64,000 nucleotides of DNA. Origin: Candidatus Latescibacterota bacterium. GTDB lineage: Bacteria; Latescibacterota; UBA2968; GCA-2709665. Numbering within the stretch: the stretch's first letter is position 1; the number at the start of each line of letters is the position of its first letter. Shown here in pieces: positions 1 to 64,000 of the stretch. The stretch spans positions 4,672,001 to 4,736,000 of the forward strand of contig OZ244744.1 of NCBI GenBank assembly GCA_965219455.1, written 5' to 3'. The position numbers and the translations under genes were made by a program. A model generated the notes under the pieces. It made no database searches. It was not told where the DNA came from and was given only the letters and a program-made list of their open reading frames with translations.

Positions 1-17
1 TAAATGGCGCAGTCGGC

Positions 18-215
18 GTGATCGGGTCCGAGAACAATGACGCCAACCTGATGTATTTCGGGGTGCTTGCCGTCGGGATTATCGGCGCCGTCATCGCGCG
101 CTTTCAGCCGCGTGGAATGGCACTCGCACTGTTCGCGACGGCGCTCGCCACGATTCCTCAGATCTGGTCTGGATTGTTGCATCTGTTCGCTGATGCGCAG
201 TCAGGCGCAATATGA
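18..215 (+). CDS. C-terminal part of a small membrane protein (start probably upstream of the window)
   Basis: Hydrophobic segments (YFGVLAVGIIGAVIARF, GMALALFATALA) at the window edge. Confidence 0.45.
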   Translation: MIGSENNDANLMYFGVLAVGIIGAVIARFQPRGMALALFATALATIPQIWSGLLHLFADAQSGAI

Positions 216-230
216 TGAGAAGAACAATTC

Positions 231-1043
231 ATGACTTCCGGTAGAGCCGAGGCCTCCCTCGGCACATTTGCCTGGTTCGGCTACGAACTGACCCTTGCTA
301 AACGCCTTGGTCTGATCAGGCAGAGTGGTTTCAGTCACACGTTTCTGTGGATGGGTAGCCAGGAACCCATGGTGGAATCCGGTCGTGCACACGAAATGCC
401 GGGAATGGCTGCAGATGCCGGGCTTAAGGTGGATCACGCCCATGCACCGTACGAAAATGCGAATGCTTTCTGGTCTGAAAAGCCCAGCGAACGCGATGTA
501 TCGGTTAATGAGAACCTTCAGCTGATCGAGTACTGCAGCCGGCATTCGATTTCCTGTATTGTGCTTCACGTAACAAAGGGGCCGACACCGCCTCCGCCCC
601 ACGCGGAAGGACTGGCGATTTTTCAACGGTTGGGCGAGGAAGCAGCAAACGCTGGAATCAAGTTGGCGCTTGAGAATACAAGGGTAAACAATCGCCTGGA
701 TTTCATTCTGAATAAACTTCCTTTGGAGAGACTGGGTTTGTGTTACGATAGCTCACACGACTACCTGCATTCCGGCACGCCCACCGCTGTACTTGGGAAG
801 TGGGCGAATCGTCTCATCCCAACGCACTTCTCGGACACCGACGGACAGGGCGACGTTCACTGGTTGCCGATGAGGGGAATTGTAAATTGGGATGCCGTTT
901 CGAGAGCATATCCCGGGTCGTACCAGGGCCCGGTTATGATCGAGGCAGTGCCCCAGGACCCGTCTCAACCGCCGACTGAGTTTCTTACGGATGCGTACCA
1001 GACTGCGGTCAAACTGAGGGAGAAACTGGCTGGCTCGGTATGA
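231..1043 (+). CDS. Sugar phosphate isomerase/epimerase (xylose isomerase-like TIM barrel)
   Basis: Motifs KLALEN, GLCYDSSH, HFSDTDG..DVHWLP.RG.VNW, VMIE. Confidence 0.8.
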   Translation: MTSGRAEASLGTFAWFGYELTLAKRLGLIRQSGFSHTFLWMGSQEPMVESGRAHEMPGMAADAGLKVDHAHAPYENANAFWSEKPSERDVSVNENLQLIEYCSRHSISCIVLHVTKGPTPPPPHAEGLAIFQRLGEEAANAGIKLALENTRVNNRLDFILNKLPLERLGLCYDSSHDYLHSGTPTAVLGKWANRLIPTHFSDTDGQGDVHWLPMRGIVNWDAVSRAYPGSYQGPVMIEAVPQDPSQPPTEFLTDAYQTAVKLREKLAGSV

Positions 1044-1067
1044 GTGAGCCATACGGCGGATAACGTT

Positions 1068-1101
1068 CGGCGTCCGGGTTCGAAGACCGGCGCACCGCTA
1101 C
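1068..1101 (-). repeat. GTAG-type REP-like palindrome
   Basis: Reverse strand GTAGCGGTGCGCCGGTCTTCGAACCCGGACGCCG: GTAG head followed by an imperfect hairpin, just downstream of a stop codon. Confidence 0.45.
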
Positions 1102-1142
1102 ATCAAATGGACAGACCCTGACAGCACGAAGGGCGACTCGCA

Positions 1143-1925
1143 ATGATCGATGACTCGTACAGTTTGGCAGCGAAGTACTACGACGCCGCGTACAGCGCGA
1201 AGGAAGACCTGGTCGACAGGGACTTCTATCTGGATCTGGCCAGGGAGTATGGCGGGCCTGTACTCGAGTTTGGCTGCGGGACTGGTAGAATTACTTTTCC
1301 GCTGGCACGGCAGGGTGTTGACGTCACGGGGATAGATGCATCTCGCGCGATGCTGGAGGTCCTGAGGGCAAAGCTCGCCGATGAACCTGCCGCCATAAAA
1401 CGCAGAGTACGAGTTGTAGAAGGAGATTTCAGGACCCTTTGTCTTGGCGATCAATTTCCCATGGTCGTGATTCCATTCAGACCCATGCAGCATATGTACA
1501 CGACGGAAGATCAACTGGCGGCCCTGAGAAACGCAGGGAGACACCTGGCGGATGGCGGGATCCTCGCGTTTGACGTATTCAATCCCCGTTTCGACAAACT
1601 GCTGTCCGGCGACGGCCAAGAGCACCTGGAACTGGAATGGCACACCGAGGACGAGACCGGCAGGACCATCCGGCGGTACTTTGTAAAGGACGGGTTCGAC
1701 CCGGTCAATCTGGTTTTTTCCGGGTCCTTTATCTTCCGGCTGTGCGAGGGTGACCAGGTTCTATCCGAGGAAGTGGAACTAATCAAGATGAGCGTCTATC
1801 CTCACCTCAAAGCGCTTTTTTCCGCGGCCGGTCTCGAGAGTGTGGGGGAATTCGGTTCGTTTGACCGGAAACCGATCGGGTCCGACACGCCGGAAATGAT
1901 ATTCCTCCTGAAGCGGCGGGTATAG
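1143..1925 (+). CDS. Class I SAM-dependent methyltransferase
   Basis: VLEFGCGTGR motif I, VTGIDAS, EGDFR, HLADGGILAFD. Confidence 0.9.
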   Translation: MIDDSYSLAAKYYDAAYSAKEDLVDRDFYLDLAREYGGPVLEFGCGTGRITFPLARQGVDVTGIDASRAMLEVLRAKLADEPAAIKRRVRVVEGDFRTLCLGDQFPMVVIPFRPMQHMYTTEDQLAALRNAGRHLADGGILAFDVFNPRFDKLLSGDGQEHLELEWHTEDETGRTIRRYFVKDGFDPVNLVFSGSFIFRLCEGDQVLSEEVELIKMSVYPHLKALFSAAGLESVGEFGSFDRKPIGSDTPEMIFLLKRRV

Positions 1926-2128
1926 CTCTATTCATCGCCACGCATCAGAGAAACGTCAGTTCTTGTTCGTATTATTCTATCTGTCGTATATTTCGTCCTC
2001 GGACGAATATAGGACGGTGCGGCATATTTTACCGAATTCACGTGAATGAATCGGATATTCGCTAGCCTTTCCGATTTCGGGTTCTCCTTTTCTAAACCGG
2101 GGTTAGGCCCCGTCGGAGATAGATTCAA

Positions 2129-3097
2129 ATGGACTACAATGTGGGTGCGATTCGCATGGGGGAAACGACGCCACAGCGAATTTACACGTACCGTCAGCGC
2201 CAACGCATGGCAGAGATCGTGAATTGCAATCTCAAAGGAAGTGAGTTTGAAAGGGTTGTTGGCACTTTGTGCCCAGACGACTTCAGTGATTCTGACTTTG
2301 GGACATTCATTGTAATGAAGTCAAAATACATTGACGTGCCAGACACGCTCTTGAATGCATTTTCTTCAACGGCGCGAGACAGAAGGCAGGACGACATTCG
2401 CTTTTATCACTTCCTCAAGTATGGTTACGCTCTCAAGGCTGTTAAGGAGAAGGCCCTGCAGTTTACGGCCATGAAGTACTTTGATGGCAACGACCACGCT
2501 GAGTACTCGGAATTCCTTCGCCGCTGCGGTTATTGCAAGGACGGAGTTGATGGCGACAAGCGGAAACTTTTCGTGTCGTGTTTAACTAACACGTCCGAAA
2601 GTGAAAGGTTCTGGTGCGAGTATGCGGACGGTGACAAAGGGGTTTGTCTGTGTTTGCGATTGTCGAAGGTTAATGCGAAAAACGCGGAATACTGGGATAT
2701 GAGAGATGTCGTCTATGACAATGGCCAGCGCTTTTCCTTCATCCGGAAAATTAGAGATGCATTTCGTCGAGAATTCGATAGGGAACTCTACATTGAAGGC
2801 GTAGACAAATTCGCCCGGTTCTATAAACGACAAAAGTACGAATGGGAGAAAGAGACGCGAATCACATTAGACTACCGGTGCCATCACGATCTTGCGACAC
2901 TGTTTCCGATATATGAGACGAATGACGATCAAAGTCAGGTAATCCGAGAGTTCATCGTCGTACCTTTCAAGAATGAGCTCTACACTCTGACCTTGGACGA
3001 AGTCCTCTGTGGCTCCAATGTGTCGGATTTTGAGATGGAAGATCTTCGAGGTGTTTCCAGACTTCAGAAGGGTCAGGTCAAGCCACGCCCAAGATGA
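2129..3097 (+). CDS. DUF2971-domain protein
   Basis: FVSCLT..SESERFWCEYADGDKGVCL and KRQKYEWEKETRI match the DUF2971 pattern (SC..., MW..Y...GV, K...W.YE.E.R); start codon uncertain. Confidence 0.7.
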   Translation: MDYNVGAIRMGETTPQRIYTYRQRQRMAEIVNCNLKGSEFERVVGTLCPDDFSDSDFGTFIVMKSKYIDVPDTLLNAFSSTARDRRQDDIRFYHFLKYGYALKAVKEKALQFTAMKYFDGNDHAEYSEFLRRCGYCKDGVDGDKRKLFVSCLTNTSESERFWCEYADGDKGVCLCLRLSKVNAKNAEYWDMRDVVYDNGQRFSFIRKIRDAFRREFDRELYIEGVDKFARFYKRQKYEWEKETRITLDYRCHHDLATLFPIYETNDDQSQVIREFIVVPFKNELYTLTLDEVLCGSNVSDFEMEDLRGVSRLQKGQVKPRPR

Positions 3098-3363
3098 GAG
3101 GCTCTTCTCATACGCCCCTACGTGCCAATATAGAGTGAGACAATTTCTGCTCCGAGCTCTATAAAGTAATATGGGGGACTGGCGAGCACGAGATACAGTC
3201 CAGATTCGATGTCGCAGAGAACTGTCGCCAGCAAATGATAGTTGTGGCGTAACCCGGCGGGACCTGCAAGGCCCCGGGTCCGGACCCACAAGTCCCGGAA
3301 ACCGGCCTAGCGCCGTCTGTTAACGGCGCTGAACCCAATTATCACTACTCAGTTAATAGATAT

Positions 3364-4704
3364 TTGACTAAAGAGAGGGCAAGAGTGGCTAAAATCGACA
3401 AGATGGCTCGGCAGTTGTCATATAACGTGCGAACAATTCACGACTTCGAAAAACGCTATGGTACCCGGGCGTTACTTCGGGAGAGGCAGGATCTACTCAA
3501 GGCTCTTAGGCCCATTCAACATATTGAGCGTCTGTCCCAATTGGAGAATGCCGTACGAACAGCGTTCGTAAATCCGTTTGAAGAACTGATACGTTCCATT
3601 CGACCAAGCCTGGAGGATCTTCGCCTTGAAATCGGATTCCATCCCAATACGATTAGGTCCATTCAGCTCGCTGCTGAAAACCTAGCGAGACCATCTGACA
3701 TCATGCAACACGTCGCAAATTTAAAGGGACTTGGACACTCTTCAATAGATCGTCTGATCAGAGGTCAGCTAGCCATTGATGAACGCGTATTGGAAATCCG
3801 CGACAACGTATTTGATGTTGAAATCCCAGACCTATTTCCTCACCATCGAATTGCGGGAGCGCTTGCTGGCATACAAGTACTCTCTGAGCAAAGCGAAGTA
3901 ATGCGGTTATCAGCTAAGACGGCACTTGAGTCGATTCAAGCTTTCCAATCGTTCGCAAAGCGACAGCTCCGCAGAGCGGTCATCGACGAACCGAATGTAT
4001 TCTCCCGGCGCATGGCGGTCACAGATTTGGCTGGCGATTTATTGGAGACGGCGCAAAGCTCATGGGAAATGCTAGGCCAACAAGCTACTGCCGTCCCAGA
4101 TAACTGTTCCCCTGTCATGGTCAAGCCCGCAATCTACTCCCATCTGAATCAGGAACTATCATATCTTTATCGCAAAGACGTAAAGGCAGATCCGCACTCC
4201 GCATACCACCGTTCAACAGCGTCGAGAGTAGCTACACTTGGAGGAGAGATTGTAGAGCTGATCTACAACATAAATCAGAGCCGGATGTCATCAGCGAACG
4301 CGCACATTTTTAAGCCTACGAATCGCGCGTTGCGGGCTGTTTACCAACTCACAAACTCAGTATCCAGGAACGAGCAAAGTTTCGGAGACGTTGTAGATGC
4401 CTTATACATTCTCATATATGAAGGAAGTGGTTCCGCCAGTCGATTGACCGACCTTATGACCGATCCGGAACTGACTACGGTTTGGTGGATCAAGACTCTG
4501 CGCACTTCAATGAGTCATGACGTTGATCATGGTGACGAGCGAAAGTCCCGGAAGAAACATTCGGAGATTGGGGAAGTTTATTACGCCCTTGTGGGTCAAA
4601 TGAGACCGAAGCTTGCAGCTGATTGGTCAACTGCACAGGTTGTTTTGTATGAGTACACTGCAGATCTTCTTCGCAGTGTACTCGATATTGTGGATCCGAA
4701 TTAG
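3364..4704 (+). CDS. Hypothetical protein with a putative C-terminal HEPN-like domain
   Basis: 446-aa helical ORF; LYILIYE and IKTLRTSMSHD (Rx4H) near the C-terminus. Confidence 0.55.
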   Translation: MTKERARVAKIDKMARQLSYNVRTIHDFEKRYGTRALLRERQDLLKALRPIQHIERLSQLENAVRTAFVNPFEELIRSIRPSLEDLRLEIGFHPNTIRSIQLAAENLARPSDIMQHVANLKGLGHSSIDRLIRGQLAIDERVLEIRDNVFDVEIPDLFPHHRIAGALAGIQVLSEQSEVMRLSAKTALESIQAFQSFAKRQLRRAVIDEPNVFSRRMAVTDLAGDLLETAQSSWEMLGQQATAVPDNCSPVMVKPAIYSHLNQELSYLYRKDVKADPHSAYHRSTASRVATLGGEIVELIYNINQSRMSSANAHIFKPTNRALRAVYQLTNSVSRNEQSFGDVVDALYILIYEGSGSASRLTDLMTDPELTTVWWIKTLRTSMSHDVDHGDERKSRKKHSEIGEVYYALVGQMRPKLAADWSTAQVVLYEYTADLLRSVLDIVDPN

Positions 4705-4943
4705 ATAAGTGATCAATAATGAATGAACTGTTCAGTGTCAATATAGACGCTTAGATCTGAAGTCGCATATCACAGCCATTTACGACGCGTCCCATACGCT
4801 TCTTGGAGTTTTGTCCACTCTACATGGATGCAAGGGTCGTGCATTTTGAAGACGACCTATGTCGTAAGTGAAGAGCGTCGGCAGACGATTTGAGTTCTCG
4901 TCTGCAGGAAGACATCTGTTTTGTCGCAACAAGAAAATGCGAT

Positions 4944-5528
4944 ATGACCATACATCAATTTGGAAACGAGGTGCTTGACGCCCTGCGGAGGCATTTCGCC
5001 CCGGAAAGCGTGACTTTTCTTGGTTCATTCGCCTCAGGGAAAGTCGACGAATACAGCGACGTCGACCTTGAAGTCAATGTCCAGGTTGAACTCACGCAGG
5101 GATTCTTCGATTCTTTAACAGAGTGTCTGAAAGGACATTTCGGCCCACTATCCGTCCGGTATGATCCACAGAAAAAAAACGAGCGGATGGCACAGAATGT
5201 TCGGTTCAACTTTCACGACTATCCCGTGTTTTGGCGGATAGAACTCGATATCAGGTCAGACCGGGACACCCCTCAGAAATGGCCTTCGCCGTTTCCGAGC
5301 TGGTCTGTCGCCACGTCTGCGATCTGGAATATCGTCTGGGCGGTGAAGCGAGCCAGGCGGGGCGAAAGGGATGCTCACCACTATATGAATTGCGCCTGCG
5401 ATAAACTGGGTCGACCAGGGCTGGCGTATTCGGATGACAATGTGGAAACCCTGCTTTCGGAATTGCGTAAATTTCCGGACGTCGACAGCGTGTTGCTGTC
5501 GAAACTCCGCAGCGAAATCAGGTGCTGA
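4944..5528 (+). CDS. Nucleotidyltransferase (Pol beta-like)
   Basis: FLGSFASGKVDEYSDVDL (GS..DxD signature). Confidence 0.8.
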   Translation: MTIHQFGNEVLDALRRHFAPESVTFLGSFASGKVDEYSDVDLEVNVQVELTQGFFDSLTECLKGHFGPLSVRYDPQKKNERMAQNVRFNFHDYPVFWRIELDIRSDRDTPQKWPSPFPSWSVATSAIWNIVWAVKRARRGERDAHHYMNCACDKLGRPGLAYSDDNVETLLSELRKFPDVDSVLLSKLRSEIRC

Positions 5529-5538
5529 GGCTCTATAG

Positions 5539-6341
5539 ATGTGTTCTATGTTGGACGACCTTTCGGATTCACGCGTCACTGCTGCGATCGAGCAGAACAA
5601 CATCGATCTGTTCCTCTTTGCCGCCGCCGTGGGCCGAAAAACCATCTTGAGGGAGGAAGACACTTCACCGGGGTCATCGGCAAGCCGTGGTGGCCGAACT
5701 ACCTCGTCGAGCCTCGCTTCCGCGACGAAACTCTCGAGAGCCGCATACACCGTATTCGTGAGGAGATTGAGCAGAGGAAGCTGCCGCCGCTCCTGAAGTT
5801 CGGTCCGAAAGCAGAGCCGAAGCATCTGAGAGCGCATCTGTTGAGCAACGGTTTCGTGGCGATGGATCACAATCCTTCGGGAATGGCGATGCGATTGGAC
5901 ACGATGGAAGGGGGACATCCGGTCCCGGACGACCTCAGAATCGAGCGGGTGAGTGATGACCGGGCACTACGTGAATGGCTGTCATTCTTCACGTTATTCG
6001 AATTCCAGATGTTCAGGGTTCCCATCCAGTCGCCCGTGGTTAAGCTTTATGTGGGGAGAATTGACGGTGAGCCGGTTGGAGTTTCGATGATGTTTCTGTC
6101 ATCGGGCGTTGGCGGGCTGTATCAGGTGGAAGTTTCGTCGGAGCACCGAAGGCAGGGAATCGGAACCGCGATGACGCTGGCCCCTATGGAGGACGCTCGT
6201 CAACTGGGGTACAGGATTGCCGTACTGCAGGCGTCGAAGATGGGTGAACCGGTCTACCGGAGAATCGGCTTCGAGTCGTACTTCAAGTACAACTACCTTC
6301 ATCCAAGGGGATGTACCTTTGCCGACTTCAAGGCTGCGTGA
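5539..6341 (+). pseudogene. GNAT acetyltransferase with a frameshift near 5660
   Basis: N-terminus (DLSDSRVTAAIEQN) is in frame 5539, while the body (WPN..., VSSEHRRQGIGTAM, LQASKMGEPVYRRIGF) is in frame 5541. Confidence 0.7.
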
Positions 6342-6422
6342 GAACCAACCTGCGGGGAATACATCAAAAATGGTGTTGATGCCCAGGCCGCAAACCGTCC
6401 ACTGAACAGGGGCAATTTCAAG

Positions 6423-6806
6423 ATGAAAATCATCCTCAATAGTGTATTTGTGGAAGACCAGGACAAGGCATTGAAGTTCTATACTGAAACCCTTGGTTTT
6501 GTCAAAAAGCACGATGTTCCCGTCGGGGCGTTCAAATGGCTCACGGTGGTCTCGCCCGAGGACCGGGACGGGACTGAGCTTTTGCTCGAGCCGAACGAGA
6601 ATCCGGTCGCGAAGGCATACCAGAAAGGAATATTCGAACAGGGTATCGCCGCTACGGCCTTTGGCGTTGACGATATTCGTGCAGAGTATGAGCGGTTAAA
6701 TGCACTCGGAGTGAGATTTACAATGGAGCCAACGCAGTGGGAAGACGTTATCCTGGCGGTCTTTGATGATACGTGCGGCAACCTCATTCAGATAATGCAA
6801 ACGTAG
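6423..6806 (+). CDS. VOC/glyoxalase family protein
   Basis: VFVEDQDKALKFYTETLGF, WLTVVSPE, AVFDDTCGNLIQI. Confidence 0.92.
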   Translation: MKIILNSVFVEDQDKALKFYTETLGFVKKHDVPVGAFKWLTVVSPEDRDGTELLLEPNENPVAKAYQKGIFEQGIAATAFGVDDIRAEYERLNALGVRFTMEPTQWEDVILAVFDDTCGNLIQIMQT

Positions 6807-6928
6807 AGTCAACCCCGCGGCACTGCCATACCCGACAACGCAGAGACCCGAATTCGGTGTTCCCAAGCTTATCGAACAGTTTTGGGAATTTTTTTTGACG
6901 GTGATAAACCACCATTTCGGCGAGAAAT

Positions 6929-7684
6929 GTGAAGACCTTTATTCAGTCCGGCACCAGGTTTCTGGTAGAGGTCGGGACTAAACCAAAGCCAGGACTGGTT
7001 CGATGGACGACATGGGGCCATAACGACATTCAACAGTCATATCTGCTTTCCACATCCGATGGATCTATTCTGATTGATCCGATACGGCCCATTGGTAGAC
7101 AAGCTCTGAATGCCCTGAGGGAACATGCCGATGGTCGATTTCAAGCTGTAGTCTGCACGAGCCCAAACCACGAACGAGATGTGGAGTGGTTCCGCAAACG
7201 GTTCAAGATACCTGTATACGGGCCGGAGTTGGCCCCTGCCAGGTCACGCATCAGGCTGAAGTCAGATGAACTATATCGAGATGGCGATATACTTCCCGGG
7301 AACATTCGCGCGATTTGGTCAGGAGATAAACGAGGTGAGATGTGGCTGTTGTGGAGGGCTGCGAGGACATCCAGGGTCCTGATTTGCGCAGATTCGATAT
7401 ATGGACAATCCCGGAGGGGAGGGTTCGATGGTGCGACCGTACCGTACTGGATTCAGGAAGGCGGGATCCGGTTGCAGATGAATGGCGAAGTCAGTCCCAG
7501 CGAAATGAGACGCAGGTATGAACGTCTTGAAGATTATGAGTTTGGGATTGTCCTGAACGTTCACAATCCGCGTCCTATTGAGAATGCGAAATCCGCACTT
7601 GAAAGAGCGCTGACCCATGGCAAATATGAGACGCATCCGAAACGCGCGTTCAGTGTTATCGCGGCAGATTTATCGGGGGAATGA
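6929..7684 (+). CDS. Metallo-beta-lactamase-fold protein (degenerate)
   Basis: SYLL..ILIDP, TSPNHERD, LICADS, VLNVH. Confidence 0.55.
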   Translation: MKTFIQSGTRFLVEVGTKPKPGLVRWTTWGHNDIQQSYLLSTSDGSILIDPIRPIGRQALNALREHADGRFQAVVCTSPNHERDVEWFRKRFKIPVYGPELAPARSRIRLKSDELYRDGDILPGNIRAIWSGDKRGEMWLLWRAARTSRVLICADSIYGQSRRGGFDGATVPYWIQEGGIRLQMNGEVSPSEMRRRYERLEDYEFGIVLNVHNPRPIENAKSALERALTHGKYETHPKRAFSVIAADLSGE

Positions 7685-7758
7685 ATACATGGGAGCACTC
7701 GATACCCTCTGTGCCTATATTAGATGAGACAGTTCCCCGCTTTCAAATGGGAATTGTA

Positions 7759-7938
7759 ATGGGTACTACGGATGAGCGTAAGAAGAAGCCGGTGGTAGAG
7801 GTTTTTGATAGTCGGTATAGGCCAACGAAGGCGGAGATGGAAGAGGAGATTGTGATAGATGCGAGCCCGGAGGAGTTGCTACGGGCGGTTGTTCAGGATG
7901 TAGAACTTCGGATTGTTGATCCGAAAGGGAAGCGGTAG
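7759..7938 (+). CDS. Small hypothetical protein of a type I recall next to IS1595 transposases
   Basis: YRPTKAEMEEEIVIDASPEELLRAVV; lies directly inside the left TIR; the IS1595 association is from memory. Confidence 0.55.
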   Translation: MGTTDERKKKPVVEVFDSRYRPTKAEMEEEIVIDASPEELLRAVVQDVELRIVDPKGKR

Positions 7939-7978
7939 TATAACGCTGGCAACAATATGGGTAAGGGGGTTAGGGAAA

Positions 7979-8014
7979 TAAAAAAAACCTGCCAGTATGT
8001 TACTTCTGGCAGGC
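7979..8014 (-). terminator. Intrinsic terminator for the minus-strand cargo of cassette A
   Basis: CCTGCCAG-N10-CTGGCAGG stem followed by a T-run on the minus strand. Confidence 0.7.
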
Positions 8015-8062
8015 TGTTGATAGCGTTATGGGAGGTCAGGTTGCTTTTTGAGATTTGCTTCT

Positions 8063-8308
8063 TTAAACGTGACCGTAAAATTCATTTCGGTCTATTTGCA
8101 ATGCTCTCAAAACTGCTCTGATTTGTGGTATCCTGATTTGTTCATTGGGTTTGCCTGCTGTTCCTGAATATAGTAATTCTCCGTCGACTGTGCGGGTAAA
8201 ACCCCAATAAGTTCCAATGACATCTGTGCCGCTTTCCTGAATATCACATTCGCAATTGAAATTTTGTATTAAACACTCTTTGAACTGTTCAAACGGCAGA
8301 TAAAACAC
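8063..8308 (-). CDS. HicA-like small protein (putative toxin)
   Basis: 81 aa; C-terminal helix IPQIRAVLRALQIDRNEF resembles HicA; downstream of a HicB-like gene; no GSH motif. Confidence 0.45.
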   Translation of the reverse strand: MFYLPFEQFKECLIQNFNCECDIQESGTDVIGTYWGFTRTVDGELLYSGTAGKPNEQIRIPQIRAVLRALQIDRNEFYGHV

Positions 8309-8318
8309 AGCGAAATCC

Positions 8319-8675
8319 TCATGCGCAAACGCGAGAGTTCGCTTTTACAACAGGCATCAAAGGTGTTTTCCATTCATCAAGAGCAAGTCGACGATGATTG
8401 CGTTTTAGCTGAGCGTCCTCGGCTTCTTCAAACATGGTCCAGAACTTCTCAGGGGCCTTCTCAATGCCTTGTAAGATTTCCCGGTTATTTGTGGCATCAA
8501 AATGGCAATGAGTCATAATTGTAACGTAAAACCGAGCCCTGACCTGGGGTATTGTCTGTCCTTGAGCAACAATATCATATTCAAGACCCTGAGCAATCCA
8601 AACATCTTCGTTCCTATACAAAAGGACGTTTACTTGAATGACATCTGACAACGACCTTGTAGTTTTCCCGTTCAT
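8319..8675 (-). CDS. HicB-like protein (putative antitoxin)
   Basis: VLLYRNEDVWIAQGLEYDIVAQGQTIPQV resembles the HicB N-terminal fold; RBS GGGAG. Confidence 0.6.
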   Translation of the reverse strand: MNGKTTRSLSDVIQVNVLLYRNEDVWIAQGLEYDIVAQGQTIPQVRARFYVTIMTHCHFDATNNREILQGIEKAPEKFWTMFEEAEDAQLKRNHRRLALDEWKTPLMPVVKANSRVCA

Positions 8676-8714
8676 TGCGTACTCCCGTGGTTGTCATTTG
8701 CATATCCTTTCACA

Positions 8715-8744
8715 AAAATACGTTATCGGAGTACGGTCTGTCAA
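8715..8744 (-). promoter_or_regulatory. Putative sigma70 promoter of cassette A cargo
   Basis: TTGACA-N18-TATTTT on the minus strand; positionally equivalent to the promoter in cassette B. Confidence 0.5.
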
Positions 8745-9006
8745 GTGTAAAAATCCAGAAACGCATGTACGTACTGGGTTGTACAGACCGTAACAGAAAG
8801 GGGAACAAAGTGTGGGTATCGTTGAAATGTGACTTTGCGCTATAATTCCCTTTTTAATTAGAAAACAATGAAGAGGGCGAAGGAACGCCTAACGTCAACG
8901 GATGTATCAGTACCGATACATAGGTGCTTGCCGACGGGGCTTCAATAAGGCCACGGATCCACATTCGCGGAATTGGAAACTCGCAGTTGGTATTATACAA
9001 GCTCGA

Positions 9007-9132
9007 TCAAAGCTTGATCAAAATGAGCGTGCCAAGCGTGATCAAGCTTGTGATCTGGATTCCCAAAAGCCATCGAATCCAGAACAAGAGATCACGTTGG
9101 CCTTGCTCGAGGCTGTTCAAGCGTGCATCCAT
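9007..9132 (-). CDS. Small coiled-coil/transmembrane protein (41 aa), possible last gene of the operon
   Basis: MDARLNSLEQGQRDLLFWIRWLLGIQITSLITLGTLILIKL; starts 4 nt after the SNF2 stop, preceded by GAGGGG. Confidence 0.45.
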   Translation of the reverse strand: MDARLNSLEQGQRDLLFWIRWLLGIQITSLITLGTLILIKL

Positions 9133-9136
9133 CGGC

Positions 9137-11251
9137 TCAATAATCCCCTCGGTTTGATACGAGCGGCCGTTCCAATCCGAACAGCCCGAAAAGTTCATCA
9201 CTGTTCAACTGGGCGGACAGATCCATCGACACGTCGTCGATGAGTTGGTTAAACAGTTCCCGTTTGTTCTCCAGAATATCGTCAATACGCTCCTCAATGG
9301 TTCCGATGCAGGAATACTTGATGACGTTGACTTTGACCGTCTGGCCGATGCGGTGGCTTCGGTCTTCGGCTTGACTTTCTACGGCGGGGTTCCACCAACG
9401 GTCCAGGTGAATCACGTAGGACGCCTCCTGCAGGTTCAATCCCAAACCGCCCGCCCGCAGCGACAGTACCAACACTTTGTGTTCGCTGCAGGTCTTGAAT
9501 CGTTCGATGATTTCGGCTCGCTCCTGCGGAGGCAAGTCTCCGGTGATGGTAAGCGGAATGAAATCCCGCATTTGGTTGGCCACGGCCCCCACGCCGGATG
9601 TGTCGCTGACGTACTGCGAGAAGATCAGCGTCTTGTGTCCCTGTGCTACCAGTTGGTCCACGCGGTCCTTGATGTCTGCCAATTTGCTGGATTCACCGGT
9701 CATTGGGTCGGCGTTGCAGATTTGCTTCAAGCGAGTGATGAGCTCAAGCACGTGCCGCACGTTGACTTCCGCGCCAAGAGACTTCAGGTAGACGATGCCT
9801 TCCTGTTCGGCCTTATCGTAGCTCTTGCGTTGGCGGGAGCCCAACTCGATGTCTACCTTCGTGACCTGCTTGACGGGAAGGTCTTTCAAGACCTCCGCTT
9901 TTTTGCGTCGAACCTGCAACTCACGATGACGCCGCTGCAATTCCACACCTGGATGGTACCATTTTCTTACACCAGTGTGGTCATAGTCAACGAACTCCAG
10001 TATCGAGGCCAACTCCTCTTCGCGATTCTCCATAGGGGTGCCGGTCAGAGCCCAGGAGCGGTTTCTTTTCAGCCCTTTCAGCGCATCGCTCGTATCGTTG
10101 CGGTTCTTGATCCTCTGAGCCTCGTCGGCTACCACAACGTCCCAGTTTTTGCGACCCACCAGAGCTTGGGTGCTGAAGTCAGACCGCAGGGTATCGTAAC
10201 TCACGAGTGTTATTTCTTTCTCGGCATGCCACTGCCAACTGCGGTCCGATACCGAACCACGGATGATGATGGCGGAAAGCTCAGGCGCCCATTTTTCGAT
10301 TTCGCGCCGCCACTGGTTCAGCACGCTTGCAGGAGCCGTGATCAAGCACGATTTGATTTCGCGACGTGCGCGGAGAATCCGTAAGGCTGTGATCGCCTGT
10401 ACGGTTTTACCCAGGCCCATGTCGTCGGCCAACAGCAGCCGGCGGTTTTCCAGCAAAGCCCGGACACCCTGCTGCTGGAAGGGCATCAAGTCACCGGCCC
10501 AATGCAGCGGGACCGCTCGGAAAGGTTCCGGCGGATTGGCCAGAACGGTCCACAGACGTTCGGCCAGAGTTGCGTCGGCTCCTGGGCCTGAACTTGCCTT
10601 ATGGACGTTCTCACGAATTGCCGGGTAATCGCTGGTGGGATATCCGGGGCGTTCGGGCAATGAAGATAAGCTCACTACAACGGCCAAACCTGAAAGGTCG
10701 GTGACAGCGTGAATCCGATCGTCGTCAAACGCTACGTCCAATCCTGCAGTCGCCCGTTCGAAAGGTTCAGCGGGATTGCCCCGGTCCAGTATCTCTACGA
10801 GAAGTTGGCTCGCTTCGGTATCCGGAGTGGGTTTTTCCGTAACCCAATGCAAATCATAACCCTCGTTATACGGGTCGGCCGATTCGCCATTGGGCCGAAC
10901 ACCGGATGTTGCGATACGGCAAAAGGGAACCTGTACCTTTATTTCTTCGTTGATCGATCCATGAGGTACTTCATCGGCCCGGGCGAGTAACAACGTCGGC
11001 ACAGTTGTGACAGCTCTGAGTAGTGATCCTGCCAGCGATTGCAAGATTTCCGGCTTGACGATTGCAAGTTGTCCACCAGACCCCGAGCAGACCGTCCGGG
11101 TGAAGCAAAAATCCAGGGGTTCACCCTGTGCGGACGTCTCGAATAGCGCCGCCCGTACGCCTTTACCGCCCTTTTCTTCGACGAACCGTAGCCAGGCCAC
11201 CGCGCCGGATCCCGTATTCACCGATTTCAGTTCATTGAAAAGTTCCGGCAA
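9137..11251 (-). CDS. SNF2-family (SF2) helicase/ATPase with an uncharacterised N-terminal domain
   Basis: LLADDMGLGKT, DEAQRIKN, LTGTPMEN, AGGLGLNL, DRWWNPAVESQAEDRSHRIGQ; about 245 aa N-terminal extension. Confidence 0.93.
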   Translation of the reverse strand: MPELFNELKSVNTGSGAVAWLRFVEEKGGKGVRAALFETSAQGEPLDFCFTRTVCSGSGGQLAIVKPEILQSLAGSLLRAVTTVPTLLLARADEVPHGSINEEIKVQVPFCRIATSGVRPNGESADPYNEGYDLHWVTEKPTPDTEASQLLVEILDRGNPAEPFERATAGLDVAFDDDRIHAVTDLSGLAVVVSLSSLPERPGYPTSDYPAIRENVHKASSGPGADATLAERLWTVLANPPEPFRAVPLHWAGDLMPFQQQGVRALLENRRLLLADDMGLGKTVQAITALRILRARREIKSCLITAPASVLNQWRREIEKWAPELSAIIIRGSVSDRSWQWHAEKEITLVSYDTLRSDFSTQALVGRKNWDVVVADEAQRIKNRNDTSDALKGLKRNRSWALTGTPMENREEELASILEFVDYDHTGVRKWYHPGVELQRRHRELQVRRKKAEVLKDLPVKQVTKVDIELGSRQRKSYDKAEQEGIVYLKSLGAEVNVRHVLELITRLKQICNADPMTGESSKLADIKDRVDQLVAQGHKTLIFSQYVSDTSGVGAVANQMRDFIPLTITGDLPPQERAEIIERFKTCSEHKVLVLSLRAGGLGLNLQEASYVIHLDRWWNPAVESQAEDRSHRIGQTVKVNVIKYSCIGTIEERIDDILENKRELFNQLIDDVSMDLSAQLNSDELFGLFGLERPLVSNRGDY

Positions 11252-11286
11252 TTCAGTATACCCCAGGAAGGAGAAGTGGTCCGCTT

Positions 11287-12555
11287 CTAATCAGTGTCGT
11301 CCCTGGACTCTCGTTCGAGGTCGACGTTCTCTGCATAGGGGTGTCGGAACTCCTCGCCCTCGGTGTTGGGCTGGTAGTCGGGATAGCGCCGCATCAAATC
11401 CCATTCGTTGATGGCTGCGCGGACCTTGTAGCGCATCCGGTTCTGATACCCGGCGCCGCCGGCCCTTATTGGCACCGGCGGAGCATCCCAGCCGTAGGCG
11501 TCGGTGTAGAGTCTCCGTAGATTCTCCATGGTCGGTAGAACGTCCGCGTCGGTTGGTGGATTCAACGGCGAACATCCTCGTACGAGCAATTCCATACCGA
11601 TTTCGGCGTCTGACTTCGAAATCTTGAAACGTTCCGTACTATCCATCTTTGGCACCACGTAATCGCGGTCTTTTTTTCCATCCGTGATGATTGCGGAAGC
11701 AAAATCGTCGGTGACGGAGCCCACGGTTCTCAGCCCGGGATACGACCCGCTGGCCGCCTGTCCCAGCCAGCGAGCCAGCTCGGCGTAAGACCTTCCCCGT
11801 TGCAGGAGAGTGTACGAACCGACGAGTTCGATCTCGTCCAGCAGCACCACCCAGCCCCGGTAACCAGCAGCCTTGATCAGCTGGACGGCGAAACGGAGAC
11901 GCTGGGGCGGCAGGTCGGCGGCTCTGGGCGCTCGGAAAGAGTAACTCTGCTTTTGCCCTATCTGCCTGAGGCCATTCTTGACCCGGGAAATGTAGATTCT
12001 GTCGCCCGCCCAGAAGTTCTCGATCTCGCTGTTCAGTTCGAAATCGCGCGACCGTTCGTGAACAAGCAGACTGGCCGGGAACATCTGGCTCAGCCCATTA
12101 GCGCCGGTGTCGTTTGCCCACTTGAAGAAGCTGGCGTATTCTTGTGAATCGGGCTTCAACGCCTGTCCCAGTTCCTCCATCAACCGGCCGGTGCGGTCGG
12201 GCATCTGGGCGTTATCCACGGCCGACTTGAATACCTTGCCCAGGTCGTATAGCGGCGTCTCCTTGCTGATGGTCACCTTGCTACAGACGAATCCCTGGGA
12301 AAGGGCCCGATCTTCCAGGTGAGTAAGCAGGTGAGACTTGCCGGAGCCGAAATCCCCGGAGACCAGCATTCCCAAAGTGCCGGTCGAAAGGTCAACACCT
12401 TTCGTAGCTCCGGTCAACATACCTTCGAATTGACCTTCAGCCTCCGCCTGGTTGCAGCCCAATAGCTTCACAGCGTCCCTGTTGGGTACGCCGTTTCGGA
12501 GGGCCTCAAGGGCCCGCCTGGAGGCGAATTTGTGTCTATCGGCGCAAACTGCCAC
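11287..12555 (-). CDS. BrxD-like (DUF2791) P-loop ATPase
   Basis: RRALEALRNGVP N-terminus, Walker A GDFGSGKS, SKETPL, Walker B GYRGWVVLLDEIE. Confidence 0.85.
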   Translation of the reverse strand: MAVCADRHKFASRRALEALRNGVPNRDAVKLLGCNQAEAEGQFEGMLTGATKGVDLSTGTLGMLVSGDFGSGKSHLLTHLEDRALSQGFVCSKVTISKETPLYDLGKVFKSAVDNAQMPDRTGRLMEELGQALKPDSQEYASFFKWANDTGANGLSQMFPASLLVHERSRDFELNSEIENFWAGDRIYISRVKNGLRQIGQKQSYSFRAPRAADLPPQRLRFAVQLIKAAGYRGWVVLLDEIELVGSYTLLQRGRSYAELARWLGQAASGSYPGLRTVGSVTDDFASAIITDGKKDRDYVVPKMDSTERFKISKSDAEIGMELLVRGCSPLNPPTDADVLPTMENLRRLYTDAYGWDAPPVPIRAGGAGYQNRMRYKVRAAINEWDLMRRYPDYQPNTEGEEFRHPYAENVDLERESRDDTD

Positions 12556-12569
12556 TGCCTTCCACCTTC

Positions 12570-13538
12570 CTATGTCAGCCGCACCAGGGATGCGACCGGA
12601 TTTACCCGGTTCCTATCGCGAACATCGTCCATCACCCGGGTGCGCAGGGCCTCATATATCCCGTAGCCCCGGGACCTGCGATCGCCACTGTCGTCGAGGA
12701 AATCGCTGTTGGTTACGACCACCAGTACCGTGCTCGTCAACCGGTCAGCGCCGTCGACAAATTCCCGCAGTAACTCGTAGTGTTCCATCGCCATGGCTCT
12801 GGTGTAGTAGCGCAGACCGTCCCTCGGATTTCTAGCCACCGTTACGCGAGCGTTGTCAAACAATACTACAGTTCCGGAGTGCCCTACCTGATGAATCCAG
12901 TAGAGGGCCGATTCGATGAAGTATCGGGCCGTGTTGCGATTGATACTGGTGTAGATGGAAAAGGGACGGACGCCGCTGATTCGCGTGTTCTCGCCCGTCA
13001 GCCACTCCAGGAGCGGCTCGCCAGTGTATCCGCCACGGCTGTATTCTTCCGTGCAAAGATGGCTCATACACACCCGGAAATCTCTCGCCATTTTCGTGTT
13101 CCTGAAGACAGCGTTCTGAATCATCGGCCTCAGGTTTCCGATCACGAACTCCGATTCGAGACCGTTGACCGTCGCGATGGCGTCGAAGACGTTGCCGTCC
13201 ACGCCGGGGCGGATTCCACCAATCTGGTAGTCCTGCTCGGCGGCCAGCTTCAGGATCATACGACGAGCCAGCAGCCGCCAATCGACCTGGCTGGCGATCC
13301 TGAAGAAGAAGTCCTGCGGCATGTGCGCCCGCATCGTCTCTGCGTTCAGTTTAATGAAAAGATAGTCCAACTCATGGCAGCTTGCCTCCATTCTTGCGTA
13401 CAAACCAGCCCTGGAACCCTCGTTTGATGGCACTGCGAACTTGATCGACGCGCCGCCACCGCGGACAAACGACGAAAGGTACTCTTCGTTAATGACCTGA
13501 ATCCAGTCCTTGAGAGAGATGGAAATTGTGTTGTGCAT
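12570..13538 (-). CDS. BrxD-like paralog with degenerate Walker motifs
   Basis: GGASIKFAV-PSNEGSRA at the P-loop position (no GKS/T); GHSGTVVLFDNARV at Walker B; YELLREFVD and YEALRTRV are typical of DUF2791 C-terminal motifs. Confidence 0.75.
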   Translation of the reverse strand: MHNTISISLKDWIQVINEEYLSSFVRGGGASIKFAVPSNEGSRAGLYARMEASCHELDYLFIKLNAETMRAHMPQDFFFRIASQVDWRLLARRMILKLAAEQDYQIGGIRPGVDGNVFDAIATVNGLESEFVIGNLRPMIQNAVFRNTKMARDFRVCMSHLCTEEYSRGGYTGEPLLEWLTGENTRISGVRPFSIYTSINRNTARYFIESALYWIHQVGHSGTVVLFDNARVTVARNPRDGLRYYTRAMAMEHYELLREFVDGADRLTSTVLVVVTNSDFLDDSGDRRSRGYGIYEALRTRVMDDVRDRNRVNPVASLVRLT

Positions 13539-14338
13539 CAGTCATCCCTCGTAAATCGAATGCCGAAGTACTTGATGTCCTGGCCCTGTGGCCCCACAAA
13601 GGTGAATACGTTTCTGGCGCCCCGGGTGCCCGTGGATGCGTGGAAAAATACTCTGGCGCCTGACGTCGTCTTTGTAACTCCGCTTGTCTCCAACTGGTAA
13701 AGGTCACGGGCAAAGTCAATTTGAGCATAATCTCGTCCGGTACCCGGCAGAGAGGTGAACAACCTGTAGATTCTTGCCAAAAGTACCACGCGCCCGGAAC
13801 CGCCCTTCATGAGTCCATCCGAAGCATCTTCCTTCACAAGCTCCAGGTAAACCCTGTACAGGGCTTCCAAAAACCGTTTAGCCGAGAAGCGGCTGCGCTT
13901 CCTCTGATTCGCGATCAGCAGATCGACCAGGTAGGACGGCTTAATGGTCGAGATCTTCTTGTTGTCGATTCGGACCGCCTCATCCTCGGTTAAAATTCGC
14001 AAGGTGGACGGGTGTGAGATCAACTGCTTGTCCCGTTCATGGATTTCCAGGCCCCTTTCCGAGGCGGCACGACGCAGTTCGTCAATATAGCCACCCTTGA
14101 GGTATTCTTCCACTTCTTCATCTCCATAGGGCCAGGATTGGACAGCGTCTGACACCACCTGCGTCAGGTTCTCCAGGGCGTCGTTAAATCCGCCTCGGGA
14201 CTTCTTGATTGCAGCGATGTTACCCTCTTTGGCCGCCTTTTGCAGACGTCTGGTCAACTTCACCAGGTTGTTAGCGGATTGGAGGGCTGATTTCGCTGCA
14301 CTTTCGGAGTCGTCAAATGCTTGTCCGATACTGTCCAT
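13538..14338 (-). CDS. Hypothetical protein (N-terminal helical/coiled-coil, C-terminal alpha/beta domain), first gene of the operon
   Basis: 266-aa ORF; its stop overlaps the next start (TGATG). Confidence 0.8.
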   Translation of the reverse strand: MDSIGQAFDDSESAAKSALQSANNLVKLTRRLQKAAKEGNIAAIKKSRGGFNDALENLTQVVSDAVQSWPYGDEEVEEYLKGGYIDELRRAASERGLEIHERDKQLISHPSTLRILTEDEAVRIDNKKISTIKPSYLVDLLIANQRKRSRFSAKRFLEALYRVYLELVKEDASDGLMKGGSGRVVLLARIYRLFTSLPGTGRDYAQIDFARDLYQLETSGVTKTTSGARVFFHASTGTRGARNVFTFVGPQGQDIKYFGIRFTRDD

Positions 14339-14473
14339 ATTTTGTTTCCCGCGTTCGAAAGATCTGTCGAATCAGCGACATGATCAATGGTAGACACAGC
14401 TATCACCGGAATTTCTTCCTGTTCCCTCTTCATGAAAATAGCCGAAATTGCCCTCTGGCGGCGTGGTTTATTC

Positions 14474-14502
14474 AGCATATAGTATTACGTGCGTGTTGTC
14501 AA
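14474..14502 (-). promoter_or_regulatory. Sigma70-type promoter of the BrxD-like/SNF2 operon
   Basis: TTGACA-N17-TATGCT on the minus strand, about 135 nt upstream of the first gene. Confidence 0.65.
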
Positions 14503-14590
14503 GCAAATCGTTCGCAATTTCAGAAAAGGCGCAGCCGTCGTGGCCGCGCCTTGATTTCCCTCCGATGATGTCTGTGGACCTCTTGCCGGT

Positions 14591-15865
14591 CTAGTCGATC
14601 TTTCCGTGTCTGCGAAGCACGGCGTCGATATCAGCGACACCGGTTCGCTTCCTGGTTCCCTCGAACTTCACTCCCGCCTTAAGCAGTGCGTCGATCACGG
14701 CCGGATAGTCGGCCACCGGGTTCGGCGCATTGATCGCGAAATGCAGGGCCGTGCCAATCGCGGTGCCACCAAACTCGTTCCGCAATTCGATCGAGGGGCC
14801 GCGATCGAGGATCAGAGTCAGGGTGTCGAGATGTCCCTGGGCCGCGGCCCACATCAGGCCTGTCATCCCCCACGTGCCCTGTCCGTTCACGTCGGCGCCT
14901 TTTGCCAGCAGGTATTCGGCGACGTCCGTTCGTCCGAATCGACAGGCATCTTCAAACGCGGCTGCCAGATCGGCCTGAGACACACCGCACTCTTCAACGA
15001 ATTCCTTCGTCAGGTCCAACCGGCCCAGCCCCGCGGCCATCGCGACGTTCTTCACCTCCGCCCCCAGACGCACCAGGGCGGCTGCCGAATCGGGATATCC
15101 GAATTTTAACGCCAGGCGTACCGGCGCACCGTCTCCATTCACGCCATCCACCCTGGAACCCGCCTCCACGAATACCTCGATCAGTTCGGTCGCCACACCC
15201 ATATAGTGTGGATGAACACTGGTCACCAGCGCCAACATGGGCGTGTCTCCCGATTCGCCCGGCCCGCACAGGGCGTCCACCTCGGCGCCGGCACTAAGCA
15301 GAAACCGCGCGATCTCCGGCGCATTGGCGGGCGACCGCTGCCGAAAGTCCTCAATGCCGTTCGCGGCGAGATAGTAAACCAGGGTCGCCCGGTGAATCCG
15401 CGCCGAACGGGCGCAGACCAGGGCCGGATTACGGCGCAGGAGCGTCTGGAGCTTCGGAAGGTCCCCGTCGACCACCGCATCGGCCGCAACCTCGAACTCG
15501 GCCCCTTCATCGGTCTCGCGCGAGTCCCGGTCGATGAAGGTAGCAAATTCGTCCCAATTCACGAAGCTGTGGGCCCGCGCAATGAGAAATTGCGCGCCGG
15601 CAAGCCCGAATTCCCGGCCGCCCTTTCTCGCCTTCTCCTTCATTTCACGGGCGCCTTTTTCGACTTCGCCGATGGCCCGTTCGTAGCTGCCCCGCACGAA
15701 GTCCGTCAGGTCGGGTCCGGATAGACGGACAATCTCGTCGAACCAATCGTTGCAGAACTCCTTTAGCGCGCTGGTATTTTGGGACTGCGCCGAGTTGACA
15801 AGATCCTCGGCGCGTTTCACATATTGTGCAAGGTCGGGACGGGCTGGCAGCGGAAAGGTATCCAT
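14591..15865 (-). CDS. Ankyrin repeat protein
   Basis: Repeats such as GRTDVAEYLLAKGADVN, GMTGLMWAAAQGHLDTLTLIL; N-terminal LPARPDLAQY..AEDL and AQFLIARAHSF..W. Confidence 0.88.
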   Translation of the reverse strand: MDTFPLPARPDLAQYVKRAEDLVNSAQSQNTSALKEFCNDWFDEIVRLSGPDLTDFVRGSYERAIGEVEKGAREMKEKARKGGREFGLAGAQFLIARAHSFVNWDEFATFIDRDSRETDEGAEFEVAADAVVDGDLPKLQTLLRRNPALVCARSARIHRATLVYYLAANGIEDFRQRSPANAPEIARFLLSAGAEVDALCGPGESGDTPMLALVTSVHPHYMGVATELIEVFVEAGSRVDGVNGDGAPVRLALKFGYPDSAAALVRLGAEVKNVAMAAGLGRLDLTKEFVEECGVSQADLAAAFEDACRFGRTDVAEYLLAKGADVNGQGTWGMTGLMWAAAQGHLDTLTLILDRGPSIELRNEFGGTAIGTALHFAINAPNPVADYPAVIDALLKAGVKFEGTRKRTGVADIDAVLRRHGKID

Positions 15866-16319
15866 TGGTAGTTTCTCTCGTTAATTGGGGGTCCTTGTAC
15901 GAAGTCGGCGACTGTAATCTCTGTTCTATGGGCTATGCTTGCCGGTGGCAATTTAGCTCAATCGTTATTTGCCAAAACATCAAAACTGGCGATCGGCAGC
16001 TACGTGCCAGTATTCAGCCGACACCGGTTAGCGACACGGTCCGACGACTTCAATGGGAGATGAAAACACCAGGACGCGGCCGGAGGTTGTTTCTCCGCGT
16101 TATAAGGTCCAGCATCACCATCGTATTGCAATTCTTCCCTCGGGCGGCCGGTGGCGGTGAGGTGGGTTTGTTTGCGGCAGAATTCGCGCCGCTCACCATC
16201 AGCCTCGAACGCCAGAACCAGGCGTCCCTGGTTGTTCCGCATAAACCCTCGGAACAACAGGTAACCCGTTGCGCGGATGGTGGAATTCATCCGTTCCGCA
16301 GTCGAAATTCACGACCTTT

Positions 16320-16810
16320 CCCCAAATTCCCTGCCTTCGGCGAGTTCCTTTTGAAGCGACCAAAAGGAACCAAAAGTCGCCGCTAGGCGCGGGGCCGTAC
16401 CTATGCATGACGCGAACCTCGACTGTGGATGCACCGGACTTTCTGCCCTGTCACCCCTGGAGGGTACCGTAATCTGGAGTGGGACGGGACAGCGCGTCCT
16501 GCTCTGAGAGTCGTCCGGATGGGACTCGCCAACAAGCCCTATTGGCTCCCTGCCGACGAGTCGTATGTAAGTTATTCACGCGTTCCGGAGCGGCTTCGCC
16601 CCTCGATCGGCCGGTTGCGGAGATCGGGGTTTTTCCGTGTCATTCCGTACATCTCCGTAGGTCGGAAGTTCCTGGAACTCTCGTAGGGCGACCAATTTCC
16701 ATTTGTGCCCCTGAGGAGATTCACGGAAAAACCGGCTCCGCGCCGAGCGGCGCGGTTCTTTTTGGTCCTTTTTCTGCGAATAAGAAAAAGGACAAGGGAA
16801 TAGGGGACGT
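16320..16810. repeat. Structured intergenic element (about 490 bp) with imperfect inverted ends and terminal hairpins
   Basis: Hairpins GTTCCTTTTG/CAAAAGGAAC (16344-16370) and GTCCTTTTTCT/AGAAAAAGGAC (16765-16793); the right end recurs at 39150-39178 (28/29 identical). Confidence 0.55.
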
Positions 16811-17056
16811 CGGGGGGAGGTGGAACTTCAACCTAATGCTTAGCAGGCCCGGGCGCTGCGACGGAGCGAAACCGGTCCGGCATCAAGCTATACAATCCTG
16901 GTCCCTGTTTCAAGTTCTATACCACGTCCGCTTCAGGTATTCGAAACAATGTCCGCAGGACCCCATATTTTGCACATCTGCCCGTTGTAAGTCCGTTTCC
17001 GCAATTGGAATTACGAAGAATAGTGGTTTTGTAGCGATTTTGTTATATTGAAGTCT

Positions 17057-18334
17057 ATGAAAAGAGAAGACTACTATCGATGGGCTGAACGCGCCGCACA
17101 GTGGGGCGCCGGGTACCTGGCCACGCTAGAGGAGCGGCCGGTCCGGGCGCAGACCCGACCCGGCGAGATCGCCTCGATGCTGCCCCCGGCGCCGCCGGAA
17201 GCGCCGGACGACATGGAGACGATCTTTGCCGACTTCGAGCGCATCGTGCCGAACGGCATGACCCACTGGCAACACCCGCGCTTTTTCGCATACTTCCCTG
17301 CCAATGCGGCGCCGGCGTCGATGATTGCCGAGAATCTAACGGCAGTCATGGCGGCCCAGTGTATGCTCTGGCAGACCTCGCCGGCAGCCACTGAGATCGA
17401 GACGCGGATGGTCGACTGGATGCGCCAGGCGCTCGGGCTGCCGGAAGGGTTCCAGGGGGTGATCCAGGACACGGCAACGACGGCGAATCTCTGCGCGGTA
17501 CTGACAATGCGCGAGCGCGCACTGAACTGGAGAGGGATCGATTCTGGAATGGCGGGGGAGAAACCGCTCAGGATCTACGCCTCGCCGGAAACTCACTCGT
17601 CCATCGACAAGGCGGTACGGATCGCCGCGTCCGACCGGGTGGGCCCGGCCATCCAAGTCGCGCGAGCGTATGATCTCTACGTCCACGTCGACGCCGCGTG
17701 GGCCGGATCCGCGATGATCTGCCCTGAGCTACGGGAGTTATGGGACGGCGTCGAGGGGGCCGACAGTATCGTCTTCAATCCCCACAAGTGGCTCGGCGCT
17801 CAGTTCGACTGCTCGATCCAGTTTCTCGCGGACCCGGAACCGCAGGTCCGCACCCTGGGCATTCGGCCGGAATATCTCCAGACACTCGGCCAGTCCGAGA
17901 TTACCAACTATAGCGAGTGGACGATCCCCCTGGGGCGCAGGTTCCGGGCTCTCAAGCTCTGGTTCCTGCTCCGCGCCCATGGGCTGGAAGACCTCCGCCT
18001 GCGGATCCGGAACCATATCACGTGGGCCGAGGAGGCCGCGGCGGCGATCTCATCGCTGGACGGCTTTCGCCGGACGACGGACCCCCGACTGTCGCTCTTC
18101 ACGTTCCAATACGCGCCCGACGGCGAGGATGCCAACGCCGCCACCGAGCGCCTGCTGCGCACGGTCAACGACGACGGTCGAATATATCTCACGCATACGA
18201 TCCACGAGGAACAGTTCGTCATCCGCTTCCTGGTCGGACAGTTCGACTGTCGGAGGGAGGATGTGCTCCTGGCGGTCGACGTGCTGCGGGAGTTGGCCTC
18301 AGGCATCAACCCCCGTGCCCGATACGGACGTTGA
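17057..18334 (+). pseudogene. PLP-dependent (aromatic-L-amino-acid type) decarboxylase with an apparent in-frame internal deletion
   Basis: THWQHPRFFAYFP, SPAATE, HVDAAWAG, FNPHKW, GRRFRALKLW; HSSIDKAVRIA runs directly into ASDRV, skipping the segment normally found between them. Confidence 0.75.
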
Positions 18335-18350
18335 TATGGACCCATAGCGA

Positions 18351-19235
18351 GTGAGTCATTTCAGGATGATGACCATGGGCGAAGATCGTGAACATTTCAT
18401 AGAGCAAATAGAGGAGGAATTGGCTGAATATCCTGTTCCTCCTCCGCTCGACTTGCGAATATTGGAAAAACACTACCGGTCTGATGGCGATCATATTTAC
18501 GAAGAATGGAAGAAAGATTGCTGTGTTGAAACTGAAAAAACGATGCCTGAGTTGTCGGGAAGAAGAGTCCCGGCGTACCTTCTGATCCCCAAAGATGAGC
18601 TAATCTGTCCACCCTACCCGGCAATGGTTGCCTTTCATCAGTGCAACACCGACTGCATCATTGCAAAGGATGTCGTTGTAGGGAAGGCCGTCCAACGCCC
18701 CGATCAGGACTACGGCTATGAGCTTGTTATTCAAGGATTTGTTGTTCTCGCGCCCGATGCGGTAAATTGCGGCGAGCGTAGTATTCCTGCAATCAGACAT
18801 CCCTATGAGAACAAGCACTGCCATCAGATATTGAACGAACCATTGGGAAGGCCATTCTGGTTCAAACACGCGTATGATGGACTGCGTGCGGTCGATGTTC
18901 TATCAACCCTGGACTTCGTGGATTCGGAACGCATCGGCGTGATCGGTCACTCAATGGGTTCCGCGCAGGCTGCCAGTACGATGGCTCGGGATCCGCGCGT
19001 CAAAGTGGGGCTTGTAACCGGGCGTGTGACAAAGAAGAACCTTCTTCCAATCGCACCGCGCTATCTGATGACGGTGTTGCAATCTCTTGAGAAGACCCCC
19101 GAGACGATCGAGCAGATTCGTGGATATTTCGATGAGACCAGGAGCGAGTTCTACGTACCGGAAGGGTTGTCCGATCATCTGCTGCTTACCGTGCATGAGT
19201 GCGGGCACAGTTTCCCCGACGAATACAACGGATAG
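18351..19235 (+). CDS. Alpha/beta hydrolase (dienelactone hydrolase-like)
   Basis: PAYLLIP, GFVVLAPD, RAVDVL...VDSERIGVIGHSMG, GHSF; C-terminus possibly frameshifted. Confidence 0.8.
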   Translation: MSHFRMMTMGEDREHFIEQIEEELAEYPVPPPLDLRILEKHYRSDGDHIYEEWKKDCCVETEKTMPELSGRRVPAYLLIPKDELICPPYPAMVAFHQCNTDCIIAKDVVVGKAVQRPDQDYGYELVIQGFVVLAPDAVNCGERSIPAIRHPYENKHCHQILNEPLGRPFWFKHAYDGLRAVDVLSTLDFVDSERIGVIGHSMGSAQAASTMARDPRVKVGLVTGRVTKKNLLPIAPRYLMTVLQSLEKTPETIEQIRGYFDETRSEFYVPEGLSDHLLLTVHECGHSFPDEYNG

Positions 19236-19310
19236 CATATTCCCGTTTAAGGAGCTACTTCAGTTCGAATCCCGGCCGGTGCCACAAATAACGAAGCAGA
19301 TGGAGAAACG

Positions 19311-19787
19311 GTGAATAGAAACTGCAGGTTTTCCGGCGGATGTAATTGCGGAGAGGTCGGATACGTGCTTCGGAACTCGCCTCTGTTTGTTCATGCGTGT
19401 CACTGCTGCGACTGCCAAAAGGCTTCCGGTTCCGCCTTCCGGATTACGACTATCGTACTGGAAAACGATATCACGTTCGTTCAGGGAAATGTTGCCTCCA
19501 GGAAGAAATCCGAGCAACGAACGGAATTCGTCTGCAAGTCATGCGAGGGTCTCATTTACCTGACGGCCACAAATCACCCGGCAACGGCGCTCCTGAACTC
19601 GAAAACGCTGAATGAACTCAGGGTGCTCGAGATTGGCGCGCACATCTGGACGTTGGACAAGCACGCCTGGCTCGAGTTGCCTGCTGATGTTCCGCAGTTT
19701 GAAAAGGGATACGACAGGAACGAAGTGTGGCCTCAGGAAAGCCTTGAGCGCCTGCACCGCGCGGTCAGTGACGCCGGCTCGATCTGA
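19311..19787 (+). CDS. GFA/CENP-V family protein
   Basis: GGCNCGEV, CHCCDCQKASGSAF, CKSC, HIWT..KHAW. Confidence 0.9.
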   Translation: MNRNCRFSGGCNCGEVGYVLRNSPLFVHACHCCDCQKASGSAFRITTIVLENDITFVQGNVASRKKSEQRTEFVCKSCEGLIYLTATNHPATALLNSKTLNELRVLEIGAHIWTLDKHAWLELPADVPQFEKGYDRNEVWPQESLERLHRAVSDAGSI

Positions 19788-19846
19788 CTGACGCATACGA
19801 TCCACGAGAGCCAGTTCTTCATCCGCAAAGGAGGAGAAAGACAGGC

Positions 19847-20254
19847 ATGGAACGCGCGTACCCCATCCTCCGGATTGACGATTACGAAGTTGCAAAGACC
19901 TACTATGTCGAGTTCCTGGGGTTCGAAATCGAATTTGAGTGGCGTCACGCCGCGAATCTCCCCGTCTATATGGGCGTTACGCGAGGCGGCCTGGCACTTC
20001 ACCTTTCGGAGCATCTCGGCGAACCGGCAGGCCGGCCCGGCGCAGCCCTGCTTCAAGTCGATAATGTCCTGGATATCTACGAAGAGCTTAAGGGCAAGAA
20101 GTGCGACATGACGGAAGCGCCCGTCGAACAGGCATGGGGCTTTACGGAGCTAAGACTGATGGATCCATTTGAGAATAAGCTGACGTTCACGAGCCCTACT
20201 ACCCAAAAGGCTAGACAATTGTCAGGCGCTACCAAATTGGTATTGCAATCTTAA
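19847..20254 (+). CDS. Glyoxalase/bleomycin resistance family protein
   Basis: PILRI..YEVAKTYYVEFLGF, LHLSEH, WGFTELRLMDPFENKLTF. Confidence 0.9.
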   Translation: MERAYPILRIDDYEVAKTYYVEFLGFEIEFEWRHAANLPVYMGVTRGGLALHLSEHLGEPAGRPGAALLQVDNVLDIYEELKGKKCDMTEAPVEQAWGFTELRLMDPFENKLTFTSPTTQKARQLSGATKLVLQS

Positions 20255-20759
20255 CACGGTTGTCATTGATCGCCATTAATAGTTCATCTGCAAGAGGTGA
20301 TAATGTGTTTCGTACTGGGTGTGCAAATGGTATTCTTACGTCTCCTTTCCTAGTGAATTTCAGGTTGGTTTTGACAACGACTATGGAGCGAGATAGCTTT
20401 CGCCAGCCACATTGACGCGATATGGGCCGTGTCTGAGGCGGTCGAGGGTTCCTGCGCCGCAACGAGTTGGCGTTTGGGTGGCAAACTAACTAACTGGCAG
20501 CGTGGCTTGCGATGTAGAAGGGGTATTCAGCTGTGCCCAGACACGTCCAGGATCGGTAATTGGAGTTGAATTTGAGGGAGGTGGTCGAAAGTTGTCTTGT
20601 TGCTTGTGCATTTGGCAATGGCCACCCTCTTACGGCTCCAACAACAATTAACCGAGCAAGTTCTCTGATACAAATAGGGAGGTGTAACGGGAGAAAATGG
20701 GTAGCATTTCATTCGCCTTTCTCAATTATCCCCATCTCACCCTGAAAAGGAGGTAATAA

Positions 20760-22124
20760 ATGATGCATCGCTCCATAGCCAGAATAAGTGCTAGGCAGCT
20801 CTTCGGGGCATATGACTACGAACTTCATCCGTCGAAAGATGCAGATGAATCGAACAGGCTACTAATCCTCTACGGCGACAATGGGACCGGGAAGACGACG
20901 GTCCTAAAAGTGCTCTTTTACCTTATCTCATCGGAAAGCGGTCAGGGACATAAAACAACCTTGGTTGGTATTCCACTCTCCGAATTCAAGGTCCAATTTG
21001 ACAATGGAGACAGAGTCTGGATGCAACGTTCCGATGGGAAACTTACAGGAAGCTTCACGATGGGGATGAAGGTTCGGGGACATAAAGAACAGACGGCGGA
21101 TTTCAAGGTAGACGAGGACGGACACATCAAGGCAAACACTAAGACAAGCAGATTTCTGAACAAGCTGAGATCTCTTGAGTTGGCTACATACTTCCTGTCA
21201 GATAACCGGAATATGTGGTTTGCGGGTGTCAGAGACCTTGATTCTGATTACAATTTCAATGATTATACCGATGAGGAAAGATACTTGACAGCTGACCCTG
21301 CGACCCGTCGACGCTATAGGAGGCTAACAAGAGTCAGAGAAGAAGAGAGAACCTATCTGCTTTTGCAGGAATCCATTCGCCGATCGGAACAATGGCTGCA
21401 GTCTCAGGCAGTCAGAGGTGCATCAAAGGGCGAGTCGAGCGTAAACGTCTTGTATGGTGAAATTCTGAAACGGATCTCAAAATTCCCGATTACCTCAGAA
21501 GATACCGATGCGTCAAAGGTCGAAGCCATATATGAAAGAATCACAGAGCTAGAGACACGATCAGGAAATTTCGCCAAATACGGGCTCACCCCAGGCTTTC
21601 AGGGAAAGGAGATAGCCGAGATAATCAGGAATACACCGAAGAGCCATGTCGGTATTGTGACGACTGTCATTGAACCTTACATCGATAGCGTTGAGCGCAA
21701 GTTAGAAGCAATACAGGATCTTCAGAAGCGAATAGACACCCTTGTGGATCTCCTGAATTCGTTCTTTCGAGATAAGGAGATCAGCTATGACATCCACAGT
21801 GGTTTTGCCATTACGACTTCGGGTGGTGACCTGCTGAAGCCTCAGATGCTGTCCTCTGGCGAACGTCATCTAATGCTTCTGTTTTGCAACACTGTTCAGG
21901 CGTTGAACAAACCCAGCATATTTATTATCGACGAGCCAGAGATTTCGTTGAATGTAAAATGGCAGAGACGTCTTCTGTCGGCATTGCTCAAATGTGCCGA
22001 GGGTCAGCCAGTTCAGTATATTTTGGCGACTCACAGCCTCGAACTCCTTGCTCGGTACAGCAACAATACGGTGAAGCTCGACTCTAGTAACGGGGGACCT
22101 AGTGGAACAGAAAAGGACACTTAA
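20760..22124 (+). CDS. ABC-type ATPase (AAA_15/AAA_21), AriA-like
   Basis: Walker A GDNGTGKTT, signature LSSGE, Walker B IIDEPEISL, H-loop ATHS; overlaps the downstream DUF4435 gene. Confidence 0.85.
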   Translation: MMHRSIARISARQLFGAYDYELHPSKDADESNRLLILYGDNGTGKTTVLKVLFYLISSESGQGHKTTLVGIPLSEFKVQFDNGDRVWMQRSDGKLTGSFTMGMKVRGHKEQTADFKVDEDGHIKANTKTSRFLNKLRSLELATYFLSDNRNMWFAGVRDLDSDYNFNDYTDEERYLTADPATRRRYRRLTRVREEERTYLLLQESIRRSEQWLQSQAVRGASKGESSVNVLYGEILKRISKFPITSEDTDASKVEAIYERITELETRSGNFAKYGLTPGFQGKEIAEIIRNTPKSHVGIVTTVIEPYIDSVERKLEAIQDLQKRIDTLVDLLNSFFRDKEISYDIHSGFAITTSGGDLLKPQMLSSGERHLMLLFCNTVQALNKPSIFIIDEPEISLNVKWQRRLLSALLKCAEGQPVQYILATHSLELLARYSNNTVKLDSSNGGPSGTEKDT

Positions 22125-22691
22125 GGAGCTGCAAGTTCTCTACGAATTCGAACCGGAGCTTCGGGATCTTTATGTTGAGGGCCCGACGGATGCGAATTTT
22201 TTTCGCTGGTTTCTTGAAACCTGTGGTGTATACGAAGTTACCGTGTACTCGATAGATGTCCTTGATGTCCCAGAGGATATCGTACGAAAACACTCACTAA
22301 GTCCAGGTTCAGCCAAGGGGCGCCTCATAGCATTGTCCTGTGAACTAGCGAGCACTGCCGCTTCCGATTGCGTCTTGTGCATTGCTGATCGAGACTTTGA
22401 CTTAAATGGTTCCATTCGAACGAACGTGTGTCTGCGATGGACAGATGGCAACACTCTCGAGTTATATGCACTGCGTCCAACTGTATTCCGGAAGTTTCTG
22501 CTTGTAGCGCTCGGTGGTATCACGTTATCACCAGAGGATCTATTTAATCAATGTATTACTGTCTTAGAGCGAGTCTACTCAATGCGTATTGCCAATGAAG
22601 TCTTGGGGTGGAAGATGTCATGGGTACCATTCAAGCGATACGTGAAGGTTAGCGGAGCTTCAATTGAGTATCGAGAAAGTAACTTCATTAG

Positions 22692-24372
22692 CCCGATTAA
22701 TTCATGAAAATGAATAGAGCAGTGTCTGTGGAAGCAGAAAGTGTTCTGGAGGAGGGGAAATATTCGAATGACGTGTTGGTGACGCGATGATGAGTAATAT
22801 TGGATGTGCCGTCAGCATTGAGGGGTGTCGAGTTCTTTATTTAGGGTGTGGAAAGGACAGACGGATGCCTTGGTCTTACTTTGTGGCGATGAGAAAGGGA
22901 TGGATCGGCCGGCGCGAAACGGCGTTATGGATATGCCTTTGCCAAATTACAGAGGATGGTGTCATAAAGGTGTTTCAAGGGAAATGATGTTGGCAAATGG
23001 AGTTTGATTTTGGTCTTGAGTTCGGACACTCGCCCGGCGACTTTGAGAATGCGATTCTGAATGGTATTAAACTGGGCGTGCGTCCATTGGGTAGCCCGGA
23101 GTCCTTTTTCGGTAAGGGTATGCATCAAGACATAAGCGGCACTATGCAGGAAGAGACGGAAGTGATTGGCTTCGAAGGTGTGGCAGGAGGTACGATCGGA
23201 ATGGAGGAAGGTTTTGTGATTCTTGATGAAGTTTTCCATCCTGCCGCGCGCGCAATAGACGGTTTTGTAGATGAATGAGGGCTGGCTACTTTTCAGGTTG
23301 GTCACGACAAAGCGTGTATTGGCTTGTCCGGAAGCGGTGATTTCAGCTTTGTAGATGATGCGCCTTGGCACGGCCCAAGTATCTGCCTGGTAAGCGAAAC
23401 AGGTAAATAACTGCAAGGGCTGTCCGGTTTCCCGATACTGGGCCTTTGCCTGCTCGATCAACGCGTGTCCCCGTTGTGCAAGCCTGGCATTGCCCGTCTG
23501 TCCCAGCACAAAATACACGTCTTGCTCGTCGCAAAAGTCGTGGACCTCAGGACAGGAAAAATGGCCATCGCCACGCAAAAAGATACGCACGTCCGGCCAC
23601 GCCTTACGAAGGATTTTCACCAGTCGCTTAAGAATGCTGACAATCTGTTTGCCGGTAGGACGGGCGCCCGGACGCAGCAGCGTCGTGATCAGTCTTCCTG
23701 TCCGGCCTTCATAAATGTGCAAGGGACAGTAACAGCGTTCATCGTAATAGCCATTGAACAACGACAACTGTTGCTTGCCGTGAACCTCGTCATCGGTGTC
23801 ATCGATATCCAGAACGACCGCGTCGGGAGGCCTATCGTAGGACGCGATAAATCCGTCCACAAGGGCCTCGGCAATACGATATAAGTCCCTGCGACGAATC
23901 CCGTTTTCCAATCGACTCATCGTGGGTTGGCTGGCCAACGGCGCCCCTGATATCGGCAACCGATCACAGGCCGCCTTGAACGCAGGGTCCTCGCGCAACG
24001 CATTGCAATCGTTCGCATCTTCATACGCGCACGCGATCTGAAAGACACGCTGGCTGATCAGGTCCATCATCGTGTGATCCACATAACTTGGATGCCGACG
24101 GTCCGTTAACGCCTCGACGATCCGAGACAGGATGCCGATTTTGGACGCCACCTCTCGCAGCAGCATCAACCCCATATCGCTGGTGAGCACACCGCCATCG
24201 AAGACGGCTTCCACCGGCTTGCCCGAAACACTTGCGAAAGGAAGTGCGAGTTGATTATCTTGAACTTTCACGGTAGTTTCCTCCCAGTTCATTGTTGTAT
24301 GGTTATTCACCTAACCATAATATAATACAATGACTTGGGTAAGGAAACTACCTTTTTTGTGAATAATTGGGG
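22692..24372 (-). mobile_element. IS1380-family insertion sequence (1681 bp)
   Basis: TIRs CCCGATTAATTCATGAAAA / CCCCAATTATTCACAAAAA; TSD TTAG (22688-22691, 24373-24376). Confidence 0.93.
22925..24310 (-). CDS. IS1380-family DDE transposase
   Basis: FDGGVLTSDMG, LASQPTMSRLEN, LDIDDTDD, RGDGHF, YCARGRMENFIK. Confidence 0.95.
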   Translation of the reverse strand: MNNHTTMNWEETTVKVQDNQLALPFASVSGKPVEAVFDGGVLTSDMGLMLLREVASKIGILSRIVEALTDRRHPSYVDHTMMDLISQRVFQIACAYEDANDCNALREDPAFKAACDRLPISGAPLASQPTMSRLENGIRRRDLYRIAEALVDGFIASYDRPPDAVVLDIDDTDDEVHGKQQLSLFNGYYDERCYCPLHIYEGRTGRLITTLLRPGARPTGKQIVSILKRLVKILRKAWPDVRIFLRGDGHFSCPEVHDFCDEQDVYFVLGQTGNARLAQRGHALIEQAKAQYRETGQPLQLFTCFAYQADTWAVPRRIIYKAEITASGQANTRFVVTNLKSSQPSFIYKTVYCARGRMENFIKNHKTFLHSDRTSCHTFEANHFRLFLHSAAYVLMHTLTEKGLRATQWTHAQFNTIQNRILKVAGRVSELKTKIKLHLPTSFPLKHLYDTILCNLAKAYP

Positions 24373-25115
24373 TTAGGGCTTATCTTCAAAAAAATGTCCG
24401 ATGGGGTGATCGGGAATGTTTTATTGCAAAGGTAGATGAGATAGTTGCTTCACTAGACCGTGATCCAATGCGACGGATCAGAGGGCATGATCTCTCAGAG
24501 CTCCTCTATATTGTCGTAAACAGTTTGCGACGAGAAAAAAAATTCGGTAACGCCGCAACACTCGAGAGTTGCTTACTGGCGGTAGTTGAATCAGACGAAC
24601 TTAGGACATTTAGTCTATTCAAGGAAATTGAGGCATTTTGTTGTGGGCAAAATAGCCACGAAATGCGTGAATAGTGTGTAAACACGTTTCGCGTTTAACG
24701 ACCTCCTCTACACTGCCGATTGTGGATTTGTTAATGAGAGGATTTATTTAGGGATTAGAGCGCAATATACGACGAAAAACGCCGAATGAGGTTTGATGCG
24801 TCCATAGTCGTGCCTAGATTTACGGAGCAAAGACACACCTCGTACTACCAGGAACGCGGATCGAGTTCTAGGGTATACGTATCTCAAACCACTTGACACA
24901 TTTCGTGCCGTCGAGTCCATTCAGTGAAACTTCGCCTCGAAGGCAATGGGGGCAAATCGAACGGTATTCGCCCGAGAGTTCTGTGACGAGGTCATCCGCG
25001 GAACAGCCAACCATCTGAATGCCCAGTTGGATTATTTAGCAGGTCCACAGGTCGACTTCGTTTCGCCGTATAAAAACCGGCGATTTTTTAATCCAAAGGA
25101 TGGGATGTATTGCCG

Positions 25116-25595
25116 ATGCGCATTGATATCGAACCTTTGACTCTCTCAGACGCCGAGGCGATCGCGACATGGCATTACGAGGGCGAATTTGCCTTTTACG
25201 ATTCCGAAGCGGATGCCGAAGATCTGGCGGAGCTTCTCGATCCCGCGCTTCGGGGCGACTCTATGTTCGCTGTTCGAGATGGCGCAGGCGAGTTAGTCGG
25301 CTTCTTCGCGTTCCAGATCACGGACGGCGTGGTGGATTTGGGTCTGGGACTTCGTCCGGATCTGACGGGGAAGGGTCTAGGGGCGGCGTTCGTTCGCGCA
25401 GGCCTGGATTTCGCGCAATCACAATTCTCACCCAAAGCCATCCAGCTTCGGGTTGCGGCTTTCAACAAACGGGCAATCAAGGTATATCAACGAGTTGGTT
25501 TCAAAGAAGTCGAACACTACATGAATCGGACAAACGGGGGCGAGTTCGACTTCATCCGCATGGAGTTGATGGGTACAACAGAACAGGCGGGATGA
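25116..25595 (+). CDS. GNAT acetyltransferase
   Basis: GLGLRPDLTGKGLG, VAAFNKRAIKVYQRVGF. Confidence 0.9.
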   Translation: MRIDIEPLTLSDAEAIATWHYEGEFAFYDSEADAEDLAELLDPALRGDSMFAVRDGAGELVGFFAFQITDGVVDLGLGLRPDLTGKGLGAAFVRAGLDFAQSQFSPKAIQLRVAAFNKRAIKVYQRVGFKEVEHYMNRTNGGEFDFIRMELMGTTEQAG

Positions 25596-25666
25596 GCATG
25601 CGGCTGTGCATATCCGCGCCTGAACGCCCGGCCCCGCTCCCATCCTTATTCGATGGGATCACGTAC

Positions 25667-26338
25667 ATGAAACTGGTCACACTTGACAAAATGCCCGAGA
25701 TGTCGGGCGCTTTGAAAGAACTCAATGACGCGACATGGCCCGAGTTTCTACTACACGCGGATATTAGGAGCTGGTCTTCGATTTATACGGAGTATCATGG
25801 CTTTCAGATCCTCGTCCTCGAACACGATGCTCTGTTGGCCGCAGGGTTGACCGTGCCGTTTGAATGGTCGCCGGGCGATCTCTTGCCTTCGACGATTGAC
25901 GAGGTCGTCTATCCGTCCCGGTGGCCTCTAAAGAACGCGGGTGTACTCTGTGCTCTCGGCGTTCTCGTGCGGCCGATGTATCGTCGCAAGGGACTGAGCC
26001 GAAAGATCCTGCGCGAAATGCTAAGCCTGTCGGAGACAAATGGAATGCACGGCGTCCTGGCGCCTGTGAGGCCGAATCGGAAGCACGAGTTCCCGAAAGA
26101 GTCAATAGAAACGTACGCCGAACGTCGGGACGCGAAGGGTCGTCTGCTGGATCCGTGGCTGCGTGTCCACGAAGAATTGGGCGGCGAAAGGCTTGGCTTC
26201 GCGCATGCATCGGTTACGGTGACCGGATCGATCGATGAATGGGAAAACTATACGGGAATGGGATTCCAGGCGTCGGGATGTTTTAGCATTCCGGAGGGAC
26301 TGGCGCCGGTCACGTTCTCCACACGACACATTCCGTAG
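25667..26338 (+). CDS. GNAT-fold protein, C-terminus apparently truncated
   Basis: VRPMYRRKGLS, APVRPNRK, DPWLRVH..LGG, IDEWENYTG. Confidence 0.7.
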   Translation: MKLVTLDKMPEMSGALKELNDATWPEFLLHADIRSWSSIYTEYHGFQILVLEHDALLAAGLTVPFEWSPGDLLPSTIDEVVYPSRWPLKNAGVLCALGVLVRPMYRRKGLSRKILREMLSLSETNGMHGVLAPVRPNRKHEFPKESIETYAERRDAKGRLLDPWLRVHEELGGERLGFAHASVTVTGSIDEWENYTGMGFQASGCFSIPEGLAPVTFSTRHIP

Positions 26339-26501
26339 GCGCCCCGGAGCGCGTCCGCTAAATGATCGATCGATTCAGGATTCTTCTGACACGGGCGGTT
26401 TATATTCCTGATTGGAATAGATTATAGAGCTGTTTTTTCGTAGACCGATGCTGAGACTGCCGGCATTGAACTCCGGAAGACGATTAACGCAAGGTTCCAA
26501 A

Positions 26502-26772
26502 GGCTCTGAACGCCTGTCTCGCCTGCTGAACTACAAATTATACTCATTACCAGGAGTACACGCTGAGATCCGGGGTCGCCAGATATATGAAAAAATGGAA
26601 TATATCAGCGTGTTTCTGCTGGCCGAACAAGCTCGTCTGAAGCTTGATTCTGCTGCAAGGCAGGTGTCGACACAATGCGCTTATTCGAAGTAACTGCTCC
26701 GCGCAAGAGCAGGGTGTTCAATCCAACGAAATTCTATCGCACTCAGGATTTTCGCAGCAGCAGTTCAAGGCC
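26502..26772. mobile_element. 271-bp MITE-like element, copy 1
   Basis: Ends GGCTCTGAAC / GTTCAAGGCC (8/10 inverted), flanked by CAAA on both sides; near-identical copy at 28706. Confidence 0.75.
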
Positions 26773-26910
26773 CAAACGATTTGCCAAATCTCTTAAAAAC
26801 AGGTATATTTTTCGCTTGACAAAGCTAACTCACTGCCCTATCCATCTAGACGGATAAGTTGGGTGGGAGAGTAAGTTTTTGGAACTTAGGATGAATAATG
26901 TGAGTTATTA

Positions 26911-27288
26911 GTGAGTATGTGTCAGTGGAATTTTTATGAAATTGAGGCTTATAGAAAGAGGCGTAGACATTTCGATAAAAAGCATCAATTTGTTTTAGTT
27001 GCCCTTTTTCATAATTTGGCCGAAGTTCAGAGTATCTTTGAATTTGGCGATAACCCAAGAAACATAGTTAAGCATCCAAAAGTAAGAAATGAAAGACACG
27101 GTCTTTACGCAGTAGATCAACGAGGTGCAACGACAAAGATTCGAGAAGCACGGTTATACTTTTACCCAGACTTTGAAAATCAACGTGTCTATCTCATCTA
27201 CATTGGTTTTAAAAGTGAACAACAAAAAGACTTACGTCGATGTCATGAAATTGTTAAATGCATTAAAAAGGAGGCACTGAATGGCTAA
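26911..27288 (+). CDS. RelE/HigB-like putative toxin
   Basis: About 120 aa, basic; GLYAVD..ARLYFY..VYLIYIGFKSEQQKDL; overlaps the downstream HTH gene; low GC. Confidence 0.55.
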   Translation: MSMCQWNFYEIEAYRKRRRHFDKKHQFVLVALFHNLAEVQSIFEFGDNPRNIVKHPKVRNERHGLYAVDQRGATTKIREARLYFYPDFENQRVYLIYIGFKSEQQKDLRRCHEIVKCIKKEALNG

Positions 27289-27925
27289 TGGCTATCGAAA
27301 TGTATTAGAATTGGCCAGGGCCACTATTTCTGACAAGTTTGCTCGAAAACTTCACACTTACGCAAGAAGACGTTCTCTGTCCAGTTCGTTGTGTGTGTTT
27401 CGTTGTTCTAAGGGCTTGACGCAAAAACAACTGGCAAAAAATATGGGTATCACTGAGGCCCGAGTTGCCCGTTGCGAAGATGGTACGGACAGTGGTGTAA
27501 CTATTTCTTACCTTAACAGGTATGCCAACGCATTTGACATGAAAGTCACTATTCTGCTTGATTCAAAGGAGATAAGTGAAGAACAAACCGTGGCTGTTCA
27601 CGCTATTAAGCAGCATGTTTTTCAAATTCATCATCAGCTTAGTAAATTGACAAATTTGGCAGAAGATGATGGAGTTATTCAAAAAGGCGTGGACAATTTT
27701 CATCAGGAGTACTTGTATGATATCTTGAGACTATTCATAGGCAATTATCATAAACTTCAGGGTCAAGAAATAGAGAATGACGAATTGGCAAAATTGACAG
27801 AAAGTATCCACGAAACAATCATGGAAACAATGGAATTAAATGATTCAGAAACTCCGCAAGAACTTGAACAGCCATCACCAGTTTTGCTTACAGCTAAACG
27901 CCCACAACTTGCCGTGTCAGGCTAG
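27281..27925 (+). CDS. XRE-family HTH protein (putative antitoxin) with a C-terminal extension
   Basis: RCSKGLTQKQLAKNMGITEARVARCEDG..TISYLNRYANAF. Confidence 0.8.
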   Translation: MANGYRNVLELARATISDKFARKLHTYARRRSLSSSLCVFRCSKGLTQKQLAKNMGITEARVARCEDGTDSGVTISYLNRYANAFDMKVTILLDSKEISEEQTVAVHAIKQHVFQIHHQLSKLTNLAEDDGVIQKGVDNFHQEYLYDILRLFIGNYHKLQGQEIENDELAKLTESIHETIMETMELNDSETPQELEQPSPVLLTAKRPQLAVSG

Positions 27926-28060
27926 ATCATCCTTCCTATTTTCTGTGTTGCCCGGAATACCTTTTCAAGTGTTCCGGGTATTTTTGCAGTTGGAACTTCA
28001 CGCACCTCGTAAAGGTGAATATTCGAAGAGAAGTAAATTTGTTCAATGCGTTGAATGGCG

Positions 28061-28225
28061 ACTGTTCTGTCCCGGAAATAGGTTGCCTGAATTAGGCCGA
28101 CGAGTCGCACGTCTCGCAAAGCGTCTGAGCGCAGGCGACCTGCGTAAGGTCTGCGAGCGAAGGCAACGCAGCGAGACGGGATGAATCGGCGGGAGAATGG
28201 TGAGATATTTCTGGGACAGGACACT
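28061..28225. mobile_element. IS630-like MITE (165 bp), copy 1
   Basis: TIR ACTGTTCTGTCCCGGAAATA / TATTTCTGGGACAGGACACT (17/20); homologous copies at 38961 and 43427. Confidence 0.75.
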
Positions 28226-28273
28226 TCGGACCGATAGAGATTATCGCTCCGCCTGAATTATAGGAGATCGGCC

Positions 28274-28459
28274 ATGGGGGAAGTGACACCTTCAGAGAAG
28301 GAGAAGATTTGGGAGGAAGTTCAGAAGGAATTTCCAAATGATGAAATGATGCAAGAGATACATTTTATTCGCCAGGTGCACTACCTGCAGACGAAAGAGA
28401 TGTCCCTGGACGAGCGCCTTGGTTTTTATGGTGGTGCACGCCCGAAGACATTGGTGTAG
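28274..28459 (+). CDS. Small hypothetical protein (61 aa)
   Basis: AGGAG RBS; EVQKEFPNDEMMQEIHFIR. Confidence 0.55.
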   Translation: MGEVTPSEKEKIWEEVQKEFPNDEMMQEIHFIRQVHYLQTKEMSLDERLGFYGGARPKTLV

Positions 28460-28608
28460 CGAATTGCAAGACAAGGCGATGGCGTGACCTTGATAACAGC
28501 CCTCTACCGCCTGGAGCGAAGGGGGCTGTCGGCGTATTACAGACGAAACACTACACGATCACGCTATATCAACGGTCGAAATGCGACCTGCGATTGAGGA
28601 GTGTATCA

Positions 28609-28704
28609 ATGCCAACCGATCCCGGAAAGTGCGAAGGGAGTTGTCTCTGCGGTCAGATCAAAATCCAGGTGGTTGGGCCACCTGTTAAAGCGGGATATTG
28701 CCAC
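28609..28704 (+). pseudogene. 5' fragment of a GFA-family gene cut by the MITE
   Basis: GAGGAG RBS then MPTDPGKCEGSCLCGQIKIQVVGPPVKAGYCH, ending at the MITE boundary. Confidence 0.75.
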
Positions 28705-28705
28705 A

Positions 28706-28976
28706 GGCTCTGAACACCTGTCTCGCCTGCTGAACTACAAATTATACTCATTACCAGGAGTACACGCTGAGATCCGGGGTCGCCAGATATATGAAAAAAT
28801 GGAATATATCAGGGTGTTTCTGCTGGCCGAACAAGCTCGTCTGAAGCTTGATTCTGCTGCAAGGCAGGTGTCGACACAATGCTCCTATACAAAGTGACTG
28901 CTCCCCGGAAGATAAAGGTGTTCAATCCAACGAAATTCTATCGCACTCAGGATTTTTGGAGCAGCAGTCCAAGGCC
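28706..28976. mobile_element. 271-bp MITE-like element, copy 2 (direct orientation to copy 1)
   Basis: Same length as and nearly identical to 26502-26772; flanks CACA / CAAA. Confidence 0.75.
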
Positions 28977-29406
28977 CAAACCAGGCTACATATGTGACTG
29001 CCTTGTTTATGCCGGCGATTTTGACGAAATTTCAATTCACCTCCTTCCAAAGATACATCGAATAAGGGTCAGAAACTCTGAAGCCGCCAGGCGCAAGCTC
29101 TTGTGTCTCGGAATAGAGACCGATCCGGACAAGAAATGTTACATCTTTGTAAATACGGAGGATAAGACGCAGATAATCGAATTTGTCGCCAACGTCTATA
29201 TTTTCGAGGATCGACATTTCACGAAGACGCCCAGCAACGAGTACATCTCCAGAGAACCGGTCGAAGCCATCGGTTCGGAAGTATATGCGATGCCTGAGAT
29301 TCTGCGCCTATGGGGCATCCAACTCATCACAGTCGACTCGGTGCCCGATCTATCAAGGATTCTCACCGACGCTGGCGTCGTCTATTCCTATCAGACAGGA
29401 TCGTAA
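28977..29406 (+). pseudogene. 3' part of a hypothetical gene lacking its native start
   Basis: ORF 28879-29406 begins inside the MITE; the remainder (LVYAGDFDE..LLPK..NEYISREPVEAI) is not GFA-like. Confidence 0.5.
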
Positions 29407-29501
29407 ATCTCGCCTTATCAACTAATTGCGTCTGTGCTGAATTGCGCCAGATTAGTAATCGGGACTCACGTGAGCACAAATTCACGAATCGGTACTTTGT
29501 A

Positions 29502-30071
29502 ATGGAAAAACTGACTAAACAACTGCGCCTGAGGGAGTTCACCAGGAATGACGTGGACGCCGTCGCCGAGTTCAGGAAGGACCCGAGGTACCTGGAATAC
29601 TATTACCGGCCTCCCTACACAAGAGAAGAGTGCGTCCACTTTGTAGACAAATGCATCGCATGGTCCAGAGAAAATCCGAGATGCAAGTTTCAGCTGGCCA
29701 TCACAGACCGATCAGGCGATGTATTGCTCGGTAACTGCGGAGTGCGTACAGAAAGCATTGAGAGCCGACGAGGCGACGTCGGTTACGAGTTGTCGCCCGT
29801 TTATTGGGGCCACGGCTTTGCGTCAGAAGCGGTCCGGGCCATCCTGCAGGTAGGTTTTGAAGATTTGAGCCTGGACCGGATCGAAGCCAGATGCGTAGTT
29901 GCAAACAAACGTTCTGTCCGTCTTCTCGAACGGCTAGGCTTCGAGGAGGCGGAGCGCATACCGCCCGGACCGGGCAGAGGCGAATTTGCAGACCGCGTGT
30001 TGCCCGAGCGGTGCGTATTCCTCTTGGATCGGGACAGATGGATTCACGGATTATCTGGTCTTGACGCTTAA
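29502..30071 (+). CDS. GNAT acetyltransferase, RimJ/RimL type
   Basis: LRLREF, DVGYELSPVYWGHGFASEA, NKRSVRLLERLGF. Confidence 0.9.
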   Translation: MEKLTKQLRLREFTRNDVDAVAEFRKDPRYLEYYYRPPYTREECVHFVDKCIAWSRENPRCKFQLAITDRSGDVLLGNCGVRTESIESRRGDVGYELSPVYWGHGFASEAVRAILQVGFEDLSLDRIEARCVVANKRSVRLLERLGFEEAERIPPGPGRGEFADRVLPERCVFLLDRDRWIHGLSGLDA

Positions 30072-30107
30072 TTTTGGCACTGTATTCTTTCTCACTGCAA
30101 TGGAGGT

Positions 30108-30896
30108 ATGAAGCGCATGCGAATCGCCATCATCTCAGATATCCACGGGAATTTCGTGGCTTTTGAAGCTATCTTGAACGATCTCAAAACAGAACACATC
30201 GATCGCATTGTGTGCCTGGGTGACGTCGTCTCCGGAGGTCCCCAACCAGGTGAGGTCATTGCCCACTTGAAGACACTGAATAGTCCGGTCGTCATGGGCA
30301 ACATGGACAACTGGTGTCTCAACCCACAACCAGGTGAAGGAAATAGCAAGAACGCCAAACCAGGAGATGAAGTTCAATTATGGGGTGTCCGTAAGCTATC
30401 ACCTGAGGATCTCGACTACATGCGCACGTTCCAGGCAACGGTCGAGATACCTCTCGATGCAACTACCAGTCTTCTTTGCTTTCACGGTTCCCCACATTCC
30501 AATGAAGATGTAATTGTCTCAACCACTCCGGATGAGGAAATGGAACGCATGCTGTCTGGTTATCGCGCTATGGTATTGGCCGGGGGACATACGCACACGC
30601 AGATGATTCGTTATTATGCAGATAGCACGATAGTCAATCCTGGAAGCGTTGGTGCTCCTATTCATGCGTACGAGCGCATACGCCGAGTTACTCAACGACC
30701 GTTGAGTGATCTGCCCGATAGGCAATATCCTCCCTGGGCAGAATATGGAGTTGTCGCCTGGGAAAATAGGAGCCTTAGTATCGAGTTGCGTCGCGTGCCG
30801 ATTGATATCGATTTGCTGGTGAAAAAAACGCACGAGAGTGGGATGCCACACGCTGATTGGTGGTTGAGTTCACGGTATGGCGATTCGTTGAAATGA
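30108..30896 (+). CDS. Calcineurin-like metallophosphoesterase
   Basis: SDIHGN, LGDVV, GNMD, FHGSP, GHTH, NPGSVG. Confidence 0.92.
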   Translation: MKRMRIAIISDIHGNFVAFEAILNDLKTEHIDRIVCLGDVVSGGPQPGEVIAHLKTLNSPVVMGNMDNWCLNPQPGEGNSKNAKPGDEVQLWGVRKLSPEDLDYMRTFQATVEIPLDATTSLLCFHGSPHSNEDVIVSTTPDEEMERMLSGYRAMVLAGGHTHTQMIRYYADSTIVNPGSVGAPIHAYERIRRVTQRPLSDLPDRQYPPWAEYGVVAWENRSLSIELRRVPIDIDLLVKKTHESGMPHADWWLSSRYGDSLK

Positions 30897-30937
30897 GGCA
30901 TCGGAGGGGACTACACTCTTAGCAGGGAGGTAAAACT

Positions 30938-31297
30938 GTGAGCGTACATCGCATCACAGCGATGGTTCCAATAACGGATCTGGATCAGGCTATTACCTTC
31001 TACACGCGGGGCCTCGGTCTGCAGGTCGTTCGCCGCAGAGATGATTGGGGCCACGCCGTGCTGGAAGGTGAACACGGCTGCCAGGTGATGATCGACCGAT
31101 CGATACGCAAGGAATCGAACGCTTCCACCGTCGTTTACTACTATACGTCCGATATTGAAACAGTACGGGACCGCCTGGTTGCCGCAGGTTTCGACCCCAA
31201 TCCTGTCGGTGTAACATTCTACGACATGACGGAATTTAGAGTTCGCGATCCGGATGGAAACGAGGTCTGGGTCGGCGAACGTGAGGCTCCCGGGTAA
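30938..31297 (+). CDS. VOC/glyoxalase family protein
   Basis: DLDQAITFYTRGLGL, EFRVRDPDGNEV. Confidence 0.88.
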   Translation: MSVHRITAMVPITDLDQAITFYTRGLGLQVVRRRDDWGHAVLEGEHGCQVMIDRSIRKESNASTVVYYYTSDIETVRDRLVAAGFDPNPVGVTFYDMTEFRVRDPDGNEVWVGEREAPG

Positions 31298-31395
31298 GCG
31301 TTCTTGAGCTTGCTTTGAAACGGCCCTGACAGCGATCCCCATTCTGGAGCACCGAATTCGAGTCGCACGAATCGACTTTCGAAAGGAAAAATTCC

Positions 31396-32298
31396 ATGAG
31401 CAATTATATTGTCGTATCGAGCATTTCCTACGCCCCGATCAGCGGAGAGGACGAGGCGGTGATGAAGCAGACCCACAAGGACCTGAAGGACCTGGTGGGG
31501 CAGGTCGCCCGGGCAACCACGCCCGATCTGATCGTCCTGCCCGAGACCATCTGCCGGAACTGCGACGAGGAGGTGCCCGAAGGGCCTACAACCCAACTAC
31601 TGGCCGGCCTGGCCCGGGAGTACGGCTGCTATATCACGGTGCCGGTGCATGAGAAAGAGCGCAAGAGCGGGGCGGTCTTCAATGTCCTCGGGCTGCTCGA
31701 TCGGCAGGGTGAATTGGCCGGCGTCTACCGCAAGTACATCCCAGTCTACCCGGAGTTCGACCACGGCACCCGTCCAGGTCCGGGCGCGACCCTGATCCGC
31801 ACCGAATTCGGGCCGGTGGGTGGCGTGATCTGTTTCGATCTGAACTTTGGGGAATTGCGGGCCCAGTACAAAAAGCTCAAGCCGAAACTGCTGCTATTCA
31901 GTTCCATGTACCACGGCGGGATGGTGCAGAACTTCTGGGCGCTGGACGTGCAGGCCTTTTTCGTCGGTTCGGTGTACAAGGGTACGCCCTGCACCATTAT
32001 CGATCCGCAGGGAACGACCCTGGCAAAGAGCAACAACTACCAGAGTTGGGCCACGGCGCGCATCAATCTGGACTTTGAAGTGGTACATCTCGACAAGAAT
32101 CGAGCCAGGTTCGACGATATCCATCGTCAATACGGCGAGGCCGTGCGTATTGTCACGACCGGGGAGGTGGGCACTTCGGTGATCTACAGCGAGACTGCGG
32201 AGCGCACCGCAGCCGATATCGTCGATGAGTTCGAGTTGGTGCGGCTGGACGATTACTTTGATTGGTCGCGGCAACTGCGGACGGAGCATCTGGCGTGA
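31396..32298 (+). CDS. Carbon-nitrogen hydrolase (nitrilase superfamily)
   Basis: E-K-C triad: DLIVLPE, YRK, ICFD. Confidence 0.88.
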   Translation: MSNYIVVSSISYAPISGEDEAVMKQTHKDLKDLVGQVARATTPDLIVLPETICRNCDEEVPEGPTTQLLAGLAREYGCYITVPVHEKERKSGAVFNVLGLLDRQGELAGVYRKYIPVYPEFDHGTRPGPGATLIRTEFGPVGGVICFDLNFGELRAQYKKLKPKLLLFSSMYHGGMVQNFWALDVQAFFVGSVYKGTPCTIIDPQGTTLAKSNNYQSWATARINLDFEVVHLDKNRARFDDIHRQYGEAVRIVTTGEVGTSVIYSETAERTAADIVDEFELVRLDDYFDWSRQLRTEHLA

Positions 32299-32368
32299 GT
32301 TCTGCTATGCACCACGACGGAGCAATGCTAAGGATTGCTCTTGCATCACAACGAAAACCGGTTAGGCT

Positions 32369-33235
32369 ATGCAAGTCGCGTTTCTCGGTACATCCGCCGC
32401 GCCTTCGATGCCAAACCCTTTCTGCGTGTGTCAGGCCTGCTCCGGCGCGAGGCGGGCGGGCGGCAGGAATCTTCGCAGGCGGTCGTCCATCGCAATCGAC
32501 GATGACCTGCTGGTGGACATCGGACCGGATATCGCGACTGCGTCGTTCGATCACGGCGTCTGTCTTGCGGGCATCGGAGTCTGCCTCCTGACGCATGCCC
32601 ACGAGGACCACTTCGATCCCGAATTCCTCATGGCCAGACACAAGGATTACGGGACCGTCGTCGCGAAGGACATGGTTCTGGCAGGATCAATCGACACGCT
32701 GAGAGCCATTGACACGGACCTGGCCGGGAGATGCGAGTATGGAAGTATTTTCGATCGAGACACCCGGCGTGCCCTGAAAATCGATCCTTTGAAGGTCGAA
32801 GCATTCAAGAAGCAGGTCATCGGCAAATACCGTATCACAGGGTATCCCGCGAACCACGGCTCCGTAAAGGGCGCTATGCTGTATGCGATCGAGCAGGGAC
32901 CGCATGCCATTTTCTACGGGACCCATACGTCGGTGCTACCGGAGCATATATGGGAGCATCTCGTGTTTACAGGAACGCGGTTCGATCTGCTCATCCTGGA
33001 TCACACGTACGGCATCGGCTTTGACGTCAGTCCGCCCGATCATCTTGCGTCCGTTGATGTAATCGGTCACGTGGCTCGATTTCGGCAAAGCGGGCTTCTC
33101 AAGGATCGTGCGCAGGCATACGCGACGCATATTTCCCACGAGGGATACCTGGAACACGATGAATTGGACAGGTATGCCGCCTCAAATGGGTACAGAATCG
33201 CATTTGACGGTTTGTCGCTGACAATCGATGGGTGA
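32369..33235 (+). CDS. MBL-fold metallohydrolase (PhnP-like)
   Basis: FLGTSAA..P.PFCVCQAC, RRRSS, THAHEDH, ANH, THISH. Confidence 0.85.
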   Translation: MQVAFLGTSAAPSMPNPFCVCQACSGARRAGGRNLRRRSSIAIDDDLLVDIGPDIATASFDHGVCLAGIGVCLLTHAHEDHFDPEFLMARHKDYGTVVAKDMVLAGSIDTLRAIDTDLAGRCEYGSIFDRDTRRALKIDPLKVEAFKKQVIGKYRITGYPANHGSVKGAMLYAIEQGPHAIFYGTHTSVLPEHIWEHLVFTGTRFDLLILDHTYGIGFDVSPPDHLASVDVIGHVARFRQSGLLKDRAQAYATHISHEGYLEHDELDRYAASNGYRIAFDGLSLTIDG

Positions 33236-33288
33236 CTGCGGGCCGCTTCGCCGCGCCGGCTGCGCAAATGAGTACAAATGAGGATGTA

Positions 33289-34380
33289 ATGGAAGAGATC
33301 CGCCCCATCCGCGAGTCAGAACTCGACGAACTCCTCGACTTGATCTGCGCCGTGCACAACCCCAACGGCCGCGAGCGCTACCGGGGGTACATCGAAGGCG
33401 ATCCGACGTGGCGTACGTCACAATCTCCAGTCGTCGTTGTCGACGGCCGGATTGTGTCGACGCTGCGGATCTGGGAACGCCGGGTCCACGTTGGCGCCAC
33501 GCACTTCCGAATGGGCGGTGTGGGCGGTGTCACCACTCATCCCGACTACCGGAAACGCGGCATAGCCACGCGGCTGATGGAGCATGCGGCGGATTACATG
33601 CGCGACGATGGCTACGACCTGGGTCTGCTGTTCACGGAGATTCCGGCAGGTTTCTACCGTCGCCTCGGCTGGTGCTGCGTGCCACTCACGGGTTTTCACG
33701 CAGAGTTGCGACGTCCTGCGAAGCGGGGGCGGTCGGCACTTGAGGTCCTGCCATTCGATGAGAGCCGCGACCTGGAGGAGACGGTAATGCTCTATCGCCG
33801 CCACAACGCCGGTCGTAGCGGCAGCCTCGCGCGTCCACGTCCGTACTGGGACTACACACCGTCCCGCGTGCGGGGCGTGTTGCCCACTACCGTCGTCAGT
33901 GGCCCGGCGGGACTCTGCGGGTACATCAATTGGGAGAGAGACGACGAACGTGCTGAGGTGTATGAGGTCGCTTATGAGAGCGGCCCGGCCCTCGATGCCC
34001 TTGTGCAGTTCCTGCTCGACGAGTGCTCAGAGGCCGGAGTGACGCAGATCCACGGCGAGATTCCCCATACTCACCCTTTTGTCGACGCCCTGGTCGTTGC
34101 CTCTGACGCTGATCTGGAACTCACGGGCGATAACTCGATGATGGCCCTGCCCTTCGACCTCGGTTCGATGATCGACAGGGTTGTTCCCGAAGCCGGTGAG
34201 TTGGCGCCCGGGCTGCCGGCCGATCTGATGTGCCGGCTCCTGTTTGGCGAGTCATCCGGCCCCGATGTGGAGCCCATCCTTCGCGCCCGCGGGATCTCGC
34301 TGGAGGCCGGGGAATCCCGCCAGCTCGAGGAGTGGTTCCCTCGCCGCGAGGTCATTTTCTGGGCGCCGGACCACTTCTGA
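33289..34380 (+). CDS. GNAT acetyltransferase (Eis-like)
   Basis: MGGVGGVTTHPDYRKRGIA, FYRRLGW; second GNAT-like lobe. Confidence 0.85.
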   Translation: MEEIRPIRESELDELLDLICAVHNPNGRERYRGYIEGDPTWRTSQSPVVVVDGRIVSTLRIWERRVHVGATHFRMGGVGGVTTHPDYRKRGIATRLMEHAADYMRDDGYDLGLLFTEIPAGFYRRLGWCCVPLTGFHAELRRPAKRGRSALEVLPFDESRDLEETVMLYRRHNAGRSGSLARPRPYWDYTPSRVRGVLPTTVVSGPAGLCGYINWERDDERAEVYEVAYESGPALDALVQFLLDECSEAGVTQIHGEIPHTHPFVDALVVASDADLELTGDNSMMALPFDLGSMIDRVVPEAGELAPGLPADLMCRLLFGESSGPDVEPILRARGISLEAGESRQLEEWFPRREVIFWAPDHF

Positions 34381-34471
34381 TGTCCCGCGTGTCCATCTCG
34401 CCAAAAACACCGGACCGGGTCATCCGATACGAGCGGTCCCGCCTACGGCTGGGCCGAACAGGAGTGCGGCG

Positions 34472-35407
34472 GTGGAAATTTTCGAGCGTCCCGGACGGGT
34501 ATCGCGAACAGACGCGGTCTTGCGAGCGATTCTCGACGCTGCAAACCGGACGGAAGAGATCACTTCGATCGCCAGCAATGTCGAACTCTTCGTCCAGGAA
34601 TACGGATTGATCGCGGCCCATCTCCGGGGTTTGCACCGGGAGACAGGCCTTGTCGTCATTGTCAAGGTTGGCACCAGCGCGCGGGAAAATTTCTGGTGCA
34701 GGGAACTCCATCGACTTTGCCCCGACCTGGCGCCGAGGGTCTATGCCGCAGGTTCCCGCCTGGGCGATATCGACGTACATTGGCTGGCATCGGAAGCCAT
34801 ACCGTATGGGCCCCTGGGTGATTCCTGGAACGGCAGGGAATTCGAATTGATGCTCGACGCGGGGATTCGCTTCTATCAGCAGGCGAAGCTGATTGAAGAT
34901 CCCACGCTGAATGTCACCACGTCAACGGAAGTTGCCGGCTGGCTCGAGGGAGCGCTCAGGCAGCGTTGTCCGGGTGCCGTCCATGTACTTCTATCGAGAA
35001 TCGACGACCATTGGAACTTTGTCCTTGAGAAGTGTGAATCCGAGACCTGCTTCGATGACTTTCACCTGTGCAACGGATTGATGAGAGATCCTCCGCCTGA
35101 TGGAGAGCGTGCGGTTCTGATCGATATCCACCCGAATCGCCGCCCGTGGATCCTGGATCCGGCTTATCTCCAGGTGTTGAATTCGGGAGACAGGAATCGT
35201 CCGGGGCATCGGGACCTCGTCCACAGAATGGCCGTCAAACGCCGCGACGCGGGACTCAGGAGCCTCGAGGGTTCGGACCTGGTTGCGGCTACGAAAATCG
35301 CGCTGGGTTGGATGGCCGCCCGTCAATGGCAACCTGACCAGGCGGATTCGCAACCTGATTATCGCGAAGCGTATCAAGAGTTCATTGACAGCGCCGTTGA
35401 AGCGTAA
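34472..35407 (+). CDS. Aminoglycoside phosphotransferase/kinase-like protein
   Basis: VIVKV, LAPRVYA, CFDDFHLCN, VLID, DPAYL; GTG start after AGGAG. Confidence 0.6.
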   Translation: MEIFERPGRVSRTDAVLRAILDAANRTEEITSIASNVELFVQEYGLIAAHLRGLHRETGLVVIVKVGTSARENFWCRELHRLCPDLAPRVYAAGSRLGDIDVHWLASEAIPYGPLGDSWNGREFELMLDAGIRFYQQAKLIEDPTLNVTTSTEVAGWLEGALRQRCPGAVHVLLSRIDDHWNFVLEKCESETCFDDFHLCNGLMRDPPPDGERAVLIDIHPNRRPWILDPAYLQVLNSGDRNRPGHRDLVHRMAVKRRDAGLRSLEGSDLVAATKIALGWMAARQWQPDQADSQPDYREAYQEFIDSAVEA

Positions 35408-35445
35408 ATGGCTTCCAGGCATCTCTGGTCAGCGGGTCGGATTTA

Positions 35446-35610
35446 ACCCGTCTAAAAGGTTGTTGGAACTCTATCGAGAAGGTATCCAAGTCTCTATTGG
35501 GGCCTTTGAAAGTCCTGATACATCCAACACCGTTCGACGCTCGTTCGCCCGCTCCGTCGGTCTCTATTTTAGACGGGTAATTGTCTCACAATAGATGGGA
35601 ACGTAAGGGG
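35446..35610 (-). repeat. Dispersed repeat family R, copy with an internal 12-bp inverted repeat
   Basis: ACCCGTCTAAAA (35446) / TTTTAGACGGGT (35567); 35520-35610 is homologous to 42977-43067. Confidence 0.6.
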
Positions 35611-35714
35611 TACCTGTTGACCAATATGGCAATTGGAAGCCGTGGAGTTTATCTTCCGAATATGCGTGTGTTTTCCACGAAGACAGATCACCGTAGAATT
35701 CGAAAAATGTAGCC

Positions 35715-36623
35715 GTGACCCTCACCGCCGTCATCCTGATTCTCATCTCGGCCTTCACTCACGTAGGCTGGAACTTACTGGGTAAGCGGGAACAGCCCTC
35801 CGCTGCCTTCTTTCTGTTGGCCAACACACTTGGTTTTCTGTGTTTGTTGCCTACGCCTGTCCTGTTCGGTTCCGCAATTCCAGCCTTCCCTGCCTCAGTT
35901 TGGCTGTTGCTTGCCGCAACAGGATTTGTTCAGGCCCTCTACATGCTCGGGTTGGCTAACGCCTACCGCAGGGGAGACCTTTCCGTAGTCTATCCCATCG
36001 CACGGTCCTCTCCAATCATCGTTGTAATGATTGTCATACTTTTTCTTAAACGATCAGACCAGGTCAGCGCACAATGCATCTGTGGGATTGTACTGGTAGT
36101 GGTTGGGATGTTTGTCCTGCCCATGAAGAGCTTTGGCGATTTTCGAATTGGCAACTACCTGAATTCATCCGTATTATTTGCATTGTCGGCCGCCTTCGCA
36201 ACGGCGGGCTATACGATCATCGATGACGAAGCTTTGCGACGCCTGAGAGAACCTTCCGCCCTTCCCATTGCAACGTGGCAGGTTGCGATGTTATACGCAT
36301 TTTTCGAGGGCCTCACCACCTCTCTCTGGCTGGGGACGTGGGTTCTATTTCGAGATCGGGGTCGCAAGGTTGTGCGGGAAATTCTGAAAACGCGGCCATC
36401 CCAAGCCTTACTGGCGGGGATGGGCATGTTTGCCACTTATACTTTGGTTCTGATCAGTCTCGGCTTTGTCTCGAACGTCAGCTATGTCGTTGCATTTCGG
36501 CAGATCAGCGTTCCTTTGGGCACTGTTTTGGGTATCCTCATTCTCAAAGAACCCGCATATGTTTCCAAGTATATTGGCGTCGTCGTGGTATTTGCGGGGC
36601 TCGTTCTTGTCGGGACGGGATAA
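35715..36623 (+). CDS. EamA/DMT family transporter
   Basis: About 10 TM segments; AYRRGDLSVVYPIARS, VSYVVAFRQ, ILKEP. Confidence 0.9.
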   Translation: MTLTAVILILISAFTHVGWNLLGKREQPSAAFFLLANTLGFLCLLPTPVLFGSAIPAFPASVWLLLAATGFVQALYMLGLANAYRRGDLSVVYPIARSSPIIVVMIVILFLKRSDQVSAQCICGIVLVVVGMFVLPMKSFGDFRIGNYLNSSVLFALSAAFATAGYTIIDDEALRRLREPSALPIATWQVAMLYAFFEGLTTSLWLGTWVLFRDRGRKVVREILKTRPSQALLAGMGMFATYTLVLISLGFVSNVSYVVAFRQISVPLGTVLGILILKEPAYVSKYIGVVVVFAGLVLVGTG

Positions 36624-37057
36624 GAGCGTAGAACCCCATTTTGTCAGCAATTGTGCTTCTCCAACCCATAGGGATGTAGATCAGAAAGATGTTTTGCCTA
36701 TTTCAAAGTGAGACAATCGGTGCGGCTTTTAGCACCCGTAGCGAGTTTGTGTTTGTACACTGATGCTGGACCGTCGATGGTTGGTTCAGAGGTTGTTTGT
36801 TCGGGCCGCACAGTCCGTCGGAAATCACTACCGATTTCCGGTAGAAAAAACGGAAAGAGCGTTGTCTTTCCTCGCGCACGTCAGCGAGTTGCCACGCGAT
36901 GCGCAGATGATATTTCAGGGTTCCGACGAGGAGAACGTTTAACGAGGCGTTCCGGGGGAGGTTCGAGGATCCGCTTGAAGGGCTTCATCACAGATAGAAA
37001 TCGTGAAATGGAGACCGTTGTCGGCCCAATGTCGGGATTGAGCGGGAGCGTTGATCG

Positions 37058-37462
37058 ATGCCATCGCATTACGTGAAAGCGGGCGTCGCCGGGGTGATTC
37101 TCAGAGGTGACCGAATCGTGCTGGTTCGGCGGAAGTACGGGGCGAACAGGGGGAAATGGTGTATTCCTTGCGGCAACGTGGAGGTTGGCGAGGACGTCCG
37201 AACGGCCGTGCAACGCGAGATTAAGGAAGAGACGGGTCTGGACGTGGAAGTAGGTGACGTCCTGGACGTGCTCTCGACACATCACTCGCCCGAGCGAAGC
37301 GTCGTTGGCGTCTACTTCTTCGTCAAGGAAAAAGGGGGCGACCTCGTTGCCGGAGACGATGCCGCTCAAGTCGAGCTGTTTCCTCTTGGGCAGCTGCCGG
37401 CGGGCATGGCATTCGAGGCGGATCGAAAGATCATCGAGCGTCTGATAATCAGGAAGGCGTGA
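37058..37462 (+). CDS. NUDIX hydrolase
   Basis: GNVEVGEDVRTAVQREIKEETGL. Confidence 0.93.
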   Translation: MPSHYVKAGVAGVILRGDRIVLVRRKYGANRGKWCIPCGNVEVGEDVRTAVQREIKEETGLDVEVGDVLDVLSTHHSPERSVVGVYFFVKEKGGDLVAGDDAAQVELFPLGQLPAGMAFEADRKIIERLIIRKA

Positions 37463-37483
37463 AGGAATCGCGAAAGTAGATCA

Positions 37484-38344
37484 ATGCCATTTACATCCAT
37501 AAACGGCTTCAGGATGTTCTACGACGTCCGTGGGGAGGGGGACGTCGTGGTGTTCATCCACGGAGGATTTCCCTCCCTCGACATGCATCTCCGCGCCAAT
37601 TCGAACGGCGTATGGGGATGGGAGATGGATTTTACGTCGGAATTACGTTACGTGATGTACGACCGCCGGGGCTGCTGGCTGTCTGCTCGTCCGGAGTGCG
37701 GCTACGACCTGGAGAATCAGGCGCGTGACCTGGCCGAACTGCTGGACCACCTCGAAATCGAAAGAGCTCACGTGATCGGTTCCTCAGCCGGGGGTCCGAT
37801 TGCAATCCTCTTTGCAGCGCGCAATCCGGAGCGAGTCAAGACACTCGTATTGGCCGGGACCGCGGTGCATCTCTGGCCGGATGAAGACCCGGTTGCCCGC
37901 ATTATCAAAAAACAGTTGGAAATCCTTTATAATCAGGGTGATACATTAGCATGGTACAATCGGCCCGATGGTGTAGAGCTCTCTCTCGACGTTCTCTGGG
38001 AACGTGACGAGATGGAGGAGCGGGGAACGCTGGCGGAGTACGAGGCGCGAGTTAAAAGCCTTGTGGCGAGATCCAGCCTGCAGGAACGCATTGAGTGGTA
38101 CGGGACCCAGTTGAGATCGATTGACGCGTACCGTGACAGAGATTTATCTGTCGAATGCGGTCGGATCCGAGCGCCCACTCTCGTGGTTCACGGTGCCCGG
38201 GACAGGGAAGTGCCCCTGGATTGGGGCAGGGAACTGGCAGCGAAGATTCCCGGCGCCGAATTTCGGGTATATCCGGACAAGCCCCACAGCGTGGTCCACG
38301 GAAGCAAGAAAGTTCGCGAAGATCTGATGGCGTTCTTCCGGTAA
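37484..38344 (+). CDS. Alpha/beta hydrolase
   Basis: FIHGG, YDRRGC, GSSAGG, HGARDREVP, PHS. Confidence 0.9.
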   Translation: MPFTSINGFRMFYDVRGEGDVVVFIHGGFPSLDMHLRANSNGVWGWEMDFTSELRYVMYDRRGCWLSARPECGYDLENQARDLAELLDHLEIERAHVIGSSAGGPIAILFAARNPERVKTLVLAGTAVHLWPDEDPVARIIKKQLEILYNQGDTLAWYNRPDGVELSLDVLWERDEMEERGTLAEYEARVKSLVARSSLQERIEWYGTQLRSIDAYRDRDLSVECGRIRAPTLVVHGARDREVPLDWGRELAAKIPGAEFRVYPDKPHSVVHGSKKVREDLMAFFR

Positions 38345-38411
38345 GCGGGCGAGGGCGCTGAATCGCCGCGCGAAGCACACGACGTCATACGAACCCGCAG
38401 AGGTAACACAA

Positions 38412-38957
38412 ATGAGCGCAAGATTCATTGAACATCGACGACACTCGATGAGGACGAAACCGGGCCAGCATCTCTCTCAAGCCGGCGTCGACCTTGCCAG
38501 GCGGGTTGGCGCGGGAATGGCGAGATTCGACAAGGTCTATACCAGTCCTGTCCCGCGCGCATTCGAAACCGGCATTGCCATGGGATATGCGGTAGACCAT
38601 CAGGTCGAACGGCTTGCTTCCATGCCTTCGGACGTGGAGGTTTCCTTTGAGGTCGGATTTGGCGGATTCTCTGCCTACATTAGCGAACATCCGGATAGCG
38701 TCATCGCGAACTTCGCCAGAGAACTGGCCGCGTTTCATCGCGACGTAGTCCGGTCGCTTCCGGAAGGCGGCCGGGGGTTGATAATTTCCCATGGCGGATT
38801 TATCGAAGCCAGCGCGGTCGGTTGCCTGCCCGACGGGGACCACGATACCTGGGGCCCCTCCTCCAACTACTGCGAAGGGGTCAGATTGACGTACGACGAC
38901 GGGTTGTTCACGGAGTGCGAGATCCTCCGGATCCCGGGCACAATCCTTCTGAACTAA
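38412..38957 (+). CDS. Histidine phosphatase (phosphoglycerate mutase-like) family protein
   Basis: RRHS, TSPVPRAFETG, ISHGG. Confidence 0.8.
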   Translation: MSARFIEHRRHSMRTKPGQHLSQAGVDLARRVGAGMARFDKVYTSPVPRAFETGIAMGYAVDHQVERLASMPSDVEVSFEVGFGGFSAYISEHPDSVIANFARELAAFHRDVVRSLPEGGRGLIISHGGFIEASAVGCLPDGDHDTWGPSSNYCEGVRLTYDDGLFTECEILRIPGTILLN

Positions 38958-38960
38958 TCC

Positions 38961-39357
38961 GGTGTTCTGTCCCAATAATAGGTTGATTAAATTCGGCCGG
39001 TGAAGAGCAGCAAATACAGCTATCAGCTTTCAGCAGTCAGCTTGAATCAAAAACGAAAGACAAACAGCAAAGAGCGACCGGCGGAACCACCGCGAATCCA
39101 TCAGATTGATCTCCCTGAAATTCCTTTCGCCCTTTTTCTTGGGCGAAGCAAGAAAAAGGGCAAGGGAATAGGGGACGTTAAGGGTTTGGGGGAGACTTTA
39201 TAGGCGAAAATTGGTCGGAAAGGTGAAGCGCGGGTCCGCCTGGAACGCAGTTCCGATTGGCCGAAATAGTTGAGAGTATTGACGTTGGCGGACGACACCG
39301 CAGCGAGACGGGATGAATCGGTGGTCGAATGGTAGGATGTATTCGGGACAGGACACT
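38961..39357. mobile_element. IS630-like MITE, copy 2, enlarged by nested repeats
   Basis: Ends GTGTTCTGTCCC / GGGACAGGACACT; contains a heptamer run (39017-39041) and a hairpin end shared with the 16320-16810 element. Confidence 0.65.
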
Positions 39358-39491
39358 CGAGCCGACAAGTATCGATCGGTTGACACAGGATAATGCGATG
39401 CTCGTCCCTTTTGACAGTCAAATGCCACGCTGCTATAATGGGCTGACCGTCCAATGATATGAATCCATGGACCGTCTTCCGCGAGGACCTT

Positions 39492-40550
39492 ATGAGTCCG
39501 ACGAAAGTCGCCGTGATCGGGTGCGGCCAGATCGCGACCTCACAACATCTGCCGGCCTACAGGGAGGCAGCAGATGCCGGGGTCTGCTCGCTTGTGGGCG
39601 TATGCGATCTGGAGCCCAACCGGCTGTCACGGGCCCGCAGACAGTTTGAAGTCGCCGGATTTCAGGACGCGGAAGCGATGCTTGAAAAGACAAAGCCCGA
39701 CGTCGTAAGTATCGCCACGCTGCCCTCGAGTCATCGAGACCTCGCGGTGATGTGCCTGGAGGCGGGATGTCACGTCCTGTGCGAGAAGCCCGTGGCGATG
39801 GATGCGGGCGAGGCCCGGGACATGGTCCACGCCGCCGAAACAAACAACCGACTGCTGAGTATCTGCTTCGAATACCGGACCTGGGACGAGTCTCGGTACC
39901 TGAGAGACCGGATCGCAGACGGCGTCCTCGGTCACGTACACGCCGTTCGGACGTGGGGAGGGTGTGCCTACGGACTGCCGGCGATAGCGTACAGTTCACG
40001 CGGGTCAAACGGCGGCGGCGTTCTCGCACACTGGACGATCCACAATCTTGACCTCGTGCTCTGGCTGCTCGGCAACCCCGAACCGCTGACCGCCAGCGCA
40101 TTCTGCCATCAGCGGGTGTCCGAATACCCGCCGGCAGCCGGACCCCTGGCAGACGACGTCGATCCTACGTCGCTCGATCCGGATTTCGAAGACTTCGGCG
40201 CAGGCTTTATTCGGCTGTCCGGAAACACCATCCTGACCGTGGAAGGGAATTGTTTTCAGGGACCTTCTGACAGACGCGAGGGTTGGGCCTTTCTCGGAGA
40301 CCGGGGTAACGCGTCCATCTCACCACTCAGAATCTGGACCGACGACGGACGATCGTGGCGTGAGGAGACCCCTGCCTTGAAGCCTTGCGACTACGATATG
40401 AGGCAGCTGATCAATGAATTCCTGGGTGCCGTCCGTCAGGGTGAGGCGTCTCCCGTCTCGGGCGGGGAGATCGTTCGAATTCAGCGCCTCATGGACGCGC
40501 TCTACGCTTCGGCTTCATCCGGGCATGAAGTCGCTGTCGCAGGAGCCTGA
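39492..40550 (+). CDS. Gfo/Idh/MocA oxidoreductase
   Basis: VAVIGCGQIA, HVLCEKP, GGGVL..IHNLD. Confidence 0.93.
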   Translation: MSPTKVAVIGCGQIATSQHLPAYREAADAGVCSLVGVCDLEPNRLSRARRQFEVAGFQDAEAMLEKTKPDVVSIATLPSSHRDLAVMCLEAGCHVLCEKPVAMDAGEARDMVHAAETNNRLLSICFEYRTWDESRYLRDRIADGVLGHVHAVRTWGGCAYGLPAIAYSSRGSNGGGVLAHWTIHNLDLVLWLLGNPEPLTASAFCHQRVSEYPPAAGPLADDVDPTSLDPDFEDFGAGFIRLSGNTILTVEGNCFQGPSDRREGWAFLGDRGNASISPLRIWTDDGRSWREETPALKPCDYDMRQLINEFLGAVRQGEASPVSGGEIVRIQRLMDALYASASSGHEVAVAGA

Positions 40551-40571
40551 GACATCAGGAGAACACACACG

Positions 40572-41180
40572 ATGGGACTTGTCTACATCGAGTACATCAG
40601 TCGTCTGCCAGGCATCGATCTGGAGACGTTTCGTGCGCAGGCCGCACAGGGACAGGAGGGATGGGACAGCGGCTATGAGGACGAACTGGTCCTGTCCATC
40701 GGCCGCACGTGGCGATTGGGGCCCAGCCCGGGCTACATGACCGTCTGGCACACGCGGAACGCCGGCCTTGAGAGGATAGACGCCTGGGACCGGATCTTTC
40801 GCAGCGGCGAGGCGGACCACCTGGAACAGCCGTTCTTTCAGGTCGCGCAGATCGACGTCGCCGGGTGCTACGATCCGCTGCTCGAACCGGTCCCGGTCCG
40901 CAAAGGTACGTACTACGCCGAGTTTTTCGGTGCCCGCGGCACCACGGATACCGTCAGAAGCTTCTACCAGAGCCGTGCAAAACGGCATCCTGATTTCACG
41001 CTCAATCTCCTCGTACAGAGAATTGGGAAGCTGGCGCCCGAACCCGGCGGCCTGGCCGTCTGGACCATCCCCAATTTCGCAGCGCTGGATTCCATTGCAA
41101 CCGATCTGGACGAACCCAACACCCCGATCAGGCTCTCCGCCGCGGGGACCTATGTGGACTTCGGCAGTGAGATCCTTTGA
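40572..41180 (+). CDS. Hypothetical protein (possibly a duplicated dimeric alpha-beta barrel)
   Basis: AGGAG RBS; two similar halves (GRTWRLGPSPGYMTVW / RIGKLAPEPGGLAVW). Confidence 0.65.
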   Translation: MGLVYIEYISRLPGIDLETFRAQAAQGQEGWDSGYEDELVLSIGRTWRLGPSPGYMTVWHTRNAGLERIDAWDRIFRSGEADHLEQPFFQVAQIDVAGCYDPLLEPVPVRKGTYYAEFFGARGTTDTVRSFYQSRAKRHPDFTLNLLVQRIGKLAPEPGGLAVWTIPNFAALDSIATDLDEPNTPIRLSAAGTYVDFGSEIL

Positions 41181-41386
41181 GACAGCTTCTGAGGCGCGGC
41201 CCGCGGCAAGCCATTGTAAGGGAAAATTGGAATTAATCCGAAATTGCCGGAAGGTCTCTACGCGGCAACTCCATTTGGCCTCTTCAGGCGGAAAATAGAT
41301 TAGACGACTAAAGAGACCAACGCGTGTGTAGGAACAACATTGCCCTTCCCGGGCGCGGGCGACACCGAAACACAGGCTTATATACT

Positions 41387-42682
41387 ATGCTTTTCGCATT
41401 GATCCTCTGCGCTTTCCTGACATTTCATTTCCTCAGCTTTTCCATCGCGTTTGCGCAGAACGACCTCAGCGTGGAACAATATGAAGAGGACTTCGATTTT
41501 CTCTGGAAAACGTTCAGGACCGACTACGCCTATTTCGACGAAAAGCGGACGGATTGGAATCGAGTCAGGGAGATTTACAGGCCGAAAGTCCGGTCGATTT
41601 CGACTAAATCGGAATTTGTCGCATTGATGGAGGCGGTCCTGGAGGAATTGTACGACGACCACATTCATCTGAACACGCATACGGCATCATCTCCGAACAT
41701 CGTCCCGTCGCGGACCGACGTTCGGGCGGAATGGAAGGACGGGAAGGCGATCATAACGGGAGTTCGATCGGGCTTTCCCGCCGATTCCGCCGGTCTTTGT
41801 CCGGGGATGGAGATTCTTCGCTTTAATGGCATGCCGATCGAAGACGCCGTCCGAAAACGGATGGGCGGGTCCTTTGTCCAGGTCGACGAGGAGATAAAGA
41901 GTTGGACGCTTAGGAAAGTCCTGGCGGGATATCGGAATCAGATCAGGACAATCGAGGTCCGGGACGGAGGCGAGACCAGGCGGGTCTCCATTCCGCTTGA
42001 ACAGTTCGATATCGCATACAAATCAGAATACCGATCAAGACTCGATTTCCGGATTCTCGAACCCCGCATCGGCTACGTGATCATCAACGGCGCCCTGGGC
42101 GACCGTCGACTCCTGGAGCTCTTCGACGCCGCGCTGGAGGCGTTGCGCGACACCGGCGGATTGATCCTTGATCTGCGCAAAGTCGGCGGTGGCAACACGG
42201 GGGTCGTTGAGGGAATTATCGGACGCCTGATCGACCGGGAACGCGTCTACCTGCGAACCGTGCCTCGAAACGGCGTTCCGTTCCTGATCCGGGTCAAACC
42301 TGGAGGTGATTGGCAGTATAAACAGCCGGTTGTCATCCTGGTGAACCGCTGGACGGGAAGCGCGGGGGAGGGCCTGGCAATCAGCCTGGATCTCATCGAA
42401 CGAGCGAGGGTTGTCGGAACGAAGATGGCGGGACTGGAGGGTTCGGTCTACACGATGCGAATGCCCCATACGGGAATCGGATTTCAGTGTACCAAACAGA
42501 AGGTCTTCAACGGCACATTAAAGGGAGACCCCGCGGCGCGAAATTTTGTCGGATCGTCAAGAAGCGCGTATACGCCTTCCGTACTCGTCGAAACGATGAC
42601 GAAAACCTTGCACGAAGATGAGGATCCGATTCTTGAGAAGGGTCTGAAGGTTCTCGGCAAACTGATGATTCGAGCGAGATGA
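41387..42682 (+). CDS. S41-family peptidase with signal peptide and PDZ-like domain
   Basis: YAYFD, DDHIHL, LILDLR..GGG, TGSAGE, VVGTKMAG. Confidence 0.88.
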   Translation: MLFALILCAFLTFHFLSFSIAFAQNDLSVEQYEEDFDFLWKTFRTDYAYFDEKRTDWNRVREIYRPKVRSISTKSEFVALMEAVLEELYDDHIHLNTHTASSPNIVPSRTDVRAEWKDGKAIITGVRSGFPADSAGLCPGMEILRFNGMPIEDAVRKRMGGSFVQVDEEIKSWTLRKVLAGYRNQIRTIEVRDGGETRRVSIPLEQFDIAYKSEYRSRLDFRILEPRIGYVIINGALGDRRLLELFDAALEALRDTGGLILDLRKVGGGNTGVVEGIIGRLIDRERVYLRTVPRNGVPFLIRVKPGGDWQYKQPVVILVNRWTGSAGEGLAISLDLIERARVVGTKMAGLEGSVYTMRMPHTGIGFQCTKQKVFNGTLKGDPAARNFVGSSRSAYTPSVLVETMTKTLHEDEDPILEKGLKVLGKLMIRAR

Positions 42683-42916
42683 TTTATCATTCCCTGGTAC
42701 CATTGCATCTTTCATCGTCGACACCCTTCAAGACCATAGGCGTTCCCACGGAACCGTATGGTTCGGACATCGTCGGCCGGGCGACATTCCTGTAGATTTC
42801 AACTTCGGAACTATCGAAAACCTTGCTCCCGGAGAGCCAATAATCTATATTGGCGTTGTGTACTAAGTTGCGGTATACCACCAGGAAATATTGGAAGTCC
42901 CTGAAGGAGCGTAATT

Positions 42917-42979
42917 ATGTGGAAGGACCCTATCGTTGAGGAAATTCATGCAGTTCGACGACAGATCGCAAAAGAGTGC
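42917..42979 (+). pseudogene. Truncated small antitoxin-like gene
   Basis: AAGGAG RBS, MWKDPIVEEIHAVRRQIAKEC, cut where repeat R begins. Confidence 0.5.
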
Positions 42980-43067
42980 ATCCATCATCGTTCAGCGCTC
43001 CTTCGCCCTCTACATTGCTCTCTAATTATTATGGGGAAATTGTCTCATTAATATAGGCACAGAGGGG
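42977..43067 (-). repeat. Dispersed repeat family R
   Basis: Minus strand starts CCCCTCTGTGCCTATATTAATGAGACA, 27/27 identical to 61547-61573. Confidence 0.8.
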
Positions 43068-43308
43068 ACTACGCGAAAAAGAGAAAAGACATAAAGGAAG
43101 GCTTATCTTTTCGATGCCGGAGAAAAGGTCCGAGACGCAGGCTGACGGCTGACGGTTTGACTGCGTTGCCGAGGAATGGCGCCTCAACGCAGGTCGAGCA
43201 GATCGACCTTGCAGCCATCAGTTTTCGCGGCTATATTGTAAAGAGAGTTCTGCGGAATGTGAGATGAGCTTGGTGCCTGGTAAGCAATCCGAAGGGTGCG
43301 AGAGTCTT

Positions 43309-43715
43309 ATGACGAAGGTTGAGGCGTCAACGCAGGATGAACCGCGGGCCGAGTATAATTTGAAAAGCCTGCGGGTGAGGAAGGTTGGTTCTGGGCGAAA
43401 GAGCTTTGGCAGGCACGTCGTCCAGCTGTGTTCTGTCCCGGAAATAGATCGCCGAAATTCGGCCGCCGAATCGCCCGGCTCACAAGGCGCCTGAGCGAGG
43501 CGACCTGCGAAAGGTCGGCGACTGAAGGGAACGCAGCGAGACGCGATGAATCGACGGAAGAATGGTGACATATTTCTGGGACAGGGCAACAAAAGCCTGA
43601 CGTTGCAGAGGTTTTTCCAGATGCTGATTCTGTGAACCAGGCAGCATTGCGATTCCTGATACGTGTGACCAGAGAAAACAAGCCGGCGCTTTCTGAAGAT
43701 GTTGGTGATGACTGA
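43309..43715 (+). pseudogene. BrnA-like antitoxin gene interrupted by a MITE
   Basis: DEPRAEYNLKSL..HVVQL [MITE] PDVAEVFPDADSVNQAALRFLI. Confidence 0.7.
43427..43590. mobile_element. IS630-like MITE (164 bp), copy 3
   Basis: GTGTTCTGTCCCGGAAATA / TATTTCTGGGACAGGGCA; colinear with 28061-28225. Confidence 0.75.
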
Positions 43716-43976
43716 CACCTGACGTGAAAGGCCCAGACGCTTTACTCGGTTAAATACAATCGAATTTGCTATGTATGCAAATCCCCGTTGGTGCGGTTGG
43801 CTGGCGGGGATTGTATTCAATGAGCGGATGTGTTTTTCAGGGTCACCAGGACGGATCACGATTCGCCGGCGCGGACTGTGAGATCTACGATTCTTTTCAC
43901 GATCTGGTCAACGCGCTTCTATTGGATGGAACTGCTGGCAGATAGACGTATACAACGTATACAGTAAGGAGACAAG

Positions 43977-44888
43977 ATGAAGACCTTTCCGTTGCAGTAC
44001 ACGACGGCCAGCGCCGCGGGACAGATGTCTTTCCACCTTCCCAAGGCCGTGCAGTACGAGGGGAATCCGGTACTCGCGGCCACGGACAACCAGGAGTTCG
44101 CGGGTCAGGACGCGACGTACATCTCGGTGATCCCGACAGCGGGCGTGCTGCCGGACCCTATCGATGCGTACTATGCTTACGTGGCGACGCACGACGGGTC
44201 GGAAATCTGGCTTGCGACGGCCGGGCACCCGCTGGGGCCGTGGACGTGGCGGCAGGCTGTTCTGGAACTCGCGGCGACGTCGTTCACGAAGCACATCTCC
44301 TCTCCGTCGGCCGTAATGCATAACGGGGAGGTCTACATGTATTTCCACGGTGTCCACCCCGCCGGCAGGCAGCCGACGGCGCTGGCGACGTCGAGTGACG
44401 GCATCCATTTCGAGCAGAAGGTGTTCCCCATAATGACAACGCATCCGAACCGAAAGAACCACTGGTACGGCCAGAGCGTGAGCTATGTGCGGGTGGTCAA
44501 GGACGGCCCGATGTTCATCGGGACGTTTCAGGGGAACGGCCTCGGGTGGAACGCGCAGGCGAACGGCGTGACGACCGTGGCCGGTCTGGCGATGAGCGAG
44601 GACGGGATCCACTGGCGGCTGTCGAAAAAACCGTTGCTCGGAAATATGCCGGGCAGCCGGGGGCCGTTCGCGTCGATCCTCGTCCGTCTGTGGGACCGCT
44701 GGATGATGCTGTTCAACGATGACCGCGGGCTTTCCGGGGCGCTCTCGGAGGGATCGGACGTGACGGGCCCGTACGAGGACATGGGTTGTGTGCTGGAGTC
44801 CGGACACTGGCCCTTTCCGGTATTTCACGAGGACAAGCTCTATCTTCTGTGCGGCGGAATCAACGCCGCAGTGATCGATTGGAAATAG
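43977..44888 (+). CDS. Five-bladed beta-propeller glycoside hydrolase-like protein
   Basis: YEGNPVL, HISSPSAV...VYMYFHG, LATSSDGIHF, LAMSEDGIHW. Confidence 0.7.
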   Translation: MKTFPLQYTTASAAGQMSFHLPKAVQYEGNPVLAATDNQEFAGQDATYISVIPTAGVLPDPIDAYYAYVATHDGSEIWLATAGHPLGPWTWRQAVLELAATSFTKHISSPSAVMHNGEVYMYFHGVHPAGRQPTALATSSDGIHFEQKVFPIMTTHPNRKNHWYGQSVSYVRVVKDGPMFIGTFQGNGLGWNAQANGVTTVAGLAMSEDGIHWRLSKKPLLGNMPGSRGPFASILVRLWDRWMMLFNDDRGLSGALSEGSDVTGPYEDMGCVLESGHWPFPVFHEDKLYLLCGGINAAVIDWK

Positions 44889-44944
44889 ACAACGTGCGTC
44901 AGGACTGATTTGAATCGAACGATTGGATGCCGGGGGAAAGAAAC

Positions 44945-45604
44945 ATGAACCGAAGGTTGTTGCGAACGACGTATCACGCAGAGGTCGAAGAGGTCAACTT
45001 CACGCACGGTCTGCCGACGTGGATGACGGAATCGCCGACCGGGTCGTCTACGGCCTCGACGCATGACTATACCGATCCGTACGGAAGCCATTACGCGATG
45101 ATCGCCAGGGGAAAAGCCGGCGAGGGCGTGGCGCTGGCGGGGTCTCCGCTGAGCACGTCCGTCGTGAAGGTCCTGGAACTTGAGGCGATCGGGGTGACCG
45201 TGGACGGACCGGCGGGGTTGAGCCTGGGGCTTGTATCGCCGAATGATGGCGTCGCCGGGATTCAGCTGGAAGCGGTTCCCATCGATGCCGGCGTGGCACA
45301 GGCAGGCCGCGTGCGGCTACTGCTGCGGGACGGGTCTTCGGAAGGGAAGAGGACGCTCTTCGCCGAGGGTAACGACGGACAGATCCTCGACGGCGGGACT
45401 GTGATCGATGACATTGACCTGGGGGTTATCGTCAATACAGAAACGAAGTCAGCCCAGGCGCACCTGGGATATTCATACGTCTCCTGCGGTCCCGACGGCT
45501 TTCCGGCCGGGCAGGTGCTGGCTCCTGGGATCAGGACGGCCCTGGTCGCGGATGGGGAGGCGTCGGCGAAGGTGCGCCGGGTGACAATTGGGATATATAC
45601 GTGA
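44945..45604 (+). CDS. Hypothetical protein (beta-rich)
   Basis: 219-aa ORF with high GC3 codon usage, following the propeller gene. Confidence 0.6.
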   Translation: MNRRLLRTTYHAEVEEVNFTHGLPTWMTESPTGSSTASTHDYTDPYGSHYAMIARGKAGEGVALAGSPLSTSVVKVLELEAIGVTVDGPAGLSLGLVSPNDGVAGIQLEAVPIDAGVAQAGRVRLLLRDGSSEGKRTLFAEGNDGQILDGGTVIDDIDLGVIVNTETKSAQAHLGYSYVSCGPDGFPAGQVLAPGIRTALVADGEASAKVRRVTIGIYT

Positions 45605-45688
45605 ATAAATCAGGAGTGAACGGTGATTGCACTTGGACATTGCAGCAAACCCGCGGCATACCGACGAGCCAAAGTTGAATTCAAACGC

Positions 45689-46039
45689 CTACAAGCCGAG
45701 ACTATACCTGACGACGTCTTCCACTTTATTCAGGGTTGCTCCGGAAACTCGCCCAGCTGCATCATCGGGAAAACGTCTTGAATCCAATGATCGCACTTGA
45801 AAACCCAGGAAAACTGTTTCCATATCCAGGCCCGTTTCTGCTGGCCTCAGCCGGATGTTTGTGGGATAATCTTGAGTAATGTTGGTGCCCCTTGTACCAA
45901 CAACAACGGTCACCACAAGTGGCAATCGATTTATTGCATCTATAGACAGAACCAGTACCGGACGGCGACCCGACTGCTCTCGCCCCGTCACCGGATTAAG
46001 GTTGACGAAGTATATTTCACTTCGTTCAATGGCCATCAA
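45689..46039 (-). CDS. mazF: PemK/MazF toxin
   Basis: IYFVNLNPVTGREQSGRRPVLVLS, QVRSLDSRR. Confidence 0.9.
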   Translation of the reverse strand: MMAIERSEIYFVNLNPVTGREQSGRRPVLVLSIDAINRLPLVVTVVVGTRGTNITQDYPTNIRLRPAETGLDMETVFLGFQVRSLDSRRFPDDAAGRVSGATLNKVEDVVRYSLGL

Positions 46040-46275
46040 TCATCCAACCCATTGCCCTCTGTCGGGGAGAATTCGTTCTCGATTTCCCGGAGTTCCTTTT
46101 GAATTTCAGGATCGGCGGCCATTTTACTCAATTGAGCATCTATGTCAGTATTCGAAATCACATCAGCTCGAATTCGGTGACTCACTCTTTCAATCAGTTG
46201 CAGTTGCTCATCCGGAGTCAGACGACTGATCTTTTCTTCGAGGTCATTTACGATAGATGTTTCAGCCATCGCCAT
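46036..46275 (-). CDS. Putative antitoxin
   Basis: Acidic 79-aa protein (MAADPEIQKELREIENEF) overlapping the mazF start by 4 nt. Confidence 0.7.
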   Translation of the reverse strand: MAMAETSIVNDLEEKISRLTPDEQLQLIERVSHRIRADVISNTDIDAQLSKMAADPEIQKELREIENEFSPTEGNGLDD

Positions 46276-46498
46276 TCTCCTTGTCTATTCGTTCATTTTG
46301 GCACACTCAAAATAACGACAAAGACCCGTTCCAAGTCAAGAATATACCAGCCAGCGGCATTTCTGGGATCTTCGAACTTCCTGGATCGAAGTTAGAGTCT
46401 TACGTTAAGACTTCTACGCAAGACGCATTCATGTTTTTTCAGGCAGCTCGCATAAGGTAAGGCGTTGAAATCCCCCCACCGCATCAGCCGTCGCCGGG

Positions 46499-46580
46499 CC
46501 CTTCGACAGGCTCAGGACAGCGCCCTCGACAAGCTCAGGGAACCGGCTCGGCTTCTGCGACTCCCCCTCAAGGGGGGAGT
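46499..46580 (+). repeat. Cluster of REP-like palindromes
   Basis: CCCTTCGACAGGCTCAGG, CCCTCGACAAGCTCAGGG, ACTCCCCCTCAAGGGGGGAGT; the first motif recurs inverted near 63479. Confidence 0.65.
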
Positions 46581-46834
46581 AACGGCACCGTCAATCGGGC
46601 TCGTGCGTTCATTTCCACCTGTCTGGTTGCGGCTGAAAAACGCGAAGCCGCGTTAAGCAGGATCAATTGTGCATAGTATTCTCATCTCACCTGTTACTTG
46701 CATTCAGGCGTTCTTTTCTCTCGATTTACTAATTCCGATACTTTTCGGTTCATTCGAGCCTGATCCTTCCACGGGGGATAGAAGAGGAATGCCGAGCAAT
46801 CGTCACCGTCCTCGACCTTCATCGAGGCCAACAG

Positions 46835-47728
46835 ATGACGGATAGGTCCCGGGCGCTTGTGGAGGTGCATGTTGCGACCCTCCTGTATGGATTCATCGCG
46901 CCCTTCGGAAAGGCGGTCGACCTCGACCCATATCAGATCGTCTTCTGGAGGACGTCTCTGGCAGCGATCGTCATTTTCGCAGTCGCCAGGCGGCTGAAGA
47001 GCCACACGCCGGTCAGGAGTTGGAGCGATCTTGGTACCTTTGCGGCCATCGCAGGCCTGCTGTCCGTCCATTGGGTACTCTTCTTTCAGTCGATCAAAGT
47101 CTCGACGGTCGCAATCGGTCTGGTGACGACGTATACATACCCTGTGCTCATGGTGTTCCTGGAGAGCCTTTTCTTCAACATCAGGCTCCGAACCATCGAC
47201 TTCGCCAGTGCGGTCGCGGTATTGATCGGGGTCTACTGCCTGGCGCCGGGTTTCGATCTGTCCGATGGGAATTTTCAGGGGGTTATCTACGGCATGGCCT
47301 CCGGCGCGATGCTCCCATTCTTCATCCTGTTACGCAAAAAACGGATTATCCACAGATACAATAGCTGGGACATATCGGCGTACGAGATGGGCATCGCCGG
47401 CCTGCTGCTTCTGCCATTCATGCTTTACGATACAACCCTTTTCGAAATTCCGGGTACGAGGGATCTCCTGCTCGTGGTGGTGCTGGGGGTGGTGCTGACC
47501 GGATTTGCACGAATTCTCTTCGTCAACAGCCAGAGACACCTTTCCGGGAAGGTTGTCGGGGTCACCCTGGCGCTGGAGACAGTTTACGGTGTAATCATTG
47601 CAGTGATCTTCCTGGCAGCCATACCGTCGGGGAGAGAAATCATCGGCGGTCTGATTATCCTGTCCGCGGCCGTGTTCGAGAGTCTGAGAGCGCCGGGAGA
47701 TGACACTGTCGATAAGGACAATCAGTGA
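46835..47728 (+). CDS. EamA/DMT family transporter
   Basis: About 10 TM segments; HWVLFFQSIKVSTVAIG, LETVYG. Confidence 0.88.
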   Translation: MTDRSRALVEVHVATLLYGFIAPFGKAVDLDPYQIVFWRTSLAAIVIFAVARRLKSHTPVRSWSDLGTFAAIAGLLSVHWVLFFQSIKVSTVAIGLVTTYTYPVLMVFLESLFFNIRLRTIDFASAVAVLIGVYCLAPGFDLSDGNFQGVIYGMASGAMLPFFILLRKKRIIHRYNSWDISAYEMGIAGLLLLPFMLYDTTLFEIPGTRDLLLVVVLGVVLTGFARILFVNSQRHLSGKVVGVTLALETVYGVIIAVIFLAAIPSGREIIGGLIILSAAVFESLRAPGDDTVDKDNQ

Positions 47729-47847
47729 GTCGGGATAGCGGCCGCATAAGGAATCAGAGGACTGTGCCCTACCCGAAGCAGCAGGCGGTGAATGAAGAAG
47801 AGGATGTCATCAGACAATTGGTTTCAGCCGTTCGGGAGAGTAAAAAT

Positions 47848-48918
47848 ATGAAACTCGGAAAGTTCATGATGCCACTGCATCCGCCGCAAAAGAATCGCAC
47901 ACAGACGTTCGAAGAGGACATCGAGTGCGTGCTGTGGGCCGAAGAGCTTGGATTCACCGAGGTCTGGATCGGCCAGCACCATACCGCAATGTGGGAGCCC
48001 ATTCCCGCCAACGACCTGTTCATCGCCCACGTCCTGCCGCAGACGGAGCGGATCCGCCTGGGCACGGGGGTCACCATTATGACGCAGCATCATCCGGCGA
48101 ACGTGGCGGTCCGCCTCGCCTATCTCGATCATCTGTCCCGAGGGCGGATCAACGTCGGCTTCGGGCAGGGCGGAGTACCGACCGACTGGCCGCTGTTCGA
48201 TCTGCCTGATCCGCGCACCCAGGGGCTGATGAACCTCGAGGCGATGGACGTCGTCCTGAAACTGTGGACCGAAGACGGCCCGTTCGAGTTCAAGGGGGAT
48301 TTCTGGAACGTCGCGATGGCGGAGAAAGTCCCGGAGCTGGGATTGGGGGAGGTGTTGAAGCCGTATCAGAAGCCCCATCCACCAATCGCCATGAGCATCG
48401 TCAAGGAAGAATCGATGGCGGCCACGACAGCCGGTAAGCGCGGATTCCTGCCGATCAGCATCAATATGGCGCCGGCGCACAAGGTGAAACGGCATTGGGA
48501 GATGTACTGCCAGGGGGCCGCGGAAGGGGGGCGGGACGAACCGGACCGGGGCGACTGGAGAATATCACGCAGCATCTACGTCGGCGAGACCGATGCCCAG
48601 GCTCGCGAGCACGCCCTCGGCGGCGCCTTCGCCGACTCGCTGGTGTACCTTCGCGGCATGCTCGAAATCGCCAATATGCTGGATCTGCCGAAGATGAATC
48701 GGGAGATGTCCGATGCGGACGTTACGCGCGAATACATCATCGATGAGATTGCCATCGTCGGCAGTCCCGATACGGTAACCAGACGCCTGCAGGAGCTGTG
48801 CGACGTCACCGGCGGTTTCGGCACGGTGCTGATGATCGGCCACGACTGGGACGACAAGGCGAAGATGAAGCGCTCGATGTCGTTGATGGCGAACGAAGTC
48901 ATACCACGTCTTCCATAA
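47848..48918 (+). CDS. LLM-class flavin-dependent oxidoreductase
   Basis: AEELGFTEVWIGQHH, RIRLGTGV, LDHLSRGR, PYQKPHPPI, IVGSPDTV. Confidence 0.93.
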   Translation: MKLGKFMMPLHPPQKNRTQTFEEDIECVLWAEELGFTEVWIGQHHTAMWEPIPANDLFIAHVLPQTERIRLGTGVTIMTQHHPANVAVRLAYLDHLSRGRINVGFGQGGVPTDWPLFDLPDPRTQGLMNLEAMDVVLKLWTEDGPFEFKGDFWNVAMAEKVPELGLGEVLKPYQKPHPPIAMSIVKEESMAATTAGKRGFLPISINMAPAHKVKRHWEMYCQGAAEGGRDEPDRGDWRISRSIYVGETDAQAREHALGGAFADSLVYLRGMLEIANMLDLPKMNREMSDADVTREYIIDEIAIVGSPDTVTRRLQELCDVTGGFGTVLMIGHDWDDKAKMKRSMSLMANEVIPRLP

Positions 48919-48993
48919 GGGGCTTTACCTGCTCCGGGCGGCGGCGGTCGCCGCGCCCGGTACCCCCTTTACTTACACGTCAGGAGAGATCCC

Positions 48994-50895
48994 ATGAGTA
49001 CGGCTCGCGCCCGTCGCGCCATCGTCGCCGGAATGGACGGCGCCAGCATGGAACTGGTGAAGAACATGGCCGACGCCGGCCACATGCCCAACGTGCGCGC
49101 CCTGATGAAGGCGGGCGTCTGGCGGCCCATGGTCGGTGTCTTCCCCACCCTCACGCCGCCGGGCTGGACGGCCCTGTCCACCGGCTCGTGGCCGGGCACG
49201 CACGGAATCCTGGACTTCAATATCCGCCACGTGGGCGAGCCCCTGGACAGTACGCTCTGGGGCATCGACACCTCGCTGTCGCGCTCGGAGTACATCTGGA
49301 ACGCCTTCGAGCGCGGCGGCCGGAAGCCGATCCTGGTGAAGTGGGAGATGTCGTGGCCGCCCACGGTGAGTTCGGGGGTGCAGGTGGAGGGCACCGGCCC
49401 CGGGGTCTCCAACCACCACCAGGTGGCGGGCTATCACCTTTTCGTCGGCGGCAAGTGGGCGCCGAGGCGGCTCGAGGCCCAGCGCGACCCGGAGACCCTG
49501 GATCCGAGCGCCCTGCAGGGAGTGCGCGAGTTCGACCCCGTGACCCTGGTCGACGCTGTGGGTTGGACCGGAGCGCCCGAATCCACGCGACCGCCGAAGG
49601 AGGCGGTCCTCACCATCCAGCCCCTGGCGAGGGGCCGCGAGGGCATGAACCGGGGCCGGGAGGGCGCCCCCGTTCCGCTGCACGCTCTGATTTACGCCAG
49701 CGGCGCCGGCGGCTATGACCGCGTGCGCCTCTGCCGGTCGAAGGACGCCGCCCGGCCGCTCGCCGACCTGGGGGTGGGGGAGTGGAGCGACTGGTGGCTG
49801 GACGGCTTCGAGATCGACGGCCGGAAGGTGCGCGGGTACGTGCGGGCCAAGCTGATCACGCTGACGCCCGAGGCCGACGCCTTCGAGCTCTTCATCCCCC
49901 AGATCTGGCCGCCCGACGGCTACACGAAGCCCGCCTCCGTAGCCCGCGACATCGACCGGAACGTGGGTAACTTCCTGCAGAACCCGGGCCGCGACGCCCT
50001 CGGCCTGATCGACGACGACACCTACTTCGAGCTGCTCGAATTCCACCACCAGCGCCTGGCCGACGTGGCCGAGCACCTCGCCGGCTCCCGGGACTGGGAC
50101 CTGCTGATGACGGAGACCCACGCCTCGGACTACACCAGCCACTTCTTCCTGCGCGCCGCCGATCCCCACTCCGGGGCGCCGCCGGCGGTGCAGCAGCGCT
50201 GCCGCGAAGGGGTGGAGCGCACCTATGCCTCCATCGACCGCTGGATCGGCCGCCTGCGCCGGCTCGTGGGGGACGACACCGCCTTCTTCGTGGTTTCCGA
50301 CCACGGCGGCACCTCGCAGCAGCACACCGTCGTCAACGTCGCCGCGGTGCTGGAGCAGGCCGGGTTCCTGAAATACGAGGGCCGCGGCCCCGACCGACGC
50401 ATCGACTGGACGCGCACCCGGGCGGCGGACGTGGGCCTGGTGCACGTCTTCGTAAACCTGAAGGGGCGGGAGCCCGGCGGTATCGTCGATCCCGCGGACT
50501 ACGACGCCGTCTGCCGGGAGATCATCCAGGCGCTGCACGACTACGAGGATCCGGAGACGGGGCGGCGTACTTTCGCCCTCGCGCTCACCCGGGAGGACGC
50601 GGAGATGGTGAACCTGTGGTCGGACCGCGTGGGCGACGTGGTCTACGCCCTGCGCCCGGAATTCGACGGCGCCCACGGCAAGCAGCTCCCCTCGGTGACC
50701 TTCGGCATGGCCGGCCAGCACTCGACCTTCATCGCCGCCGGCGCCGGTGTGCGCTCCGGGGGGCGCCTTGAGCGCCAGGTGCGCGTTATCGACGTGGCGC
50801 CCACGGTCTGCTACCTCACGGGCGCGCCCATGCCGCGCAACGTCGAGGGCGGGGTGATCTACGAGGCCGTGAAGGACCCGGACCTGCACCGGTAG
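48994..50895 (+). CDS. Alkaline phosphatase superfamily protein (type I phosphodiesterase/nucleotide pyrophosphatase)
   Basis: GMDGA, PTLTPPGWTALSTG..PGTHGI, SDYTSH, VVSDHG, DVAPT; very high GC. Confidence 0.9.
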   Translation: MSTARARRAIVAGMDGASMELVKNMADAGHMPNVRALMKAGVWRPMVGVFPTLTPPGWTALSTGSWPGTHGILDFNIRHVGEPLDSTLWGIDTSLSRSEYIWNAFERGGRKPILVKWEMSWPPTVSSGVQVEGTGPGVSNHHQVAGYHLFVGGKWAPRRLEAQRDPETLDPSALQGVREFDPVTLVDAVGWTGAPESTRPPKEAVLTIQPLARGREGMNRGREGAPVPLHALIYASGAGGYDRVRLCRSKDAARPLADLGVGEWSDWWLDGFEIDGRKVRGYVRAKLITLTPEADAFELFIPQIWPPDGYTKPASVARDIDRNVGNFLQNPGRDALGLIDDDTYFELLEFHHQRLADVAEHLAGSRDWDLLMTETHASDYTSHFFLRAADPHSGAPPAVQQRCREGVERTYASIDRWIGRLRRLVGDDTAFFVVSDHGGTSQQHTVVNVAAVLEQAGFLKYEGRGPDRRIDWTRTRAADVGLVHVFVNLKGREPGGIVDPADYDAVCREIIQALHDYEDPETGRRTFALALTREDAEMVNLWSDRVGDVVYALRPEFDGAHGKQLPSVTFGMAGQHSTFIAAGAGVRSGGRLERQVRVIDVAPTVCYLTGAPMPRNVEGGVIYEAVKDPDLHR

Positions 50896-50973
50896 GCGCC
50901 CGGTCAGTTCAAAGGGAAGGGGCTTCTTCTTCCCCGGACCGTTGAAGCGATCACCGCCCGCCATCGAACCGAC

Positions 50974-51252
50974 ATGAAGGACGAAGTCCTGGGTCAGATT
51001 GTGGATATGGGGCTGGGGTTTTATGTCAATTCGAACATATACGGCAAAGAGTCGGTTCCGTACGGGTTCGGGCGCTACGCATCTCCCCGTGCATTTGGCA
51101 ATGCAGGATACCAGTCGTCGATCGCCTTCGTGGATCCCGATGCGAGCCTGGTTGTCGTGTGCATTTTCAACGGCACGCCTGGAGAAGATGCCCACCAGGT
51201 CCGCAATAGAGAGACCAACAGCGCCATCTATGAGGATCTGGGTCTGATTTAG
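50974..51252 (+). pseudogene. C-terminal fragment of a serine hydrolase/beta-lactamase-family gene
   Basis: MGLGF..ASPRAFGNAGYQSSIAFVDPDASL; no SxxK region upstream. Confidence 0.65.
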
Positions 51253-51659
51253 GTTGTTCAAACCGGGAGATTCCGGCCTTACCGAAATGTCGAGAGCGAT
51301 CCTTCGCTCCGTCTGAGCCAATTGAAGTCGCAACCTGGCGAAAATCGACACGACGCACGCATCGTATTGACGAACCTGTTGAACCCAGCGTCCGAATTCT
51401 TCCAAAGCGCGTGGAAGCGGGCAAATCCATCCATCGCCTGCCAGAGCTCCGCGACCCCTCCGAGTGTCCGTTTTCGGACATCACTGTATCATAAACGAAC
51501 ACCGCCTGATCGACGAGATCACCCCTCCCATCAAGTAACTTCCTGAAAAACCTGTACATTGGAATCTGGCACGGTTTTTGATAATTCTAGTTTAATCTAT
51601 TGTCTTCTGAGATTATCGATCCTCGGGGTCGCCATATAGATCAATCAGGTACGCAAGTC

Positions 51660-54077
51660 ATGTTCCGAAACGTGCTTCTCATCACCTTTCGCAATATGCG
51701 TCGCTACAAGCTCTATTCGGCCATAAATATCGCCGGGCTTGCGGTGGGGATTGCGTGCTGCTTGATGATCGGACTGTTGATAGAAGATGAACTGCGATAC
51801 GACCGGTTTCACCAGCACGCCCACCGAATTTACAGGTTTTCGACTTGGAATAGTGCATCGACTTTTGCGCATCTCGGCCCAAGGCTTGTTGAGGATTTTC
51901 CCGAAGTTGAACAGGTCGTCCGCTTGGCGCGCCTGCCAACAAAAACGTTGACTGTATACCAGGATCGGAAATTTCTCGAGGAAGAACTGTTGTATGCAAC
52001 CCCCGAATTCTTCGACGTATTCTCGTTTACACTCGTTCTGGGCGATCCCACGACCGCGCTGGCGGCGCCCGATGCGATCGTGATTTCCCAGGACATGGCA
52101 AAACGCCTTTTCGGCGACGCAGATCCGATAGGCAAGCCATTGCGGATATCCGCTTGGTTGGAGACAACCACGCTTCAGGTTACGGGCGTACTGGGAGACC
52201 TCCCCCGCCACTCTCATATAGAATTCCGGGGGCTTATCTCCTATGCAGCATATTCCAGTGGTGAACGAAAGTTTTCAGGCGCCTACACGTATCTCCTCCT
52301 GGACGATAAGGTAAAGACACAGAAATTGGTTGACAAACTCCGCGACTGGCTGCCTCATCAGTTTACCGCCAACGAGGATGACGACAAATCCGCCGCCAGC
52401 GCGTCCACTTCCTCTAGACCATTCCGGCTGATGCCACTTACAGATATCCATTTGCATTCTCATATGGAGCAGGAACTGGGCGCCAATCGCGACATTAATG
52501 AATTGTACTTGTTTGGTTCTGTGGGAGTTCTCATCCTGCTGATTGCCTGCGTGAACTACATGAATATGGCCACGGCGCGTTCAGCCAACCGGGCCCGGGA
52601 AGTGGGGCTGCGCAAGGTCGTGGGTGCCGACCGCGGGCAATTGATCCGGCAATTCATGGGCGAAGCCGTTTTTGTCACCATACTTGCATTTGCCGGTGCC
52701 GTAATCCTTACAGAGATGTTTCTTCCGATCCTGAATGCTGCGGTCGGCAAGTCCCTTGGCATAACTTACGGCGGCCGTTTCTTTTGTATCCTGGCTGCGG
52801 CGGCACTCGCGGTCGGGGCACTAGCAGGAAGCTATCCGGCATTCTTCTTGTCGCGTTTTCGCCCCATAGAGATGCTAAAGGACCTTTCAACAACCACACA
52901 CAGGAGCGCAGGATTTCGCAAGAGTCTTGTGGTCATCCAGTTCGTAATCTCAATTGGCCTGATCGGTACGACAGCCGTGGTGATGAGACAGTTGCATTTC
53001 ACAAAGAACAAGAATCTGGGCTTTGATACACGTAATGTGGTTGTACTCGATACGGAGGGAATCGAGTGGAATGTGTATTCCGCGGAGCATCGTTTCCGTA
53101 CTATAAAAGACGAACTGAAGCGGCACCCGGACATCCTCAATGTGTCACTGGCCTCTGTCGTTCCGGGCCAGGACTATTTGCCCAGATCACAGTATACCCT
53201 GATCGACTCGCCTGGCAGCCAACCGAAGTCCATCAAGACAGTGTATATCGATCAGGACTACCTGGAGACGATGGGTATTGAACTTATCGCCGGGCAGAAT
53301 TTTGCGTCCATTTTCGCCAAAAAATCGAATGACGGTGTCATTCTCAATGAATCAGCGGCGGGAGAGATGGGTATCGGTAGTACAACCGGTCAGAGGGTGC
53401 ACATGAAGTTCTGGATGATTGAAACGACTGGCACTATTGTGGGTATTGTGCGAGACTTCCATATTCGGTCGCTGCATCACAGAATCGAACCATTGGCGTT
53501 ACGATTAAATCTTGATGGAAAGTATGTTTGGAATGCCAATGAAATTGCCGCAAAATTGCGACCCGGTACTGTCCAGTCGGCGCTGCCATACCTGAGAGAA
53601 AAATGGGCTGATTTTGCCCCCTCACAATACTTTCGCTATACCTTTCTCGACGCCTATTTTGATTTCGATCAGTTATATCAAAAGGAAACGCGACTTATGC
53701 GCGTATTCGGAGCGTTCTCGGGACTGGCGATCTTTGTCGCCTTTCTCGGGCTATTCGGTCTGGCATCATTCACCGCGGAGAATCGCACCAGAGAATTTGG
53801 CATCCGCAAAGTTCTCGGCGCATCCGAGGTCGACCTCGTTGCCCTGATATCAAGAGATTTCGTATTCCTGGTGATCATTGCCATCGTCATCGCCTGGCCT
53901 CTCGCGTATTTCGGCGCGGAAACCTGGCTGCAAGACTTCGCCTATCGGGTCGACGTCGGCTGGTGGACTTTCGCGCTTGCTGGTGCACTGACGCTCGTTA
54001 TGGCTCTGTTAACCGTCGGCTGGCAGGCCGGCAAAGCCGCCCGCGCAAATCCGGCAGATGTCTTGCGACATGAGTGA
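51660..54077 (+). CDS. ABC transporter permease (MacB/FtsX, duplicated)
   Basis: INIAGLAVGIACC, RAREVGLRKVVGA, NLGFD, RTREFGIRKVLGAS, ANPADVLRHE. Confidence 0.93.
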   Translation: MFRNVLLITFRNMRRYKLYSAINIAGLAVGIACCLMIGLLIEDELRYDRFHQHAHRIYRFSTWNSASTFAHLGPRLVEDFPEVEQVVRLARLPTKTLTVYQDRKFLEEELLYATPEFFDVFSFTLVLGDPTTALAAPDAIVISQDMAKRLFGDADPIGKPLRISAWLETTTLQVTGVLGDLPRHSHIEFRGLISYAAYSSGERKFSGAYTYLLLDDKVKTQKLVDKLRDWLPHQFTANEDDDKSAASASTSSRPFRLMPLTDIHLHSHMEQELGANRDINELYLFGSVGVLILLIACVNYMNMATARSANRAREVGLRKVVGADRGQLIRQFMGEAVFVTILAFAGAVILTEMFLPILNAAVGKSLGITYGGRFFCILAAAALAVGALAGSYPAFFLSRFRPIEMLKDLSTTTHRSAGFRKSLVVIQFVISIGLIGTTAVVMRQLHFTKNKNLGFDTRNVVVLDTEGIEWNVYSAEHRFRTIKDELKRHPDILNVSLASVVPGQDYLPRSQYTLIDSPGSQPKSIKTVYIDQDYLETMGIELIAGQNFASIFAKKSNDGVILNESAAGEMGIGSTTGQRVHMKFWMIETTGTIVGIVRDFHIRSLHHRIEPLALRLNLDGKYVWNANEIAAKLRPGTVQSALPYLREKWADFAPSQYFRYTFLDAYFDFDQLYQKETRLMRVFGAFSGLAIFVAFLGLFGLASFTAENRTREFGIRKVLGASEVDLVALISRDFVFLVIIAIVIAWPLAYFGAETWLQDFAYRVDVGWWTFALAGALTLVMALLTVGWQAGKAARANPADVLRHE

Positions 54078-54295
54078 TTTCGGCAGTGCCAGGAGAATCG
54101 CTGCGTTCCCCGGCCATCCGGCGGCCTGATTCAGGATCGGTTATGGGCGAAGCCAGTTGGCGGTTTGCAGACACGCAGAGCTCCCATTCACACCGAAGGC
54201 AACCCGCAGCGCGGTTCCGGAACAGATTCCCCAAAAGCAATCTCGTTAGATTATGGGAGACTTTCTCCATACAACTGCAGGTTAGGAACGATAGT

Positions 54296-55848
54296 CCTCA
54301 ATGTGAAATAAATCAGGCGGCTTTCTGGAGCGCGTTGCAGATTTTACGGTATTGTTTTTCGGTGTGCTTGTTGCGTTGGAGGCGCAGGGTTAGACGCCCT
54401 TCGGGTCGCACGAGGTGTCCGGCTCGGTTGATGAGCTCGAACCGGAGAGTACGTATGGATTTGAGCGGCCATCGGTTGGTATTTTTCAAGGTGCGATTGC
54501 GTTTTGTGAGTCCGGTTTCGATTTGGAAGTTGACCAGGAGGTTGTGCGCGAGAATGACGAACTGTTGCCAGGCACTATTGGCGTGGTAATGGTGCGTGGG
54601 GATGGTATCGAAGCTAAGTCCGGTCTTGAGTTCGCCAATGGCTTTTTCGTGGGCACCACGGCCTGCCATGAAGCGCCAGAGCGCGCGCAACTTGAAGGGT
54701 AGATTGGTAGCCACCGCACTGTATTCGAAGGTGCCATCATCGGGATCGAACAGGTCCAACTGGTAGTTCTTTCGGGTTTGATGCATCACGCGTTTTCGAA
54801 AGATGGCAATGTTGAGGGTGCGTTTCCATTTTTTGACCGTCAGCGTTGACGTGAAGCCGTCGACGCCCTTCTCGATGCGCTGCCAGTTGCTGCATTGACG
54901 GATTTTGTGCTGTAAGTCCAGGCCTTTCCAGAAGGGTACCTTGATGGCATACGAGGCCTTGTTCTTGATGAGCGTGTTCACCACATCCTCTTTGAAAAAG
55001 GCGCCATCCATGCGGAATCGCAGAGTGTAGGCGTGTCCCAAGGTCTCTTTGATCTGGGAAAACACGTCCTTTAGAAACAGGATGGAGGCGCTGCCATCAT
55101 TGACGTTGCCTGCCCGGTTGTGCACGCCCAGAAAATGACCACTGTCGGCCAGGTAGGCGGTGATCGGATAGTAACTGGGGACTTTGCGATGATGCGGATT
55201 ATACCCGCGGCGGGCACCGCCGACGCGTTTTCCGGTGCACAAGACGGTGCCGTCCACGTCGATCGTCAATTTTCGGGCGCGCAACAGGTTGATCTTATGG
55301 GCAACCACGTCGGCGTTGAGGGCTTTCAGGGCGTTGAGACCCTTGTCGGAAAACCGTCTCAGAAACGTACTCACGCTGCGGGGGGTCGGTAGATCCGTCA
55401 GACCGCAAAACCGCTGCAGCAGGGGATCTCCTTTCAAGAAATCCAGATGCCGCAACCGACGGCCGCCTACCCACAGCAAACCCAACAGAACACGGCACAG
55501 GCTCACCACACCGAAATCGCCGCCAAAGCCCACACTGCCCAGGTGACGGCGCAACTGCCTGTTCCAATCCACGTTTCGCAAATATCGCATCAACAGTTCC
55601 AAACCCGCATACGAGGTGAGGCCTTCACCGGTGAATTCCATCTTCAAATTGTCGTTGACACGCGCGTGCAAATCCGCTTTCTTTCGTCTCACTGTACGTG
55701 GCCTTTCGTTTTGGGTTAAATGGGTCGTTTGTCGCTTCCCAATATACCAAAATGGAAGGCCTTTTCCTATTGAAAAATATAGACTTATTCGCATTCTCGC
55801 TTAGTCTTCAATACCCCGAAATTCATCAACATTATTTTCGCATTGAGG
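54296..55848 (-). mobile_element. IS1380-family insertion sequence (1553 bp), distinct from the first
   Basis: TIRs CCTCAATGTGAAATAAAT / CCTCAATGCGAAAATAAT; TSD TAGT (54292-54295, 55849-55852). Confidence 0.92.
54313..55794 (-). CDS. IS1380-family DDE transposase (true start probably near 55690)
   Basis: LTSYAGL, TIDVDGT, FRMDGAF, GRGAHEKAIGELK. Confidence 0.92.
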   Translation of the reverse strand: MRISLYFSIGKGLPFWYIGKRQTTHLTQNERPRTVRRKKADLHARVNDNLKMEFTGEGLTSYAGLELLMRYLRNVDWNRQLRRHLGSVGFGGDFGVVSLCRVLLGLLWVGGRRLRHLDFLKGDPLLQRFCGLTDLPTPRSVSTFLRRFSDKGLNALKALNADVVAHKINLLRARKLTIDVDGTVLCTGKRVGGARRGYNPHHRKVPSYYPITAYLADSGHFLGVHNRAGNVNDGSASILFLKDVFSQIKETLGHAYTLRFRMDGAFFKEDVVNTLIKNKASYAIKVPFWKGLDLQHKIRQCSNWQRIEKGVDGFTSTLTVKKWKRTLNIAIFRKRVMHQTRKNYQLDLFDPDDGTFEYSAVATNLPFKLRALWRFMAGRGAHEKAIGELKTGLSFDTIPTHHYHANSAWQQFVILAHNLLVNFQIETGLTKRNRTLKNTNRWPLKSIRTLRFELINRAGHLVRPEGRLTLRLQRNKHTEKQYRKICNALQKAA

Positions 55849-56221
55849 TAGTGACCGAAACGAAATCCGAACGGAGGCGCCATCACGATTGGAGTTGAAC
55901 CGAGAGCGGCCCGCATTCCACAGGTATCCCCGCAATTAGCCCGCCACCTACCGGATTCTTCAACCTATCCCGCCGTACGGCTCGCAAGCCATTGAATCCA
56001 GGAATTCGCCTGGATTTTTTCGTTTTTCCAGATTTCATTTAAGACATTTAATAACAAATAAATATATGTGTTCTATCCACACTTCCGAAACGAGAAACAG
56101 GGGAGGGGGGGACTTGATTTTGCGGCACGTTGAGACCATATTCCATACGTAGTCTGCAATCGCTGGACAAGAAGGACGGGTTTAACCCGGCGAATCGTCT
56201 GAGAAAACAGGACAATCCGAT

Positions 56222-57175
56222 ATGCCAGCGGATGATATCACCCTGAATTGGGCGCCTCGGGTAAAACAGGCTCGAATACTGCGTCTCTACCGATTCGCGG
56301 GCATGGGTATCTACGATGAAGACGCGCTTCAAGACGTGGGCACGTCGCTATATGCCCGTAGTGTGAACATTGCGACTGTCGCCGACGCATTTCAGTACGG
56401 GCTGGTGGCCTGTCCCCATTGCCAGATGCGCGTCCAGCGCCGGATAGATCCCCTTTACGGCCTGGGTTGGCACGGCGAACGCGGCCGGTGGTTTCACTGT
56501 CCGCACTGCGCCAGCCGACTCTTATGGACGGAATGCCGAAAGGCGCTCCGCGAAAAACCCCGCTGTTTTGACTGCCGTACGTTGATGAGGGGGCAAGGTC
56601 GACTCCGCTGCAACTGCGGGACGGAATGGGACTCCAAAGCCTATCACCGTTCCGTCGGATCGCGCGTGCGGCTTCCATGCCCTGCATGCAAGGTAATAAT
56701 TCGCAAACCGGAGGTGGCCGGGCGTCAGCGAGGAGACCGTCCAGCCGCTGATGAACGGCTTAAATGTCCCGTATGCCAGGGTACAGCCCATCACTCCGGC
56801 GGCGAAATCCGGTGCGATGGATGCGGTTACAGGCGCCGGTGGAGGGATTATCGGAAAGGCCTCAAGAAACGCGATGAGAGACTTGAATGCGGGACCTGCG
56901 GTCACGTGTTTACCTGGCAGGTCTGGCGCAAGAACGCGAAGCCTCTCACCACGGGCAACCCGCAACCGGCGCGAGACTTCGTGCGGTCCTGGCCGAGATG
57001 CAGCACACCCGAACAGCAAATGATACAGATTGACTTTCTGCTGCAGACTCTGCACGGCCGAGGCCCGTTGGCCCCGCTCTTCATTGAAGGGAACGAGCGA
57101 AGCGTCCGGGCGCTCCTTGACGAACTCGTTTCGCAAGTCGCTCCCGGGAACCAGGGAGGAAGGGTTGGCACTTGA
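56222..57175 (+). CDS. Hypothetical multi-zinc-ribbon protein
   Basis: Seven CxxC plus one CxC between helical N- and C-terminal regions. Confidence 0.75.
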   Translation: MPADDITLNWAPRVKQARILRLYRFAGMGIYDEDALQDVGTSLYARSVNIATVADAFQYGLVACPHCQMRVQRRIDPLYGLGWHGERGRWFHCPHCASRLLWTECRKALREKPRCFDCRTLMRGQGRLRCNCGTEWDSKAYHRSVGSRVRLPCPACKVIIRKPEVAGRQRGDRPAADERLKCPVCQGTAHHSGGEIRCDGCGYRRRWRDYRKGLKKRDERLECGTCGHVFTWQVWRKNAKPLTTGNPQPARDFVRSWPRCSTPEQQMIQIDFLLQTLHGRGPLAPLFIEGNERSVRALLDELVSQVAPGNQGGRVGT

Positions 57176-57268
57176 TTCCGTGGCATGTATTCTTGTTTCC
57201 CTGCATCGCGGAACTGATAATGGAGTGCGCTTTGTGATTCTTAGGAAATCGGTCAAACGGTCACTACG

Positions 57269-57742
57269 ATGATCAAGAGAAGAGTCGTACGAGCGGTGAT
57301 GGTGACGCCGGATCGCCGTGTACTGCTGATGAAGATCCGGGAGCCAGTAACCGGGTTTGAGTTTTGGGTTACTCCCGGTGGGGGCCTGGAACCCGGTGAA
57401 TCTGATGAGGATGCGCTTCGCCGGGAGGTCGCGGAGGAGACTGATGCTACAAGGATCTCTCCGGGAAAACAGGTCTGGACCAGACGGTGTGAATTTACGT
57501 GGGACCGCCGCGACTACAGCCGGGACGAATTCTACTATCTCGTACAGACCGACCCCTTCGATCCCGTCATGGACATGCAGGCGGCTCCCGGCGAGGCATC
57601 GGCCTTCCGCGAGTTCCACTGGTGGTCTATTGACGCCATCGGCAGGTCCGAAGAGACATTCTCGCCGCGCAATCTTCATCGCCTCATAGAGAGTTTAGTC
57701 AGGAACGGACCGCCGGATGAACCGACTGACGTCAGCGCATGA
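57269..57742 (+). CDS. NUDIX hydrolase
   Basis: PGGGLEPGESDEDALRREVAEET. Confidence 0.92.
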   Translation: MIKRRVVRAVMVTPDRRVLLMKIREPVTGFEFWVTPGGGLEPGESDEDALRREVAEETDATRISPGKQVWTRRCEFTWDRRDYSRDEFYYLVQTDPFDPVMDMQAAPGEASAFREFHWWSIDAIGRSEETFSPRNLHRLIESLVRNGPPDEPTDVSA

Positions 57743-57808
57743 TCGAGAGATCAGAAGCGCGGAAAATTACATGAGAGACTACACGAAACGTAACCGGGAG
57801 CGGGAATC

Positions 57809-58084
57809 ATGAGCGATGTAGAACGGTATATTGCGCGGCGAAAAAAGACCGATCCCGAATTTGCAGAAGGATTCGAGGAAGGGTATAAGGAGTTCGAATT
57901 CGGCGTTTTGCTGCGGCAGGCCCGACAGGAAGCCGGCTTAACCCAGGAGCAACTCGCCAGGTTGATGCATACAAAAAAGACAGCGATTTCTCGCCTGGAG
58001 AACCGTGCCGGAGACATTCGGTTGTCAACGCTGAGAAAGGCCGCCAGGGCATAGAGTAAAGAACTGGTATTGAACCTGAAATAG
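57809..58084 (+). pseudogene. HigA-like XRE antitoxin with a premature stop; toxin reduced to a 3' remnant
   Basis: [24 protein letters not shown]; TAG at 58052 then SKELVLNLK*; upstream 57744-57812 reads REIRSAENYMRDY..., like a RelE/HigB tail. Confidence 0.7.
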
Positions 58085-58101
58085 GCTTTGGTCAGAAAAC
58101 G

Positions 58102-58131
58102 AGCTTTCAGCATTCAGCTTTCAGCCGTCAG
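58102..58131 (+). repeat. Short tandem heptamer repeat (TCAGCnn)
   Basis: AGCTTTCAGCATTCAGCTTTCAGCCGTCAG; similar runs at 39017-39041 and, inverted, 43140-43164. Confidence 0.55.
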
Positions 58132-58516
58132 ACCACCCATCCCACAACCAGCCGGGGGTCCCGCGGAAGAGGCAGACCGCTGAACGCTTGGAGATTCGCA
58201 CGTCTGTCAACGCGACAATTCCCACGCATTACGGTGCCTGAAGGGCATGTTGACTAATCCGAAAATTGCTGCGTCCGACACAGGTACACCTCACCGCAAT
58301 CCTGCCCCGAGTCAACAATTAACAACCGCTCCCGGATCAGGACGCCTTAACCTGTCATTCCCTACCTGACCCACAAGCCCCTGAGGTCCCACACCTTCAT
58401 GGCGAGGCTTCGGAAGCGTCCAATTTCCTCACAACCGTCAATCCACCTGTTCGTTCCAGGTCTCGAGTTCAGGAAAACGTCCACGAACAATGTCTGAAAG
58501 GAGTCGTCGCGCCAGA

Positions 58517-59107
58517 ATGCAGACGCTCATACTCGTGAAGCACTCATTGCCGAAGATCGATCCCTCCGTCCCCGCAAGGGAATGGCGTCTTTCCGAGGAA
58601 GGGCGGCGGCGTGCGCGGAAATTGGGTGAGAGATTGGACAGATACGATCTCGATGTAATTGGCAGCAGTGCCGAACCCAAGGCCATCGAAACGGCTGGAA
58701 TCGCGGCCGGCGTGCTGAACGTCCCGGTGGAAGTCGTCGAGGGGCTGCATGAACATGAGCGCGAGAACGTCGGCTTCCTGGAAAAAGAACGATTCCAGCA
58801 ATCGATCAGGCGATTTTACGAGCAACCCGCCGATCTGGTTTTTGGCGAGGAAACCGCGGATAGCGCGCATGACAGGTTCTCGAAGACCGTATATGGTCTT
58901 TCAGACCGTATTCCTCAGGAAAATATCGCGATCGTCACGCATGGGACCGTGCTGAGCCAGTTCGTGAGCCGAAATTCAGATTTGGAACCGTTTGCGTTGT
59001 GGAAAGAGCTGGGTCTGCCGTCCTGGGTCGTCCTGTCCCGCCCAGGTTTTGACGTGGTCGAAATATGTCGGAGCTTCGGGGACGGGGGTTCCTCTGGTGC
59101 GGAATAA
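58517..59107 (+). CDS. Histidine phosphatase family protein
   Basis: LILVKHS, SSAEPKAIETA, LHEHER, GEETAD, IVTHGT. Confidence 0.85.
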   Translation: MQTLILVKHSLPKIDPSVPAREWRLSEEGRRRARKLGERLDRYDLDVIGSSAEPKAIETAGIAAGVLNVPVEVVEGLHEHERENVGFLEKERFQQSIRRFYEQPADLVFGEETADSAHDRFSKTVYGLSDRIPQENIAIVTHGTVLSQFVSRNSDLEPFALWKELGLPSWVVLSRPGFDVVEICRSFGDGGSSGAE

Positions 59108-59180
59108 CCGCGCTATTGGCATTCGTCGGTCTTGCCGCGCCGCAGGTTGGCTGTCGGTGGGTGGTATCTCGAGTGTTGCT

Positions 59181-59624
59181 ATGGACGGATTGAGGACTCG
59201 CAAGGCGATCCAGGCGGACGTTGACTTCGCTTTTGCCGTGAAGGAGGCGGCGTTTCGCGAATACGCCGAACAGGTCTGGGGCTGGGATGGAATCGATCAG
59301 CGAGAATTGCACGATTTGCGATTTGCATCACAGGATGTACACATCATCCAGTTTCGAGGGATCGACGTCGGCTATTTTTCCACGTCCTCGACTGCCGATG
59401 CAGTTAGAGTCCACCAGATCTATATCCTTCCTGAATACCAGCGGAAGGGGATCGGATCGGCATGCATGAGCCACATAGTCGCTGATGCCCGCGCACGGAA
59501 AATGGCGGTCAGGCTTCAGGTTCTGAAGATCAACACTCGCGGTATTTCGTTCTACCAGAGGCTGGGATTTGAGATCGTCGATGAAGATGATACGCACGTC
59601 CAAATGGTGAATCTGACAGAGTGA
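59181..59624 (+). CDS. GNAT acetyltransferase
   Basis: IYILPEYQRKGIGS, LQVLKINTRGISFYQRLGF. Confidence 0.9.
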   Translation: MDGLRTRKAIQADVDFAFAVKEAAFREYAEQVWGWDGIDQRELHDLRFASQDVHIIQFRGIDVGYFSTSSTADAVRVHQIYILPEYQRKGIGSACMSHIVADARARKMAVRLQVLKINTRGISFYQRLGFEIVDEDDTHVQMVNLTE

Positions 59625-59682
59625 ATCCGATCAGTACCAATCAAACCCACAACACAATCTCCAAAATTAGGGGACAAAAAGG

Positions 59683-59711
59683 AAAACCTGCCAGTTTGTA
59701 TGCTGGCAGGT
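59683..59711 (-). terminator. Intrinsic terminator homologous to the one in cassette A
   Basis: ACCTGCCAG-N8-CTGGCAGGT followed by TTTT on the minus strand. Confidence 0.6.
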
Positions 59712-59738
59712 CGTAGATAGCGTTATGGGATACGAGGG

Positions 59739-59960
59739 TTACTCTAAGGCATCGAGTCTTGTTTTGTTTTCAGTGATACGTTCCCCGAAGGAATCCAGGC
59801 GTTTGTCGATACGCTGGATGTCTTGCCTTAGTTCTCGAATGTCGGCTTTGAGGTCATTTCTTATGCTATCCATCATAAGCCAGACCAGCATGACCGTAGT
59901 CAGTATGGTTGTTGCGACGGCAGCGATTGTCGAGGTCGCAATAAATTTTCTGTCGTTCAT
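59739..59960 (-). CDS. Small TM plus coiled-coil protein (73 aa)
   Basis: MNDRKFIATSTIAAVATTILTTVMLVWLMM..DLKADIRELRQDIQRIDKRLD; same RBS/start block as 8675. Confidence 0.7.
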   Translation of the reverse strand: MNDRKFIATSTIAAVATTILTTVMLVWLMMDSIRNDLKADIRELRQDIQRIDKRLDSFGERITENKTRLDALE

Positions 59961-60004
59961 TGCGTACTCCCGTAGAGAGATTTCTTGTGACCAGTTACAG
60001 TAAA

Positions 60005-60032
60005 AATCTAACATAGCGGGGGCTTATGTCAA
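60005..60032 (-). promoter_or_regulatory. Putative sigma70 promoter of cassette B cargo
   Basis: TTGACA-N16-TAGATT with a TG extended -10. Confidence 0.5.
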
Positions 60033-60161
60033 GGCAAAACATAAGCCTTGTCAAGCTGAATTGTTACAAAGGAGATGGATATGAGGCTTGTCTCCCCGGA
60101 GAAAAAGCGGTAGGAATTTGGGTGATGAAAATCGTTTGCAATTTGAGGATCGGGAGATGCG

Positions 60162-60518
60162 ATGAGGAGGTTTGGACTGATAGCGGTTCTGGCATGTGTA
60201 TATGCATGTGCTACCGGCGGCGGAGCAAGTCGGGCACCGGTTACGTTTGAAATTGGAAGTGTTGAAGCGTGGCGAAGTTTAAAACCTGGGATGTCGAAGG
60301 AAGATGTGAAAAGGGTTCTGGGCGATCCGCTGGCGGTAGCGGTTTCTGAAGCGTCTAATGTTGAGGGAGGCGTTGTCGAAAATAAATTTTGGGAACAATC
60401 GGAATATCCGCCAAGAGGGTTTGTTGTATTTTTGCGGGATACCAGTTTTTTAGGTAGCGCGCCGAAGGTTATGAGGTGGCGAGAGCCAGGCGAATGGGAG
60501 AAGGATGAAAGTAGATAA
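60162..60518 (+). CDS. Putative lipoprotein with a SmpA/BamE-like motif
   Basis: Signal peptide with lipobox-like VYAC; LKPGMSKEDVKRVLGDP. Confidence 0.65.
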   Translation: MRRFGLIAVLACVYACATGGGASRAPVTFEIGSVEAWRSLKPGMSKEDVKRVLGDPLAVAVSEASNVEGGVVENKFWEQSEYPPRGFVVFLRDTSFLGSAPKVMRWREPGEWEKDESR

Positions 60519-60567
60519 TTTGAGGTTTTAGAATGTGACTTTTGGTTATAATTCCCCAAAATTACCC

Positions 60568-60607
60568 TTGCCATCTGACAGATGGTTGTATATACTTAGT
60601 ATATACA
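60568..60607 (+). promoter_or_regulatory. mazEF promoter with a palindromic operator
   Basis: TTGCCA-N17-TATACT; perfect inverted repeat TGTATATACT-T-AGTATATACA over the -10 element. Confidence 0.75.
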
Positions 60608-60639
60608 TCATGGACTCGCTGATTTCAAGGAGGTAGCTG

Positions 60640-60888
60640 ATGGTGACCAGAGTACAAAAATGGGGCAACAGCCAGGGACTTCGTTTTTCCAAAGCAATCA
60701 TGTCGGAATCTCAAATCAATGTGGGAGATCAAGTTAACGTCTCCGTGAAAGACGGACAGATCATTGTCGAACCCTTGACTAAAGTGCGGGGGAAATACGA
60801 CTTGTCTGAACTGGTTGCAAGAATGCCGTCGAACTATCAGGTCGAAGCATTGGATTGGGGCGAGCCCGCAGGGAAAGAAGGCTGGTAG
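60640..60888 (+). CDS. mazE: AbrB/MazE antitoxin
   Basis: VQKWGNSQGLRF, DWGEPAGKE.W. Confidence 0.93.
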   Translation: MVTRVQKWGNSQGLRFSKAIMSESQINVGDQVNVSVKDGQIIVEPLTKVRGKYDLSELVARMPSNYQVEALDWGEPAGKEGW

Positions 60889-61233
60889 ATGCCAGAATAC
60901 GTTCCCGGACAAGGCGATTTCATTGTTTTGAGTTTCAGTCCGCAGTCCGGACATGAGCAGAAGGGCCGTCGTCCCGCTCTGGTTATCAGTCGTACGCCGT
61001 TTAACAGACATACAGGGCTTGCCGTGGTGTGCCCGATCATCAGCACCTTCAGGGATATTCCCTTTCATGTTGCCATTCCTGAAGGAAAGCCAATCAGCGG
61101 GTATATTATGGTAGAACAGATCAAATCAGTTGATTTCAACAGCCGGATGGCGAAGCTTGTCTCAAAAGCGCCTCAGTCTGTGCTCAATGAAGTCTTGAGT
61201 ATTCTCGATGCCTGCATTTACGATCCTCCGTGA
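60889..61233 (+). CDS. mazF: PemK/MazF toxin
   Basis: FSPQSGHEQKGRRPALVIS, VCPI, EQIKSVD. Confidence 0.93.
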   Translation: MPEYVPGQGDFIVLSFSPQSGHEQKGRRPALVISRTPFNRHTGLAVVCPIISTFRDIPFHVAIPEGKPISGYIMVEQIKSVDFNSRMAKLVSKAPQSVLNEVLSILDACIYDPP

Positions 61234-61272
61234 AAGTGCCTGAGTAGACATCTTACCGGAAGACAATCAGAC

Positions 61273-61566
61273 ATGCCAGGCGAAATCGTGGACGCCAGGA
61301 CGTTTATAGGAAAGATGGCCCGGATCGTGATCGACCGCCCTCTGGGATCCAGGCATCCCGAACGAGGGTTCATCTATCCCGTCAACTACGGTTTCCTCCC
61401 GAACGTCCCGGCGCCCGACGGTGAAAATCTCGACGCCTATATCCTCGGTGTGTTCAAACCGATAGAGCGCTTCAGGGGCAGGTGTATCGCCGTTATTCAA
61501 CGGTCTGACGACGATGACGACAAGCTCGTTGTCGCGCCTGAAGGCACCCCTCTGTGCCTATATTAA
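61273..61566 (+). pseudogene. ppa: Inorganic pyrophosphatase-like gene truncated by repeat R
   Basis: IDRPLGSRHP, YPVNYGF, DGENLDAY, DDDDKLVV; the last codons and the stop come from the repeat. Confidence 0.75.
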
Positions 61567-61637
61567 TGAGACAGCGGTCCCCCGTAAATTAGTGAGCAGG
61601 CTAAAGGGTGCAGGAGTGCCGAATGATGTTGGATGCA
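61547..61637 (+). repeat. Dispersed repeat family R
   Basis: CCCCTCTGTGCCTATATTAATGAGACA plus about 60 nt homologous to 42977-43040 and 8859-8905. Confidence 0.8.
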
Positions 61638-61978
61638 TTGAGGCAGGTTTAAATTGGTAGCGATGTGGTTGAGACGATGGCACTATATGATGCATCTCTG
61701 AATAGGTTCGGGATACAAGCTTCAAAGTGTGATGTTCCCGAACGTTCGGGAATTCTTCGATCTGGACCGCATTACCGTACATGTTCGCCAATGCCGTCGT
61801 TATGCAAAACTGGCGCAAAGGCAGAGTCCAACCACCGTGGTAATCGCTCACAAAACCTTCTATCGCTTTATCCTTTGTTATCGTCGTACCAGTCGAAAAA
61901 AGCGGAAGCACGAATCGATAGCTCCTGGTCCTCACTCCAACTGTATAGGTTACTCGACGATAAGGTAGGGTACATCTC

Positions 61979-62662
61979 ATGACACGATCATTGGCAATAC
62001 TGGCAGTTGTGATGGTGAATATTCCTGACTTTGCTTGGGCAGGGGCTGAAGACCATTTCCACGTTCGAGAGCGGACTGGCTACTCTTCTGAGCCTGTGAG
62101 TAGTGCACGGATTGACAAAATCATTACAGAGTCCGCGTTACGTTACCAGAAATATGGAGCTGTGGCTGCGCGAGTTGGGTTTCACGACATTGCGTTTCCA
62201 AAGGATAGTAAGGAGTTTCACCGTTTGAATGGATATGGGCTCTTGGTCGTCACAGCCATCTCGCAAGATAGTTCTGAGATCCCACTCAGACGCGTCTACG
62301 TACAAGGTGAACATGGACAGGAAGTCCTACAGCGGCTTTTTTCAATCTCATCGGCGGTAGAACCTCCAGATGGAGCAGTTGCACAGATTTTCGGTCCATT
62401 CCGGGCTGATGCCATGTATCTCTTTCCGATACATTGCAGGTTTAAGGACAGTAAACTTCTCACTGATTTCGCGCAGAATCGAAGAGGCTTTCACCTAGCA
62501 ACCTTCCCTGAACGTATTCCGTCGGCCTTGAAGGCACTTCCAAAGGAGAAGCCCACGTCTATTCCTCCATTGGAAGAGATTCGACAGTTCGCGCACAGAG
62601 AGTATCCTGATCTCGGTCGTTTGCTGGTAGAAGTGCAAGGGGAAAGCAGTAAAGAGGATTGA
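61979..62662 (+). CDS. Hypothetical exported protein
   Basis: 227 aa with a signal-peptide-like N-terminus (..FAWA). Confidence 0.65.
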   Translation: MTRSLAILAVVMVNIPDFAWAGAEDHFHVRERTGYSSEPVSSARIDKIITESALRYQKYGAVAARVGFHDIAFPKDSKEFHRLNGYGLLVVTAISQDSSEIPLRRVYVQGEHGQEVLQRLFSISSAVEPPDGAVAQIFGPFRADAMYLFPIHCRFKDSKLLTDFAQNRRGFHLATFPERIPSALKALPKEKPTSIPPLEEIRQFAHREYPDLGRLLVEVQGESSKED

Positions 62663-62828
62663 GGTGAGCCGTTTCGCTTGGAGTGCGTGAGGCGTCATTG
62701 TGCCTGAAAATCAAAAGTCGGTTGGCCTATCAAAGAAGTGCGAATTCCGTTTCTGGAAACGCTTCTTGTGGGAGGACAGGGATAGACTGGCCTATCGAAT
62801 CACGCGCGAAGACGTAAGGGGCAGCTAC

Positions 62829-62954
62829 GCCTAACAAGCCGTCTGCGGCTCGGGGTATACACCCCTCGCCCAACTTGCGTCCGGCAAGTTCGTGGGTGCC
62901 AGGAACGTCAAGCGCAAGTTCGGCATCGATATGCCAAACAGCCAGGCGTCGGAT
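62829..62954 (+). other. Degenerate attC-like site
   Basis: Starts GCCTAAC (RYYYAAC); internal palindromic arms AACTTGCG / CGCAAGTT; ends GTCGGAT (GTTRRRY with one mismatch). Confidence 0.45.
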
Positions 62955-62990
62955 GCCAGACTGTAACGTCCGCCGACACGGAGAACCCGT

Positions 62991-63374
62991 ATGATTCGAG
63001 TCTACGGTCTGAGGCAATATCTGGATCCGATAAAGGCGAAACTATCCGATGTGATCAACACATGTATGGTTGACGCCCTCTCATTTCCGACCGATAAACG
63101 AGCACATCGCTTCATCCCAATGGATTCTGAAGACTTCTACTATCCGGAGGGACGTACGGATGCGTACACGGTGATTGAGATCTCTCTAATGGAGGGACGG
63201 TCAGCAGAAGTCAGGAAGAAGCTGATCCACCTTTTGTTCAAGCGCATTGGCGAGAATTTGGGGATTGCACCGATTGACCTGGAGATCACGCTCTTCGAGA
63301 CTCCGGCCGGTAATTGGGGTTTCCGCGGCATGACAGGGGACGAAGCCACGTTGGACTACCGGATAGATATCTGA
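62991..63374 (+). CDS. Tautomerase-family protein
   Basis: KRAHRF, YTVIEISLMEGRSAEVRKKL, DLEITLFETPAGNWGFRG. Confidence 0.88.
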   Translation: MIRVYGLRQYLDPIKAKLSDVINTCMVDALSFPTDKRAHRFIPMDSEDFYYPEGRTDAYTVIEISLMEGRSAEVRKKLIHLLFKRIGENLGIAPIDLEITLFETPAGNWGFRGMTGDEATLDYRIDI

Positions 63375-63464
63375 GCGGGCGATCGGCCGGGCGAGGAAGA
63401 CCATAACCACCGTGCGCCGTAACAGAGCTTGACACGTGATTCACAGGTTCCGTCGCGGAGTTTA

Positions 63465-63789
63465 CCCTGAGTCTTGTTCTGAGCCTGTCGAAGGGTTGTC
63501 GACGGGGCGCCTTGGCCTACTGCGGCCCGCCTTCGGCCGATTGTGAAGGTGGGGCAGACATTCCTGTCTGCCCGTCTCGTGTCTACGCAACGCTTCGTTC
63601 GACTCCCCCTCTCCTCGCAGGAGAAGGGGCCGGGGGGAGAGGTTCTTCTGCCCAAATGCAGACAGAAGAATGGCTTGTGCCGGTTTTATAGAGGCAATAC
63701 TCGTGGTCGAAGCACAAGAGTCAATAACCCATGTCACACGGCATCCGTGGACATAGGGAAGTAGGGGCAGGTTTGAAACCTGCCCCTAC
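63465..63789. repeat. Cluster of four different REP-like palindromes
   Basis: CTGAGCCTGTCGAAGGG; GTGGGGCAGACATTCCTGTCTGCCC (63549); CCCCTCTCC..GGAGAAGGGGCCGGGGGGAGAGG (63605); GTAGGGGCAGGTTTGAAACCTGCCCCTAC (63761). Confidence 0.75.
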
Positions 63790-64000
63790 GGTTGGGCCAT
63801 TGGGACATGTGCCATGGCGGCATCGAGCCAGGATTCGATCTTTTCATCGAAACGTCGGTTGTATTCTTTCCACTCGGCGTCCGTTCACAGTTCGGAGTGG
63901 ACTTGAGCCACAGCTTACACGCGTCCTGGAACGCGCGGCGGTTGCCCCGGGGATCGCGTCAGCGAGGCGAAGGGTGATCCAATAGATCGCGCCGTCCTTT

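Follow-up and report, generated by a model that had tools for sequence, protein, structure and literature searches.

Two elements in the 64,000-nucleotide stretch of DNA analysed here (the window, to which plain coordinates refer; genome coordinates are marked as such) are probably non-autonomous derivatives of one lineage of passenger-carrying insertion sequences (IS) of the IS1595 family, a 'transporter IS'. Element A (7749-8850, plus strand, 1,102 bp) and element B (59670-60556, plus strand, 887 bp) both retain the right inverted repeat of the lineage, termed block E, together with the passenger module adjoining it, and a transposase is absent from each. A search for the IS1595 DDE domain found no IS1595 transposase in this genome (G000) and found one in 12 of 15 genus genomes, so that A and B would be stranded, non-autonomous derivatives. 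The likeness between them most likely stems from common descent and patchwork recombination, and the integron-like gene-capture machine proposed in a sequence-only reading of the window is not supported. The loci used for comparison were retrieved through matches to parts of A or B, and the counts given below therefore describe a biased sample.

Blocks shared by the two elements

The common order of terminator, RBS/start block and right end claimed for A and B was confirmed. The terminator blocks (7984-8033 in A and 59683-59730 in B) share a 28-nt core that is 89% identical (family D9), and both form a 10-bp G+C hairpin followed by a U run on the minus strand, with folding energies of -16.2 (A) and -17.7 (B) kcal/mol and folding z-scores of -2.9 and -4.4, respectively. 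The right ends (8826-8850 and 60532-60556, plus strand) are 88% identical over 25 nt (D18). The TTGACA promoter that was also claimed to be common is present once per element, but the promoter regions are not homologous and are shared in kind only. Both are sigma-70-like and score 10/12 on the minus strand, PA of element A being TTGACA-18-TATTTT (8744-8715) and PB of element B TTGACA-16-TAGATT (60032-60005).

The RBS/start block R, CGTTCATTGCGTACTCCCGT (minus-strand ACGGGAGTACGCAATGAACG), is exact at 8669-8688 and 59954-59973 on the minus strand, and a third copy, likewise exact, lies at genome 5005496. With as many as three mismatches allowed, the whole genome has 3 matches against a chance expectation of ∼1e-5, and the exact 20-mer occurs 6 times in the 15 genus genomes, three of these at one orthologous locus. 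It forms an island of perfect identity with unrelated sequence on both sides in B and at genome 5005496, so descent alone is insufficient as an explanation. The gene headed by the third copy has orthologues that all begin with ATGAACGAY and have a similar upstream region. In G004 and G012, the PB-type leaders finish with GCGGAGGCACACAATGAAG, which indicates that the block is an old shared initiation region. Its identity at three loci in this genome may have arisen by short gene conversion between initiation regions that were already similar.

As had been claimed, the cargos are unrelated (BLASTP E value of 2.4 between the A and B proteins). The description of the A cargo as a HicB/HicA-like pair holds only as a lead: Pfam and NCBIfam HMMs gave no family at E≤1, and the resemblance comes from protein-atlas neighbours. 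The 118-aa ORF (8319-8675, minus strand; no Pfam, NCBIfam or PDB family) is possibly HicB-like (atlas 0.93), and the 81-aa ORF (8063-8308, minus strand; no Pfam or NCBIfam family) possibly HicA-like (atlas 0.85; AF2 pLDDT 52). The B cargo is, as described, a transmembrane/coiled-coil protein, TMcc (59739-59960, minus strand), whose 73 aa form a hydrophobic helix at the N-terminus followed by a coiled-coil tail; it belongs to a multicopy, genus-wide family. The second gene of B (60162-60518, plus strand, 118 aa), read as a lipoprotein gene, is lipoprotein-like, and its BamE match lies just below the Pfam cut-off (22.8 versus 23.2 bits). Element A contains a fourth gene that the sequence-only reading had left unnamed, the 59-aa ORF S (7759-7938, plus strand).

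Element A

Element A reads S, the terminator, the 81-aa and 118-aa ORFs in the opposite orientation, RBS block, promoter and right inverted repeat, and its target is a repeat, X. The left half of X (7703-7740, plus strand) consists of the conserved motif CCCTCTGTGCCTATATTA followed by the beginning of a left inverted repeat of the IS3 family; the right half (8851-8915, plus strand) contains the remainder of that repeat, then the leader of orfA and an AAGGAG ahead of a start codon. Uninterrupted copies of X, in which both halves are contiguous, occur at 43067-42979 and 61547-61640 in the window and elsewhere in the genome, and a single intact copy that precedes orfA and an rve-containing orfB identifies X as an IS3 left end. 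Thus, A interrupts X and is embedded in an inverted repeat that belongs to an IS3-family remnant. It is flanked by a degenerate 8-bp target duplication, TTTCAAAT at 7741-7748 and TTTTTAAT at 8851-8858, which match at 6 of 8 positions; the left copy in G003 is TTTTAAAT. Since A occupies the identical site in the sister genomes G013 (97%) and G003 (94%), its insertion is older than the split from both. The left tip of A, GGGAATTGTAA (7749-7759, plus strand), overlaps the RBS of S and agrees with the left repeat of the IS, GGGAATTATAA, at 10 of 11 positions before diverging; the native upstream region of S in G006:C27 is GGAGGTTGTAATG.

Homology of A to TMcc units is restricted to 7972-8042, the full minus-strand terminator block (hairpin at 7986-8015 plus U run), which is homologous to the TMcc 3' flank up to the stop codon, and to 8662-8745. 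In the alignments, similarity is lost after ATGAACGGGAAAAC at one end and at the stop codon of TMcc at the other. A two-gene operon has taken the place of the TMcc ORF from nucleotide 15 to the stop codon, giving an in-frame fusion, in agreement with the proposal that the A cargo displaced another ORF between a retained promoter and RBS and a retained terminator. The 118-aa protein has 708 relatives at E≤1e-3, with matches starting at about query residue 11, and residue 2 of the closest homologue, P0024, aligns to query residue 11. Its foreign N-terminus comprises the first 9-10 residues, MNGKT being the start of TMcc and TRSLS possibly a read-through product of the leader that came in with the new gene.

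Element B

Element B is flanked by a perfect 8-bp target duplication, CAAAATTA (59662-59669 and 60557-60564), and the empty site that had been sought was found in G006 (G006:C24), in which the flanks of B are contiguous around a single copy of the 8-bp target. Hence, the 887 bp of B entered this site as one unit, duplicating 8 bp of the target. Its left junction is bridged by contigs from three metagenome runs. From the left, B contains the terminator (hairpin at 59685-59712, minus strand), TMcc, the RBS block and PB, all read leftwards, then a 3' remnant of S and the lipoprotein-like gene, which lies directly before the right repeat. The remnant (60096-60113, plus strand) appears, from reading the sequence, to encode the last five codons of S, PEKKR, and the stop.

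Compared with A, B has kept TMcc and has a different promoter type plus the lipoprotein-like gene. Promoters of the PB type, the second of two, are also found in a unit at genome 748 kb, in G004:C29 and in G012, while PA is the usual type in the TMcc unit family. The lipoprotein-like gene is 86% identical to G004:C79, homology to which starts at 60095, and an IS copy in G009 shares the layout of a lipoprotein gene before the right repeat. At the left tip of B, GGGGA, about 5 nt of the IS repeat are matched.

Block E bounds IS1595-family elements

Allowing ≤3 mismatches, block E was matched 15 times, in 6 of the 15 genus genomes; a reversed control pattern gave 0 matches. The right end of A and B was correctly read as an IS1595-family terminal repeat, and the autonomous relative that had been sought is present in the sister genome G013, where two inverted copies of E enclose 5.19 kb with passenger genes inside. 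A 317-aa ORF of this element contains DDE_Tnp_IS1595 (4.9e-40) and Zn_ribbon_IS1595 (2.5e-8) domains. IS1595-family elements make 8-bp target duplications, and the edges of the G013 element carry a perfect one, TTTACTAA. Other relatives are a decayed twin of the G013 element (G001:C6), a mini-element with a RelE/ParE-like pair in this genome, and a 353-bp MITE in G014 with the duplication TAATCAAA.

Gene S belongs to no known family and is the conserved right-end-proximal gene of the lineage. Its 23 matches are spread over 10 of the 15 genus genomes, with mismatch frequencies of 0.216, 0.179 and 0.408 at the three codon positions, and none of its 22 protein clusters has a Pfam domain. In 12 of the 23 matches, E (≤5/24 mismatches) lies 180-1,100 nt downstream on the same strand. 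The interval contains the hic-like pair (three orthologous loci), TMcc (three), a Zn-ribbon-like 96-aa ORF (one), other ORFs (two), or nothing or very little (three).

The scaffold common to A and B comes from the multicopy TMcc gene unit, which supplies its promoter, initiation region and terminator. This unit comprises a promoter, CTTGACAAG..GTACTTTT, a 5' leader ending CGGGAG-6 nt-ATGAA, the TMcc gene and a hairpin terminator, and in this IS lineage it is placed between S and the right repeat. The terminator, the RBS/start block and the PA-type promoter are thus features of small transcription units that form a genus-wide family, and many TMcc units in the genus have neither S nor E nearby. 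Among 26 distinct promoter matches, 17 drive TMcc paralogues, 3 drive the orthologues of A, 5 drive other ORFs and 1 is cut by the end of the locus. At least three other non-TMcc ORFs (162 aa in L001, and those in L083 and L014) lie between the same kind of promoter and a terminator or gene S.

Origin of the elements and of their cargo

We consider it slightly better than an even chance that A and B moved as mini-elements, a transposase acting in trans on the right repeat and on a surrogate left end matching the true repeat only at its tip (GGGAATTGTAA in A, GGGGA in B), comparable to the terminal misrecognition of ISEcp1 and ISPme1. No donor copy of either element is present in this genome, and because the match to the left repeat stops after 10 of 11 nt in A and about 5 nt in B, leaving no real inverted repeat, we infer rather than observe such transposition. 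A possible but somewhat less probable origin is that full-length IS inserted at both sites and later lost the transposase when microhomology deletions joined the outermost nucleotides of the left repeat to a similar sequence within the element, A and B themselves never having moved as mini-elements. The tip of A can be read exactly as such a deletion would leave it, with nucleotides 1-7 of the repeat (GGGAATT) running directly into the native S leader (GTAATGGGT; G006:C27 has GGAGGTTGTAATGGGT), the sequence after GGGGA in B is typical of the terminator flank in other units, the target duplications are retained, and relatives have decayed transposase genes. However, this requires that two separate deletions each began no further than 5-11 nt into the repeat, exactly the pattern that a surrogate end predicts, and B joins two modules as a chimera in which nothing more of the IS interior can be traced. 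Moreover, true short two-ended derivatives with duplications exist in the genus, which shows that trans-mobilization occurs. It is very improbable that the elements are immobile, with the shared blocks serving paralogous small-gene units of the chromosome as regulatory sequences and any likeness to an IS end being fortuitous. The TMcc units remote from S and E and the absence of an IS1595 transposase from the genome would fit, but E bounds transposase-bearing elements at both ends, A breaks an otherwise contiguous repeat, and B has its perfect duplication and an empty site, the latter leading us to reject immobility for B.

The proposed integron-like capture and expression platform was not borne out, given the rarity of the 20-mer, the two promoter types, the varying breakpoints and the lack of an integrase. 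Breakpoints lie 14 nt into the ORF in A, near the Shine-Dalgarno sequence in the G013 element, and in mid-ORF for B relative to the genome 748 kb unit. No integron integrase scored above cut-off and no attC-type repeats were seen flanking the cargo or at the junctions, and together with the varying breakpoints this leaves integron-like capture unsupported. The sequence-only reading had itself named random junction positions as evidence against a platform, and breakpoints vary by event; it had likewise named a restriction to two copies and homology of the cargos, but there are more than two copies and no homology between the cargos. The exchange in A is nevertheless strikingly clean, with promoter, RBS, five codons and terminator all retained, and with the at least three other non-TMcc ORFs in a like position it leaves room for a recurrent process. 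In its strongest form this would be a dedicated expression slot at the right repeat, a one-cassette, integrase-free platform in which ORFs are repeatedly swapped between fixed promoter/RBS and terminator arms. At least five cargo types occur between S or a terminator and a promoter or the right repeat in various elements (the hic-like pair, TMcc, the Zn-ribbon-like ORF, and membrane proteins of 143 aa and ∼130 aa), A has preserved promoter, leader, start and terminator with hardly any change, and L001 (the genome 748 kb unit) and L083 hold other ORFs between like promoters and terminators. We nonetheless regard such a slot as unlikely, since breakpoints are unlike in every examined case, the exact RBS block is found only six times in 15 genomes, 17 of 26 promoter matches merely drive paralogous TMcc genes, promoter types differ between A and B, integrase and attC-type repeats are lacking as above, and no inward right-end promoter is present in G001:C6, G009 L099 or the G000 mini-element. 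Occasional illegitimate or short-homology recombination between paralogous units probably accounts for the cargo differences, with no need of a dedicated capture system.

Relation to known mobile systems

Passenger genes in IS1595-family insertion sequences were reportedly described by Siguier, Gagnevin and Chandler in 2009, and mobile insertion cassettes (MICs), with MIC231 of IS231 in Bacillus cereus, by De Palmenaer et al. in 2004. In the sections cited here, transporter IS (tIS) are a defined class of IS with passenger genes (PMC3129680, PMC9330008). The G013 relative resembles them in its terminal inverted repeats, 8-bp duplication, Zn-ribbon and DDE IS1595 transposase and internal passengers, whereas A and B have no transposase and one full repeat each, and their passengers (S and the TMcc unit) are not known to fall in any described family. 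MICs are presented there as modular, transposase-less passenger cassettes bounded by IS ends that need a transposase in trans (PMC3129680). A and B are likewise modular, transposase-less and passenger-carrying, but MICs have both IS ends, the left end of A and B being a surrogate or a truncation, and the IS family differs. Units of ISPme1 and ISEcp1 (IS1380 family), as outlined in the cited sections, have one true IS end and a misrecognised look-alike end, with a target duplication around the whole (PMC9330008, PMC3281130). The same arrangement may apply to A and B, except that in those units the look-alike lies outside the IS and neighbouring DNA travels with the transposase, whereas in A and B it would lie inside the IS, the transposase having been lost.

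Integron cassettes offer an analogy only, in that a resident promoter expresses the ORF in the slot and cargos are unrelated; A and B differ in having no IntI above cut-off, no attC- or attI-like sites, unfixed junctions, unlike promoters, and in A a cargo fused in frame 14 nt into the previous ORF. Toxin-antitoxin pairs are reported, in the part of the source cited, as components of Tn3-family transposition modules (PMC7157771). Similar pairs lie inside the present elements (the hic-like pair of A and the RelE/ParE-like pair of the G000 mini-element), although the transposon family is another and the pair in A is a putative toxin-antitoxin. Small membrane proteins and toxin-antitoxin-like pairs are probably carried by this IS lineage as selfish or stabilising passengers.

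Results

IS1595-type right ends and an autonomous relative

The right inverted repeats of elements A (window 7749-8850) and B (59670-60556) lie at 8826-8850 and 60532-60556, respectively, and are 88% identical. A search with the right-end 25-mer, allowing up to three mismatches, gave 15 occurrences in 6 of the 15 genus genomes compared, and the reversed control pattern gave none in the same 15 genomes. In one of these genomes (G013, locus L061, 1568-6756) two inverted copies of the right end lie 5.19 kb apart in an element that is bounded by a perfect 8-bp duplication, TTTACTAA, and encodes a 317-aa ORF matching DDE_Tnp_IS1595 (4.9e-40) and Zn_ribbon_IS1595 (2.5e-8). The sequence-only reading had proposed an IS1595-like right end for A and B, and this element bears it out. 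The right ends of A and B match its repeats at 88-92% over 24-26 nt, and a decayed twin is present in G001:C6. The flanks of the G013 and G001 elements are repetitive or absent in the host genome, G000, and yielded no usable empty site.

An IS1595 transposase was recognized by an N-terminal zinc ribbon together with a DDE domain (Pfam PF12760 and PF12762). It is absent from A and B, and there were no matches in the whole host genome. The two domains occur in 12 of the 15 genus genomes, G000 not being among them, so that A and B are stranded; a cognate transposase for ends of their type is present in related genomes. A and B have ends of IS type and a target duplication but lack a transposase, and this makes them non-autonomous IS derivatives, with the reservation that the left end is not a full repeat. 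No right repeat of this type was seen within 3.4 kb of the IS1595 transposase loci L093, L094, L097 and L098, whose transposases may belong to other subgroups or may have ends beyond the fetched stretch. Similar sequences with five mismatches in L102 and L103 fall within a conserved ORF and were left out of the count of IS ends.

B is an insertion and A an older one

B is an insertion. In G000 its 887 bp are flanked by a perfect 8-bp target duplication (CAAAATTA-887 bp-CAAAATTA), and in G006:C24 (L065) the same flanks are contiguous with a single copy of the 8-bp target, that is, an empty site (window 58517-59660 corresponds to L065 378-1497 and window 60560-61539 to L065 1500-2479). G013 was ruled out as an empty site of B since it carries a different 1.36-kb insert at the same intergenic spot. 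Contigs of three metagenome runs (X1, X5 and X7) all bridge the left junction of B, and no population-level empty site was seen in the metagenome runs; the word shares of these three runs are lower because the runs diverge to the right of B. B landed upstream of a promoter-like site (60568-60596), 4 nt from its -35 box; this site precedes a MazE/MazF pair (60640-61233) and now abuts the IS right repeat.

A stems from an older insertion and is flanked by the two halves (window 7703-7740 and 8851-8915) of a repeat of about 95 nt, X, which is uninterrupted at 43067-42979 (42979-43067, minus strand), at 61547-61640 (plus strand) and at other sites in the genome, with 14 nhmmer hits at E≤1e-3. X comprises a conserved motif followed by an IS3-family left inverted repeat, within which A is located, a leader, AAGGAG and the orfA start codon. 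The transposase is kept in a single copy, an intact IS3-family element with orfA and an rve orfB at about 2449.9-2451.6 kb of the genome, and the copies of X in the window are left-end remnants of an IS3-family element. X was also considered as an attC-like site and rejected as such, being an IS3 left end. The 18-nt motif CCCTCTGTGCCTATATTA always lies 5′ of X, which points to a preferred target site or to an end that is longer. A is found at the same site in G013 (97% identity) and G003 (94%), and its 8-bp flanks are degenerate, agreeing at 6 of 8 positions (TTTCAAAT/TTTTTAAT, with TTTTAAAT as the left flank in G003), as is expected for an old insertion event.

Origin of the left ends

Compared with the repeats of the G013 element, a full inverted repeat is absent from the left end of both A and B. 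The left tip of A, GGGAATTGTAA, matches GGGAATTATAA at 10 of 11 positions and then runs into the ribosome-binding site (RBS) and start of a 59-aa gene, S, while the tip of B, GGGGA, matches over about 5 nt and continues as the A-rich flank of the terminator. A full inverted repeat of A made up of GGGAATTGTAAT and GGGAATTATAGC was rejected, the match being limited to the first 11 nt, which are also the S RBS region.

These tips could have arisen in two ways. We lean, at slightly better than even confidence, towards surrogate left ends used by a transposase supplied in trans, which would pair the true right repeat with the surrogate. Surrogate-end use is described for ISEcp1 and ISPme1 in an excerpt of PMC9330008. 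The left ends could also have been yielded by microhomology deletion after insertion of a full-length element, to which we assign a considerable probability, somewhat below even: the tip of A can be read as nucleotides 1-7 of the repeat followed by the native S leader (compare G006:C27). Both tips start exactly at the duplication with a terminal GGGRA, which counts in favour of the surrogate end.

Gene S, TMcc units and passenger genes

Searches of the relatives and of 125 fetched loci (L001-L126) revealed small transcription units that form one family across the genus, each made up of a promoter, a leader, a gene for a small membrane/coiled-coil protein (TMcc) and a terminator hairpin (CCTGCC..GGCAGG). 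The promoter is either CTTGACAAG-N16-GTACTTTT or a second type with a GTTAGATTT end, and the 3′ end of the leader is CGGGAG-6 nt-ATGAA. TMcc has 75-95 residues, a single hydrophobic helix and a coiled-coil tail that ends in ..RLDSFGERI... Distinct promoter hits, which come from loci picked for matching A or B and hence from a biased sample, belonged to TMcc paralogues in 17 of 26 cases, to A orthologues in 3 and to other ORFs in 5, with 1 cut off.

Mismatch in S by codon position is 0.216/0.179/0.408, a pattern that marks S as protein-coding. The gene has 23 matches in 10 of the 15 genomes; in 12 of these 23 copies an IS right repeat lies 180-1,100 nt downstream, and thus the right-end module of this IS lineage is S, a variable passenger and the repeat. 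In 5 of the 23, S is the divergent neighbour of a TMcc-terminator unit with the promoter type of B (PB). Three orthologous loci, which go back to one event, have a hic-like pair as the passenger; TMcc takes this place in three others, the G013 element has a 96-aa zinc-ribbon-like ORF there, ORFs of 143 aa and 210 aa were also seen, and three short derivatives have no passenger or nearly none. S and TMcc, neither of which has a known family, are divergent in L069, L071, L073 and L019 and convergent in A, L016 and L017, and the two arrangements hint that they form a functional pair.

An 830-bp mini-element in G000 (genome 2870593-2871423; L064 2094-2924) is an IS1595 derivative without transposase and holds a RelE/ParE-like pair recognized by eye, a truncated S and the duplication AAACGAAC/AAGCGAAC. 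Solo right repeats are present at 1757860 and 2244375 of the same genome, and G014 has a 353-bp MITE with the duplication TAATCAAA. At about 748.7 kb of the genome (L001 2240-2728), a 162-aa two-helix membrane protein with a very weak match to SLATT_1 (E 0.84) is encoded between a PB promoter and a terminator of the type found in A and B, in tandem with a TMcc unit.

Shared blocks and the make-up of B

The terminator, RBS/start and right-end blocks proposed as common to A and B were recovered in both elements where they had been placed, and their cargo proteins are indeed unrelated. At 8006-8033 and 59703-59730 the terminator cores share 89% identity, and both blocks are predicted to fold on the minus strand into a 10-bp hairpin followed by a U run. 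The common promoter held up in part: each element has a strong sigma-70-like minus-strand promoter, but the promoter regions lack sequence homology. The 20-nt RBS/start block, CGTTCATTGCGTACTCCCGT, is exact at 8669, 59954 and genome 5005496, and these are the only matches in the 5.84-Mb genome at up to three mismatches.

In the 15 genomes the exact 20-mer occurs six times, three of them in A orthologues. Since PB-type leaders in relatives have the 3′ end GCGGAGGCACACAATGAAG, the block is an old initiation region held in common, and we infer that short gene conversion best accounts for its exact identity at three loci of one genome. The third exact copy (L002 1997-2016, genome 5005496-5005515) has 22 nt in common with B and precedes an unrelated 272-aa gene that has no IS context. 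Orthologues of this gene all start ATGAACGAY, and their leader is similar, not identical.

B is a chimera. Its first part (59670-60094) is a TMcc unit whose promoter is of the PB type, common to B, the upstream unit at 748 kb of the genome, G004:C29 and G012; its second part (60095-60556), with an S remnant, a lipoprotein gene and the repeat, is 86% identical to G004:C79. An IS copy in G009 likewise has a lipoprotein gene directly 5′ of the right repeat. The TMcc of B is homologous to the paralogue at 748 kb in the C-terminal half only. In a sponge metatranscriptome (X20), a 177-nt contig corresponds, with one difference, to window 59725-59901, most of the TMcc ORF; this is a weak hint of TMcc expression, as DNA carry-over is possible.

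ORF replacement in A

Homology of A to TMcc units is limited to 7972-8042 and 8662-8745, and the alignments put one break of the swap 14 nt into the ORF, following ATGAACGGGAAAAC, and the other at the TMcc stop codon. Relatives of the 118-aa cargo protein number 708 at E≤1e-3, and their matches start near its residue 11, with which residue 2 of the closest homologue aligns. The incoming gene was thus joined in frame to the first five TMcc codons. The swap is a clean ORF replacement with fusion at an arbitrary point and not a cassette joint.

The HicB/HicA-like label of the cargo pair found no support from HMMs and derives from protein-atlas neighbours only (HicB 0.93, HicA 0.85). Pfam and NCBIfam gave no family at all at E≤1 for either protein of A, a HicB model matched neither the 118-aa protein nor any of the 53 relatives aligned with it (54 sequences in total), and a PDB profile search returned nothing relevant. 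A word-based homologue search with the 118-aa protein recovered its own 96% cluster only, and single-sequence AF2 models of the 118-aa and 81-aa proteins were of too low quality for a fold search (pLDDT 39.8 and 52.0).

Surroundings of A and B

Two DDE_Tnp_1_4 transposase genes on the minus strand (22925-24310, E 2.2e-155; 54313-55794, E 5e-33) and many small accessory genes (GNATs, glyoxalases and toxin-antitoxin pairs) identify the window as a variable region rich in IS elements. A ~160-nt repeat with three copies (28062-28223, 38962-39355 and 43428-43588; 68-89% identity) has terminal inverted arms (TGTTCTGTCCCGGAAATA ... TATTTCTGGGACAGGACA) and a MITE-like look, and a 281-nt direct repeat (26497-26777 and 28701-28981; 94% identity) has its copies 2.2 kb apart. 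Directly to the right of A, the minus strand of 9137-13538 has two BrxC/BrxD-like ATPase ORFs and encodes a SNF2-family helicase; these genes may belong to a defence locus. No Rfam families were found across the whole window.

Discussion

A and B are supported as transposase-less IS1595-like cassettes with swapped cargo. The integron-like capture platform that the sequence-only reading inferred from them is not supported: the cargo junctions map to differing positions in each event, the promoters of A and B differ, the 20-nt block is rare and no integrase reaches the cut-off. The IntI model TIGR02249 gave seven matches, none above the 265-bit cut-off (best 88.9 bits), and junction mapping revealed no recombination sites. 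A chromosomal integron or CALIN as an explanation of the accessory-gene array was rejected on the same absence of IntI above the cut-off. Three short fragments matching the integron-integrase model lie at genome 4547491, 4556745 and 4583289, 89-125 kb before the window, and score 31-81 bits against the cut-off of 265. One has an in-frame TAG, and the G001 IS flanks match the same places, which puts the fragments in repeated DNA.

We regard it as quite improbable that this IS lineage keeps, by its right repeat and S, an inward promoter/RBS-to-terminator slot into which unrelated small ORFs are repeatedly swapped by recombination at the initiation and terminator blocks. The ORFs found in this position so far encode single-pass coiled-coil and two-helix membrane proteins, a zinc-ribbon protein and the HicBA-like pair; if real, the slot would let a transposon express small toxic or defence genes without the need for an integrase. 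We found no description of this IS lineage or of an IS-borne exchange slot in the literature, a thin basis for claiming absence. According to excerpts of PMC3129680, PMC3281130 and PMC9330008, the nearest known kinds to A and B are transporter IS, mobile insertion cassettes and transposable modules, and for toxin-antitoxin pairs inside transposons there is a precedent in the Tn3 family (PMC7157771).

Current ideas on IS biology are not overturned by these results. They describe a passenger-gene IS that decays to short gene-carrying units without transposase, which standard annotation misses, and it is unusual that each unit pairs one true end with one look-alike end. A clean natural replacement of one ORF by another is documented within a kept promoter-RBS-terminator frame, and an uncharacterised two-gene module, S and a small membrane protein, travels with the IS.

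Follow-up and report, generated by a model that had tools for sequence, protein, structure and literature searches.

Is a compact minus-strand operon encoding two BrxD-like ATPases and a SNF2 helicase in a Candidatus Latescibacterota genome a remnant of a BREX locus, or is it a system in its own right? The operon lies in the window analysed here, a 64,000-nucleotide stretch of contig OZ244744.1 (positions 4,672,001 to 4,736,000), for which a first-pass annotation had proposed a new defence system. The observation itself is confirmed overall and its interpretation is partly supported.

Gene organization and transcription

The cassette comprises the following features:

14474..14502, minus strand: candidate sigma-70-like promoter TTGACA-N17-TATGCT, 136 nt upstream of the g1 ATG
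13538-14338, minus strand: g1, 266 aa, ATG start, no known family
12570-13538, minus strand: g2, 322 aa, ATG start, degenerate BrxD-like (ORC/Cdc6-clade) AAA+ paralogue
11287-12555, minus strand: g3, 422 aa, GTG start, BrxD-like AAA+ ATPase
9137-11251, minus strand: g4, 704 aa, TTG start, SNF2 protein

These ORF coordinates confirm the four-gene minus-strand layout noted previously, in which g1 and g2 overlap by 1 nt (base 13538), g2 and g3 are 14 nt apart and g3 and g4 are separated by 35 nt. All four ORFs are intact, and the left end of the noted interval (9007) falls 130 nt past the g4 stop at 9137. The description of the surroundings as almost all plus-strand is roughly correct for the first 42 kb, the exceptions being a minus-strand block at 8063-15865 and a transposase.

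The promoter sequence noted previously is indeed present and fits the consensus at 10 of 12 positions; however, such sites are no more abundant than expected by chance (6 in 8.5 kb, compared with 4.6 ± 2.2 in shuffled sequence) and the match is therefore a candidate only. A GC hairpin followed by a T-run (∼14520-14552), located after the stop codon of the upstream ankyrin gene, suggests that the cassette is a separate transcription unit from that gene. RNA-library contigs from three studies match pieces of all four genes with 95–100% identity, and two of them span the g3/g4 and g2/g3 junctions, making expression of the cassette possible, although DNA carry-over could also give rise to these contigs.

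An ATPase pair and a conserved partner of no known family

Judged by their sequences, g2 and g3 are BrxD-like AAA+ paralogues, one of which lacks the catalytic motifs. The g3 protein matches the Pfam family PF10923 (BrxC_BrxD) at 4.8e-18, and g2, for which homologues were found in 649 cluster representatives (E ≤ 0.001), matches it at 3.8e-8 in a region confined to the C-terminal half (residues 149-321) and is also matched by the PADLOC BrxD model (2.8e-6). Walker A (GSGKS, residues 70-74) and Walker B (LLDEIE, residues 238-243) motifs are both found in g3, where GxGKS and LLDE are conserved in 24 of 24 aligned sequences. The GK[ST] P-loop is absent from g2, which has a Walker-B-like motif of the form hhhhD-N; its aspartate is retained in 37 of 40 sequences and is followed by asparagine in 24 of 40, with glutamate outside the four commonest residues at this position. 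These motifs agree with the earlier designation of g2 as inactive and g3 as active. Direct profile comparison of g2 with g3 gives a weak match limited to the Walker B region (E 0.0058, probability 6%), and a 744-aa protein (P0165) is a g2–g3 fusion (g2 at residues 4-315, g3 at 327-744; 39% identity). With 58 bits on the NCBIfam BREX_BrxD model against a cut-off of 350, g3 is not a BrxD equivalog.

Searches of Pfam, PADLOC and NCBIfam placed g1 in no family, and 30 members scanned one by one yielded neither a family match nor a TerB domain. At least 369 homologues of 263–270 aa were found, and in species-genome and metagenome loci the gene is always immediately upstream of g2. The AF2 model of g1 (pLDDT 86) predicts that a helical hairpin (residues 1-72) is followed by a beta-rich stretch and a C-terminal part of helices and strands, with structural matches confined to the N-terminal hairpin. 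Residues E87, D103 and D125-x-K127 are invariant (alignment A1), a pattern that resembles that of PD-(D/E)xK nucleases.

A SNF2 motor with a predicted nuclease-fold domain

The g4 protein can be divided into three parts:

10697..11251, minus strand: N-terminal domain (aa 1-185), RNase H-like fold, candidate nuclease
10517..10696, minus strand: linker (aa 186-245), variable, low confidence
9137..10516, minus strand: SNF2 translocase core (aa 246-704), SNF2-rel_dom and Helicase_C, intact motifs

Pfam assigns SNF2-rel_dom (3.3e-47) and Helicase_C (7.9e-20) to the core, which retains the motifs GLGKT (279-283), DEAQ (376-379), TGTP (403-406) and QAEDRSHRIGQ (627-637). Among PADLOC models the core is most similar to the defence SNF2 proteins ZorD, DpdE and DrmD, the top model being ZorD (2.4e-84, helicase core only); the NCBIfam ZorD model, whose cut-off is 1500 bits, gives it 149. 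The linker is poorly conserved in the alignment and has pLDDT values below 50 at residues 200-222.

The N-terminal domain, overlooked in the first-pass annotation, is likely to be the effector, with a predicted RNase H fold of the EndoV/UvrC/PIWI type. In structure comparison its nearest folds are endonuclease V, the UvrC C-terminal endonuclease and PIWI (TM 0.3–0.44, rmsd 4–5 Å), with PIWI modules fitting as well as EndoV; a Pfam search of the domain returned no match supporting a nuclease. Its acidic residues are near-universal, the first catalytic position being acidic in 81% of sequences, and E26, E94 and E162 are candidate metal ligands. SNF2 family matches were present in 30 of the 30 longer proteins found with this domain, and in 10 loci the domain is encoded by a separate gene, split at one boundary. 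At one locus (L120), the SNF2 protein lacks the N-terminal domain and carries a C-terminal Mrr_cat domain (1.2e-19), indicating a nuclease-for-nuclease swap.

Conservation, distribution and genomic context

Of 80 loci in species genomes, 78 have the gene order g1-g2-g3; g4 comes next in 66 and is lacking in 12. Among metagenome loci (33–68% identity), g1 is present in all 56 with room upstream and the SNF2 core in 23 of the 30 with at least 2.6 kb downstream. The co-occurrence of the SNF2 gene with the ATPase pair, proposed earlier as a test of the unit, is therefore observed; the conserved four-gene unit holds for g1-g2-g3 but not throughout for the helicase. The invariant core is g1-g2-g3, and the SNF2 gene is a frequent yet dispensable fourth member. 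All-against-all clustering of 1417 ORFs revealed no conserved neighbour beside the cassette, since only its four genes and the split N-domain ORF recur in more than seven loci.

Presence of the cassette is patchy even inside the genus, where 8 of 14 other species carry g1; across the phylum, 11 of 168 genomes do so. Two congeners that lack the cassette have 2.5–2.8 kb between shared conserved flanks that are separated by 9.7–10.2 kb in two others that carry it, so that congeners differ by a ∼7-kb presence/absence indel. A quick tree of g3 places the Latescibacterota clade beside a Dehalococcoidia row (SH-aLRT 97) and shows other phyla interleaved with Chloroflexota; copies from Dehalococcoidia show 57–76% identity. 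This cross-phylum similarity and interleaving point to frequent horizontal transfer. No match was obtained in 72,556 plasmid records (g2, tblastn), there were no confirmed cassette matches in viral contigs, and neither flanking terminal inverted or direct repeats nor a nearby tRNA was found in the window.

Two neighbours in the window lie within 10 kb of the cassette:

20760-22124: AriA/PtuA-like ABC ATPase (1.1e-24)
22925-24310: IS transposase

The remaining neighbours, in a family scan covering the ORFs between positions 231 and 36623, are mostly metabolic (GNATs, glyoxalases, a PLP decarboxylase) and include a DUF2971 protein. The defence neighbours claimed previously are only partly confirmed: they are represented by the AriA/PtuA-like ATPase, and PADLOC matches at 1e-6 or better were obtained for 4 of the 32 ORFs flanking the cassette. 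A PADLOC scan covered 139 out of 606 flank ORFs, from 16 loci, and gave matches (1e-10 or better) for 11 of them at 6 loci, a raw count without a matched control; several of these matches are generic (ankyrin, SAM methyltransferase), while HNH, AbiL/AriA-like and PDC-S01 matches occur in some flanks outside the window. The defence-island signal around the cassette is weak.

Relation to BREX and other known systems

Membership of g2 and g3 in the BrxC/BrxD Pfam family raises the question of whether the cassette is what decay has left of a type 2 or type 6 BREX system, or acts as an accessory to one in trans. In type 2 BREX, BrxD forms a tight dyad with the helicase BrxHI and is proposed to load or activate it (PMC12839542). 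The cassette resembles this dyad in the tight linkage of a stand-alone PF10923 ATPase of the ORC/Cdc6 clade to an SF2 helicase, but its helicase is SNF2 rather than Lhr/Ski2-like, its ATPases form an inactive and active pair, g1 is added, and PglZ, PglX, BrxC and PglW are lacking. The only PglZ domain of the genome belongs to a PorX-like response regulator beside a histidine kinase, ∼505 kb away, and PF10923 occurs at this locus only; the earlier claim that BREX core genes are missing accordingly holds for the window ORFs between positions 231 and 36623 and, for PglZ and PF10923, genome-wide. Clustering revealed no conserved BREX core gene next to the 80 loci, and no BREX core protein was detected among the 139 flanking ORFs. 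Together with the sub-threshold BrxD score of g3 and the conservation of intact genes as their own unit, this largely refutes a BREX origin of either kind, which we regard as highly improbable, and the cassette stands alone as proposed, independently of BREX.

In joining a SNF2 core to a nuclease domain, the presumed effector, g4 resembles ZorD of type I Zorya, Hna, DrmD, DpdE and the BREX-related 'BR' helicases, and the L120 variant bears Mrr_cat, the nuclease type of ZorD. Unlike in ZorD and other defence SNF2 proteins, the nuclease-like domain of g4 is N-terminal and of predicted RNase H/EndoV/PIWI rather than PD-(D/E)xK or HKD fold, and ZorABC, a methyltransferase and DUF499 are lacking. 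The N-terminal domain also differs from the EndoV/UvrC C-terminal/PIWI clade in having no sequence-family match, in its length of ∼185 aa without MID or PAZ, and in its fusion to SNF2 in each of the 30 longer proteins detected. Shango consists of the TerB protein SngA, the ATPase SngB and the helicase SngC; the cassette shares this logic of a small protein, an ATPase and a helicase, and g3 weakly matches SngB (3.7e-5, 40 residues around the P-loop), but g1 lacks TerB, there are two ATPase paralogues, and the SNF2 helicase has a nuclease-fold domain. Rakesh, Aravind and Krishnan 2024 (PMC10853773) describe mobile operons, assigned to anti-invader conflict, in which an active Orc/Cdc6 ATPase is likewise paired with a motif-disrupted copy. 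In the operons they describe, the partners are a KAP NTPase, HerA/FtsK or an REase instead of g1 and SNF2, and it is Walker B that is lost from the inactive copy, with Walker A retained, whereas g2 lacks the GK[ST] P-loop. In agreement with the earlier statement that no named system has this composition, no named system model in PADLOC or NCBIfam fits, and the ATPase-helicase-nuclease cassette, with its nuclease part predicted, is previously undescribed.

Proposed role

We favour the reading that this self-contained, horizontally mobile cassette is a DNA-targeting immune system of an unnamed type, directed against phages or mobile elements, with a probability of roughly 55%; its defence role is inferred. 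The strongest competitor, to which we give perhaps one chance in five, is an auxiliary module for DNA repair or the rescue of replication: lesions or stalled forks would be marked by the AAA+ pair and remodelled by SNF2, and the EndoV/UvrC-like domain would cut next to damaged (e.g. deaminated) bases. EndoV and UvrC are repair enzymes and a repair role therefore fits the N-terminal domain equally well; bacterial SNF2 proteins also serve transcription and repair (g4 matches the NCBIfam RapA model at 3.9e-10), the neighbours are mostly housekeeping or metabolic, and the cassette was not found in the phage and plasmid searches. Against this stand the patchy presence and frequent transfer of the cassette, the best scores of the helicase core to defence SNF2 models, the equally good fit of PIWI modules, and the swap at L120 to a restriction-type Mrr_cat domain, which is typical for immune effectors.

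Two further explanations appear unlikely, and about equally so. A transcription or nucleoid regulator, in which a RapA-like or 'pilus-expression-regulating Snf2'-like remodeller is served by an AAA+ loader without any role in conflict, would be consistent with the lack of an obvious toxin and with NCBIfam matches over the helicase core to the 'pilus expression-regulating Snf2 family helicase' (5.7e-78) and the SCO1167/SCO6262 family (4.4e-81). However, the scores (263 against 1100 and 273 against 1200 bits, respectively) are far under the cut-offs for family membership, and neither unrelated neighbours in each genome nor the exchange of nuclease-fold domains would be expected of a regulator. 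Alternatively, the cassette could serve a mobile element itself rather than host immunity, for instance in the targeting, exclusion or maintenance functions of an integrative element, with TnsC/IstB-like AAA+ logic; TnsC and TniB, which regulate transposition, are ATPases of the ORC/Cdc6 clade. This reading is also suggested by the ∼7-kb indel at a fixed site, by the IS elements in the window and near or inside two other copies (L048 and L053), and by TnsC being the top, though insignificant, PDB sequence match of the g3 profile (E 0.17); on the other hand, the 1417-ORF clustering shows no conserved transposase, integrase or relaxase alongside the cassette, the window contains neither terminal repeats nor a nearby tRNA, and searches of plasmid and viral collections did not recover the cassette.

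For the immune system that we favour, g2 and g3 would form a hetero-oligomeric ATP switch of the ORC/Cdc6 type which, with the predicted coiled-coil hairpin and conserved body of g1, may recognise a replication intermediate or DNA of foreign origin. Once bound to ATP, this complex would recruit or license g4, as proposed for the loading of BrxHI by BrxD, and g4 would move along the DNA and nick or cleave it through its RNase H-fold domain. Three-gene versions of the cassette would need another effector, possibly g1 itself, given its PD-(D/E)xK-like residue pattern. Since no methyltransferase is present, discrimination between self and non-self would not operate through modification of host DNA.

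Organization and possible expression of the cassette

The four ORFs of the cassette run head-to-tail on the minus strand, and the tight linkage described in the first-pass annotation is borne out: g1 and g2 overlap by one base, and the remaining gaps are 14 and 35 nt. The TTG start of g4 is confirmed by conservation of the N-terminus in homologues.

Features of the cassette (window coordinates)
14502-14474, minus strand: candidate promoter TTGACA-N17-TATGCT, 136 nt before g1
13538-14338, minus strand: g1, protein without assigned family, 266 aa
12570-13538, minus strand: g2, inactive BrxD-like ATPase, 322 aa
11287-12555, minus strand: g3, active BrxD-like ATPase, 422 aa
9137-11251, minus strand: g4, N-terminal domain plus SNF2 helicase, 704 aa, TTG start

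The promoter proposed by the same annotation is present as a match, but promoter-like matches in the region (six) are no more frequent than in shuffles (4.6 ± 2.2), so that 14502-14474 is a candidate promoter only. A GC hairpin and T-run at the end of the ankyrin gene (14591-15865) upstream of g1 suggest, at the level of sequence, that g1-g4 form their own transcription unit. RNA-library contigs from three studies cover pieces of all four genes, with X5 contigs over 11431-11649, 12712-13116 and 13553-13809 (0-1 differences), X1 and X2 contigs over 9160-10289 (∼96% identity) and X6 pieces spanning two gene junctions (11166-11363 and 12537-12755); DNA may be present in these libraries, such contigs are no proof of a single transcript, and stretches without cover are uninformative. 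Joints or diverged stretches occur in X5 and X2 contigs inside g2 (13199-13302 and 12813-13302); their probable source is related strains or different organisms of the metagenome. Downstream of g4 lie two small minus-strand ORFs (8063-8308, 81 aa; 8319-8675, 118 aa) for which Pfam, PADLOC and NCBIfam gave no family match; promoter-like sites are found near them (9021-8992 and 8744-8715) and an X5 contig covers 8173-8689.

An invariant three-gene core with an exchangeable fourth gene

A scan with a g1 pattern, taking one genome per species, returned 161 relatives, and 80 loci were kept and searched by tblastn with g1-g4. The gene g2 comes after g1 in all 80 loci, g3 follows in 78 and g4 in 66; a lack of conserved co-occurrence of the SNF2 gene with the ATPase pair would, by the first-pass annotation, have spoken against its proposal. 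Both loci without g3 after g2 are accounted for, one by a contig end and the other by a truncated second copy; the 14 without g4 comprise one contig end, one truncation and 12 three-gene versions, 11 of which are labelled Vicinamibacterales or Acidobacteria. Five three-gene genomes contained no g4 orthologue elsewhere, only generic SNF2 cores (36-41% identity) aligning from residue ∼253 on. When 1417 ORFs were clustered all-against-all, recurrence in more than seven loci was limited to g1-g4 and a split form of the g4 N-terminal domain.

An independent set, drawn from at least 550 metagenome stretches collected with the g2 alignment, provided a further 80 loci with identity down to 33%. In these, g1 is directly upstream wherever there is room (56/56), and of the 30 loci whose downstream sequence reaches 2.6 kb or more, 23 have a SNF2 core there. 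The agreement of the two sets defines g1-g2-g3 as the invariant core and the motor-nuclease as a frequent, exchangeable fourth part.

Several loci depart from this layout. In L120 (4589-9986), g1-g3 and a SNF2-Mrr_cat gene are followed on the same strand by an AAA (PF00004) ATPase with a weak nSTAND3 match and an 837-aa subtilase (Peptidase_S8), two genes that may together be a second, adjacent system. Two copies look disrupted: L048 (11765-16221) has two 441-aa ORFs within or after g3, with g4 3.5 kb further on, and L053 (12854-16819) has a truncated g3 and then a DDE transposase. The SNF2 protein after g3 has no N-terminal domain of the g4 type (alignment A4) in L142 (2820-4878; 480 aa, followed by a DUF520 protein) or in L150 (3764-5960; 638 aa, with a ∼180-aa C-terminal extension without assignment).

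The BrxD-like ATPase pair

g3 is an AAA+ ATPase of the BrxC_BrxD family (PF10923, 4.8e-18), with the Walker A (GxxGxGK[ST]) and Walker B (hhhhDE) patterns of active members of the ORC/Cdc6 clade; its GSGKS (70-74) and LLDE (238-241) motifs are invariant in 24/24 sequences. Unlike g3, g2 has neither GK[ST] nor DE, in keeping with the pair of inactive and active BrxD-like proteins recognized earlier. The Walker B Asp of g2 is kept in 37/40 sequences, the next residue being Asn in 24/40 with Glu outside the four commonest, and residues 28-33 carry a nearly invariant GG(A/S)(S/A)(V/I)K motif. Against the NCBIfam BrxD equivalog NF033438 (cut-off 350 bits), g3 scores 58.4 and g2 25.2 bits, which makes g3 BrxD-like rather than BrxD; by sequence, the two proteins form a separate subfamily within BrxD's Pfam family.

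The match of g2 to PF10923 covers residues 149-321 only (3.8e-8), and it is this shared Pfam family that argues for paralogy of g2 and g3, their profile-profile comparison being weak (E 0.0058, probability 6%). Some organisms have both as a single fused chain, for example P0165 (744 aa), where g2 corresponds to 4-315 and g3 to 327-744 at 39% identity; NCBI names one fused member simply 'BREX system ATP-binding domain-containing protein'. An ORF considered as a g3 extension (L051:4666-6981) has no PF10923 match and was dismissed as a spurious overlapping frame. Neither the g2 nor the g3 profile matched PDB sequences significantly, the best g3 hits being TnsC (0.17) and BrxC-BrxB (0.49).

The SNF2 motor and its N-terminal domain

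The SNF2 assignment of g4 holds in full: both helicase lobes (PF00176, 3.3e-47; PF00271, 7.9e-20) and motifs I, II, III and VI (GLGKT, DEAQ, TGTP, QAEDRSHRIGQ) are present, as expected of a SNF2 family translocase with an intact core. The best PADLOC matches, ZorD (2.4e-84), DpdE and DrmD, concern the helicase core only, and all NCBIfam matches fall far under their cut-offs.

Residues 1-185 form a conserved module to which no Pfam model matches. The AF2 model of this domain (pLDDT 75) has an RNase H-like fold, and Foldseek retrieved E. coli endonuclease V (E 1.2e-4, probability 1.00), the C-terminal half of UvrC (1.6e-4) and Argonaute PIWI domains. Across 90 unique sequences, an acidic residue is found at E94 in 90, at E162 in 88 and at E26 in 73, and R166 is kept in 89. 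In the model, E26, E94, E162 and R166 are positioned at the end of β1, just after β4 and where a late helix begins. Nucleases of the RNase H fold carry their metal ligands at such places, and the conserved acids would occupy the topologically expected metal-ligand positions of a candidate nuclease.

Three observations together indicate that the N-terminal domain is an autonomous, effector-type module. In 10/80 loci it stands alone as an ORF of ∼181 aa, split off at the same boundary, the frame of the SNF2 ORF being 0, 1 or 2; SNF2 family matches accompany it in all 30 longer proteins found; and the SNF2 protein of L120, a metagenome variant, is without it but has Mrr_cat, a restriction-endonuclease domain, at its C-terminus (1.2e-19).

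The g1 family

g1 belongs to a tight family of at least 369 proteins, nearly all of 263-270 aa, with a mean column identity of 70%. No match was obtained in Pfam, PADLOC or NCBIfam, either for g1 or for 30 members scanned singly. Residues E87, D103 and D125-x-K127 are invariant or nearly so (alignment A1) and sit in a helix-then-strands segment of the model; judged by sequence pattern, they could be a PD-(D/E)xK nuclease site. A nuclease of this kind in g1 would explain the three-gene versions without g4.

Foldseek comparison of g1 with the PDB returned nothing at E ≤ 0.001. Two further fold searches were filled by helical-hairpin matches on residues 1-72 and are informative for these residues only; an atlas search with residues 73-266 gave no usable match and one with the whole protein only 'hypothetical protein' clusters. 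The g1 profile found nothing significant among PDB sequences. No longer fused forms of g1 were found, which is weak evidence.

Distribution and mobility

Within the phylum, g1 is present in 11/168 genomes, and within the genus in 8 of 14 other species; genomes without it are 95-98% complete. The flanks shared among congeners correspond to window positions 5541-7675 and ∼16990-18334. They are 2.5 kb (G059) and 2.8 kb (G057) apart in cassette-free congeners against 9.7 kb (G058) and 10.2 kb (G060) in cassette-bearing ones, a difference that amounts to a ∼7-kb indel at one site. Neither flanking terminal repeats nor tRNA or Rfam matches were found in the window. The right edge of the cassette-bearing indel holds two modules of a dispersed repeat, ∼200 bp each (16305-16520 and 16605-16825); the repeat has 48 other matches in its own genome (67-96% identity) and dozens in congeners, and the modules overlap two ORFs (15826-16386 and 16479-17051), neither with a Pfam match.

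Dehalococcoidia copies share 57-76% identity with the proteins of the window. In a quick maximum-likelihood tree of 62 g3 proteins, rooted at the midpoint with no outgroup, the Latescibacterota clade is sister to a Dehalococcoidia row (SH-aLRT 97), and Binatota, Acidobacteriota, Actinomycetota and Pseudomonadota rows fall among Chloroflexota. A plasmid collection had no g2 match, and none of nine pattern matches in viral contigs was confirmed.

Genomic neighbours

The defence-related surroundings claimed in the first-pass annotation were recovered in part: an AriA/PtuA-like ABC ATPase (20760-22124) is present, but the neighbours in the window are mostly metabolic, the other exceptions being a DUF2971 protein, an NTase-domain protein and an IS transposase. 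In the flanks of 16 other loci, PADLOC matches (≤ 1e-10) occur in 11/139 ORFs from six loci (HNH twice, PDC-S01 twice, PDC-S41 twice, AbiL/AriA-like, mad2 twice, mad3 and ankyrin); with 139 of 606 flank ORFs scanned and no control set, this is suggestive at most of a defence island.

The 424-aa protein directly upstream of the cassette (14591-15865, minus strand) carries C-terminal ankyrin repeats, to which its PADLOC PDC-M72A and NCBIfam MzaA matches are limited, and its conservation next to the cassette is confined to six Latescibacterota loci, L004-L009. The ABC ATPase (AAA_21/AAA_15; AriA 1.1e-24) overlaps a 201-aa ORF without family match (20760-22707, plus strand), and together they might form a PARIS- or Septu-like pair; an intact DDE_Tnp_1_4 transposase follows (22925-24310, minus strand).

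Relationship to BREX and other known systems

The absence of a BREX core, proposed from the window, holds for the window ORFs scanned by family (231-36623) and, for PglZ and PF10923, extends to the whole 5.84-Mb single-contig genome, where PF10923 is found in g2 and g3 only and the sole PglZ domain, ∼505 kb away, is that of a Response_reg+PglZ protein whose neighbour is a histidine kinase (L177 7992-10906; G000:C1 ∼5.189-5.192 Mb); we read these two as a PorX-like two-component pair. The methyltransferase of the window (1143-1925) has a generic small SAM-MTase fold and lies on the opposite strand at a distance of 7 kb. The possibility that homologues sit mostly inside complete BREX loci is not supported, as BREX core models, including PglZ, matched none of the 139 flanking ORFs of 16 loci. 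Across the 80 loci no neighbour is conserved, BrxC/PglY, PglX and PAPS reductase included. In the excerpted text of a 2026 BREX survey, BrxD appears only as the BrxHI partner in type 2 and its role there is still termed uncharacterised (PMC12839542). The new 'BR' systems of those excerpts combine DUF499, a methyltransferase and an SNF2-nuclease, a DUF499-centred composition that differs from the cassette (PMC12839542). Excerpts of a further study list PF10923 among the Pgl genes that occur in sponge metagenomes but not in seawater (PMC5099237).

Type I Zorya does not fit, since g4 reaches 149 bits against the 1500-bit cut-off of the ZorD equivalog NF041790 and no Zor match occurs in g1-g3 or the window neighbours. 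Shango, whose SngA is defined by TerB, was ruled out, as TerB matched neither g1 (E ≤ 0.01) nor 30 family members (E ≤ 1). No system model of PADLOC (2023) or NCBIfam (2026) fits the cassette. The nearest published theme, going by excerpts of PMC10853773, is that of paired active and inactive Orc/Cdc6 operons, which have other partners. No published description of this composition was found, although it might be listed among the gene neighbourhoods in the supplements to PMC12839542 and PMC10853773, and literature searches linking DUF2791 with SNF2, or endonuclease V with SNF2 and anti-phage defence, gave nothing relevant. We place the cassette with the AAA+ plus helicase-nuclease conflict systems, two of its protein families being unannotated.

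Functional interpretation

The architecture comprises a small partner without assigned family (g1), an inactive/active pair of ORC-Cdc6-type ATPases and an SNF2 motor whose nuclease folds can be exchanged. Together with spread by transfer and presence or absence among close relatives, this is the pattern of prokaryotic immune systems, and we put the probability that the cassette is one at a little over one half (about 0.55). If BrxD-BrxHI and motor-nuclease effectors such as ZorD are a guide, g1 and the BrxD-like pseudo-enzyme/enzyme pair would license the SNF2 motor carrying the candidate N-terminal nuclease. The main rival is an accessory repair role, since endonuclease V and UvrC, the folds retrieved for the N-terminal domain, are themselves repair nucleases; we consider this role unlikely.

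Within the immune reading, a more specific proposal is tentative, and we would sooner bet against it than for it: a widespread class without a name, found in no fewer than 161 species genomes and 550 metagenome stretches, whose g1 (a new family, possibly PD-(D/E)xK) and ATPase pair would license an SNF2 motor with a new EndoV/PIWI-like nuclease of RNase H fold. Such a class would be a modification-independent, BREX-derived 'loader + motor-nuclease', and the first such immune effector outside Argonautes.

If the cassette is anti-phage, it would separate a BrxD-type ATPase from BREX and offer a minimal, three- to four-gene setting for its role. It adds two families without annotation, g1 and the SNF2 N-terminal domain, the latter of which would link the EndoV/UvrC/PIWI nuclease clade with SNF2 motors. 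The cassette is common to MAGs of Chloroflexota, Binatota, Acidobacteriota, Actinomycetota and Latescibacterota, and this sharing across phyla points to active module exchange among uncultured lineages, outside the cover of standard finders based on cultured bacteria.
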